Assembly (NCBI GenBank): GCA_903914045.1
Contig: CAIWNO010000046.1
Coordinates: 1-43,461 of the forward strand
Length of the DNA stretch: 43,461 bases
From: an uncultured bacterium
Lineage (GTDB): Bacteria; Planctomycetota; Phycisphaerae; Phycisphaerales; SM1A02
Reading direction: 5' to 3'
Every line of letters starts with the position of its first letter. Within the stretch, counting starts at the first letter, position 1. Under the pieces are notes generated by a model, which was not told the origin of the DNA, ran no database searches, and saw nothing but the letters and a program-made list of their open reading frames with translations. This document shows positions 1 through 43,461 of the stretch, piece by piece. The translations under genes were made by a program, and so were the position numbers.

Positions 1-1695
1 ACCACGGATTCAAAGGATTTATTCAGCGGCCGCTACTGCACCGACATTGCAAAAATGGCCAACGCGCCCATATTCCATGTGAATGGCCAAGACCCCGAAG
101 CCTGCGCATGGGCCGCGCGTCTTGCCATTGAATGGCGCCAATCTTTTGGCACCGACATTGTGGTTGACATGTGGTGCTACAGAAAGAATGGCCACAATGA
201 AACCGACGAGCCGTCATTCACGCAGCCGCTTATGTACAAGTTGGTGCGCAAGCAAGTCACGGCCATGACTCACTACGCAAACCGTCTGCAACAAGAAGGC
301 GTGGTCACCGCCGATGAGGTCGAACACCTCAAGAGCGATTTGTTCGCGCGCATGGATGAGGCGCAAACGCGCACCAAAAAAACGCCGGTGGTTCCTGGCA
401 AGAAACCGTTCGACCATATTTGGGCTGGGTTGACAGAGGCATACTCCGACACGCCAATTGAAACAGGTGTGAAAGAAAGCCGCCTGAAAGAAATTGCGGC
501 CGCGCTTGCAAGCGTGCCCCAAGGTTTTGTCACACACAAAAATGTCGCGCGGCTTTTAGAAATCCGCGGCAAGCTTGGCGGCGATGTTGGCGTGGATTGG
601 GGCCTTGCGGAATTGCTGGCCTACGGCTCCCTTCTACTTGAGGGCCATCCCATTCGACTCACTGGTCAAGATGTGGAGCGCGGAACATTCAGCCACCGTC
701 ACGCGGTTGTGGTTGACCAAGACACTGGCGCGCCGCACATCGCATTGAATGAAATCGGCGCAAATCAAGCTAAATTCTGCGTGCACAATTCCCCACTGAC
801 TGAGCAGGCCGTTGTTGGATACGAGTACGGCTACTCGCTCACTGATCCGCGCATGTTGATTTTGTGGGAGGCGCAATTTGGCGACTTCTGCAACGGCGCG
901 CAAATCATCATTGATCAATTCATCGCCAGCGCGGAAACAAAGTGGCAGCGATCAAGCGGCTTGGTGCTGCTGTTGCCTCACGGATACGAAGGCCAGGGGC
1001 CAGAGCACAGTTCATCGCGCGTGGAGCGCTTCCTGCAATTGTGCGCCGTCAATAATATGGTGGTGTGCCAGCCATCCACCACGGCACAAATGTTCCACCT
1101 GTTGCGCCGGCAAATGAAAGTGAAGTTTCGCAAACCGCTCATTGTGCTCACGCCCAAAAGCATGTTGCGCCTGCCCGCGGCGTCAAGCGCGCCCGTTGAA
1201 TTCACCAAGGGCGCGTGGCAACGAACAATGTCCGACACCGCGCCAGAAGCGGCGGCGAACGCGCAGAAATTATTGTTCTGCAGCGGCAAGATTTACCACG
1301 AACTTGTGGCGCAACGCGCCAAGAGCAAGTCCGCCAATATCGCCATTGTGCGCGTTGAACAATTGCATCCGTTTCCCGCCGACGAAATTCAAAAGCATTT
1401 GCAGCAGCACTCCAAGGCCGATGTGTTTTGGGTGCAAGACGAGCCGCGCAACATGGGCGCATGGCGATTTGTGCAGGGCCGCATGATCGATCTCTTCGCG
1501 GATCGACCCGTGAAATATATTGGCCGCCCCGACGGCGCCAGCCCCGCGGTTGGAAGTTTGAAAATGCACGGCCATCAACAAGAAGCCATTCTTGCCGAAG
1601 CGGTTGGCGCAATTCCACTTGCCGATGGCGCCGCCAAAAACGACAAGAGCGACAAAGAATCAACCGACAAATTCCCCGCCGGCACAAAGCACTGA
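1..1695 (+). CDS. sucA: 2-oxoglutarate dehydrogenase E1 component, C-terminal part (5' end cut by the window edge)
   Basis: Frame 1 is open from nt 1 to the TGA at 1693-1695. The translation has OGDH-E1 blocks (NGHNETDEPSFTQP, EAQFGDFCNGAQ, LLPHGYEGQGPEHSS). The E2 gene follows 33 nt downstream. Confidence 0.9.
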   Translation, partial: TTDSKDLFSGRYCTDIAKMANAPIFHVNGQDPEACAWAARLAIEWRQSFGTDIVVDMWCYRKNGHNETDEPSFTQPLMYKLVRKQVTAMTHYANRLQQEGVVTADEVEHLKSDLFARMDEAQTRTKKTPVVPGKKPFDHIWAGLTEAYSDTPIETGVKESRLKEIAAALASVPQGFVTHKNVARLLEIRGKLGGDVGVDWGLAELLAYGSLLLEGHPIRLTGQDVERGTFSHRHAVVVDQDTGAPHIALNEIGANQAKFCVHNSPLTEQAVVGYEYGYSLTDPRMLILWEAQFGDFCNGAQIIIDQFIASAETKWQRSSGLVLLLPHGYEGQGPEHSSSRVERFLQLCAVNNMVVCQPSTTAQMFHLLRRQMKVKFRKPLIVLTPKSMLRLPAASSAPVEFTKGAWQRTMSDTAPEAAANAQKLLFCSGKIYHELVAQRAKSKSANIAIVRVEQLHPFPADEIQKHLQQHSKADVFWVQDEPRNMGAWRFVQGRMIDLFADRPVKYIGRPDGASPAVGSLKMHGHQQEAILAEAVGAIPLADGAAKNDKSDKESTDKFPAGTKH

Positions 1696-1728
1696 CCATT
1701 TCACACACCCAAGCATGGAGCCACTTGA

Positions 1729-2997
1729 ATGATTGACATTGTGATACCAAGTCCTGGTGAAAGCATTTCCGAAGTTCGTCTTGGCGCGTGGAAGCGCGGC
1801 GATGGCGAGTGGGTGGAAAAAGATGATGTCATCACTGAGATTGAAAGCGACAAGGCCACGCTGGACATTTTGGCCACGGCTTCCGGCGTGCTCAAAGTTG
1901 CCGCGCAAACTGGCGATGATCTAAAAGTTGGCGCCGTTGTGGCGCGCATTGACGAGAAGGCCGCGCGTCCCGCTGGCGCAAGCGCCAAGAACACAAGCAA
2001 CGCCGCATCACCTGCGGCGATCCAAGTCACCAAAGAAAATGCGCCCGCGCATAAAGAAATTTCCAACGCCGCCGTTGTTGAACCAAAGGTCACCAGCGTG
2101 GCGCGCAAAATGGCCGTGGACAAAGGCGTTGATCTTGGAAAAGTAGAAGGCTCTGGTCCAGGCGGACGCATCACCAAAACAGATGTTGAACATGCCCAAA
2201 CAGCGAACACGCAAAGCGCCGCGCCAACCGCGCCGCAACTTGGTGTTGGCGCCGCAAAAATTTCTTCCGCGCCAATGGCAACCAGCGAGCGTGGAGTGCG
2301 CCGCGAGCGCATGACCAAATTGCGCCAGCGCATTGCTGAACGACTTGTGTCTGCAAAAAATACCGCCGCCATGTTGACCACCTTCAACGAAGCCGACATG
2401 TCGCAAGTCATGCGCCTGCGCGCCGAGCACAAGGAAGCATTTGAAAAGCGCCACGGCACAAGCTTGGGCTTCATGGGTTTCTTCGTGAAGGCCGTGGTGG
2501 GAGCGCTGGAAAAATATCCACGCCTCAACGCGTTCATCATTGGCGACGAGGTCGAATACCACGACTACATCGATGTCTCCGTGGCCGTTGGCACCGATAA
2601 GGGACTCATGGTTCCAGTTCTGCGCAACGCCAATCGTCTTTCAATTGCCGAAGTGGAGCGCACCATTCGCGAACTTGCCTTGAAGGCGCGCGACAACAAA
2701 CTCACCGTTCATGACATGACTGGTGGAACATTCACCATCACCAACGGCGGCGTCTACGGCAGTCTCATGAGCACGCCCATTCTGAATCCGCCGCAGTCTG
2801 GAATTCTTGGCATGCACGCCATTAAAAACCGCGCCGTAGAGGACCCAAAAAATCCCGGCCACGTCGCCATTCGCCCCATGATGTATTTGGCCCTGAGCTA
2901 CGACCACCGCATTGTCGACGGCTCCGAAGCCGTTGGATTTCTAGTGGACATTAAGAACGCCATTGAAAACCCAGAGCGCTTGTTGCTTGACGTGTAA
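1729..2997 (+). CDS. sucB: Dihydrolipoamide succinyltransferase (E2 of the 2-oxoglutarate dehydrogenase complex)
   Basis: ATG at 1729 is preceded by GGAG (1717-1720). There is an N-terminal lipoyl domain (EIESDKAT), a peripheral-subunit-binding segment ([13 protein letters not shown]) and the catalytic motif SYDHRIVDG near the C-terminus. Confidence 0.92.
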
Positions 2998-3079
2998 GTC
3001 ACAACGCACGCGGCCAATCCGCGGCGCCGTTGGTCAATTTCAAAGTTCACAATTCAAATTGCAAATGCCAATCGAAGAC

Positions 3080-4942
3080 TCAATGTCGATCTGGTTCGCC
3101 GCGCTCACGCACCGCAAGTTTGCCCTGTTTCTCATCCTGATCCGGCTCAATACCCATGTAATTTAAAACCTCATCAACCATGTCGCGGCACACTGGTCCA
3201 GCGATAGAACCGCCGTAATGTCCCTTGGATTTATCTGGATCATCAAGAACAACCAGGCACACAATCCGCGGATTATCAAAGGGCGCTCCCGCGATAAACG
3301 AACTGACATAGCGATCCTCAAAGTAGCCCTTGCCTTGTCCCTTTGGTTTTGGCAACTGCGCGGTACCGGACTTTCCAAACATTCTATAAAATTCGCTTTG
3401 CGCTTTGCGACCAGTTCCTTCAATCATCACACCTTCCATTGCGTCACGCGCCGTCAACGCAATCGCTTCTGGCATGACACGCTTACATGGAATTGAATAT
3501 TGATTGTCCCCGCCTTCAGTTCCAAGCGACAAACGCGCGGGCACCATGGTTCCGTCCCTACAAAATGCGGAGAATGCTTGCACCATTTGAATTGGCGTGA
3601 CACCAATTTCGTGGCCCATGCACACGCTTGTTTGCGTATACACCGACCATTTTTTCGGCGTAGTCACCAAGCCTTCGCTCTCGCCAGGAATTCCAACGCC
3701 GCTCTTTTTTCCAAATCCAAATCGTTGCACCATGTCTTGCATTTGGCTGGACTTCATTCTTTCGGCCGCAGCAGCCATTCCACCGTTGAGCGACTTCACA
3801 AGCACTTTTTTCCATGTCACGGGTCCTGGATATTTCACATCGCGAATCACGCGGCCAAACTTGGTGACATATGGCCCGTTTGGCAAATGCACAATAGTTT
3901 CAGGCTTGAATACGCCAAGTTCCGTGGCGGTGGCCCACACAAATGGCTTGAATGTTGAGCCTGGCTCATACGGGTCAGTGACATTCCTGTTTCGACCAAG
4001 CGAAGGATGGATCGCGCGCGATGGATCGGTTGTCACTTCCTTCCAACCCTTGCGCGGATGCAGCACATCCGCCATGGCAAGAATGTCGCCGGTCTGCACA
4101 TCCATAATTACCGCGCGTCCGCCACCAGCATTCCACTTTTTCACACCCTCCTGCAAAAGGCGCTCCGCAATTTCTTGCGCGACCAAATCAATGGATAAGC
4201 GAACATCCACGCCATCGCGAGGCGCTTGATAATCATTTCCTTCGATCCACAACGGCTGCCTTTTGACATCGCGCAAAAACACAAGTTGTCCGTCCTTGCC
4301 GCGCACTTGCGCGTTGTGCTGTAATTCAGCGCCAGCTTGACCGCTCTGCTCCAAGCCAACCCTTCCAATCACCATGCCAGCCAAATCACCAGCGGGATAT
4401 TCACGGATTGGTCTTGATTCAATGCCTATTCCAGCGATATTCAACGCGCGTATTTGATCCACTTGCTCCGACGTCAACATGTCGGCCAGTTGCACGTAGC
4501 GATCGTCCGCGCGATTTTGTAATTTGAATTCTATTGATTTGGGCGATTGACCAAGCGAGCCACCAATCGCATTTGCCACATCTTTGAACGGATCACCCAC
4601 GACTTGCGAATCTGGCTCCAGCAATTTTCCTTTACGAATGCGGTCCCAACCGCGCTCCCAAATCATTGCCGGATCCGCAAACAGTCTCCGTCCCATCAAA
4701 CTTGCCGCAAGCACGCGGCCGCGGCGATCAACAATTTGTCCGCGCGATGCCAGTTCTGGAGCGGTGCTTCTATGAACGCCAGCTGCGTTTGTCAGTTGTG
4801 GATCGTTGGTTGTTTTCAACCACACAACGCGCGCCGAAATCGACAGTAAAAGAGCAGCCGCGCCAAGAATAAGAACACGACTCCAAGCGCGAATTCGGCT
4901 TGATTGATCTTCTGCAATCTTGGAAAAAAAACAATGATTCAT
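3080..4942 (-). CDS. ftsI: Class B penicillin-binding protein / peptidoglycan D,D-transpeptidase FtsI
   Basis: It has an N-terminal TM anchor and transpeptidase motifs STFK (SxxK), KSLNGG (SxN) and KSGTA (KTG-type, as in E. coli PBP3). Its ATG overlaps the stop of the upstream ftsL-like ORF (ATGA at 4939-4942). Confidence 0.85.
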   Translation of the reverse strand: MNHCFFSKIAEDQSSRIRAWSRVLILGAAALLLSISARVVWLKTTNDPQLTNAAGVHRSTAPELASRGQIVDRRGRVLAASLMGRRLFADPAMIWERGWDRIRKGKLLEPDSQVVGDPFKDVANAIGGSLGQSPKSIEFKLQNRADDRYVQLADMLTSEQVDQIRALNIAGIGIESRPIREYPAGDLAGMVIGRVGLEQSGQAGAELQHNAQVRGKDGQLVFLRDVKRQPLWIEGNDYQAPRDGVDVRLSIDLVAQEIAERLLQEGVKKWNAGGGRAVIMDVQTGDILAMADVLHPRKGWKEVTTDPSRAIHPSLGRNRNVTDPYEPGSTFKPFVWATATELGVFKPETIVHLPNGPYVTKFGRVIRDVKYPGPVTWKKVLVKSLNGGMAAAAERMKSSQMQDMVQRFGFGKKSGVGIPGESEGLVTTPKKWSVYTQTSVCMGHEIGVTPIQMVQAFSAFCRDGTMVPARLSLGTEGGDNQYSIPCKRVMPEAIALTARDAMEGVMIEGTGRKAQSEFYRMFGKSGTAQLPKPKGQGKGYFEDRYVSSFIAGAPFDNPRIVCLVVLDDPDKSKGHYGGSIAGPVCRDMVDEVLNYMGIEPDQDEKQGKLAVRERGEPDRH

Positions 4943-5271
4943 CCGCCAAACTCCACTGCTATGGCATCGGCATCTTTCACGCCGGGATCCGCGGCCAAAC
5001 GTGGTTGCGTTGGTGGCGTCGGAGCATCAAGCCTGTGTGGAATTGGCCTCCATTGCAACTTCATCGAGTCCAACGCAAGTCGTATGGAATCTGGTCTTAC
5101 GTGAGAGGCAACTTGCGCTCGGCATCTCCATAATTCGCGTTGCTGTTCAAGCAATCTCCAATGTGTTCTGGAAATCTTGGCGGCCACCTCATAGCGTTTT
5201 TGCCGCGTCTCTAAAAGCGCGGTCGCCATAATTCCAAGGCCTAACACAATTGCTATTGCTTTTCCAAACAT
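4939..5271 (-). CDS. FtsL-like small bitopic cell-division protein (putative)
   Basis: 110 aa with ATG at 5271. The N-terminal TM helix (AIAIVLGLGIMATALL) is followed by a charged helical segment. It sits immediately upstream of ftsI and is translationally coupled to it. The call rests on position and architecture only. Confidence 0.5.
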   Translation of the reverse strand: MFGKAIAIVLGLGIMATALLETRQKRYEVAAKISRTHWRLLEQQRELWRCRAQVASHVRPDSIRLALDSMKLQWRPIPHRLDAPTPPTQPRLAADPGVKDADAIAVEFGG

Positions 5272-5286
5272 GGTTTGGCTTTGAAA

Positions 5287-6291
5287 TTAGTTGGTCTTTG
5301 GAAGCTGAATACTCATGCCAGGTGAAAGCGCCGCTGGATCCGAAAGATCAGATCCATTGGCCGCAACAATATCTTTCCACCTACTGGTTTTGCCCAATTT
5401 TTTCTTGGCGATGGAGCCAAGCGTGTCGCCTTTTTGAACCACATACACGCTGTCCGATGTTGGCGATGCGCTGACTTTGGTTGTGGATTTCGCATTGACC
5501 TTCTTCAAGCCCGACACATTTTTCACGGCATCGATCTCAATAACAGAGGTCTTTGCCGCAACAACCGAAGGCGACAACTCCACGGTGGAAATATCCGCCG
5601 CTGCAAGCAGCGGAACTTCTTGATTTGTTTTTGAAACACCAACCCCACGCAACAACGCGCTCTCTTGTTCTTGTGGTGTCGCGCTCACTCTTGCGCCCTT
5701 TATTGTTGTTGCAACAACTGCGCCCTGACGAAGTTGCTCCACCGGTGGAAGTCGCAGTGTCACGCCCTTGCGCAATTTGGCTGCATTTGGCAATTCTTTT
5801 TTGTTGTATTGAGCCAATTCCTTCCACAGTGATCCGTCTCCATAGGTTTTGGCGCAAATGGAATACAGCGTTTCGCCATCCGCAATCGGGTGTAATTGAA
5901 CGCCTGGTTCGCTCTCTTGTACTTTCACTTTTTTGGATGGCTCAACACCCTTCAGAGCCACTTCCGACGTGCCATCAAGCGCGTTTGAAACTGTGCGTGC
6001 CTTGGAATTTTCAACAACCACTTCTGACCCCGCAAGATTCTGGTTGGAAATGCGGCGCACATCCTTATTCGACTCCATTCCAATCATGACTTCGGTTGGT
6101 TGCGCGCCGCCAGTTGCTGGCACAGCAGCCAGTGAAATCGGACGACTCACTCTTTCCCGTGTTCGATCGGGGTTATTCAAAACCGCGGCGGCCTGCCGCT
6201 GAGCTGTACTGAAGTGATCGCTCACCAAAATTCCCACGAACAGAAGCAAACCGAAACCAACAACCATGGCTAATTTATTTTCTCGTGTCAT
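5287..6291 (-). CDS. Membrane-anchored protein with two LysM peptidoglycan-binding domains
   Basis: The start was re-picked to ATG 6291 (MTRENKL...), which has AAGGA upstream; the track start at 6315 is TTG. There is a TM helix (LAMVVGFGLLLFVGILV) and two LysM-type segments (HPIADGETLYSICAKTYGDGSLWKELAQYN...LRLP and YVVQKGDTLGSIAKKKLGKTSRWKDIVAANG...IQLP). Confidence 0.8.
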   Translation of the reverse strand: MTRENKLAMVVGFGLLLFVGILVSDHFSTAQRQAAAVLNNPDRTRERVSRPISLAAVPATGGAQPTEVMIGMESNKDVRRISNQNLAGSEVVVENSKARTVSNALDGTSEVALKGVEPSKKVKVQESEPGVQLHPIADGETLYSICAKTYGDGSLWKELAQYNKKELPNAAKLRKGVTLRLPPVEQLRQGAVVATTIKGARVSATPQEQESALLRGVGVSKTNQEVPLLAAADISTVELSPSVVAAKTSVIEIDAVKNVSGLKKVNAKSTTKVSASPTSDSVYVVQKGDTLGSIAKKKLGKTSRWKDIVAANGSDLSDPAALSPGMSIQLPKTN

Positions 6292-6415
6292 TGTCGCATC
6301 CTTGCGTTGTGGCAATCTTGATTTTCAATCTCACGAATGCCCGTTGTCCATTCACAAACTTCCATCAACACCAATCACTCCATCACACCTGCTCTTCACG
6401 CCGCACCAAGCGAAC

Positions 6416-7465
6416 TTATATACCAACAATCCGAACCGTGCGAAGCTTGGCGGAGCGTGATCTTGGATTCGCGCCACATTCCGCTTCGCTTGCAACCAAA
6501 GGCTTTCGACCAATGCGGGTCACCCATCCTTGGCGTTCCCAATCAGTGAAAGCCCTCTTGATTAATCGGTCTTCGAGGCTATGGAACGCCAAAATTGCCA
6601 TGCGAGCATTTCGAGCCAACCATGTGTGGGGTGTGCCCAAAGCCGACCCGCGCACGATGGAGTCACTTTGAGATGCCCCAGCACCAAATATGGAGTGGTC
6701 TTGACCCTTGAAATCAGCCGCGCGCGCCAGAGAAAATCCTGCAATTTCCTGCTGAAATACAGCTAAAAGTGTATCCAGCGACTCAAGTTCTTTGTTCACC
6801 GCAATGCGCAGAGCCATAAAGGTCCGAGTTGCCGGATGCATGCGACTTTGCCGGGCCTTGCCCCCATACGCCGACACCACGGCCTTGGCCAAATCGGTGG
6901 TGGTCTTCAATAATCCCAAATCGCGGATGTAGATAATTCGCCGAGCAATCCGCCTTGAAAATGGGTCTTCCCCTAGCTGAAATATTAAATCTGCAAGTTC
7001 GGCCTCCGTCACCCGAGAAAGCAAAGCGTGGGCGCTTTCACCTGTGCTTTGATCAAGCCGCATATCAAGCGGCCCATCGGCGGCAAACGAAAATCCCCGC
7101 GCGCCGTCGCTCATTTGATTGCTGGCAAATCCTAAATCAGCCAGAAATGCATCAGCACAAAGGGAGTGCTGGCGCAATACGTCCGCCACATTTGAAAAAT
7201 TGGAATGTGCAACTACGACCCGCGGCGCGTCCGCAAGAGCGCGGACTCTTTCGCTGGCAAATGCAAGATTAATTTCATCCACATCAAGTAGCAGCAACGT
7301 TCCTTGGCGGCCAATCGCCCGAGCAATGGCTTGTGCATGACCACCTCTACCCGCGGTGGCGTCAACAACGGTGTTGCCAGATTCAAGATCAAGCCCTTGA
7401 ATAATTTCACGCAACATCACCGGCTCGTGATCGATCGGATCATGCGGTGCGTCGCCCACACTCAC
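6416..7465 (-). CDS. rsmH: 16S rRNA (cytosine1402-N4)-methyltransferase RsmH (MraW)
   Basis: It has the motifs HEPVMLREI...VDATAGRGGHA (SAM-binding), DLGFASNQM and FHSLEDRLIKRAF. The GTG start at 7465 overlaps the stop of the upstream gene (GTGA). A roughly 30-aa insertion precedes the FHSLEDR block relative to typical RsmH. Confidence 0.9.
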   Translation of the reverse strand: MSVGDAPHDPIDHEPVMLREIIQGLDLESGNTVVDATAGRGGHAQAIARAIGRQGTLLLLDVDEINLAFASERVRALADAPRVVVAHSNFSNVADVLRQHSLCADAFLADLGFASNQMSDGARGFSFAADGPLDMRLDQSTGESAHALLSRVTEAELADLIFQLGEDPFSRRIARRIIYIRDLGLLKTTTDLAKAVVSAYGGKARQSRMHPATRTFMALRIAVNKELESLDTLLAVFQQEIAGFSLARAADFKGQDHSIFGAGASQSDSIVRGSALGTPHTWLARNARMAILAFHSLEDRLIKRAFTDWERQGWVTRIGRKPLVASEAECGANPRSRSAKLRTVRIVGI

Positions 7466-8769
7466 GCTTTGGTTTGCTCTTGAGTGGGGCTCACGCTTGA
7501 TGCCGTGAGTCTTTCATGCGATTTCTTGAACCACTCAAGGCGACGCGCGCGTTTCACCGCGAAACTCACCACTAATAAATACCCCGCCAACACAATGCCC
7601 TCCACCACAATGCCTTTCACGCTTGTCAACAACAACATGATGGACATACCTACGCCCAAAATGGTGAATCCGCCAGCAATGGTGTACAGGGTAAGAACAG
7701 CCTTGCGAACATTGCCGCCAAAATAACGCTTTAACCTGTGGTGAATATGGTTGCTGTCGGCATCCGACATGGAGCGACCCGCCACCTTGCGGCGAATAAT
7801 GGCGAGTGTGGTATCCAGAATAGGCAGACCAAAACAAATTAAACCCGCCACCGAGTATTTGGTGGTTCCATATTCACCAAATGTCATAATAATTACGACG
7901 CTTAAAAATCCAATTAAGAGGCTGCCACAATCGCCAAGAAAAATAACCGCGGGATTAAAGTTGTAAGGAAGAAATCCAAGTGTTGCGCCCAGCAATATCA
8001 AACTTAAAATAATTCGCGTTCCCGCCAGGCTTGTCTCCGGATTTTCAACAGGAAGCGCGTACGCCATGGTTAAACTAATTGCCAAAAATCCCGCCGCCAT
8101 GATTGCGGTCGTTCCAGTCAGAAGTCCATCAAGGCCGTCTATTAAGTTGGCGGCATTGCATCCACCTATAACAAATATGGCGGTAATAGCGGTGCCAATC
8201 CAGTAATACAGTTCAGAATTGTGAACGGCAAACGATCCAATGGAAAACAAAATATCTTTTGGCTCGCCGCAAATCGCTGAAAGAACTCCTGCGGCTAATT
8301 GCGGACCAACATCTTCTATAGCCAGAGCGGCAGCTGCTATAAGTTGTCCGGCAATTTTCAAGCGCGGATCCCACTTCCAAATGTCATCTGCAAGACCAGT
8401 AAAAACAATAGCCAACATGCCCACCACAATGCTGACCGGAACACCCTGCAATGTGGCGGCTTGTCCGCTTGTGAATAGACCACTTGCGGCAATTCCAGCC
8501 AAAACACCTGCAAATATGGCCAAACCACCCAGATACGCAATTGGATATGCGTGTTGTTTACGCGCCTGATCGGGATGATCAATAATGTCGGCTGACACCG
8601 CCACGCGGCGCACGATTGGAGTGGCGATCAATGTGGCCACCAACGCGGCGACAAACACCGGCATGTAGCCCGAAAGCAATTCCGCCGGATTTAAAACAGT
8701 CCAGGTTGAAACATCACTTCCCTGACTGGCAATGGACCCGCTTTCATTTAGAAAATTGGTATGCATCAT
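7462..8769 (-). CDS. Polyprenyl-phosphate HexNAc-1-phosphate transferase (WecA/WbpL-type, MraY superfamily)
   Basis: It is a multi-TM protein with NAANLIDGLDGL, FLGDCGSLLIG and the WecA-type HIHH motif (SNHIHHRL). It lacks the MraY-specific PIHHHYE pattern. Its ATG overlaps the epimerase stop (ATGA at 8766-8769). Confidence 0.8.
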   Translation of the reverse strand: MMHTNFLNESGSIASQGSDVSTWTVLNPAELLSGYMPVFVAALVATLIATPIVRRVAVSADIIDHPDQARKQHAYPIAYLGGLAIFAGVLAGIAASGLFTSGQAATLQGVPVSIVVGMLAIVFTGLADDIWKWDPRLKIAGQLIAAAALAIEDVGPQLAAGVLSAICGEPKDILFSIGSFAVHNSELYYWIGTAITAIFVIGGCNAANLIDGLDGLLTGTTAIMAAGFLAISLTMAYALPVENPETSLAGTRIILSLILLGATLGFLPYNFNPAVIFLGDCGSLLIGFLSVVIIMTFGEYGTTKYSVAGLICFGLPILDTTLAIIRRKVAGRSMSDADSNHIHHRLKRYFGGNVRKAVLTLYTIAGGFTILGVGMSIMLLLTSVKGIVVEGIVLAGYLLVVSFAVKRARRLEWFKKSHERLTASSVSPTQEQTKA

Positions 8770-9767
8770 GCGGCACGCTCTGGGGAAAGTGAACCTTGCA
8801 ACGACGCGACGATATCGATGATTGTTGTATCCAAAGAAATGGTTGAGGCAAATCCAATCGCTTGGCGAATGCGTTGCAGATTTGGTTGGCGCAATTTCAG
8901 ATCTTCAAATCCTTTTCCAAAAACTTGTTCATAGGACACATGCTCAATGCGCGACTGAGAACCCGTAACGCGAATAACACGCTCCGCCAATGCTTGCATT
9001 GAAATCATTTCGTCTGACCCAATGTTGAATATCCATCCTAGACAATCCGTTGTTCGCAACAACCGAATCAGCGCTGGAGTCACATCGCGGACATCACAGA
9101 AACAGCGCTGTTGAGAGCCATCGCCATGCACTTCAAGGGGCCGCCCCCGTAGTGCCGATTGAATAAAGCGAGGTAGCACCATTCCCCATTGACCGTTTTG
9201 CCTGGGCCCAACCGTGTTAAAAAACCGCACAATGACCGATTGCAGTTTGGACTCGGAAACCGCTGCAAGCGTCAGAAATTCGTCAAGCGCTTTGGAATAT
9301 CCGTAACTCCAACGTGAGGAGGTTGTAGGTCCAAATACAACATCGTCTTCTTCGGAAAATGGAACGCGAATGCCTTTGCCATACACCTCACTGCTTGAAG
9401 CAACCAACAACTTGGCGTCATCGCGCAGCGCCCACCGAATTGCGGCGTCAGTTTCAAAAATATTATTTTCGATGGATTTGCGGGCGTTTTCTACAATTAA
9501 ACGAACACCCACCGCCGCCGCCATGTGATAGATCTCATTCAATCGAGGAATGTTGGCCCGCGTCAACGCGCCTGAAACAGTAGATTGAATAAATTGAAGA
9601 CGTTCTCCAGCTCGACTCTTTGCTCGGGAAAGATTCGCTTCATCGCCAGTTGAAAGATCATCAACCACGGTCACGTGGGCGCCGTCCATAAGCAATTGCT
9701 CAACAAGATGGCTTCCAATAAACCCCGCGCCACCCGTAACAAGAATGTGCTGCGTGGTGGTGGTCAT
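8766..9767 (-). CDS. NAD-dependent sugar-nucleotide epimerase/dehydratase (extended SDR)
   Basis: It has a Rossmann motif (VTGGAGFIGSHL), SSSEVYG and the catalytic YxxxK (YGYSKALDE). The exact substrate cannot be read from the sequence. Confidence 0.85.
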   Translation of the reverse strand: MTTTTQHILVTGGAGFIGSHLVEQLLMDGAHVTVVDDLSTGDEANLSRAKSRAGERLQFIQSTVSGALTRANIPRLNEIYHMAAAVGVRLIVENARKSIENNIFETDAAIRWALRDDAKLLVASSSEVYGKGIRVPFSEEDDVVFGPTTSSRWSYGYSKALDEFLTLAAVSESKLQSVIVRFFNTVGPRQNGQWGMVLPRFIQSALRGRPLEVHGDGSQQRCFCDVRDVTPALIRLLRTTDCLGWIFNIGSDEMISMQALAERVIRVTGSQSRIEHVSYEQVFGKGFEDLKLRQPNLQRIRQAIGFASTISLDTTIIDIVASLQGSLSPERAA

Positions 9768-9775
9768 ATATCACC

Positions 9776-12070
9776 CTAGGTTGTGGAAGGGCTTGTCCCA
9801 TCTGTAGATAATTTTTGATCTTTCATAACGGCGGACTTTGGCAACTGGAAAGCCGAAGTTTGCGTGGCATATTCCGCGATCGCTTCGGCGTTCTTTTTAA
9901 AGTATCCGCCCGCTGTGTTCTTGGGCCTATTCAATATTGTTCCCAAGAAATTACTTTTACTATCCATCAATTGATATGCCAACTTGGTCACAAGTCCTTT
10001 TTGATCTTGCCAAGCGCGGACAACCATTATGGATGCGTCAGCCTTATTGGCCATTGCCAATCCCTCACCCGCAACCACGCTTGGTGGCGCATCAAGATAG
10101 ACACGGTCGTAATTTTGGTGGCACCAATCTAGAAAGGCGTCCATTTTTTCAGTGTTCAGTAATTGAAATGTTCTGTTGGACGGAGCGCCCGCGCCAATAA
10201 AGTGCAAGCCATTACCTTGATCAATCAAAATATCAGCGGGATTTGCGCCATTTAAGATATCGCCAAGGCCTGGCAGTGTTGGATCAAGCCCAAGCCCTCT
10301 TGCCAATCCGGGTCGACGCAGATTGGCGCCAACAATCAAAGTCCTGCGACCTAATGAGGCGTCGCATGCTCCAAGATTGAGCACCATGGTGGTCGTGCCC
10401 GAATCTGGCATGGGACTCATCACCAAGATAATTTTTGCGTTGGTTGGAGCCAGCCCTTTCGAGATCAACGCATTGGTTTGCCGGAAATTTTCCGCGGTCA
10501 TGGATTGCGGACTTTCCAAGACAATCAATTCAGCGCGCTTTGGCTTGGTTGGATCGTCCATAATATCTGGAATGACGCCCAGAATTTTTCCAGGTAAAGA
10601 AAGTAGGTCGCTTGGGTACTTCACGCGTTGATCTAGAATTTCACGAATGAACAAAATTAAAATATAAATACCGCATACAAGAACAGCCGTTCCAGGAACC
10701 ATGAACTTTAATTGCGGAAATGTAATTTCGCGGGGTTTCATCGCTTTCTGAACGACTTCAACACGATGCGATTCGTCGCGCAATCGCGCCAAATTCACAT
10801 CATTGATTGTTTGGGCCACAAGCTTTCGTTGATCTTCCGCTTGGCTCAACTGCTCCCGCAGTGTGCCCAACTCGGCCATGTTCATTGTGAAATCTTCACT
10901 TAAAGCGGAGTTACGTGTGAATTCAGTCTGTTGTTTTTTCAACAAATTATTCAGTGAATCAACTCTATTCGCCGCGCCACGCAAATCAGACAACTGATTT
11001 CGCTTAAGGACTTTTTCACGTGTGTCGTCACGTTGTTTTTGAATTGATTCCTGAGCCGCCTTCAACTGAAGCACTTCGGCGTGAATCACTTTTTTGCCGT
11101 CGATTTCTCTATTGCCATACTGATCCTTTGCCGCCGCATATCTACGGGTTGCATCTTCATAATCCCTATTTAAATTTTGCATCACGGGGTCGGAGTCAGC
11201 TTCGCGCAAATCCTCATCCGAAGCGCCCTCTTCTTTTTGTTGCTTTTTCTCGGCCTGTATTTGTCGAGACTCAGCCACAGACAAATCACTGGTAGTGAGC
11301 GCAATCCCTTCTCTTAACTTCTCAAGGGCGCGAGAATTTTCACTTGAAGATTCATTCAGGCTTGTCATGTTGTGCTCCTTGACAAATTTCTGAATTTCCT
11401 GCTTTTTGGCGATAATTTGGTCGTCTAATTTTTTCTGATTCGCCTCATACACGCGAAGAATTGTGGCAAATCTATTGTCCTCGGTGTCTCGAACCTTATT
11501 GACGTAGGTGTTTGCAACCGCGTTCAATACAACAGGAACATCTTCGGGAACGCGGGTCTTCCAACCCAAGGTGAATATTTGAGTACCTCGCTTATGCGCT
11601 CCACGCAAATCATTTTCAAGCTCGGTTGCAGCTTCATCAATATTAAAGATGTTCTTATCGTCGCGAAATGCAGAACTCTTGCTCCATTCGGTCTTCTGAA
11701 GATCAGAATTTTCCAACGCCGCTTTTAGATTGTCTCGGCTCATCATGCGAGCCACTTCTGTCTGCGCCAAACGAATAACAGCTTCTTCCGTACCTAAATC
11801 TTTGGCGTTCAGGGCTTTGGCATCCTCAAGTTGGTTGCGAATTTCCAAATACACAGTGCCACTCCACACTTGGTACGTGTATAAAAAAACAAAATGTAAA
11901 ATAACACCCAAAATTGCCCCCAAAAAAAGCGTGGAAAAAATACCCAACATATGTTGACGAAGAAGTCGAATGGGATCTAGAGACACGACCGATGGCTTAG
12001 GGCGCGCCGCCGCTGCCGGCTTTGATATAGGCGCGGATGTTGATACGGATGTGGAAAGTGCTCTACTCAT
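9776..12070 (-). CDS. Polysaccharide co-polymerase / BY-kinase-like protein (Wzc/GumC/EpsG-like) with a degenerate P-loop
   Basis: ATG at 12070 is preceded by AAGGAG. The protein has an N-terminal Wzz-like TM segment, a long coiled-coil periplasmic region, a second TM helix and a C-terminal CpsD/CapB-type ATPase fold (VYLDAPP Walker A', IMVV Walker B). The Walker A position reads SPMPDSGTT instead of PGEGK[ST]. Confidence 0.8.
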   Translation of the reverse strand: MSRALSTSVSTSAPISKPAAAARPKPSVVSLDPIRLLRQHMLGIFSTLFLGAILGVILHFVFLYTYQVWSGTVYLEIRNQLEDAKALNAKDLGTEEAVIRLAQTEVARMMSRDNLKAALENSDLQKTEWSKSSAFRDDKNIFNIDEAATELENDLRGAHKRGTQIFTLGWKTRVPEDVPVVLNAVANTYVNKVRDTEDNRFATILRVYEANQKKLDDQIIAKKQEIQKFVKEHNMTSLNESSSENSRALEKLREGIALTTSDLSVAESRQIQAEKKQQKEEGASDEDLREADSDPVMQNLNRDYEDATRRYAAAKDQYGNREIDGKKVIHAEVLQLKAAQESIQKQRDDTREKVLKRNQLSDLRGAANRVDSLNNLLKKQQTEFTRNSALSEDFTMNMAELGTLREQLSQAEDQRKLVAQTINDVNLARLRDESHRVEVVQKAMKPREITFPQLKFMVPGTAVLVCGIYILILFIREILDQRVKYPSDLLSLPGKILGVIPDIMDDPTKPKRAELIVLESPQSMTAENFRQTNALISKGLAPTNAKIILVMSPMPDSGTTTMVLNLGACDASLGRRTLIVGANLRRPGLARGLGLDPTLPGLGDILNGANPADILIDQGNGLHFIGAGAPSNRTFQLLNTEKMDAFLDWCHQNYDRVYLDAPPSVVAGEGLAMANKADASIMVVRAWQDQKGLVTKLAYQLMDSKSNFLGTILNRPKNTAGGYFKKNAEAIAEYATQTSAFQLPKSAVMKDQKLSTDGTSPSTT

Positions 12071-12088
12071 GGGTACATCTCCTTCTGA

Positions 12089-15000
12089 TCAATTCAATTT
12101 GGATTCCAACAACTTCAACTCCGCTATTTGTTCCTCGGTTGGAGACTTCGACTTCGCCTTCTCCACATACTCTTTCGCATCAATGGGGCGCTTGAGTTCA
12201 ATAAATGCCTGGGCTAAATGAATCATGGAACCAGGTTTTTGCGACATCACAATCGCCTTCTGGAAAGGCTCTAGCGCTTCCGCTGATTTTCCATCCATTA
12301 AAAGAGCGTATCCCAACGTGTCTTGAAAATCGTCAACGTTGGGGTTCAGTGCGACACACTTGCGAGCCAATTCAACGGCCCGTGCGGAATTTGTGCCAGA
12401 TTTTGCAATCAAGTACGCCGCGTTATTCAATGCGCTGGGATTGTTTGGAATCAATTCAAGAGCCTGCTCAAAGTACCGAGTTGAATTCAGAAAATCATTT
12501 TCTTTATACAGCAAATTTCCAACTTGCAGCAAAGCGACTGCCTGTAATTGATTGGAGTCCGAATTACTTTTCGCCTTGGCAAGGGCGGCCGCACGTTCAA
12601 GCCATTCAATGGCTGTCTTGGTTCCCGATGGTCCCAAATCCGCATATAAAGCCGCAAGTCCTGTGCAATCCCAATAATTAAATGCGGTGTTGCCAAGAAG
12701 AGATTTTAAAAAGGCCTCTGACTCCTGGGGTTTTTTATCAAAGCATTGACCAAGACCCGAAAACCACATTCCCCAATCTTCTACGCGAAGCGCCCCCGAT
12801 GCGATTCCTGTAGTGATGGTTTTATACGCCGTTCGCATTGCGGCAAGACCGGGTTCCCGTTGTCCAGTATTCACCAAACCGATAGCGAGCAAAATTTGCG
12901 CGTTTGATGAAGTGGAAACCAACCTGGGATTTGCACGAAGCAATTTCATGGCGGCTTCCCAATCTTTTTTCTCGCCACGCAGACGCTGATTCACACAAGC
13001 TACTAATTCATCAATTCCTGGCTGAATCACAAATGCCGCGTCAAAGGCGGCCGTGGCTTTCGGCATGTCATTTCTTTGAACATTCAGAGTGGCCGCCATG
13101 GTCTGCCACGCAGAATCCTGTGGATACATACGAGTACCTTCTTCAGTCAATTGAATCGCTCGTGGGATATTGTTTAAACGCAAGAGCAATTGAATCAACT
13201 CGCGACGCGCTTCAACATTTTGTGGCGACATAGACAGAAACTTTTCAACAAGAGTGACCGCCTCGTTGACTTTGTCTTGCTCTAATAGAACTCTTCCCTT
13301 ATTTTGAATTCCTGGCCAATATCCCATTGAAATATCAATCGCATGATCAGCTGCTTCATCGGCGACCTGAATTAATTTAGGATCATGCATTCTCTGATAC
13401 ATCCTTCTTTCAAAATCGGAAAGTGAAATCCACCCTTGAGGTGAATTAGGAAGAAGTTCCGTGGCTCGCAAAAGTGAGGACCTTGCCTGCGCAAAATCTT
13501 GCTCAGCCTTTGCCGCATCACCACTCACAACAGCTTGTTCGCCACGCCCCTGTAAATTGGTGGCCCTCAGCAATTCAATTGTTGCAAGTGTTTCCTTGGC
13601 TTTATTTGATTCAGCGGCTTTCGCAAGGTATTTTTCAGCTGAATCGAAATCTCGCAACCTACTGCAGATTTCAGAGAGCCGCATCCATGTCCCCGAGTCA
13701 GAAATAACATCCGCCTTGGCTACTAATTCCAAATAATCACGGGCATTTTTCCACTGACTGCGGCTAAACCAATAATCAGAAATCCGAATATTGGCGAGCA
13801 TGGTCTTGGGATCCTGTTGCTTGCAGGCTTCGTCAAATGCAAGGCGCGCCTCCTCTGGTTTAGTGGACTCATCCATATACACGCCAAGTCCAATCCACAA
13901 CTCCATATTTTGTCCCGCGGGCAATTTTGCAATATCTTTACGAATGGCGTCCTCGCCGTCCTTCACGTTTTGATATTTTTTCAAGGCGCGAGCATTGATC
14001 AATGAAAGTGATACATCGCCAGGCGCCGCATCTTTAAGAAACCGAATGATTTCGAACCCGGTGTCAAGATTTGCCTTGGCCGCGGTTGCCAACTGTTGTT
14101 GAATTTTTGGCGTACCAGCATTTCTCATATCTTGCTCAGTGAACTTTTGCGCACCATTGTTGTCCAACATTAAGTTGGGATCGCTTGGATTTTCCAACAA
14201 CATTTTGGCAAGTTCCAATGAATTTTGCGCAAGAGCTGGCCTTTCTTTATACAAGCGCTTCCGCAGCGCAAACGCGCCAGACCGATCGCCAATTTGCCCT
14301 TCTAAATCAAGCCACGACAACATAAGGCTGCTGTCATCTGGGTTTGAACGCGCCACCTGCTGCAAAATTTGAAGGGCCTTCAATCGATCACCGCTTCGCT
14401 GCAAAAGTTCCGCGTAGGTTCTGGCCGTAACCACGTCGTTTGGTCTGCGGTCATAACTTTCACGAATTAGTTCCAAGGCGGCGTCCACTTTTCCCGCACG
14501 TTCATAAAGCATTCCAAGTTGACGCAGCATCACCGGACTCTGCTCGCCATTTTTGCGAGCGTCCTGCAAAATTGAAATCGCTTCTTGCAACTTTTCTTGA
14601 CTCACCAGAATGCGTGACTGAATAGTTTTCGCCAATCCAGGATCGCCAGCCTGTGCAATGGCCGCAATAAATTTATCAGAGTCCGCAAAATCTTTTCGTT
14701 CAACCGCGTCCGTTGCCGCCATTTCCAACACCAATAGATTTTTTGGATCCAAGGCCAGCGCCGCATCCAATGCGGGGCCAAGCAATTTTTGGCATCGTTG
14801 TAATTGATCCTTCATTATATCTGTGACTTGGTCGTCGCGGATTTGGGACATGGCCTGTCGCATTTTGTACAAGGCGCCAGACAGATTCTGGTACATCTGA
14901 ACCGCTTGGTCTTTGGGATCGGGATACAGCAATTGAACCGAGGTGACAATACGATCGATTGGATCATCATTGCCCGTGACCGCCTTCATCTGAAGGAAGT

Positions 15001-16861
15001 AACTGTTTTTAGAATCAAGAGTCAGACCCTTTTCAATAAAAACTTTCGCAGCCGGAATATCGCCTTTCACAATATTGATTTGACACAGGGCCTCGTACAA
15101 ACGAATTTCTTTGGGGTTTGCAGCCAATTCTTTTGCAAGCACCGCAATGGCGCCGTCATAATCACGCTTCATCATCAAGCGTTCGGCGTTTCCAATCATC
15201 ACCGTTATGGCGTTTGCCGAGCGCTGCACCGCTACCGCTGTATCCGATTTTGTTCCATCACCAATAAGCGCTAAAGCGGCTTTCGCTTCTTTATCATCGG
15301 GATTTAATTCAAGCAATTTCTGCAGAGCTTTACGTGCATCGTTGTAGCGACCCATTCCACCACTTAAGCGCGCGCTGAGATTTAAGAGCGGTGGAAAATT
15401 TGGATATCGTTCAAGCCCCCGACTTACAAAATCAAGCGCCGTGCCTGGCTGATTGCGAAGAATATTTGCAAACCCCGCATAGAAATACATTTCCTGACTG
15501 GGATCAGGAATTTTTTTCAACAAGGCGTCAAATCGCGCCGAAGCATCATTGGCATTTCCATCGGCAAGAGAGGTGCGCGCCTCAATGTCTTCCACCATCA
15601 GAGAGAGTGACTGAGAAGCGAAAAATTTAACAACCTTGTCACGCGCCTGGTGTACAGCTTCAAGCTTGATTTTTTTTTCATCATCGGTGGTGGCTTTGCG
15701 CCAATCTTCAAACGCAAGGGTGTACAACAAATCAGCGGCGGCCTCGCGCGCGCCCTGTTGTGATACCGATTCAATAGAAGTTGGCAAGTTTTGCTGATCA
15801 AACACGGCTTTGGCAGTTTCAAGGCCAATTCCAGTGCTCATTCCACGCGCAATGTTTAAATAAATTCTTTGCGTGACTGCGTCGTTGGGGTAGGCGTTCA
15901 ACCTATTTTCCAGAAGTTTCATTCCCTGATTGTTGTGCTTGAATGATCTGCCAAGAAAAATAGCGCCAGCCGCCGCCAAGGTTAATTTTCGATCATCTTT
16001 GAGACGCGCTTCTTGGGACAAAATGTCATTGAATGCCGCGTCTAAATCAGATTGCTTTACCTGGCTTTCATTGCGATTCTTCATCCCTTCAAGTCGCTGC
16101 ACAAGCACAATTGGCGCCGCAATTCCTTGTGGATTCATGCGCTTGCATTCCACAATGGCGGCATCAAACTGCCGATACGTTTCGGTGGCCAGAGATTTTT
16201 GATTGCCGCGCTCTTGCATATCCGCCTTCTGCAGCAAGTACTCTAAATAAGCAATCCAAACACGATCGCTTGTTGGTAACAACGCGACCACGGTTGGAAA
16301 GTCCTTGTCAAGGCTGTCCCGTTCGTCCTGCGTCAATGTTGTGTATCGTTCATACAAGCCAAGAATTTTCCAAAATTTCACTTGAGCCTGTTGTGGGTCG
16401 TTGGGATCCAGTGCATTTTCCATTTGGACCGCGCTATTTGAAAAATCCCGCCAAGTCGCGTCGTTGTTGTACAGTTCGGCGCGTTCCCTGATGGTTTCCA
16501 TGGCTTGGATCCAAACTTGTGCATCCTTGCTCGAGGCCCGCGTGAGTGACATTCGAAGATTGACAAGTTTGTTGTAATTTTCAGAGGCTTCAGACGCGGA
16601 TTTGGGGATAATTTTCAGCAAGGCCCCCTGATATGCATTGAGATAGATCAGATTGGTTGGTTTTTTTGAAACCGATCGCCCAAAATAATTTGCGGCCTTT
16701 TCAAAATTGCCCGCCGCCATGAAGTCATTGCCCGTTTTAAAATTTCGTTCGGGTGCCAGCACAATTTGATACCAGTAAAACACGCCTGCTAAAAGCAAGG
16801 TGACCACTGCAACGGTTGTAAATAGTATGAGAAACTTGAAATTAAATTTTCGTTTTGACAT
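12089..16861 (-). CDS. Giant membrane-anchored TPR-repeat protein (PrsT-like, exosortase-locus associated)
   Basis: 1590 aa with ATG at 16861. It has a single N-terminal TM helix (FLILFTTVAVVTLLLAGVFYW) and no lipobox Cys. Essentially the whole remainder shows TPR-like periodicity (repeated A..Y/F..A...P.....A.. patterns). Confidence 0.8.
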   Translation of the reverse strand: MSKRKFNFKFLILFTTVAVVTLLLAGVFYWYQIVLAPERNFKTGNDFMAAGNFEKAANYFGRSVSKKPTNLIYLNAYQGALLKIIPKSASEASENYNKLVNLRMSLTRASSKDAQVWIQAMETIRERAELYNNDATWRDFSNSAVQMENALDPNDPQQAQVKFWKILGLYERYTTLTQDERDSLDKDFPTVVALLPTSDRVWIAYLEYLLQKADMQERGNQKSLATETYRQFDAAIVECKRMNPQGIAAPIVLVQRLEGMKNRNESQVKQSDLDAAFNDILSQEARLKDDRKLTLAAAGAIFLGRSFKHNNQGMKLLENRLNAYPNDAVTQRIYLNIARGMSTGIGLETAKAVFDQQNLPTSIESVSQQGAREAAADLLYTLAFEDWRKATTDDEKKIKLEAVHQARDKVVKFFASQSLSLMVEDIEARTSLADGNANDASARFDALLKKIPDPSQEMYFYAGFANILRNQPGTALDFVSRGLERYPNFPPLLNLSARLSGGMGRYNDARKALQKLLELNPDDKEAKAALALIGDGTKSDTAVAVQRSANAITVMIGNAERLMMKRDYDGAIAVLAKELAANPKEIRLYEALCQINIVKGDIPAAKVFIEKGLTLDSKNSYFLQMKAVTGNDDPIDRIVTSVQLLYPDPKDQAVQMYQNLSGALYKMRQAMSQIRDDQVTDIMKDQLQRCQKLLGPALDAALALDPKNLLVLEMAATDAVERKDFADSDKFIAAIAQAGDPGLAKTIQSRILVSQEKLQEAISILQDARKNGEQSPVMLRQLGMLYERAGKVDAALELIRESYDRRPNDVVTARTYAELLQRSGDRLKALQILQQVARSNPDDSSLMLSWLDLEGQIGDRSGAFALRKRLYKERPALAQNSLELAKMLLENPSDPNLMLDNNGAQKFTEQDMRNAGTPKIQQQLATAAKANLDTGFEIIRFLKDAAPGDVSLSLINARALKKYQNVKDGEDAIRKDIAKLPAGQNMELWIGLGVYMDESTKPEEARLAFDEACKQQDPKTMLANIRISDYWFSRSQWKNARDYLELVAKADVISDSGTWMRLSEICSRLRDFDSAEKYLAKAAESNKAKETLATIELLRATNLQGRGEQAVVSGDAAKAEQDFAQARSSLLRATELLPNSPQGWISLSDFERRMYQRMHDPKLIQVADEAADHAIDISMGYWPGIQNKGRVLLEQDKVNEAVTLVEKFLSMSPQNVEARRELIQLLLRLNNIPRAIQLTEEGTRMYPQDSAWQTMAATLNVQRNDMPKATAAFDAAFVIQPGIDELVACVNQRLRGEKKDWEAAMKLLRANPRLVSTSSNAQILLAIGLVNTGQREPGLAAMRTAYKTITTGIASGALRVEDWGMWFSGLGQCFDKKPQESEAFLKSLLGNTAFNYWDCTGLAALYADLGPSGTKTAIEWLERAAALAKAKSNSDSNQLQAVALLQVGNLLYKENDFLNSTRYFEQALELIPNNPSALNNAAYLIAKSGTNSARAVELARKCVALNPNVDDFQDTLGYALLMDGKSAEALEPFQKAIVMSQKPGSMIHLAQAFIELKRPIDAKEYVEKAKSKSPTEEQIAELKLLESKLN

Positions 16862-16875
16862 TTGATGAACTCTTT

Positions 16876-17733
16876 TTATGAACTTGTGACTTGAATTGGT
16901 GTGGATGAATTTTCAAGCGCAGGCCAATCTGGAAGACTGCGCATAAGTTGTGGAAGTAGCGACTGCAACAGATTGCGTGCGAGTTGATCGAACATCGTAA
17001 TCGCAATTTCAGGTTTCTCGTAAACCCTAAATGAGAATTGTACTTTGCAGTAATACGCGTAGCGATCAGACAACTTAAAAGACAGGTTTCGAACAGCAAG
17101 CGCGGAGGGCGTGACCGATCCATTGGCGATAAATAAATACGCGCCAATAAATGTCATGTCGGGGTGTTTCGGATCTTGAAAGGTGCTTGCGGTCATCACA
17201 ATGTCGCCAAGCGGAAGGTTCACCATCACATCTTTTCGTGTCACTGGTTCCTTGACTGCGGCTTGCGAATATCGCTTGCCACTTGCCGCTTGAATGGGAC
17301 CATTTTGCAGATCCCATTTTGAGGAATCCAACACCATGGGACGTAACACGGGTTGTCCAATCATGACCAATCCAGCCGCGCCCCAACACCGTTCTGGAAT
17401 GTGTGGCACGGTATCAATCATGCCGGTGTAATACGCTAAGTGCACCTGAAAAATTCCCTTGCTGGAATCACTTTGATAAACATAGGCGCGATCTAGATAA
17501 TTTTTTGTCCCAAGCTCTTCCACAACCGCATCGGAAAGTTGCTGATCTTTACCGACTTGTTTCCAATCTCCCAATGTGACAGGTAATTCATCAAGCGCGT
17601 TTCGCAGAGGCACGGGTTCTTTTTGCAAATAAACGTTGAGTTGCGACATGGTCAAGCGAAATCCAAGTCCGCCTATCACAAGACAGCCGCAGGCCACAAG
17701 AAACGCCTTCTTTTCTGCGCTGTCAACTCGCAT
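16876..17733 (-). CDS. EpsI-family exosortase-associated protein
   Basis: The start was re-picked to ATG 17733, which has AGGAG upstream; the track start at 17757 is TTG. It has an N-terminal TM helix and EpsI-type blocks (LPVTLGDWKQVG, LDRAYVY, HLAYYTG, HIPERCWGAAG). It lies immediately downstream of the exosortase and overlaps it by 11 nt. Confidence 0.78.
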   Translation of the reverse strand: MRVDSAEKKAFLVACGCLVIGGLGFRLTMSQLNVYLQKEPVPLRNALDELPVTLGDWKQVGKDQQLSDAVVEELGTKNYLDRAYVYQSDSSKGIFQVHLAYYTGMIDTVPHIPERCWGAAGLVMIGQPVLRPMVLDSSKWDLQNGPIQAASGKRYSQAAVKEPVTRKDVMVNLPLGDIVMTASTFQDPKHPDMTFIGAYLFIANGSVTPSALAVRNLSFKLSDRYAYYCKVQFSFRVYEKPEIAITMFDQLARNLLQSLLPQLMRSLPDWPALENSSTPIQVTSS

Positions 17734-18664
17734 TGGGCTCCTGGCTAGTTTCGTCAACCTCGACTAAAAATTGAGAGAGAATCCAAAGCGCGCCCAAATA
17801 CGAGAAGAAAGCGGGCAACAACCAAACAAGACCAATCATGTGGTGAAATTCTCCAGACATGAAGTTTTGGTCAAACATTCCCAATATGCCCAGCGACGCC
17901 ACGCGCAACACATTTACAAAAATAGAAATTGGAATTCCAAGGGCCACCAGCGATATTTGTTGCCATAATTTTGGCAACGACACATACGCCATTGCAACAC
18001 CGAGGGCCAAAAAAGCAACCAGCATGCGCATACCGCTGCACGCTTCAGCCACGTTTAATTGCACCGGTTCACCATCCTTGAAAATAGTGAGAACGTTTCC
18101 GGAGTGATCCGTTTGAATTCCAATTAAGTTTAAAAGCACATAGGCCCCCTTGGCGGAAATATCCTGCATGCGATAGGTCACTAAATTCATGAAGCGCTCG
18201 CTGACGGTCTGCGCGAAAATAATCATGTAGAAAAGTGGAAACCAAACGTATTCCATGGCGCGCCAGCCCAGCAAGAGAAGACCTATGCCGATAAGCGTGA
18301 TGCCCAAACCCGTCGATCGAATGTTGTGGTGAGCCAATCCCGCGGGTCCCACATTGCAAACCATGTACCACGCAATTCCAAAAATCATAATAAGGGCGCC
18401 TATCCATGCGGGACGTAATGGCTGTGCCAAAATAATGTGACGTTTGTTCCAAACAAAATAACCACTGATAAAAGGAATAATCAGCGTGTGTCCCCAATCG
18501 GATGGCTCATGTGATGCCCATGCAACTTGGCGGCGAAACCACTCCCAAAAAACAGAAACCAATAACACCACTAAAACTCCGCCAGCCATCATGGCGGATT
18601 TGGGTGATATTTCTACGGCCTTTGTCGCAGGCTGGCTTGCAGATATGGTTGGTGCGGCACTCAT
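17723..18664 (-). CDS. Exosortase (EpsH/Xrt family transpeptidase)
   Basis: It is a polytopic membrane protein with the family signature residues: Cys in VAEACSGMRML, Arg in FVNVLRVAS and His in EFHHMIGLVW. It is flanked by EpsI and a Wza-like gene. Confidence 0.85.
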   Translation of the reverse strand: MSAAPTISASQPATKAVEISPKSAMMAGGVLVVLLVSVFWEWFRRQVAWASHEPSDWGHTLIIPFISGYFVWNKRHIILAQPLRPAWIGALIMIFGIAWYMVCNVGPAGLAHHNIRSTGLGITLIGIGLLLLGWRAMEYVWFPLFYMIIFAQTVSERFMNLVTYRMQDISAKGAYVLLNLIGIQTDHSGNVLTIFKDGEPVQLNVAEACSGMRMLVAFLALGVAMAYVSLPKLWQQISLVALGIPISIFVNVLRVASLGILGMFDQNFMSGEFHHMIGLVWLLPAFFSYLGALWILSQFLVEVDETSQEPNAS

Positions 18665-18737
18665 GGTTTAGATCTGGATGATTACACGTTGCATGAACCA
18701 CTTTTGTTTGTCTATTGACGTCCCAAAAAATGGAAAA

Positions 18738-20900
18738 TCAATTGGTTGTAATGCCACTTGGTGGTGCGCCAAACACGTCGTTTCCAAAGTTTCGATCAAG
18801 TTGAAAGCCAACTGAATTTGGGAAAGACAAGTCGCGGCGAAAGCGCGCCAGCGGCAAGGCCCAGAAGTTTGTTCCCACAATGATATGGTCGTCCTTCTTC
18901 AGGAATAGATCGGGTTCGCTACGGTTTCGAATAGCCAACAAACTAATTCTCACACACGCCTCTTTGTCGCTCGACAGACGGCGGATCAAATCGCATCGCT
19001 CTGGAATAGCCAGTTCACTAACGCCACCGGCGGCGGCGACCAAACGACTCAGTGTCAAACGGCCCGCTGTCGGCAAATTGTACACGCCAGGTCTACTGAT
19101 TTCACCGTCGATATACACCACGCCTACTTCCCCAGAATCACAATAGATAATATCGCCTGGTCGAATAATTATATTAAAATCAGATTTGCCGCGCACCAAT
19201 TGGTTGTAATCAATTTCAATAACTTTAGTTTTCTGAGCCGAAGTCGATCGCTTTTGATTGCGTGGTTTGGCGGCTTCGGCGGAACTTGATCCAGAATTTC
19301 CAGTGACTGCAACGTCTTTGATTTCTTGATTTGTTTTTGCTGAGCCTGTGTTTGTGGCGGCAGGTGTTGCGGCCTCTATCTGTTGATCTTGGTTTGTGAT
19401 GGAGGATTTTGGAACCCACTGACGAGATTTCTGAATATATGCATAGTCGTTACTTGCATTTGTGTTGGAATTATTTTGAGACGCGCTTGCGTTGGAATTA
19501 CCGCTAGGAAGATCATCGGATTTTGCCGGCTCAAGCTGATCAATATCCACTGGCGGCGCCTGACGATTTGCGGCGCGCAGCATTCCTAATTGTGTCTTTC
19601 GCTTTGATGGATCCGCGGTTGGATCTTTGGTTGGATTAGGGCTTGGTGTTGTTGGTGAAGTAGCGGGCTGAGTGGAAGGTTCTGCCACTGGATCTGTTGC
19701 AGGAACGGGTTCTGGTTCGGATGCTGGTTCTGGTTCGGGAGTTGGTGCGGGAGTTGCGGCCGGAGTGGGTTCGGGAGTCGCGGCTGGTTCGGGAGTTGGT
19801 GCAGGAGTCGCGGCTGGTTCGGGAGTTGGTGCGGGAGTCGCGGCTGGTTCCGGAGTTGGTGCGGGAGTCGCAGTTGGTTCCGGAGTTGGTGCGGGAGTCG
19901 CAGTTGGTTCGGGAGTTGGTGCGATAGTCGCGGCTGGTTCCGGAGTTGGTTCGGGAGTCGCGGCCGGTTCCGGAGTTGGTGCGGGAGTCGCGGCCGGTTC
20001 CGGAGTTGGTGCGGGAGTCGCGGCTGGTTCGGAGGTTGGTGCGGGAGCTGGTGCGATAGTCGCGGCCGCTGAACTATCCGTTGTGGCGCTGGGTAATTCA
20101 TTAATTAATTTATCAATTGCTTCGTCTGTTGATGGAGCCGCGGTTGGTGGAGCAGGATTTGGAACACTTGTTGTTGGAGCGACCGCCGAAGTAGTTGGAA
20201 CTTGTTTTTGCGGCTCGGCGGTGGAAGTATCCTTTTTAGGAGTTGTCTCTTTTCGGTCATATTCCGCCTTGTAGTCGTTTGCTAATTCTGTCCGCGTAAT
20301 TAAAATTCGGGTGGTATTCACGCTGGCGCCGCGTGCGTTGGCAATAGCGTCAAGCAAACGAAAATCTGGCTTGCTTAAGGCAAATATGCCAGGCTGATCA
20401 ACCGAACCGAGCACGCGATATTGAAAAGCTCGACCCTCTTGCAAGGCAACAAAGGCTTGAGGATTTGTGATGACTCCTTTGAGTCTTTCTTCAATATCAT
20501 CTTGTAATTCTTTTATTGTTTTACCTGCGGCGCGAATTTTATTAATAACTGGTAGTTGGATGTCACCACTTTGATCAACAACTCGTTCAGCCACTTCTGT
20601 TTGCCCCGTTGCCATTAAACTTGGAATTTGAATTCGCAAAACATCACCTGCGGCAAATGTGTAGGGAATATTTTCCGGTATTAAATCCGCCAATGTTGGT
20701 TTGACAATGTCTGGTTCGTCACTGACTTGCTCTATGACATCAATACGACCCAAAATTGGCATGGCCGATGGCGTGGTTTCAAAGTAACCAGTGCGACTTG
20801 GATCAACAAAACTATCCGTTTCACATCCGACCAGAATCGGTACAAAAATAATACCCAAGCATGAAATCAGGGACAGAAATTTTGACAATGGGGAAGCCAA
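18738..20900 (-). CDS. Wza-like outer-membrane polysaccharide export lipoprotein with a large low-complexity insertion
   Basis: There is a lipobox (PILVGC, Cys26), a Poly_export block (YTFAAGDVLRIQIP...DQSGDIQLPVINKIRAAGKTIKELQDDIE) and two SLBB-like segments (YRVLGSVDQPGIF; VYIDGEISRPGVYNL). The track start is TTG (20898-20900) and no ATG is nearby, so the start is uncertain. Confidence 0.75.
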   Translation of the reverse strand: MASPLSKFLSLISCLGIIFVPILVGCETDSFVDPSRTGYFETTPSAMPILGRIDVIEQVSDEPDIVKPTLADLIPENIPYTFAAGDVLRIQIPSLMATGQTEVAERVVDQSGDIQLPVINKIRAAGKTIKELQDDIEERLKGVITNPQAFVALQEGRAFQYRVLGSVDQPGIFALSKPDFRLLDAIANARGASVNTTRILITRTELANDYKAEYDRKETTPKKDTSTAEPQKQVPTTSAVAPTTSVPNPAPPTAAPSTDEAIDKLINELPSATTDSSAAATIAPAPAPTSEPAATPAPTPEPAATPAPTPEPAATPEPTPEPAATIAPTPEPTATPAPTPEPTATPAPTPEPAATPAPTPEPAATPAPTPEPAATPEPTPAATPAPTPEPEPASEPEPVPATDPVAEPSTQPATSPTTPSPNPTKDPTADPSKRKTQLGMLRAANRQAPPVDIDQLEPAKSDDLPSGNSNASASQNNSNTNASNDYAYIQKSRQWVPKSSITNQDQQIEAATPAATNTGSAKTNQEIKDVAVTGNSGSSSAEAAKPRNQKRSTSAQKTKVIEIDYNQLVRGKSDFNIIIRPGDIIYCDSGEVGVVYIDGEISRPGVYNLPTAGRLTLSRLVAAAGGVSELAIPERCDLIRRLSSDKEACVRISLLAIRNRSEPDLFLKKDDHIIVGTNFWALPLARFRRDLSFPNSVGFQLDRNFGNDVFGAPPSGITTN
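19771..20040. repeat. In-frame 30-nt tandem repeat, nine well-conserved copies (consensus GCGGGAGTCGCGGCTGGTTCCGGAGTTGGT on the + strand)
   Basis: The copies align exactly with a 30-nt period from 19771 to 20040 and differ from the consensus at 0-3 positions per unit. Degenerate copies flank at 19741-19770 and 20041-20066. The repeat encodes PTPEPAATPA-type decapeptides in the minus-strand Wza-like gene. Confidence 0.92.
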
Positions 20901-21069
20901 TTGGGTGGTCTAGGTAAAGTTAATTTCGAGTTGAGTAGTATCGGTCAAAGAGGGTCTATGAAGTTACCCGAACTAGGGCGTCTGTAGCAATTTTACTCTT
21001 GAGAAGTTCAGGCTTGAAACTTGATAAAATGAGTTTGCGCTTATTTTTATAGAGAAAGTTGAATGTATT

Positions 21070-22011
21070 TCACGCTGACCCAATAACTTCCTCCAATACC
21101 GCCATGCGCGCAGCCACACCATGGGTTACTTGGCGCAAAATACGGGTGCCACCAAATTCGTCAGCCACCGCGTCGTCAATTTCGACCCCGCGGTTGACTG
21201 GTCCAGGGTGAAGCACAACCGCCCCCGTTTTTAAGCGCAATGCTCTTTCCATGGTCAGGCCATAAAGCCTTCTATAATCCGACGAAACCCCGTAAGATGC
21301 TGCACGTTCGGTTTGAAGTCTAAGCATCATGATGGCGTCAAGATCGCGTAAGTTAGCGTCAAGATCGTGAGAAATGCTTATCAATTCACTAAATTTAGTC
21401 ATTTCTTGATGAGATTTGTTTACCAAGGTTGGTGGACCGATCAGAACAACGTGGCAACCCAGAATTGTGAGCCCCTGAGTGGCCGAACGGGCCACGCGAC
21501 TGTTGGAGATATCTCCAACAATGGCGACCCGCTTGCCTTGCAAGGAACCCAATGACTCCTGCAACGTCAAAATGTCAAGCAAGCCTTGGGTTGGGTGCTC
21601 GTGGCGACCATCGCCAGCATTAATGACCGGAATTGAAACCCTTTTGGCCACCATGGCGGGACCGCCAGAAATGGTGGAGCGAATGACAAGGCCGCTAACC
21701 CCCATGGCTTCAATGTTTAGGGCGGTGTCAACCAGGCTTTCGCCCTTGCTGGCGCTGGAACCGCTTGCGGCAAGGGTAAAGACCTCGCCTCCAAGGCGGT
21801 GAACGGCGGTTTCAAAGCTGCACCGAGTGCGCGTTGAGTCTTCAAAAAAAAGATTGGCAATGACGCGGCCCGCAAGCGCGTCTTTGCGCGCAACCCGCTG
21901 ATCCGCCACGGCAAGATTGTTCTTTGCGGCCACAAGAAGGCCTTGAAGATGCTCGCGAGTCAAACCCTCTATTTGAAGAAAGTGCTTGGTGCTTGCGTTC
22001 TTCGTGGACAT
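21070..22011 (-). CDS. pyrB: Aspartate carbamoyltransferase catalytic subunit
   Basis: ATG at 22011. It has the motifs FFEDSTRTRCSFE (carbamoyl-phosphate binding), HPTQGLLD and LHPGPVNRG. Confidence 0.92.
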   Translation of the reverse strand: MSTKNASTKHFLQIEGLTREHLQGLLVAAKNNLAVADQRVARKDALAGRVIANLFFEDSTRTRCSFETAVHRLGGEVFTLAASGSSASKGESLVDTALNIEAMGVSGLVIRSTISGGPAMVAKRVSIPVINAGDGRHEHPTQGLLDILTLQESLGSLQGKRVAIVGDISNSRVARSATQGLTILGCHVVLIGPPTLVNKSHQEMTKFSELISISHDLDANLRDLDAIMMLRLQTERAASYGVSSDYRRLYGLTMERALRLKTGAVVLHPGPVNRGVEIDDAVADEFGGTRILRQVTHGVAARMAVLEEVIGSA

Positions 22012-22156
22012 GGAAGGTAGTTATAGCGAATTAGCCACCATATTGATTTTGCATGCCGAAGCGACATGGGTGTGTGCCGCATTGAAACTGAAATGCGGCG
22101 CGAAGCGTTCGTGTGGATTGGTTTGCTCACGCGTGGCGTTGCGCTAGCCTTGTTTC

Positions 22157-22765
22157 ATGGCAAGCACCCAGTGGATTTCGGGCGACACGCACTTTGGTGA
22201 AGCCAAAGCAATCTCCCTGTTTGAACGACCCTTCGCGGATGTCGCCAGCATGGATGGCGCATTGCTAGAGGCGATCAACCGCGTGGTGAAGAAGCGAGAT
22301 GTGCTGATTCATATTGGCGACTTTTGCGGACCATTTGAGGAAGGGCGCGATACGCAAGTTGCACACGCGGTGGATATTCGAAATAAAATTCTTTGCAAGA
22401 ACATTCGGCTTATTTGGGGCAACCATGATCCGAAGGTCGCCAAGTTTGAGGCGCTGTTTGAATCAGTGAAAAACCAAGCAACATTTCGACGCGAGAACGG
22501 TGGCGAACGCGTTGTGCTTTGCCACTATCCGCTGCGTGCTTGGCGGGGGCAACTCAGTGGCTCCATGCATTTGTATGGACACACGCACGGCGCCTTGCAA
22601 GAAGTGGGACGCAGTATGGATGTGGGCGTTGACAGTTGGAATTATTCACCGGTTCGACTTTCACACGCGCTTGATGTGTTGGCGGCGCGGCCAGTGACGC
22701 CGCCCGGTGGCTGGGTGCGACGGCAAGACATGCGGCACGATGTTGCGGCGGATTTGCCCACATGA
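22157..22765 (+). CDS. Calcineurin-like metallophosphoesterase
   Basis: ATG at 22157. The motif series is intact: GDTHFG, IHIGDF, WGNHD, LCHYP and YGHTHG. Confidence 0.75.
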   Translation: MASTQWISGDTHFGEAKAISLFERPFADVASMDGALLEAINRVVKKRDVLIHIGDFCGPFEEGRDTQVAHAVDIRNKILCKNIRLIWGNHDPKVAKFEALFESVKNQATFRRENGGERVVLCHYPLRAWRGQLSGSMHLYGHTHGALQEVGRSMDVGVDSWNYSPVRLSHALDVLAARPVTPPGGWVRRQDMRHDVAADLPT

Positions 22766-22850
22766 CAAAGCGATATATCCGCCGATAGAAGAACGCCTTG
22801 AAATGTTCAACGCGAACAAGTTTGTTGAACACATACACAATGGAGCTACC

Positions 22851-23549
22851 ATGAGCCTTATGAAATACTTTGCCTTGATTTCTTTGTCTGCGATTGGAAT
22901 TTTCTGTGGCGCCTGCGCTTCGCCGCGTCCCGCAAGTGGAACCATTGCCACGGAAATTACGCGCGATGTGGCCGAGGGCACGTGGGCCTTGACCGACAGT
23001 GAAAATGGCTTGTTTAATGTGAATTTGCTCAATGATGGCGTGGCCATAAGCAATTGGTGCAAGGGCGCGGATGGCGCCAAGGGTGAACATGGAACTTGGA
23101 AAATTGATGAAGGCGTGTTGGTGATGAATTGGACCGACGGTTGGCTGGATGTGATTCAGTTGGGTCACATTGGGTTTGAGAAATATTCCTACGCGCCGCG
23201 GGTCAATCGACAAGGGCCGCCAACTTCATTTGGTCAAGCCGTGAAAGTTTTAAACTACTCCGCGCAGTGGGCTGGCGTGTGGAAGACGCGAAGCGCCGAC
23301 CCCGCGTACAACAATCAGTCATTTTATATTTGTTTGCAAAGCAATGGTGCCGCCATGAAAAGCATTGACGCCATAAACACCGGTTGCTGGCAGAAGCAGC
23401 AAGATGGCATTGCGATTTATTTCAGCGATGGGTGGTACATGATGCTTGTGCGTGATGGCGAAAATGTGCAGGCCACAAGTTGGGCGCCGGGCGTGGCGCG
23501 AACAGCCGCGCCAACGGGCACCTGTCCGATCGCGCAGGTGCTAGAGTAA
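22851..23549 (+). CDS. Hypothetical lipoprotein
   Basis: The start was re-picked to ATG 22851, which has GGAG at 22842-22845. There is a signal peptide plus lipobox (LSAIGIFCGAC). Two internally similar GTW/GVW...DGW segments suggest a duplicated small domain. No recognisable family. Confidence 0.55.
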   Translation: MSLMKYFALISLSAIGIFCGACASPRPASGTIATEITRDVAEGTWALTDSENGLFNVNLLNDGVAISNWCKGADGAKGEHGTWKIDEGVLVMNWTDGWLDVIQLGHIGFEKYSYAPRVNRQGPPTSFGQAVKVLNYSAQWAGVWKTRSADPAYNNQSFYICLQSNGAAMKSIDAINTGCWQKQQDGIAIYFSDGWYMMLVRDGENVQATSWAPGVARTAAPTGTCPIAQVLE

Positions 23550-23818
23550 TGCGCATGTCCAGCATTTCATCACGCGTATGCCCATTGATTGTGACCTGTG
23601 CGACTTTGCTGATAGGCGCATGCCAAAGCCAGCCGTCGCTATGGCAAGGCGACAAGTCGCCAACTCAATATCAAACGCAACAAATGGACAGGGGTGGACA
23701 ACCCGTGACGTACTACGACTTGGATGATGGCGACAATGAAGACCCGAATGTCGATCAAGGCAACTATCCAGAGATGAGCGAACCTTGGTGGAATTCGCCG
23801 GGCTACATTGGCGGTTAA
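23549..23818 (+). CDS. Small hypothetical lipoprotein with an acidic C-terminal tail
   Basis: ATG at 23549 overlaps the upstream stop (TAATG). There is a lipobox (LLIGAC) and an acidic stretch (YYDLDDGDNEDPNVDQG). No recognisable family. Confidence 0.45.
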   Translation: MRMSSISSRVCPLIVTCATLLIGACQSQPSLWQGDKSPTQYQTQQMDRGGQPVTYYDLDDGDNEDPNVDQGNYPEMSEPWWNSPGYIGG

Positions 23819-25149
23819 TTCACGCCTTGAATTTTCCACAGCGAGCCGGGGCCGCGTTCGCCGCCGTCAAATGAGCACAGAACAAGTTCGCCGTTGAGCA
23901 TTTCACCAAAGCTGCTCCACAGATTTCCACTGCGATGAATTAATTTTCTAGGCTCGCCAAGTTTCAAGTCTTGACAGCGCGCGCCCCAGATAATTCCGTA
24001 GCCGTAGTCGGCGAAAAAATATATGCCTTTCAATTCAGGATATTTGTCGCCGCGATAGACATAGCCGCCGGTCACGCTGACGCCATCGTTGTGTGAATAC
24101 TCAAACACAGGATTGATATACGCGTCGCCAAATTCGCCTTTCTGCCCAGAGGAAAATGCGTGCAAGCCTTCGCGCATGTTCCAACCGTAATTGCCGCCTT
24201 TGACAATGACATCCACTTCCTCAAATTGATCTTGACCAACATCGCCGGCCCACAGCAACTTTGTTTCGCGATCGAAACTCATGCGCCACACATTGCGAAG
24301 TCCGTACGCCCAAATTTCCTTGCGCGCGCCCTTGGTTGAAACAAATGGATTGTCCGATGGAATGGTGTAAGGCGAATCCTTGGTGACCTGGCTGACATCA
24401 ATGCGGATGATGGAGGCAAGAAGCGTGGCCAGATTTTGTCCATGACCATGCGGATCGTTGGCGGCGCCGCCGTCGCCCAGGCTGAGATACAACATTTCGT
24501 CAGGACCAAAAAGAACGGTGCCGCCGTTGTGGTTTGAATAAGGCTGTTCAACTTCTAGAATTTTTTTCTCGCTGTCGGTGTTGATGGTCTTGCGATCATC
24601 GCTCACGCGAAACTGGCTCAAGATAGAACGACGGGGTTTCTCGGCGCTGTAATACAAGTAGACAAATCCGTTGTCGGCGTATTTGGGATCAAAGCAAATG
24701 GACAGCAAGCCTTCTTCGTTGTTCTTGCTGTTGACACTTTTGCGCATGTCAAGAAACACCGCGCCCGATTTCACTTGGTCATTGTTTTGGTCTAGGCGAA
24801 GAATGCGCCCCGCCTGCTCGACCACGTACATATTGGTTGGTTCGCCCGGCGCTTGAACAACTTGCACTGGCCGACGCAATTCAACATTGGGAAATATTCG
24901 AACCAGTTTAATTTCAGGAATGCGATCGGAATCTTGTTGGTGTTCAGAATGTTGGACAACGGTTGCGGGCGCGGCGGAAGTTGGCGCCACGGATGCGGGC
25001 GATTGTTGCGCGGCGCTAGTTTGAGCATGGGCCGTTGCCATAAATGCGTGAAGCACAAAACAAATCACACACGTAACAACAGAGTGCCGGCGCAAGGTTG
25101 CGTGTATCAGCGCGCTAGCGAACAAAGACTTTGGTGCGTGGTATGGCAT
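23815..25149 (-). CDS. PQQ-dependent sugar (glucose/sorbosone-type) dehydrogenase, secreted beta-propeller
   Basis: ATG at 25149. There is an N-terminal signal-like segment ending in AHAQ. SGDH-type blocks are present (NHNGGTVLFGPDEMLYLSLGDGG, GLRNVWRMSFD, GGNYGWN). Confidence 0.8.
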   Translation of the reverse strand: MPYHAPKSLFASALIHATLRRHSVVTCVICFVLHAFMATAHAQTSAAQQSPASVAPTSAAPATVVQHSEHQQDSDRIPEIKLVRIFPNVELRRPVQVVQAPGEPTNMYVVEQAGRILRLDQNNDQVKSGAVFLDMRKSVNSKNNEEGLLSICFDPKYADNGFVYLYYSAEKPRRSILSQFRVSDDRKTINTDSEKKILEVEQPYSNHNGGTVLFGPDEMLYLSLGDGGAANDPHGHGQNLATLLASIIRIDVSQVTKDSPYTIPSDNPFVSTKGARKEIWAYGLRNVWRMSFDRETKLLWAGDVGQDQFEEVDVIVKGGNYGWNMREGLHAFSSGQKGEFGDAYINPVFEYSHNDGVSVTGGYVYRGDKYPELKGIYFFADYGYGIIWGARCQDLKLGEPRKLIHRSGNLWSSFGEMLNGELVLCSFDGGERGPGSLWKIQGVN

Positions 25150-25240
25150 GAGGCATGAACTGTAGCCTGCTATTTCACGCGGGGATGAAATGGGCTTTTA
25201 CCCGCAGGGTCGGGCGCGCACCAATTTGTGGAACGTTTAT

Positions 25241-26770
25241 TTACGCCGTTGACGGCGCATTTTTGGGGACATGCTTTTCCAATTTCGCGCGCGGAATGGA
25301 CACGAAAATTTTTCCCAACTCTGGATCAAAGTGTTTGCCAAGACACTTTTCAATTTCAACCAAGACTTCGCCAACTTCACGAGCCGGTCGATAGGAGCGA
25401 GTGGTGGTCATTGCGTCAAAGCAATCCGCAATGCAAATAATTCTTCCAAGGACTGAAATTTTTTCACCAACCAATTTATTGGGATAGCCAGAACCGTCCC
25501 ACTTTTCATGATGCTCAAGAACGCCAGGCAGCACGTCGCGCATTTGTGGAATCGGGTACAGAATTTTATAACTTACTTCTGGATGCACCGTGATTTGCGC
25601 GAACTCTTCATCGGTCAGACGGGCGGGTTTTCGCAGAATATCCCCTGGAACGTTGATCTTTCCAATGTCATGCACCTTGCCGCACAGGGACGCTTGTTCA
25701 ATAATTTCAGGACCTAGGTTGGCGGCCTCCGCCAACATTTTTGCATATGTTGAGACACGTTCGGAATGCCCACGCGTGTAAGGATCCTTGGCGTCAATAG
25801 TGAGGATGAGCGAGTTTATCAGGCCCTCAAACATATCTTTCTTATCCTTTTCAAGACGCCGCTCCATGAGCACGTGTTGCTGATTGCCCAGGCTTTGCGC
25901 GGCCGTGCGCGCCACGACGCCAGCCACGCTTGCGATTTCGGCAAGCATGGCGTCATCGCGTTGCTGCGAATCATCCAAATACAAAAAGCCAAACAGCTTG
26001 CCGGCGAATTCCACTGGAATACAAATAGCGCGTCGAACATCCATGCCCTGCAAACTCATGGCAATGCCACCGCCAGTGGCGTTGGCTTTGGCAACAACTG
26101 GACCTTCGCGGGCTTGGCGCAGCATGGTGCGGCTCATGCGGGTTTTGCCGCTTGGATCTTGAATGTTTCCAACTTGCGCAAGCACAACCACCGCCTCGCC
26201 CTGACCCGTGCTGCGCACAAACGCGACATTCTCAAAGCGAGTGGATTTGGAAACGGCATTCACCAATGCTTTATAGACTGACGATTCGTCCTTGGCTACA
26301 TGAATGGCATCGCTCGACTCAAGAAGCAACACAAGTTGATTTTGCGCGAATGTCGCGGGCGCGGAAATAGTGACGCGCTCAATTTTGGTTCCGTCTTGCT
26401 GTTGTTCTTCGGCACCCGACATCACAATCGTGCGCGCGTTGTTGGATGATTGCTGATCAATCACATCAAAGTTCCACAGCGCGATTTGAATTTGATCGCC
26501 GTCCTGCAATGGAAGAGTTTTACCAGACGACAAGCGCATTCCATTGACAACTGTGCCACCCGAACTATCCAAATCCTCAATGCGCCAACTTCCAGGCTCT
26601 TGAGTCGTTGGCGCAGTCCACGAGAAAGTGGCATGCTGACGACTCACCGCGCGATCTGCCAAGACAATGCCGCAACTGGTTTCGCGGCCAATTGAAATTG
26701 GTCCAGGCGGAGCAAGTTGAAACTTGACGTCTTTATTGCCAGGCGGGGAAATGAGCCAGAAATCAGCCAT
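25241..26770 (-). CDS. FHA-GAF-HD-GYP multidomain signalling protein (putative c-di-GMP phosphodiesterase)
   Basis: It has an N-terminal FHA signature (ISIGRETSCGIVLADRAVSRQHATF...NGMRL), a central GAF-like region ending in GKLFGFLYLDD, and a C-terminal HD-GYP domain (HDIGKINVP, HHEKWDGSGYPN, DCFDAMTTTRSYR). Confidence 0.85.
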   Translation of the reverse strand: MADFWLISPPGNKDVKFQLAPPGPISIGRETSCGIVLADRAVSRQHATFSWTAPTTQEPGSWRIEDLDSSGGTVVNGMRLSSGKTLPLQDGDQIQIALWNFDVIDQQSSNNARTIVMSGAEEQQQDGTKIERVTISAPATFAQNQLVLLLESSDAIHVAKDESSVYKALVNAVSKSTRFENVAFVRSTGQGEAVVVLAQVGNIQDPSGKTRMSRTMLRQAREGPVVAKANATGGGIAMSLQGMDVRRAICIPVEFAGKLFGFLYLDDSQQRDDAMLAEIASVAGVVARTAAQSLGNQQHVLMERRLEKDKKDMFEGLINSLILTIDAKDPYTRGHSERVSTYAKMLAEAANLGPEIIEQASLCGKVHDIGKINVPGDILRKPARLTDEEFAQITVHPEVSYKILYPIPQMRDVLPGVLEHHEKWDGSGYPNKLVGEKISVLGRIICIADCFDAMTTTRSYRPAREVGEVLVEIEKCLGKHFDPELGKIFVSIPRAKLEKHVPKNAPSTA

Positions 26771-26852
26771 GAAGTGAGCCTACACGATTTGCATTTTAAA
26801 TCGAAACACGCTTACGAAAAATAATGTGTTCTTGCATTTGTGGCGCGCGCGA

Positions 26853-27992
26853 TTATTTTTGCGGCGCAGAAGTCATTTGCAAATCTTGCCTAGCGTTGAC
26901 GGTGCTGCCAGGAATGGCGGGCAATCCAAGCAACATGAGGCATGTGTTGCTGGCATCGGAGTTGCGAATGGGTGGAAGTTGATTGGCGGTGAAGCGCTCG
27001 TTGGCCGCGGGACAATGCCGCGTGGTGGCATTGATGGCGTACAAATCAACTTGGGTTTGATGCACGCCGGTCCATACCAAGAATGGAATTGTGAAATTCA
27101 CCGGCGCCTCTGGGTCACGGTGACTGATCAACGGAACTCCACCACCATGATCGGCGGTTAACACAATGGCGACGCGGTCTTTGAGAGTCGGTGAGTTGTT
27201 GATCTTGGACAAAATGAATCCAAGCGAGGCATCAATGTCGAGCAACGCTTGGCGATACGCGGAGCCATCGGACAAGTCCCAGCCAGAAGCATGTCCGACA
27301 AAATCAGGCAGCGCCAAATGAAGAAACGTAAATGTTTTTTTCTGGCGATCGCTGGCGCCTTGAATAAATGCGGTAAGTTGCTGCACTTGGTCCATTGAAT
27401 TGGGAGAGCACACAAAGCAATCGATTTTATCTTTGCCGTAATTGGGGGCGACATCATCTGGACCGCCGGCGTCCTCGCCGTAACTTTGCTCGAACAAGAC
27501 AAATTTCCACTTGCCAACGACCAATGCGGTTTGCAATCCCTCATCGTGTGCGACATCAAATACGCTGGAAATATAGTGGCGCGGCTTCAAATGCAAAGTG
27601 CCGCCCATTGTGCGCGAAGGCGGATCGACATTGTCGACCCAGCCATGACCGTTCTCGCCCGCGACAAGTCGTGCAGTGATCATGTCAATATGATTTGGAA
27701 GCGTGACTGAAATATCAGGATCACAGCGGGCCTGCGCGGTCCACGCGCCTTGCGTGAGTTGCTTCATGGCGGGATGTTGATCGACAAGTGGCCGCAACAT
27801 CGCCTCCGGGCGAAGGCCGTCCACGGAAATTAAAATCACGTGGTCAATGGCGGTTTCAGCGGACGTGCGTGTCGCGGTTGTGGCGGGTGATTGAGTGAAC
27901 GCAGAAAATAAAAATATTGCCGCAACTGCAATCGTGGCGCTTGCGAGGAGCGACAACGAACGCATGGAAATTTTTATGTGCCTTGGTGTCAT
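26853..27992 (-). CDS. Nucleotide pyrophosphatase/phosphodiesterase-type (alkaline phosphatase superfamily) secreted enzyme
   Basis: There is a signal/TM segment, ILISVDGLRPE, TLPNH (nucleophile Thr context) and LTADHGG. The start could instead be ATG 27965. Confidence 0.72.
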   Translation of the reverse strand: MTPRHIKISMRSLSLLASATIAVAAIFLFSAFTQSPATTATRTSAETAIDHVILISVDGLRPEAMLRPLVDQHPAMKQLTQGAWTAQARCDPDISVTLPNHIDMITARLVAGENGHGWVDNVDPPSRTMGGTLHLKPRHYISSVFDVAHDEGLQTALVVGKWKFVLFEQSYGEDAGGPDDVAPNYGKDKIDCFVCSPNSMDQVQQLTAFIQGASDRQKKTFTFLHLALPDFVGHASGWDLSDGSAYRQALLDIDASLGFILSKINNSPTLKDRVAIVLTADHGGGVPLISHRDPEAPVNFTIPFLVWTGVHQTQVDLYAINATTRHCPAANERFTANQLPPIRNSDASNTCLMLLGLPAIPGSTVNARQDLQMTSAPQK

Positions 27993-28090
27993 GATGACTT
28001 TTTGGAAAATTTGAAACGTAAACTTAAATCAATCTTGTAAAGATCATATTGGGGAAATTGTTCAACTCCAATGAATGAATGTGATGAATG

Positions 28091-28131
28091 AAAGAAAAAC
28101 CCCGCCGTCGTTGAGCGCAACGAAGACGGGG
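28091..28131 (-). terminator. Rho-independent terminator downstream of tRNA-Ala
   Basis: The minus-strand sequence is CCCCGTCTTCGTTG-CGCT-CAACGACGGCGGGG. This forms a 14-bp stem with one mismatch and one G-U pair, followed by TTTTTCTTT. Confidence 0.8.
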
Positions 28132-28139
28132 TGTTGTAG

Positions 28140-28212
28140 TGGACCTGATCGGGATCGAACCGACCGCCTCTTCCATGCCATGGAAGCGCTCTACCAAATG
28201 AGCTACAGGCCC
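28140..28212 (-). tRNA. tRNA-Ala (anticodon GGC), CCA not encoded
   Basis: The minus-strand 73-nt sequence GGGCCTGTAGCTCATTTGGTAGAGCGCTTCCATGGCATGGAAGAGGCGGTCGGTTCGATCCCGATCAGGTCCA folds as a cloverleaf. The anticodon loop is AT-GGC-AT, the G3:U70 Ala identity pair is present, and the T-loop is TTCGATC. Confidence 0.92.
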
Positions 28213-28375
28213 AAAAACCAAATATGTTCCAACCAAACGCAATTCATTGGCAATGACAAGGCCAACTTCAAGGTTGAGCAGTGTAGCGAAAGCGATCATT
28301 TTTGCCCGCGTCTTGGCGACAGACGCGTGAATGGCGCAATGCAAAAAATTCAATTCAAACCAAGTTCGTCGCGGA

Positions 28376-28702
28376 TTAAATCGCGTTGATCGCTTCGGTC
28401 AAAGCCGCTTTTGAAACCAAACCATTCCACTTTTTCACGATCTGGCCTTGCTTGAAAAGAAAAACCGTTGGAATACTTTGAATGCCGTACTGCATGGCGA
28501 TGTTGCGATGATGATCAATGTCAACCTTGCCAACTTTCAGTTTGCCTTTGGTCTCTTCGGCAAGTTGATCGATGGTTGGACCAAGCATGCGACAAGGTTG
28601 GCACCACTCGGCCCAGAAGTCCACGAGAACGGGAACGGTGCTCTTTAAAACTTCGGCGTCAAAATTAGCGTCTGTGAATTCGAGTGTGTTTGCGCTTGCC
28701 AT
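28376..28702 (-). CDS. trxA: Thioredoxin (variant active site WCQPC)
   Basis: The start was re-picked to ATG 28702 (GAAGGAA upstream), giving 108 aa. The layout is classic thioredoxin: VLVDFWAEWCQPCRMLGP...GIQSIPTVFLFKQG. Confidence 0.88.
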   Translation of the reverse strand: MASANTLEFTDANFDAEVLKSTVPVLVDFWAEWCQPCRMLGPTIDQLAEETKGKLKVGKVDIDHHRNIAMQYGIQSIPTVFLFKQGQIVKKWNGLVSKAALTEAINAI

Positions 28703-28786
28703 GTGTTCCTTCTCAAGTGTGGACGATGTGTCCAAAAAAATACTTCTTCAAACGCCGGCGGACCTTCCGTTGACGATGGGCAAATA

Positions 28787-29671
28787 CTAGCAAGCGCAAC
28801 ACGCCGAGGAAATACAAAGCAATTGTCGATGTTCCGCTACATCGTGGACGCGCAGAATGGCGGCGCCATTGTTGGTGGCGATGGCGGCGGCGGCCAACGA
28901 GGCGGGCAATCGTTCGCTGGGTTGATTGCCACCACAGGCGGCGCCCAGAAAACTTTTTCGACTAAGACTGACCATGATTGGAAATCCGGCGGCGGTGATT
29001 TGGTTGAGGTGTTGCAGCAATTCAAAATTCTGCGCGACAGTTTTTCCAAATCCGAACCCGGGATCAATCACGATTTGCTCACGCGCCACGCCCAATGTTT
29101 GGGCGCGCTGGGCAAGCTGCAGAAGTTTTTCAAGCACATCGCGCGCGACATTGTTGTACCGCGGTGCGGAAACATATTGATCGCTGTATTTGTCTTTATC
29201 GGGGGTGCAAAGGCGATGCATGAGAATGAAACCCGCGCCGTGCGTGGCGACCAGTCGCGCAAGACCGGGGTCTTCTTCGCCGCCACTGACATCGTTGACA
29301 ATATTGGCGCCAGCCTCCAGGGCCGCGGCGGCGACTGGACCCAACGTGGTGTCCACGCTTATTGGAATGGCGCTGTGCTGACGAAGCGCGCGAATGACGG
29401 GCTGAATACGTTGAATTTGCTGCGCGGCCGAAACGCGCGCGGAGCCGGGGCGCGTGCTTTCTCCACCAATGTCAAGCATGTCGGCGCCTTGCTCGATCAT
29501 GCGCTTGCCATGCGCAATGGCTTGATCGGTTGTTGCAAATTGACCGCCATCAGAAAAAGAATCCGGCGTGCAATTGAGAATGCCCGCAAGCAATGGACGC
29601 GCCGTGAAAGACAACGGCGCATGGTTGGCTATTTTCCAATGTGGCAAAGATGCTCGGTGAATGTGGGTCAC
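28787..29671 (-). CDS. folP: Dihydropteroate synthase
   Basis: It has GILNCTPDSFSDGG, DIGGESTRPG and the pterin-binding fold pattern. The GTG start at 29671 overlaps the upstream stop (GTGA at 29668-29671). Confidence 0.9.
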   Translation of the reverse strand: MTHIHRASLPHWKIANHAPLSFTARPLLAGILNCTPDSFSDGGQFATTDQAIAHGKRMIEQGADMLDIGGESTRPGSARVSAAQQIQRIQPVIRALRQHSAIPISVDTTLGPVAAAALEAGANIVNDVSGGEEDPGLARLVATHGAGFILMHRLCTPDKDKYSDQYVSAPRYNNVARDVLEKLLQLAQRAQTLGVAREQIVIDPGFGFGKTVAQNFELLQHLNQITAAGFPIMVSLSRKSFLGAACGGNQPSERLPASLAAAAIATNNGAAILRVHDVAEHRQLLCISSACCAC

Positions 29672-31596
29672 GGATTTTTTGTGGCAGGAATTTTTTCATC
29701 GGCCTGTTGTCGCGCCCCGTTGGGCGTCGGCTTGTTTGAAGATTTTGAAACCGCATCGCTGGTTGCTGCGCCATCGGCTTCATCTTCTTGATCGGCTTGC
29801 TGCGCCTCTTTGCGATCCGCGTACGCCGTGACCACTACGCCAATGACATTGGTTGGAACCATTGTTGAAGTTTCAATGTGGCCGCCATTGATTGAAAGAC
29901 CAAATGCGATTGGCTCCAAATCTGGCGGCGCGTCTGGAATTTCCATAATGCCCATCGGAAACGCGTTGGCCGCTTGTCGAACAACATTCAGCAGCGAGCC
30001 CACGCCAATAAATGCAAGCGCGTCGGGCTTGGGCATCATCCAGCCGCGAAGCGCTGTAAGCACCGCGTCGCTTTCAAGCGCGTTTGCACTAGTGGCGCAA
30101 TTTGCCGCCTTTTCCATGACATCTGGACGCTGGCTGAAAGTCACATACAGACCATCGGGAAATGTTTTGACAAATCCGTTTGGACCTTTTGGCCCGTAAA
30201 TCAATGAGCGGGCAATGCGTTCCATGGGATTACTTTTGCGGGCGGGTTGTGCGTTCTTGGGAAGCGCAATGTCCTTGATGGTGTACGCGTCCGTGGTCAT
30301 TCCACTTTTCAACACGCGGTCTTTTTCCCATGTGGCCTCGCGCTTCTGTCCATCGATTTCGCCGGACAGAGAAAGTATCCACTGCTCCATGACCGATTTT
30401 GCTTTGGCGCTGTCGGCGGTGGCGATCCACATGGCGGCGTCGTTTAAAATTCCGCCGCCAACAACACCTAACTTGCTTGGATAGATTGCAAATTGAATTG
30501 CGCTGGCGATGTTTTTATTTTGCTCGATCCACGCCGGAATCTGCTCGCCGCCAGGAAGTTGGGCCGCAAGATCTATAAACGCCTGCGTTCCACCAAGTCC
30601 ATCCATGTCCGCGGCAACGGCAACCACAAATCGGCCATGGGGTAAACGATTCATGGTGGCGCCGCCAATATTTTTTGCGGGATCTTTTACAGGATCCGCG
30701 CCAAGTTGCGCACCACCGCGCGCGGATTTTCCCAATTCGCTTGCGGGATCAAGCACCGCGTAACTGCGAAGCAACACACCAAGCGGATCAACATCAACAC
30801 TGAAGACTCCGTCGGTCAAGCCCTGCATGAGCTTTGATACGCGATCACTTGCCACCAATGCTGGCGCCTGCGCATTTACATTGGTTGTGGAATCACTTTT
30901 GGAAATATCTTTTGCATTTGATGTTGGTGCCGCGTCCTGCATTTGCGCGGCCACCTTCTGACCTGCGTTGCGCATGTCCGCCAACGCATGCGGACCAGCC
31001 CACACACCAATTTCGCCATCGCATAACACGGCGAAACCACGCTCTCCCAGCCGCTTTTTCAAGCGATCGGACAAGCCGGACTTGGCCACATACTTCCGTG
31101 CAAGGTCTGGACTTTGACTGACCACAACCCAGCCGTCGATTACTTTTGCGTGGACCGTTTTTCCACGCCACACAAACGCGTCAGGCGCAACTGTTGGAGT
31201 GGCTACAAAATTAGCCTGCAGAAATTGCGCACCGTCGGTGGTTGGAATCAGCGCGCACCACTGCGATGTTTGATCCGCGGCGCCAACAAACCAAGCCACA
31301 AACGCGCCGCGATCATTCATGCCGGGACCAACACCAAGTTGGCTTTTGAGCAAATCAAGTGGCTTCATTTCCGTCAGTGCCTGCATGCGTTGCAACTTGG
31401 CCGCAAGCTCGCCCATGTCCTCGCCCAAAGATTGCGCGCTTGGGACAACGGCCACACTGATCGCGTCCACTGGCGCCATGTCAATAGCTTTTATAAACGC
31501 CGCCTCACCAGCAGTGCGACGAACAGGCATTTGATCTTGCGCATGCGCGCGCGTGAAGCCACAAGCAATACACAAAGTGGCGGTTGCGACACGCAT
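29668..31596 (-). CDS. Hypothetical secreted protein
   Basis: The ORF is long and continuous. The preferred start is ATG 31596, which gives the signal peptide MRVATATLCIACGFTRAHAQ; alternatives are ATG 31629 and TTG 31644. No family is recognisable. Its stop overlaps the folP start. Confidence 0.5.
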   Translation of the reverse strand: MRVATATLCIACGFTRAHAQDQMPVRRTAGEAAFIKAIDMAPVDAISVAVVPSAQSLGEDMGELAAKLQRMQALTEMKPLDLLKSQLGVGPGMNDRGAFVAWFVGAADQTSQWCALIPTTDGAQFLQANFVATPTVAPDAFVWRGKTVHAKVIDGWVVVSQSPDLARKYVAKSGLSDRLKKRLGERGFAVLCDGEIGVWAGPHALADMRNAGQKVAAQMQDAAPTSNAKDISKSDSTTNVNAQAPALVASDRVSKLMQGLTDGVFSVDVDPLGVLLRSYAVLDPASELGKSARGGAQLGADPVKDPAKNIGGATMNRLPHGRFVVAVAADMDGLGGTQAFIDLAAQLPGGEQIPAWIEQNKNIASAIQFAIYPSKLGVVGGGILNDAAMWIATADSAKAKSVMEQWILSLSGEIDGQKREATWEKDRVLKSGMTTDAYTIKDIALPKNAQPARKSNPMERIARSLIYGPKGPNGFVKTFPDGLYVTFSQRPDVMEKAANCATSANALESDAVLTALRGWMMPKPDALAFIGVGSLLNVVRQAANAFPMGIMEIPDAPPDLEPIAFGLSINGGHIETSTMVPTNVIGVVVTAYADRKEAQQADQEDEADGAATSDAVSKSSNKPTPNGARQQADEKIPATKNP

Positions 31597-31807
31597 AAAT
31601 TGAATTTGAATGTGCGAAGTGTGATGCATAGAGAAATCTTTCAAGCTGGTGGGGTGCGAATTTGAAACAGTAACGGAACGCTTTGCGAAACATGGCTAGG
31701 GCCGCGCAAAAAATGTTGCCGCGACCCTTTATGAAACCTTGCGAAACAACTACTGTACGGGAGTGTTGACCCCAGAAACAATCGCTTGTTCCATTTCGGG
31801 CGCGGTG

Positions 31808-32950
31808 ATGGCCGGCACGTCGGCGATTGCTTTGGCGTGGTTGTTGCGAGCGGCGGGCTGGAAAAATTCATGGATTGTGGCTGGAATATGCGTGGGCGTC
31901 TTCTTTGGACCGTTGTGCTGCGCCAATGTGTTCCCAGATTTTTTTACCACCTATTTTGACGGCTGTGGCGACGCGCGCAATGAATTGTTGCGCTCACAAA
32001 GGGCACGACAGGCGCTTGAAATTGCCGCGGCGAATACACAGACTATTCCCGCCGAATCGTTATTGGTTGAACTTGATGCTTGGCAACGATCTGCGGAGAT
32101 TCGACTGACGCAAGAGCGTGTTGAATTTAATCATGGCGCGCTGTGGTTGACGGCGGTGTTGGCGGCGGCGGTGACACTGGCGCGATCGCCAATGATCGGA
32201 CGCGTTCGTTGGTGGCGAGGCGGCGGCTTGGCGATTGGTGTGTGGACGGTTTTAATTCCAATTGCATCCGTACTTCTTATTGCGCAACTTGAAACGCGCG
32301 AAGTGGTGACCACATGGAGTTTGGTTGCGGCGGCCACCATTGCATTTGGCGCGGCGCTACCAGCTGGAAGAGAGCGATGGACAACCATGGGATTGCTGCA
32401 AGACAACGCGCCATCACTTGATGCGGCCAGAGCAACGTCTGGATTTATTTCTTGTAGTGTGGCGTGCGTGGCGGCTTGGGGTATGGACTTTGATTTTGCG
32501 GCGGCATGGTTGCTGCCGTGGGGAACCATGTTGGCTGCGTGGGGATTGCGAGACCATCACAAGACATTGATAAACGCATGCGCTGGACCGGCAAGTTGCG
32601 CGGCGGTTGCCATTGCGTTGACGCGCGTGGACATTCTGCAGCAGTTTCGATTTGCGCCAACAGTCGGACTGTATTTTGCCGGCGAGGACGTGCGCTGGAT
32701 CGCGGCCGCGATTGGATTTGCTTTAACACTGGCCGTTCCATGGATGCAATCACTGCGAGTTTCCCTTGCAATTACAAGCGCGCCATTACCGCAGGCGGCG
32801 CTTGCAAGCACTGCGCTATTGATTGGAGTGCTTCCAAGTTGGTTTGGGATTTCAATTATTGTTTCAGCGGCAACTATGGAAGTGCTTTCACCGCTGCGAA
32901 AAATAACCGCAAAACATCTTGACCAACTGATCCATACTGGGTCGGGTTAA
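31808..32950 (+). CDS. Hypothetical polytopic membrane protein (weak cation/proton-antiporter-like N-terminus)
   Basis: There are many hydrophobic helices. The N-terminal pattern WIVAGICVGVFFGP resembles the first helix pair of CPA-type exchangers, but only weakly. The start is uncertain (TTG 31739, GTG 31805 or ATG 31808). Confidence 0.45.
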   Translation: MAGTSAIALAWLLRAAGWKNSWIVAGICVGVFFGPLCCANVFPDFFTTYFDGCGDARNELLRSQRARQALEIAAANTQTIPAESLLVELDAWQRSAEIRLTQERVEFNHGALWLTAVLAAAVTLARSPMIGRVRWWRGGGLAIGVWTVLIPIASVLLIAQLETREVVTTWSLVAAATIAFGAALPAGRERWTTMGLLQDNAPSLDAARATSGFISCSVACVAAWGMDFDFAAAWLLPWGTMLAAWGLRDHHKTLINACAGPASCAAVAIALTRVDILQQFRFAPTVGLYFAGEDVRWIAAAIGFALTLAVPWMQSLRVSLAITSAPLPQAALASTALLIGVLPSWFGISIIVSAATMEVLSPLRKITAKHLDQLIHTGSG

Positions 32951-32967
32951 TTTTTAAATGAAGCGAC

Positions 32968-33606
32968 TTATTTCGCGGCCGAGCCATCCGCTGGCTTCTG
33001 CTGTGGCGGAGCGGAGGAAGTCATTCCCAAAGCTTGCTCAATTGCTTTTGCCAAAGCCTTGTCATCCGGCGCAACCGTGCTTGCGTAAAAAGCCACGGGC
33101 TGACCTTCTTTGTTCACCAGATATTTACTAAAATTCCAACCCGGTAATTTTCCCATGCGCGTTCCAAGAAACTCATAGATTTCACTTTGTCCTGAACCAG
33201 CCTTGGTCTGCTCCTTGGACAGCATTGGAAATGTCACTGCATATTTGGTGGTGCAAAATTCCTTGATTTCCTTTTCGCTGCCTGGCTCTTGTCCACCAAA
33301 ATCATTGCTGGGAATTCCAAGCACAACAAAGCCCTTGTCTTTGTAGGTGTCGTACAACTTTTGTAGGCCCGCATATTGGCCGGTAAAGCCGCAGCGACTT
33401 GCCACATTCACAACCAGCACCACCTTGCCTTGATATTGTGAAAGGTCAACGGGGGCGCCTTCAAGCGTGGTGGTTTTGATGGTGTACATGCTGCGATCTT
33501 TCCATTTGGTGACAAGTTCGGAATTTTGCGGCGCCGTTTGCGCGCATGCAAAGCCAGTGACGGAGGCGACAGCTGCCAAGATTGTGTTTGCGATTTTGTT
33601 TTTCAT
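32968..33606 (-). CDS. Glutathione peroxidase family protein with a signal peptide
   Basis: ATG at 33606. GPx blocks are present: VVNVASRCGFTGQY (peroxidatic Cys), LGIPSNDFGGQEPG and WNFSKYLV. Confidence 0.88.
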   Translation of the reverse strand: MKNKIANTILAAVASVTGFACAQTAPQNSELVTKWKDRSMYTIKTTTLEGAPVDLSQYQGKVVLVVNVASRCGFTGQYAGLQKLYDTYKDKGFVVLGIPSNDFGGQEPGSEKEIKEFCTTKYAVTFPMLSKEQTKAGSGQSEIYEFLGTRMGKLPGWNFSKYLVNKEGQPVAFYASTVAPDDKALAKAIEQALGMTSSAPPQQKPADGSAAK

Positions 33607-33667
33607 GGAATGTTGTTCGACCTCAATCTTATCGCGGATTCAACACCTTGCCGTGGTTCGTTAGTAT

Positions 33668-35500
33668 TTGCTTGTGAACCCACAACAAGGGACGAATTCA
33701 AAATTACATGTGCCCGCGCCAGGACCCTTGGTGACAGTTGAATTGAAAGATTCGAAAGCCAAAATTATTTTGGCAAATGTTCGTCAACGCGTGGCTACTT
33801 GGAGTGATACTGGACGCGCGATCTCGCGTGCCAGCGACGCGATTCAAACCGCAGATCGACTGATTGGCTCAGGACCGGGATCAATGGGCGCTGAATTTAG
33901 ACCCACTGGTCGGCGCGTTCTTCGTTTGAATGAAATCGCGCAAGAAGAACCTTTGTGGATTATTGGGGATGTGCGCGGTGATGTGTTGGCGCTTGAGACA
34001 ACGCTTGGGTTTATCGATGAAACAACTGGAAATGGGCGCGCACCGCAAATTGTTTTTCTTGGAGATTTGGCGGCGGGAACGCTGGGCGACGCGGCGTGCT
34101 TGGCGATCGCGCTTGAACGATTCGCAAGCGCGCCGACAAGAACTATTTTAATCGCGGGTGATCGCGAAGTTACAGTGGGCCTGTCCACGGGTGAAGCCGC
34201 GCATGAACGTCAACCACGCGGGCTGGCCCAAATGCCCATTCAGCCCGCACAAGACAAGACGCTACAAAATCTAACGCGCGCATTTTCTCAACTTGCCGTA
34301 AAACTTCCTGTGGCGGTCATTTGTCCTGGCGCAATACTTTTGGCGCATAGTGGGTTGCCGCGCGCATCCTTACTCTCCTCAATTCAAACCGCCCAAGAGT
34401 TGGAGTCGCGTGAAGATATTTTGAAGTCGTTCGCATTCGATCGACTTCATGCGCGCGACGCACGCGTGGAATCGTTGGCGCCAATGGGTGGCGTGACAAT
34501 GGGTTCGCAAGATTTTGTGGATTCCATGCGTGCATTGACTCGAATTTACGAAATGCCTTTGGAAAGAATGGTGCGTGGTCAAGACACCGCCCCCGAAGGC
34601 TATCGCTGGTTTCGGCATTATGGTGATGGCGTGTTGTTGACCATCACAACCATGGCCGATTTTCTTGCGATCGAGGCCGGTGGTGGTCGTCGAAATCCTT
34701 GTGTTGCCCGTTTGAAATCTGGACGCTTACGCGTGGTGCGGCTTGAAATACCAGAGGACCTTGCACTCACCGCCGATCAAATTTTTCCGCGAAATGTTGC
34801 GACGCGCAAAACAGAAACTAACGCGCCACTTTCTCAACACAAGACGTTGGAAATGAAGACAAGCCTGAATGACATTTCAACACTTGTGTTGGATTTCAAT
34901 CAGCCGCGACCAACATTGGGTCATAATGATGCGCGCGTGATCGACGCTCAGGCCGCGCAAGTTCACTTTGAGCGCGGAGTTCGCCTGCTTGCCGCAAGGG
35001 CGTGGCCTGGTGCACGACAAGCATTTCAAGAAGCCGCGTGCGCGGCGGCGGATGTGAACGCCTGCTTGATGAATGAAGCGGTCGCGTGTCTTTCCTTGGG
35101 ATTGTCCGGTCACCAAGACGCGCTTCGATTGTGCCGCATGTTGATTCAAAGCAACGCGACAAATCCATATGCCTATTTCAACATGGGGGTTTCATATTTA
35201 ACAAGCGAGCGAAATCCAATCGAGGCGGGCCGCGCCTTCCGAACTGTTACGCAAATGCTGCCCCAATTCGGCGACGGATGGTGGGCGCTTGGCCTTGCGT
35301 TCTCGCTGCGCGCGGATCGCCGCAGCGCGGAGGACGCCTTTGCCAAAGCGTCCGAATGTGGTTCTTCATTGGCGCGCCCACATTCAATGGAGGGAATCAT
35401 TCCCGCTCGCGAGCTTTCCTCCATATTCGAGGCGTTGCGCGGTCGGGCTCAATATCACCCGTCATTGACCGCGCAATCGGCGCCGCTTGCAGGAGCCTGA
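33668..35500 (+). CDS. PPP-family phosphatase-like domain with substituted catalytic motifs, fused to C-terminal TPR-like repeats
   Basis: The N-terminal region aligns by eye with lambda/PrpA-type phosphatases (LWIIGDVRGD...IVFLGDLAAGT...LIAGDREV...LLAHSGLP). The C-terminal roughly 170 aa have TPR-like helices. The start is uncertain (TTG 33668 or GTG 33674). Confidence 0.6.
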   Translation: MLVNPQQGTNSKLHVPAPGPLVTVELKDSKAKIILANVRQRVATWSDTGRAISRASDAIQTADRLIGSGPGSMGAEFRPTGRRVLRLNEIAQEEPLWIIGDVRGDVLALETTLGFIDETTGNGRAPQIVFLGDLAAGTLGDAACLAIALERFASAPTRTILIAGDREVTVGLSTGEAAHERQPRGLAQMPIQPAQDKTLQNLTRAFSQLAVKLPVAVICPGAILLAHSGLPRASLLSSIQTAQELESREDILKSFAFDRLHARDARVESLAPMGGVTMGSQDFVDSMRALTRIYEMPLERMVRGQDTAPEGYRWFRHYGDGVLLTITTMADFLAIEAGGGRRNPCVARLKSGRLRVVRLEIPEDLALTADQIFPRNVATRKTETNAPLSQHKTLEMKTSLNDISTLVLDFNQPRPTLGHNDARVIDAQAAQVHFERGVRLLAARAWPGARQAFQEAACAAADVNACLMNEAVACLSLGLSGHQDALRLCRMLIQSNATNPYAYFNMGVSYLTSERNPIEAGRAFRTVTQMLPQFGDGWWALGLAFSLRADRRSAEDAFAKASECGSSLARPHSMEGIIPARELSSIFEALRGRAQYHPSLTAQSAPLAGA

Positions 35501-35501
35501 T

Positions 35502-37181
35502 TTATTTCAACGCCAACTGATTATTCATTTGTAATGCTGGCGTCGTGCCCTTCTTTGCGGTCTTTGCAATTGAGGTCAAGTTTGTTTGAATGAATGTCAA
35601 TTGACTTTGATCAACTTGATCAACGCGACCATCATGATTGAGATCGGCCTCAAGCACGCGCTTCATACCCACTGAAGCAACAAGTTGCTTCATATCCGCG
35701 GAATCAATCTTGGAATCCTGATTGATGTCGGCTTGAATAACGGAATCATCAACCACCACGAAAGCCACTTCACTTTTGTCTTGGCGAACCGTGATTGGGT
35801 TGGCTGATGTCTCAAAGAACCAAGCGCCAGCGGTGCCTTCTTGGCGCGTGACGATTTGGATTGTTCCGTCCCTCAAAGGAAGAGCGATGGAGTTCACATC
35901 ATCGGTGAAAGAAATTCTCCAAAGCGTTCCGTTGGAAATAATGCGGCCAGTTGCGAACACCTTGTCAGCCCAACCCGTGACGGTGAACCAACGGCTTGCT
36001 CCTGGATTTGCGCCAAGACGTGCGTTGAGATCAGTGATGATTGATTCAAGCGCGAATTGATCTTCCTTTGGATTGAACAATTTTGGGTCGGAGCCGACTG
36101 GCCAAGCATTTGGATTGAACACAAGAATTGTGTCGGTGCCGTGCATGACTTGTTGGATAACCATTTCGTCCCAGTACTTGGTGCTGCTCATTGGACACTC
36201 GAATGGTCCCCAATTTGCAAGCTTGCCAAATTGGCGATGCGCAATCCAGGGCATTTGGGATCGGCCACCACTAGTGATCACTGAACGCATGCGATTGAGT
36301 TGAAAACGGAATTGATCCTCTGGCTTGGAACCGATTGCGTTCACGCCGTCGAATTTTGCCGCGGCCATTGTGACCGTTGACTGACCGTAGTAGCTCGGCG
36401 CATCATCTGTACCGAAGCCAGACGATTGACTCCAGAGTGGAACACCGAGAATATTTGGAACCGCGTTGGCTTGTTTCAAAACCATCGAGTGATAATTGCT
36501 CACGCGGGCTTTTGGAAATCGCTTTTGAATGGGAGTGAATGCCGCAGCGTTCATGCCAGCATCGATAACGCCGGCCATATAAGCATCCCAACGTGAGTGA
36601 TAGATATTGTCCCACTTGATTTGGCTCACTTGGAATCCAAGAGACTTCGCAAAAGTTGTTTTAAATCGTGAATCATTTTCAATTGCTTTCAACCCATCCA
36701 TGCCCAGTTCCCAAGCCGTGAGGCAAGTTTCATTGTCGAAAATCACGTAGTCCACAGTACCGCCAGCGGCCTTGAATTCATCAAAGAACTTTTCAATGCG
36801 GGCCTGCGAACGCTTGATCCCATTTGTGAGCCAAGGACTTTGATACTGGGTGATTGTTTTTTGTCCTTTTGCATCAGTTGCAACGCAACGATCCAAAGGA
36901 TGCTCAGCCATATCGTTGACAAACCAACGAAGCAACATGGCTTTCTTGCCGACTGGAAGTTTCTTCATTTCACTAGCCGCCCACGTTGCGCTCATTGGGT
37001 AATCAACGCAAACCATTGTTGTTTGCTGGGTGCAAGAAGCATCTACGGTATCCCAAGTCAACGCCTTCACTGTGGCGGCCGAACTACTGGTGGCCGCGGC
37101 ACACACAAGCAACATGGAGAGCGTACGTGCGAGTGTGTGAGTTTGGCGGGCGTACTTTGTGATGTGGGAAGTGATGTTCAT
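35502..37181 (-). CDS. Secreted protein of unknown catalytic type with C-terminal dockerin/EF-hand-like Ca-binding repeats
   Basis: The start was re-picked to ATG 37181, which has AAGGAG 7 nt upstream; the track start at 37202 is GTG. There is a signal peptide (LSMLLVCAAATSSSAATVKA) and two dockerin-type repeats (DINQDSKIDSADMKQL, DLNHDGRVDQVDQSQL). Confidence 0.6.
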   Translation of the reverse strand: MNITSHITKYARQTHTLARTLSMLLVCAAATSSSAATVKALTWDTVDASCTQQTTMVCVDYPMSATWAASEMKKLPVGKKAMLLRWFVNDMAEHPLDRCVATDAKGQKTITQYQSPWLTNGIKRSQARIEKFFDEFKAAGGTVDYVIFDNETCLTAWELGMDGLKAIENDSRFKTTFAKSLGFQVSQIKWDNIYHSRWDAYMAGVIDAGMNAAAFTPIQKRFPKARVSNYHSMVLKQANAVPNILGVPLWSQSSGFGTDDAPSYYGQSTVTMAAAKFDGVNAIGSKPEDQFRFQLNRMRSVITSGGRSQMPWIAHRQFGKLANWGPFECPMSSTKYWDEMVIQQVMHGTDTILVFNPNAWPVGSDPKLFNPKEDQFALESIITDLNARLGANPGASRWFTVTGWADKVFATGRIISNGTLWRISFTDDVNSIALPLRDGTIQIVTRQEGTAGAWFFETSANPITVRQDKSEVAFVVVDDSVIQADINQDSKIDSADMKQLVASVGMKRVLEADLNHDGRVDQVDQSQLTFIQTNLTSIAKTAKKGTTPALQMNNQLALK

Positions 37182-37419
37182 TTCGTCGACTCCTTGTTGC
37201 ACGACCTGGTGTGGTCAGCGAGGGAGTTGATGGACGAAACGTTCGACCAGGTGCCTTCGCGGGGCCACACCTGGTCTTCGGTTTTCAATCATCAAGAGAA
37301 TCGAATCTAGTTTTTTTGAGTCAAGCCCTACCGAAATAGTATTTGTAGAATTGCTTGCACAGACGGAATAAACCTAACAAACAAACTGTTCAAATACGAA
37401 ACAGGCTTTGAGCGCTGGC

Positions 37420-37686
37420 TCACAACACATAGCGAATGCCCACGCATTTACGCAATGTTTCAAGAAAACTTTGTCGTTGTGATTCGTCACTCACGGTGGT
37501 GTCAACATTCACGGCGCACCAACGCCCACCAGAACTCTTGCGCAGTTCGCCAATTGTAATGGGATGCTGCCCAAAGGTTTGACGAATGGCCAAGTGAATA
37601 TGCGACTCTTGTCCAGCAATCAAACTGTAACCCCAAGCGCATGGATATTCGAAAGTGGGGCGTCCAAATGTGGTTTCATTGTTCAT
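37420..37686 (-). CDS. DUF493 (YbeD-like) small protein
   Basis: 88 aa, with ATG at 37686 and GGAGG upstream. The pattern FEYPCAWGYSLIAG...SSGGRWCAVNVDTTVSDESQRQSFLETL...IRYVL matches the YbeD layout (FP..F.YKV+G...S..G.Y.SV.+...V.S.EQ....Y..L). Confidence 0.6.
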   Translation of the reverse strand: MNNETTFGRPTFEYPCAWGYSLIAGQESHIHLAIRQTFGQHPITIGELRKSSGGRWCAVNVDTTVSDESQRQSFLETLRKCVGIRYVL

Positions 37687-37941
37687 TTCAATCCTCCATG
37701 GTGAATGTCATAAATAGAAATTGGAGGTCAAATTGAAGTTTGATTATTTTTTAAAGTTTCATGATTAAAAAACCATGGGCCGTAGAAATATGCATTTTTC
37801 CCATTGAAACGCCAATTGAGATTGTTCAAAATGGAAATTGTATTCACACACGCCCCTCATGAAATGGTATGGCATGTAGTCTTGCTTCATTTGTAGACGC
37901 GCGAAACACGGACCCAATGTGCACCCATGCTTGCCCGTGAA

Positions 37942-39111
37942 TTAGGCCAACGGCAAGCGGCGCGCCAATTCCATGAACGCCGCATGCGATGCTTTCACTT
38001 GCGTCATGGAATCGCCTGAAAATTTTTCCAGGAACGCGCGCGCAATTTCAAACGCAACGACATGCTCCATGACCACGCTCGCGGCGGCAATGGCGCTGAC
38101 ATCGGAACGCTCATACGCGCTCATGACGGATTCCTTGGTGTTTAAATCCACGCTGGGCATGCCGCGCAACAACGTGCTGATGGGTTTCATTGTGCCAGTG
38201 ACCACGACTGGCATTCCGTTGGTCATGCCGCCTTCAAGACCGCCGGCATTATTTGTGGGCCGCACAAATCCAAGATGCGATTCGTTTTTCTTTGACGCGT
38301 CATACTGAATTGCGTCGTGCACTTGACTGCCGGTGCGAAACGCGCACTCGCGGCCAAGACCAATTTCAACGGCTTTGAAAGCTTGAATGCCCATCACGGC
38401 GCCGGCCAAGCGCGAGTCCAATCTCTCGTGCCATTGAACGCAAGAGCCAAGGCCAATTGGGCAATTGAAGACATGCGCTTCCACAAGACCGCCAACCGTG
38501 TCTTTGTCCACCTTGGCTTGATGAATGCGGTCGATCAGTTGCGCGCTTGTTGCGTCACAGGGAATTCCAACGTCGCTTGCGTTACGCGCGGCAAGTTGCG
38601 CGGGCCATGAATGCGCGGTGACTTCGCCAGACCAGCGGACATCAAGCGCGGCGCGCACAAAGCCACATGTTTGAATACCAAACTCGCGCAGAAAACAATT
38701 TGCAAGCGCGCCGGCCGCCACGCGCGCCGCGGTTTCACGCGCGCTGGCTCGCTCCAATGTTTCTCGGCAATCAGTGGTGAGCCACTTCACGCTGCCGGCG
38801 AGATCGGCGTGGCCAGGACGCGGACGGGAAACGGAAGGCGTTTTTGCTGGGTCATCAAGGCGATTGTCTTCATTGGGAATTCGCATGGCGATTGGACCGC
38901 CCATGGACACGCCACGGCGCACGCCAGAAATAAATTCAGCCTTGTCGGTTTCCATGCGCTGCCGCGCGCCACGACCGTAACCGGCTTGACGGCGCTTGAG
39001 CTCGCCATTGATGTACTCGCTATCAATGGAAAGCCCCGCGGGAATTCCTTCCACGATGGCAAGCAGACCTGGTCCGTGACTTTCTCCAGCGGTGAGATAT
39101 CGCAATGTCAT
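37942..39111 (-). CDS. aroC: Chorismate synthase
   Basis: ATG at 39111. It begins with the N-terminal hallmark LRYLTAGESHGPGL and has GRSSARETA-type (ERASARETAARV) and GGMTNG blocks. Confidence 0.93.
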   Translation of the reverse strand: MTLRYLTAGESHGPGLLAIVEGIPAGLSIDSEYINGELKRRQAGYGRGARQRMETDKAEFISGVRRGVSMGGPIAMRIPNEDNRLDDPAKTPSVSRPRPGHADLAGSVKWLTTDCRETLERASARETAARVAAGALANCFLREFGIQTCGFVRAALDVRWSGEVTAHSWPAQLAARNASDVGIPCDATSAQLIDRIHQAKVDKDTVGGLVEAHVFNCPIGLGSCVQWHERLDSRLAGAVMGIQAFKAVEIGLGRECAFRTGSQVHDAIQYDASKKNESHLGFVRPTNNAGGLEGGMTNGMPVVVTGTMKPISTLLRGMPSVDLNTKESVMSAYERSDVSAIAAASVVMEHVVAFEIARAFLEKFSGDSMTQVKASHAAFMELARRLPLA

Positions 39112-39135
39112 GCGCCCATCATACGGATGGGGTGA

Positions 39136-40416
39136 TTAGGCGTGAGCGATGGAATTGGAAGTTTGTGAATGCAGGCGACGTTCATACATTGCGCCGCCGC
39201 ACCAGATGAGTCCCGCAAGAAATATAAAAATTGGAATGCACATGTACGCCGTTTTCCAACTAGAGCCTTGCGCGATCCAACCAATCATGGGCACCGCGGG
39301 AACATCGCCAAGAAGATGTAAAACCAAAATGGCCAGCGCCATGCCGGTGCCGCGCTCCGCCGGATTAAGAATGTGAACCAGATGCGCGTGGACGGGTCCC
39401 ACACTCATGACAAGAAAGAAGGAACCCAACGTGATGCCGCACCACATTGCAGTGATGTTGGGCGCGTACAGAACAAAGAGGATTGATGCCGCCGCAAAAA
39501 AACTAGTGATGCCGCAAATCCATAAATGCGCCGTGCGATTGCGTTGATACCACCAATCGCCAAGAAATCCACCAGTCAATGTGCCGGTGATTCCGGTGAC
39601 AACAATGACCGCGCCAAACATGGTGCTGGAACTTTCAACGCTTAATCCCCACGCTTTATCCAGATACGTTGGCGTCCAAAAACCAAGACTTCCAAAGCCG
39701 GCGGTTTGCAGCGCGTAGCCCATGGTGGTCCAAAGCCATCTTGGTCGAAGCAGAATGCCAACGGCGTTGCGCACGGTTGGCGGCGCATTCACAACAACAT
39801 TCTCATCCTTTGCTCCGCGCTGTGGATCGCGAATAAAATAAATCACCAGCGCAAGAAAGAGTCCAGGACCGCCGGCCACAAAAAATGCTTCACGCCAACC
39901 GTACTTGGACCCAACCACTCCGCCAAGCGTGAAACCAATCGCGGCGCCAACTGGAATTGCCGCGTTGAAGAATGCCATGGCGCGGCTTTGTTGCTTGGCG
40001 GGAAATTCATCGGCAAGAACGGCGGGCGCAACGCTGCCATACGCGGCTTCGCCAATTCCAGTGAAGGCGCGCATGATCAGCAAACTCCAAAAACCCCACG
40101 CGAAGCCACCAAGCAATGTGAGCACGCTCCAAAATGCAACGGCCGCCGCAAGAACATGCAGGCGCGGAAATCGATCGGCGATTAAACCAAATGCTGGCGC
40201 GGCGATCATGTAGACCGCGATGAACGCGGAGTAAAGCCAGCCCGATTGCGCATGCGTCAGCGCCAAGCCGCCTTGGTCGATTGATTTTTCTAGAAATGGA
40301 ACCAGGCTGCTGACGACATAGCGATCCACATAATTGAGTAAATTCAGCAGCGAAAGCGTGATGAGCGCGATCATGGGCGCGCGCGCGTTGCGGGTGAGTG
40401 ATGAAGTGGCTTTCAT
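39136..40416 (-). CDS. MFS transporter (Spinster-like subfamily by N-terminal pattern)
   Basis: About 12 TM helices. The MFS signature region is LNYVDRYVVSSLVP...GLIADRFPR. Its ATG overlaps the aroDE stop (ATGA at 40413-40416). Confidence 0.8.
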   Translation of the reverse strand: MKATSSLTRNARAPMIALITLSLLNLLNYVDRYVVSSLVPFLEKSIDQGGLALTHAQSGWLYSAFIAVYMIAAPAFGLIADRFPRLHVLAAAVAFWSVLTLLGGFAWGFWSLLIMRAFTGIGEAAYGSVAPAVLADEFPAKQQSRAMAFFNAAIPVGAAIGFTLGGVVGSKYGWREAFFVAGGPGLFLALVIYFIRDPQRGAKDENVVVNAPPTVRNAVGILLRPRWLWTTMGYALQTAGFGSLGFWTPTYLDKAWGLSVESSSTMFGAVIVVTGITGTLTGGFLGDWWYQRNRTAHLWICGITSFFAAASILFVLYAPNITAMWCGITLGSFFLVMSVGPVHAHLVHILNPAERGTGMALAILVLHLLGDVPAVPMIGWIAQGSSWKTAYMCIPIFIFLAGLIWCGGAMYERRLHSQTSNSIAHA

Positions 40417-42248
40417 GAATGAGCGTCCAATGTATGGTTAAGAAGTTTCCGCCACAATTCAATCGGAGCATTGGGGCATTGCTCATTGAGTTGCAAATGA
40501 ATGTTGGGCGAAACGCCGATGCGCGAATTGGTATTTGAATGAGCGTTCTTGTGCGGCACGTTGACCTTCGCGGTATCGGAAACAATCTGGTTTTTCGTGA
40601 ACAATTCAAATTGCAACGCGGCTTGACGCAAAAACATTTCCGTTCCATCAACAATCACCGCGCCCGCGGCGCGCGCGCGCTGTAGCAGTGGCGTTTCTCG
40701 CGGACGGTACACGGTGTCCATGACAACAGTGCCCGATTTTATTTTAAACGAGATTGGAAGTGGATCAACCGACTCGGCGCCGGAGCCGGTCATTCCCGCG
40801 CTGGTGCAATTCACAATAATGGTGAATAAATGCGCCGCGATATTTTCTAATTCGACGGCTTGCACGCGTGATTGATTCGCGCCGTCAATGTCGCGCGCAT
40901 TGAAGTGCGTTGCAAGCTGCGCAGCTTTAGTGTGGGTGCGATTGGCAATGGTGACGCGCGAGCCTGCAAGAGCAAAACCGGCGACAACGGCACGCGCCGC
41001 ACCACCCGATCCCAAAACCAATACACGCTGTTGTCGCCATTGATCAAGCGTTTGCGGCTCTACGAAATTTTTGTTTGCGGTCCAAGATGAAACCTTCGGC
41101 GAAATAGTGGAGTCATTCTCAATTAAATCACCGCGAGCCAGCGCGGCTGAACTGTGTTCGTTCATGCCAAGCGCGGCAGCAATCGCGGCAACCGCAGCGG
41201 GCGCGTCGGTGTTGAACACGTTCGCAACTCCGTTGTCGGAAAAAATCAGCGTGTTCGCCGCGCCGCACCACTCGCTCACCACATCGCCAACGCCGCCTTG
41301 CTGCTTGCACCAGCGCAACGCATGTTCCTTGTGCGGCAATGTCACGCTGACCCCGCGCAAATTTAAAATGGCGGACGCGGACAATTCACCAATAGACGCG
41401 TTGAAATGTTCCCACTCTGGCGGAATGGCCAGCGGAACATAGGCGCCGTTGAATTGCGTGGCGCTAAACGCCGCGTTGTGCAGCAATGGCGACAACGAAT
41501 GTTCAATTGGCCAACCCACCACCGCAAATACAATAGTGGCGGGAGTGATGCGCGCGAATGAATACATATTGATGAATTCTTGCGCCGTGAGTTGCCCTGG
41601 CGCCGTGCCCATTTCGTTGTCGGGGCGCGCGTAGGTGAGAAAACCGCCAAACTTAGGCGCAAGCACGCGGCTGGCAATTCCAAATGGACCCATGCACAGC
41701 GCAATGGTTGGCTTGCTTTGATGGCGCAGCAATTCAAACGCCTCCAGATTGTCGCGCACACTGCGGGCGCGCCACGCTATTTTTGCCACGGCGCACAGTG
41801 GCTCGCTCCACATGGCGGCGACACGCTTGGAAAGATTGGCGGGTCGCGACTGAAAATCATGCGCGCTTAAAATAAGGCGCGTGGAGGTTTGCGCGGCCGC
41901 AAATTGTTTTTGAAAATCCGCACTGGCTTGAAACGCGGCCAACTCAAGATCAATGTACGACGGGGGCACGGTGAGTTTGCAAACCGCGATCAACAATTCA
42001 AGCCGTGCGGATTCATGGCCCACATACGCGCCCCCTTCCGCCGCGGCGCGAATGGTGACAATGCACGGCAGCGGACAATTTTTTATAAGCAGCGCCACGC
42101 TTTCAAGCGCGTTGTCCGCGTGCGCCAACGCGTCCACGCGCCACTCCACAATGGTGGCGCCGCACTTGGCTTGCGCGCGCGCGGACTCAAGCGCATATGC
42201 AACAGAGTCGCCACTTTCCACTGTAATTGCGACCGCGATTAACGACAT
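40413..42248 (-). CDS. aroDE: Bifunctional type I 3-dehydroquinate dehydratase / shikimate 5-dehydrogenase
   Basis: ATG at 42248. The N-terminal half looks like type I DHQase (EWRVD, ILSAHDF, AKIAW). The C-terminal half is shikimate dehydrogenase (VVGWPIEHSLSPLLHNAAF, NVTLPHK, VLGSGGAARAV). At 611 aa it is long because of an internal insert and a C-terminal tail. Confidence 0.85.
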   Translation of the reverse strand: MSLIAVAITVESGDSVAYALESARAQAKCGATIVEWRVDALAHADNALESVALLIKNCPLPCIVTIRAAAEGGAYVGHESARLELLIAVCKLTVPPSYIDLELAAFQASADFQKQFAAAQTSTRLILSAHDFQSRPANLSKRVAAMWSEPLCAVAKIAWRARSVRDNLEAFELLRHQSKPTIALCMGPFGIASRVLAPKFGGFLTYARPDNEMGTAPGQLTAQEFINMYSFARITPATIVFAVVGWPIEHSLSPLLHNAAFSATQFNGAYVPLAIPPEWEHFNASIGELSASAILNLRGVSVTLPHKEHALRWCKQQGGVGDVVSEWCGAANTLIFSDNGVANVFNTDAPAAVAAIAAALGMNEHSSAALARGDLIENDSTISPKVSSWTANKNFVEPQTLDQWRQQRVLVLGSGGAARAVVAGFALAGSRVTIANRTHTKAAQLATHFNARDIDGANQSRVQAVELENIAAHLFTIIVNCTSAGMTGSGAESVDPLPISFKIKSGTVVMDTVYRPRETPLLQRARAAGAVIVDGTEMFLRQAALQFELFTKNQIVSDTAKVNVPHKNAHSNTNSRIGVSPNIHLQLNEQCPNAPIELWRKLLNHTLDAHS

Positions 42249-42400
42249 TGCATTCCTTGCGCACTAGTGTTTGGCACATTGATGTGAATGCGCCCGCCTA
42301 AAAACTGCGCAATTGCGCGGCAACTATTTGGGCGTAAGTGACAAAGACGCGGCGGCATACGCAGAGTGTACGAAGAGCCGTGACTGATTAGCATGATGAC

Positions 42401-43018
42401 ATGCAAGAAGTTTCCATTGATGCGGCGATTGAGTTTCTTCACGGACATTTGTCTGGCTTTGTAAAATTCGATGGCGAACGCGTGGCGGTGAAATTTATTG
42501 TGGCAAGCGATGGCGCATTGGTGATGCCCGTGATGGAGGCCATGCTGTTGGCCATGGAAACCGTGCTTGAACTTCCAAATGACGACGACGAGAGCATGCA
42601 TTTAATTGTGACGCTGACTCGCCAATCCGAAACGGGAACATTCGCGCAGTGGTGCGATCGTTGGCGCGCCTATCACGGCGAGCCAGAGGATGTGCGCTGG
42701 GCCAGTGTTGCGATTGATTCGGGCCGCCTTGCGGGGTGGTTCTTGGATGATCAAGCCATGATGAAACCGAATGCTTTGGCGGCGGATGAAATCACTTTGC
42801 TGAAACAGCTCAATGCGCAGCCACGGATGTTTTTGAAAGCGCTGTGCGTGACCAACAAGGTGGAGTGCGAGGATCCGATCGCGGTGGGCGTGGACGCTGG
42901 CGGCATTGATATTCGCCGCATGCATGATGTTGGCCGCTTGCCATTTCCTATTCTGTTTGAAAACGCCGCGCAAGTTCGCTCATTTATAGAGGGCGGATCG
43001 TTGCCCAGTAATTTGTGA
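42401..43018 (+). CDS. Hypothetical protein, possibly DUF2470/heme-utilisation-like
   Basis: ATG at 42401. The C-terminal segment PIAVGVDAGGIDIRRMHDVGRLPFP resembles the DUF2470 pattern (..vD..G.dlr.....+RlpF). The resemblance is weak and judged by eye only. Confidence 0.35.
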   Translation: MQEVSIDAAIEFLHGHLSGFVKFDGERVAVKFIVASDGALVMPVMEAMLLAMETVLELPNDDDESMHLIVTLTRQSETGTFAQWCDRWRAYHGEPEDVRWASVAIDSGRLAGWFLDDQAMMKPNALAADEITLLKQLNAQPRMFLKALCVTNKVECEDPIAVGVDAGGIDIRRMHDVGRLPFPILFENAAQVRSFIEGGSLPSNL

Positions 43019-43069
43019 TTCCGTGATTTCACGCCGCCACACTAGAATCAATTTCCACAGGAGAACCAC

Positions 43070-43461
43070 ATGGACGGATCACATCACGCTAAAAAGTTCG
43101 CGGGCAGTTTGAATCACGCAATGATTGACGACGCGCAGGCGAACGCGGCGCAAACCTACGCCAACCATTTTGGCGCGCCTGGTCATGGCGACATCACGCG
43201 TTGCTACATTGAGCAAAAATACAATGGCTACAGCGCGGAGAATCAAGAAACATGGTCCACCATGTTTGATCGCCAAATGATTTTCTTGAAGGACAATGCC
43301 AGTAAAACATATTTGGACGGCGCGGCGTTGATCAATCTTCGGCGCGACAGAATTCCCCCGCTAGCGGAGATTAATAGTTGTCTGCATCCGTTGACGCGTT
43401 GGCAAAGCCGCGCGGTGCCTGGCTACTTGCCTCCCAAAGCATTCTTTGCGTGCTTGGCGCG
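43070..43461 (+). CDS. phhA: Phenylalanine-4-hydroxylase (aromatic amino acid hydroxylase), N-terminal part; the 3' end runs off the window
   Basis: ATG at 43070 is preceded by AGGAG (43059-43063), and the frame is open to the window end. My own translation gives YSAENQETWSTMFDRQ...YLDGAALINLRRDRIPPLAEINSCLHPLTRWQSRAVPGYLPPKAFFACLA, which matches bacterial PAH blocks. Confidence 0.8.
   Translation, partial: MDGSHHAKKFAGSLNHAMIDDAQANAAQTYANHFGAPGHGDITRCYIEQKYNGYSAENQETWSTMFDRQMIFLKDNASKTYLDGAALINLRRDRIPPLAEINSCLHPLTRWQSRAVPGYLPPKAFFACLA

Follow-up and report, generated by a model that had tools for sequence, protein, structure and literature searches.

Linkage of a dcw fragment to an exosortase/polysaccharide-export locus in a clade of freshwater Phycisphaerales

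The canonical dcw cluster runs from mraZ through rsmH, ftsL, ftsI, murE, murF and mraY and onward to ftsZ, and both ftsZ loss and this cluster's fragmentation have already been described for planctomycetes (PMC12673574, PMC12283558, PMC5147048). The locus analyzed here comes from an uncultured freshwater lineage of the Phycisphaerales, planctomycetes that divide without FtsZ. It has in common with the canonical cluster the order of rsmH, an ftsL-like gene and ftsI, as well as the stop–start overlap between the latter two. In contrast to that cluster, it has no mraZ, encodes a membrane protein with two LysM domains between rsmH and ftsL, and ends at ftsI, and its rsmH is overlapped by the upstream WecA-like gene of an exosortase/EPS locus. 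In a literature search, we found no published description of an exosortase/EPS-to-dcw linkage.

The upstream genes resemble the XrtA/PEP-CTERM-EpsH system (Haft et al. 2006, PMC1569441) in the Cys/Arg/His triad of the exosortase and the adjacent EpsI, and in that one locus encodes a PrsT-like TPR protein together with a Wza-like exporter and a protein of Wzc/chain-length type. Unlike that system, however, all matches to the XrtA, PrsT, pepcterm_export and pepcterm_TyrKin models fall below cut-off, PrsK and PrsR are absent, a WecA-like GT4 enzyme is present with no PF02397 sugar transferase, and the locus runs on into dcw genes; no PEP-CTERM proteins lie nearby, and neither the window nor any fetched locus yielded such substrates. 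A second point of comparison is the Wza–Wzc pair of the Escherichia coli group 1 capsule (PDB 7NHR, 9R64), since one protein of the string has a predicted Wzc fold and an OPX lipoprotein is encoded with it. The clade protein differs from E. coli Wzc in that it lacks the Walker A lysine, the Walker A' aspartates and the C-terminal tyrosine cluster; the locus is also without Wzb, Wzx, Wzy and further glycosyltransferases, and its Wza-like protein has a long insert rich in Pro, Thr and Ala.

In Gram-positive bacteria, lipid II at the division septum is the anchor to which sortase A attaches surface proteins. Sortase A offers a functional analogy, as a sorting enzyme of the membrane transpeptidase type whose action is coupled to nascent cell-wall synthesis, whereas for the exosortase of this clade the gene neighborhood is the one indication of a link to peptidoglycan. 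Exosortase itself was proposed as a sortase analogue by Haft et al. (PMC1569441).

Architecture of the gene string

Within the window, by which we mean the whole analyzed stretch of 43,461 nucleotides, an ORF check confirmed the eleven minus-strand genes at the coordinates of the original prediction, along with the position of ftsI as the last gene, converging on sucB. The spacers along the string are 73, -11, 14, 18, 8, -4, -4, 124, 15 and -4 nt, values that assume ATG 17733 as the start of EpsI and ATG 6291 as that of LysM. The three 4-nt stop/start overlaps on the minus strand (ATGA at 8766-8769, GTGA at 7462-7465 and ATGA at 4939-4942) are likewise as predicted, and the gene identities hold at the level of domain or fold. 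The features are as follows.

21070..22011, minus strand: pyrB, aspartate carbamoyltransferase (Pfam OTCace_N and OTCace)
20901..21069, minus strand: spacer before the Wza-like gene, 169 nt, A+T-rich, candidate promoter region (from reading the sequence)
18738..20900, minus strand: Wza-like outer-membrane polysaccharide export lipoprotein, 720 aa (Poly_export, SLBB, SLBB_2)
17723..18664, minus strand: exosortase, 313 aa (PF09721, TIGR02602)
16876..17733, minus strand: EpsI-family protein, 285 aa (PF11984)
12089..16861, minus strand: PrsT-like TPR protein, 1590 aa (many Pfam TPR families)
9776..12070, minus strand: Wzc-like polysaccharide co-polymerase, 764 aa (AlphaFold model and Foldseek)
8766..9767, minus strand: NAD-dependent sugar epimerase/dehydratase, SDR (PF01370)
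7462..8769, minus strand: WecA-like polyprenyl-phosphate HexNAc-1-phosphate transferase, GT4 (PF00953)
6416..7465, minus strand: rsmH, 16S rRNA m4C1402 methyltransferase (TIGR00006)
6292..6415, minus strand: rsmH–LysM spacer, 124 nt (promoter-like match and conservation)
5287..6291, minus strand: bitopic membrane protein with two LysM domains, 334 aa (PF01476)
4939..5271, minus strand: FtsL-like small bitopic coiled-coil protein, 110 aa (position, architecture, weak hhalign match)
3080..4942, minus strand: class B penicillin-binding protein, FtsI-type transpeptidase (PBP_dimer and Transpeptidase)
1729-2997, plus strand: sucB

Counting pyrB, a co-directional gene that the original prediction had not included, the conserved block comprises twelve genes, although the membership of pyrB in the same unit is uncertain. 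Terminator-like matches within the string (32 against 28.0 expected) and promoter-like matches (18 against 19.9 expected) are at chance level, planctomycete promoters being poorly defined. In the 169-nt spacer that separates pyrB from the Wza-like gene, and which measures 97-415 nt in relatives, the promoter scan reported no sigma-70-like match.

The Wza-like protein has an LVGC lipobox and a low-complexity insert of ~330 aa, its gene contains 10.8 copies of a 30-nt tandem repeat at 19730-20047, and it scores below the cut-offs of both the EpsE and the pepcterm_export models. The exosortase matches PF09721 with 155 bits and TIGR02602 with 113.6 bits (cut-off 105.55), and Cys209, Arg254 and His274, which correspond to the catalytic Cys/Arg/His, are invariant. 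All named Xrt subtype models remain below cut-off, and judged by its sequence the enzyme is a member of an unnamed subfamily with XrtW, XrtD and XrtA nearest. EpsI exceeds the PF11984 cut-off (33 bits against 26.1) and aligns with the fused XrtD and XrtW models in their C-terminal part. Its start and the exosortase stop share 11 nt, as they do in five other loci (L031, L090, L092, L094 and L095). The best NCBIfam match of the TPR protein is TIGR02917 PrsT, at 160.8 bits against a cut-off of 312.2, and its N terminus, in which a hydrophobic segment comes after a basic stretch, is a predicted membrane anchor. The SDR (PF01370, 149 bits) reaches no NCBIfam equivalog cut-off and is accessory, being missing in one sub-clade (L030-L032, L088 and L095).

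Although the Wzc-like protein has no Pfam match and weak NCBIfam BY-kinase matches, its AlphaFold model (pLDDT 83) finds full-length E. coli Wzc as the top Foldseek matches with E ~1e-24. The Walker A lysine is replaced across the clade (SGTTT), and the BY-kinase domain is probably degenerate and inactive.

Downstream, RsmH is well above its cut-off (TIGR00006, 246.6 bits against 154.3), and its GTG start lies inside the stop codon of the GT4 gene (GTGA), an overlap of 4 nt that is kept in most relatives. The LysM protein has a conserved MTRExK N terminus. The FtsL-like protein, whose family numbers 289 representatives, has no Pfam, NCBIfam or PDB match; the assignment draws on its position, its transmembrane and coiled-coil architecture and a weak profile–profile match to a validated FtsL/DivIC set, aligned in register (hhalign probability 40%, E 2.9e-4). 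FtsI scores 243-302 bits against the SpoVD, PenA and FtsI models, below their equivalog cut-offs.

Conservation of the block and loss of mraZ at the locus

Adjacency in close relatives had been named beforehand as a test of the arrangement, and gene order is broken in none of 26 species-level Phycisphaerales genomes with rsmH 46–78% identical; the WecA-like–rsmH junction is visible in 24, the contigs of the other two being cut upstream. Additional metagenome contigs from three sub-clades have the same order, with Wzc-like identity down to 33-38%. Across the clade, spacers do not exceed about 30-60 nt, and SDR/GT4, GT4/rsmH and ftsL/ftsI keep their -4 overlaps. Ten consecutive junctions have neither insertion nor inversion save for the SDR, a functionally coherent gene that is present or absent, over a range in which rsmH identity falls to 46% and that of the TPR protein to 23-25%. 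Chance does not account for this juxtaposition. Among the 80 best matches, no relative contributes a second rsmH locus.

Flanks outside pyrB...ftsI vary between sub-clades while the block stays intact, and much of the wider neighborhood is syntenic in several relatives. In relatives, pyrB always directly precedes the Wza-like gene, as in six loci (L088, L090-L092, L094 and L095), with different genes further upstream. A Wzc-like/TPR module without the dcw fragment was seen in a single case, a distant relative with 25% identity, where Wza-exosortase-Wzc adjoins AnmK, a peptidoglycan-recycling kinase.

As the original prediction stated, mraZ is missing. Its absence extends over the whole window and the clade loci (L001-L032), the part of these genomes that the analysis covered, and mraZ or a second dcw fragment may lie elsewhere. 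The gene is present in other Planctomycetota: 44 control loci, of which 18 are from other Planctomycetota, including three outgroup Phycisphaerae (L039, L042 and L069), have mraZ directly upstream of rsmH. In these three, non-dcw genes come after mraZ-rsmH-LysM-(small ORF)-ftsI, and LysM orthologues lie between rsmH and ftsI; they thus share the LysM insertion and the stop after ftsI with the clade, but keep mraZ directly 5' of rsmH, where GT4 and exosortase genes are absent. Both shared features are therefore older than this clade, and mraZ-rsmH-LysM-ftsL-ftsI followed by unrelated genes is, from these comparisons, probably its ancestral arrangement. The truncation of the dcw string at ftsI is not specific to the clade.

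Regulation and alternative readings

A promoter-like element in the 124-nt spacer between rsmH and LysM was not part of the original prediction. Among relatives, the last ~80 nt of the spacer have a pairwise identity of 0.87, compared with 0.55-0.66 for synonymous third positions in the genes on either side. They contain the box TGGACA-N18-GAAAAT at 6350-6321, which is unique in the window, and an SD-like AAGGA precedes the LysM ATG; the element has no stable RNA fold (z = +0.53). The spacer, at 103-124 nt, has this constrained element in two of three sub-clades. Its end looks like a promoter and leader, so that an internal promoter or operator is likely, and because it is promoter-like and far more conserved than synonymous sites, LysM-ftsL-ftsI is probably under its own control. 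The tight coupling concerns rsmH, an rRNA methyltransferase gene, with its conserved GT4/rsmH overlap, and not ftsL or ftsI, which lie behind the conserved spacer, and the original interpretation as a whole is partly supported.

On balance, we lean toward a lineage-specific rearrangement of the dcw 5' end behind an exosortase locus, giving a two-tier envelope supra-operon coordinated through shared transcription. The clade would have lost mraZ and its promoter region, leaving the rest of the dcw fragment directly behind an XrtA-type exosortase/polysaccharide-export locus. A single transcript would cover the stretch from exosortase to rsmH, with translational coupling of rsmH to the WecA-like gene, and transcription of LysM-ftsL-ftsI would come in part from read-through and in part from the conserved internal promoter or operator. 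The upstream unit may produce and export a surface glycan primed on undecaprenyl phosphate and decorate it with exosortase-processed proteins, while the downstream unit would supply the septal transpeptidase together with its FtsL partner and a LysM protein that binds peptidoglycan. If the two units are coordinated, this would be through shared transcription, not an obligatory physical complex, and a link of division to surface-polymer export or EPS deposition is unproven.

It is possible, though we think it rather unlikely, that the adjacency is neutral and inherited, with unrelated neighbors in two or three transcription units held together since a single ancestral rearrangement. The equal conservation of pyrB at the block head indicates that gene order here can persist without obvious shared function; with no envelope role evident for pyrB, and with synteny extending to sucB/sucA and other flanks in many relatives, inheritance without selection could explain part of the conservation. 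The constrained element ahead of LysM fits separate units, and the fragmented planctomycete dcw shows that its genes tolerate new neighbors (PMC12673574). Moreover, rsmH encodes an rRNA methyltransferase whose null mutant in E. coli has a minimal phenotype, and it is reported to be non-essential in V. spinosum and P. limnophila (PMC12283558). Against this, the ten junctions are unbroken but for the SDR while both outer flanks change over the same range, the GT4/rsmH overlap is itself conserved, and the Wzc-like/TPR module is never seen without the dcw fragment save in the distant relative.

A stronger reading, in which the 17.8-kb string is an obligatory operon and the exosortase, Wza, Wzc-like and TPR proteins form one machine with FtsL and FtsI that physically ties septal peptidoglycan synthesis to surface-polymer export or protein anchoring, strikes us as improbable. 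The co-directional string with its short spacers and overlaps, the clade-wide order, the loss of mraZ with its promoter region, the missing kinase lysine of the Wzc-like protein, as if repurposed to a scaffold, and the AnmK neighbor in the distant relative are all in keeping with it. However, the constrained spacer element suggests that LysM-ftsL-ftsI is controlled separately, the locus lacks the other dcw genes (mur, ftsW, ftsQ), and a complex cannot be shown by synteny alone.

Very improbable is a purely internal dcw rearrangement in which the GT4 is the clade's MraY (lipid I synthase) moved ahead of rsmH: MraY chains are its sole PDB sequence matches, but it matches part of the MraY equivalog model with 64.1 bits (cut-off 192) and the WecA model over its full length with 85.7 bits, also below cut-off. 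Its loop motif is NHIHHRL, with an HIHH that we take to be of WecA type, instead of the MraY HHH-x-E, and its homologues are named UDP-GlcNAc:Und-P GlcNAc-1-P transferases in public sources. Published presence/absence tables cannot separate the two enzymes, as COG0472 pools MraY and WecA (PMC12283558). The GT4 also adheres closely to the upstream genes, overlapping the SDR by 4 nt or, in the sub-clade without the SDR, lying 3-4 nt from the Wzc-like gene.

Gene order, junctions and conservation

In the ORF list of the window, we recovered, with unchanged coordinates, the eleven minus-strand genes between 3080 and 20900 that had been predicted to join an exosortase/export module to a truncated fragment of the division/cell-wall (dcw) cluster. 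The spacers are exactly those predicted, at 73, -11, 14, 18, 8, -4, -4, 124, 15 and -4 nt from the Wza-like gene to ftsI, taking ATG 17733 as the start of EpsI and ATG 6291 as that of the LysM gene. The minus strand reads ATGA at 8766-8769, GTGA at 7462-7465 and ATGA at 4939-4942, the three claimed stop/start overlaps. Most of the gene identities were also confirmed by domain searches.

Genes of the string and the adjoining pyrB, in reading order, all on the minus strand
21070-22011: pyrB, aspartate carbamoyltransferase, co-directional and upstream of the Wza-like gene
18738-20900: Wza-like exporter, Poly_export and SLBB (PF02563, PF10531 and PF22461 above cut-off; LVGC lipobox)
Next: exosortase (Xrt; TIGR02602 and PF09721 above cut-off)
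From 17733: EpsI (PF11984, 33 bits, above the cut-off of 26.1)
Next: TPR protein, 1590 aa, PrsT-like
9776-12070: Wzc-like protein
Next: SDR epimerase/dehydratase (domain search)
7462-8769: GT4, WecA-like transferase
Next: RsmH (TIGR00006, 246.6 bits, above the cut-off of 154.3)
5287-6291: LysM protein (domain search)
Next: FtsL-like protein, 110 aa
Last: ftsI, class B PBP (PBP_dimer and Transpeptidase domains above cut-off)

Because the FtsI, SpoVD and PBP2 equivalog models all score the class B PBP below cut-off, its assignment as FtsI rests on context. The gene converges on plus-strand sucB, as described in the original prediction, with sucA also on the plus strand there. Terminator-like matches between 2900 and 22200 are about as frequent as in shuffled sequence (32 versus 28.0 expected), as are promoter-like matches (18 versus 19.9 expected), which come from consensus scans of uncertain value in Planctomycetota. 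The G+C content at 9000-19000, the exosortase/EPS part, is 0.45-0.49, compared with about 0.50-0.58 in the rest of the window.

An RsmH scan of species-representative genomes groups the window with uncultured freshwater Phycisphaerales from Lake Baikal, Loclat, Lac Pavin and similar sites. No named cultured isolate occurs among the matches in our homologue and locus lists, and the clade appears to be uncultured. In tblastn comparisons of the window proteins with the fetched loci, the order EpsI-TPR-Wzc-(SDR)-GT4-rsmH-LysM-ftsL-ftsI is broken in none of the 26 clade genomes (L007-L032) as far as their contigs reach, with identities of 46-78% for RsmH and 23-68% for the TPR protein. The GT4-rsmH junction is visible in 24 of these genomes, the other two contigs being cut upstream, and the SDR gene is absent from one sub-clade (L030-L032). 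Most relatives keep the 4-nt overlap between GT4 and rsmH; their SDR/GT4 junction is -4 nt and their ftsL/ftsI junction -4 or -11 nt. Since both order and junction geometry are conserved across relatives, the adjacency is no chance juxtaposition in one genome, a possibility weighed in the original prediction and not borne out by the synteny around rsmH. Among the best 80 of 350 matches, there is no relative with two rsmH loci.

The full block, pyrB-Wza-Xrt-EpsI-TPR-Wzc-(SDR)-GT4-rsmH-LysM-(ftsL)-ftsI, is present in all three sub-clades on longer metagenome contigs (L088-L095). Directly upstream of the Wza-like gene there is always pyrB (L088, L090-L092, L094 and L095), so the conserved block comprises 12 genes. 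Its flanks vary more than the block itself: the gene beyond pyrB encodes a metallophosphatase in the window, a RadA-like protein in L088 and L095, and another in L094, while downstream of ftsI the window has sucB, L016-L029 have different genes, and L015, L030 and L088 have insertions.

Absence of mraZ from the locus and age of the dcw features

The predicted absence of mraZ extends beyond the window: neither tblastn with E. coli MraZ nor an HMM built from its 44 control-locus hits gave a match there or in loci L001-L032. In the 44 control loci, mraZ lies directly upstream of rsmH; 18 of these loci are from other Planctomycetota, including the outgroup Phycisphaerae loci L039, L042 and L069. 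The dcw continuation murE-murF-mraY-murD-ftsW-murG does not follow ftsI in the window, and no large ORF there carries a Mur ligase or FtsW domain. The three outgroup loci read mraZ-rsmH-(di-LysM protein)-(small ORF)-ftsI, beyond which lie unrelated genes (a GT1 family gene, dnaX and recR). The cluster does stop at ftsI, as the original description of a truncated dcw module had it, but the truncation is also found in these mraZ-bearing loci; because they share both the truncation and the LysM insertion, the two features predate the clade. The clade-specific part is the exosortase/EPS string in place of mraZ.

The LysM insertion encodes a di-LysM bitopic membrane protein with a conserved MTRExK N terminus, located between rsmH and ftsL/ftsI in the clade and in all three outgroup loci (L039 5119-5952, L042 10940-11767 and L069 8319-9131). 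Its layout of TM segment, linker and peptidoglycan-binding domain is reminiscent of FtsN and marks the protein as a candidate for a divisome component specific to the lineage. The FtsL-like protein owes its label to its position, its 4-nt overlap with ftsI, and its TM and coiled-coil architecture; profile searches of Pfam, NCBIfam and the PDB gave no family or PDB match, only faint ones. For its family, which numbers 289 representatives at 50% clustering, a search of representatives with Pfam then run on 123 members again gave only faint matches. An hhalign comparison with a validated FtsL/DivIC control set (22 rsmH-ftsI intergenic ORFs, 11 of which match DivIC) gave a weak positive, in register, with a probability of 40% and an E value of 2.9e-4.

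The exosortase module and its putative priming enzyme

In the exosortase, Cys209, Arg254 and His274 are invariant. The protein scores 122.4 bits against the XrtA-specific model, below the cut-off of 208, and NCBIfam places the TPR protein closest to PrsT of XrtA systems, at 160.8 bits, below the cut-off of 312.2, the model having 899 positions compared with 1590 residues here. EpsI, which in the fused XrtD/XrtW types corresponds to the C-terminal half, is here a separate ORF sharing 11 nt with the exosortase gene. No PrsK/PrsR two-component regulators were found among the large ORFs of the window, a regex scan for PEP-CTERM tails found none, either in the window or in the fetched loci, and Wzx, Wzy and further glycosyltransferases are absent from the string. 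Between the SLBB domains of the Wza-like protein lies a low-complexity, Pro/Thr/Ala-rich insert of ~330 aa (roughly 19300-20300), with about 11 copies of the 10-aa repeat PAPTPEPAAT (30-nt period) at 19730-20047. This insert explains both a local GC/AT-skew anomaly and the extra length of the protein (720 aa versus 541-641 aa in relatives).

The Wzc-like gene has no Pfam match. Its AlphaFold model (pLDDT 83) matches full-length E. coli Wzc in Foldseek with an E value of about 1e-24, as well as isolated kinase domains with TM-scores of 0.8-0.9 when normalised by target length. The predicted fold is thus shared with Wzc (BY-kinase/PCP-2a), with two TM segments, a periplasmic helical domain and a cytoplasmic P-loop domain. 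In place of the Walker A consensus ...GEGK[ST], the window's protein has SPMPDSGTTT; the lysine is lost here and in five of five aligned clade homologues (36-69% identity), which carry SGTTT or similar, whereas canonical homologues retain GK[ST]. Walker A' in the window's copy is GAN, the aspartates of DxD being lost, and the C-terminal tail has two tyrosines only (GGYFKKN...EY) and then a non-Tyr end, with no tyrosine cluster. The missing lysine in all of these proteins suggests that the Wzc-like protein is likely kinase-dead, and it probably acts as a co-polymerase or scaffold. Homologue lists for GT4 and EpsI are filled by clade members, and the sole distant exosortase context obtained is that of a distant relative (L087, 3643-9736), a compact Wza-exosortase-Wzc string followed by AnmK, an anhydro-MurNAc kinase of peptidoglycan recycling. 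EpsI, TPR, GT4 and rsmH are absent from that string, and its Wzc, 25% identical, has an intact GK[T] Walker A motif.

The GT4 protein matches PF00953 above cut-off (106.8 bits); COG0472 does not tell MraY from WecA (PMC12283558). Against the WecA model TIGR02380 it aligns over its full length with 85.7 bits (cut-off 326), versus a partial alignment of 64.1 bits with the MraY model TIGR00445 (cut-off 192), both scores falling below cut-off. Public sources name its homologues UDP-GlcNAc:undecaprenyl-phosphate GlcNAc-1-P transferases. Its motifs are DD, NLIDGLDGL, FLGDCGS and an NHIHHRL loop, which we take to resemble the HIHH motif of WecA and which differs from the HHH-x-E loop motif of MraY. 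On the strength of the model scores, loop motif and homologue names, we therefore treat GT4 as a WecA-like priming enzyme and reject a relocated MraY as a highly improbable identity for this gene.

Probable internal control and possible meanings of the arrangement

Within the closest sub-clade (the window and L007-L014), pairwise identity over the final ~80 nt of the rsmH-LysM spacer (6292-6372, minus strand) is 0.87, compared with 0.63 in its first part and 0.55-0.66 at synonymous third positions of the surrounding genes. The conserved stretch contains a -35/-10-like pair, TGGACA-N18-GAAAAT (TTGACA-N18-AAAAAT in L007), as well as an invariant TCAAGATTGCCACAACGCAAGGATGCGA directly 5' of the LysM ATG. 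A second sub-clade has a different spacer of 103-108 nt, also conserved. We rejected a known RNA at this site, there being no Rfam match, no RNAalifold covariation and a fold z of +0.53 versus shuffles; a DNA-level element is therefore preferred, and the conserved stretch is most simply read as an internal promoter or operator together with a leader. We likewise rejected the idea that the motif is a repeated operator common to the Wza/exosortase promoters, as it occurs once in the window, where weaker matches are no better than chance or lie within genes. Promoters embedded in genes, sought as synonymous-site constraint, gave no interval more than 0.25 above the gene mean; constraint is mildly raised at the 3' end of GT4 and at both ends of rsmH.

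The dcw cluster is among the most conserved gene orders in bacteria. For its state here, we lean towards a remodelling specific to this lineage: the 5' fragment of dcw would have lost mraZ together with its promoter region and become the tail of an XrtA-like exosortase/EPS operon. In such an operon, rsmH would be translationally coupled to the WecA-like gene, and LysM-ftsL-ftsI would be driven by read-through and by their own conserved internal promoter. A neutral inherited adjacency is less likely, though the equal conservation of pyrB and a partial macro-synteny argue for it; even so, the locus would document the extent of possible dcw remodelling. An obligatory single operon acting as a physical machine, as originally proposed, is improbable: the exosortase...GT4-rsmH stretch of that string is the best-supported coupling, but LysM-ftsL-ftsI, behind the conserved promoter-like spacer, is probably under its own control, with read-through possible. 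Also improbable is the proposal that the exosortase module is part of the division/envelope-growth apparatus in these FtsZ-less, binary-fission planctomycetes, with the string encoding one envelope-spanning machine. Such a machine would comprise a giant periplasmic TPR scaffold, a kinase-dead Wzc-like ring, a Wza-like channel and a WecA-like lipid-carrier enzyme. The exosortase might then attach PEP-CTERM proteins either to a glycan linked to undecaprenyl or to septal peptidoglycan freshly made by FtsI/FtsL, the LysM protein serving as an FtsN-like peptidoglycan-binding adaptor.

Each component belongs to a known kind; the arrangement appears to be new, and its functional meaning is offered as a proposal only. 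The original prediction was aware of no earlier description, and we found none in the literature searched on exosortase/PEP-CTERM with dcw, FtsI or Phycisphaerae. Sortase action is tied to cell-wall synthesis in Gram-positive bacteria, and the arrangement provides a natural test of such a tie for exosortases. It is still an open question how planctomycetes manage division in the absence of FtsZ (PMC5147048, PMC12288469). With mraZ and its promoter region replaced throughout the lineage by the exosortase/export locus, there are concrete candidates for the present control of FtsL/FtsI expression, while the di-LysM membrane protein, the putatively kinase-dead Wzc-like protein and the giant TPR protein are candidate envelope factors acting with FtsL/FtsI.

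Elsewhere in the window, four large ORFs of 403-658 aa (29668-31644, minus; 31739-32950, plus; 33668-35500, plus; 35502-37202, minus) match no Pfam family, save for a marginal dockerin match in the last; the roughly 740 nt that follow (37203-37941) are poor in ORFs. A tRNA-Ala(GGC) gene at 28139-28212 (minus), in a gene-poor gap, is the only Rfam match of the window at gathering threshold. At 25241-26770 (minus) lies a gene for a signalling protein with an FHA domain, a weak GAF match and an HD-type (HD_5) domain.
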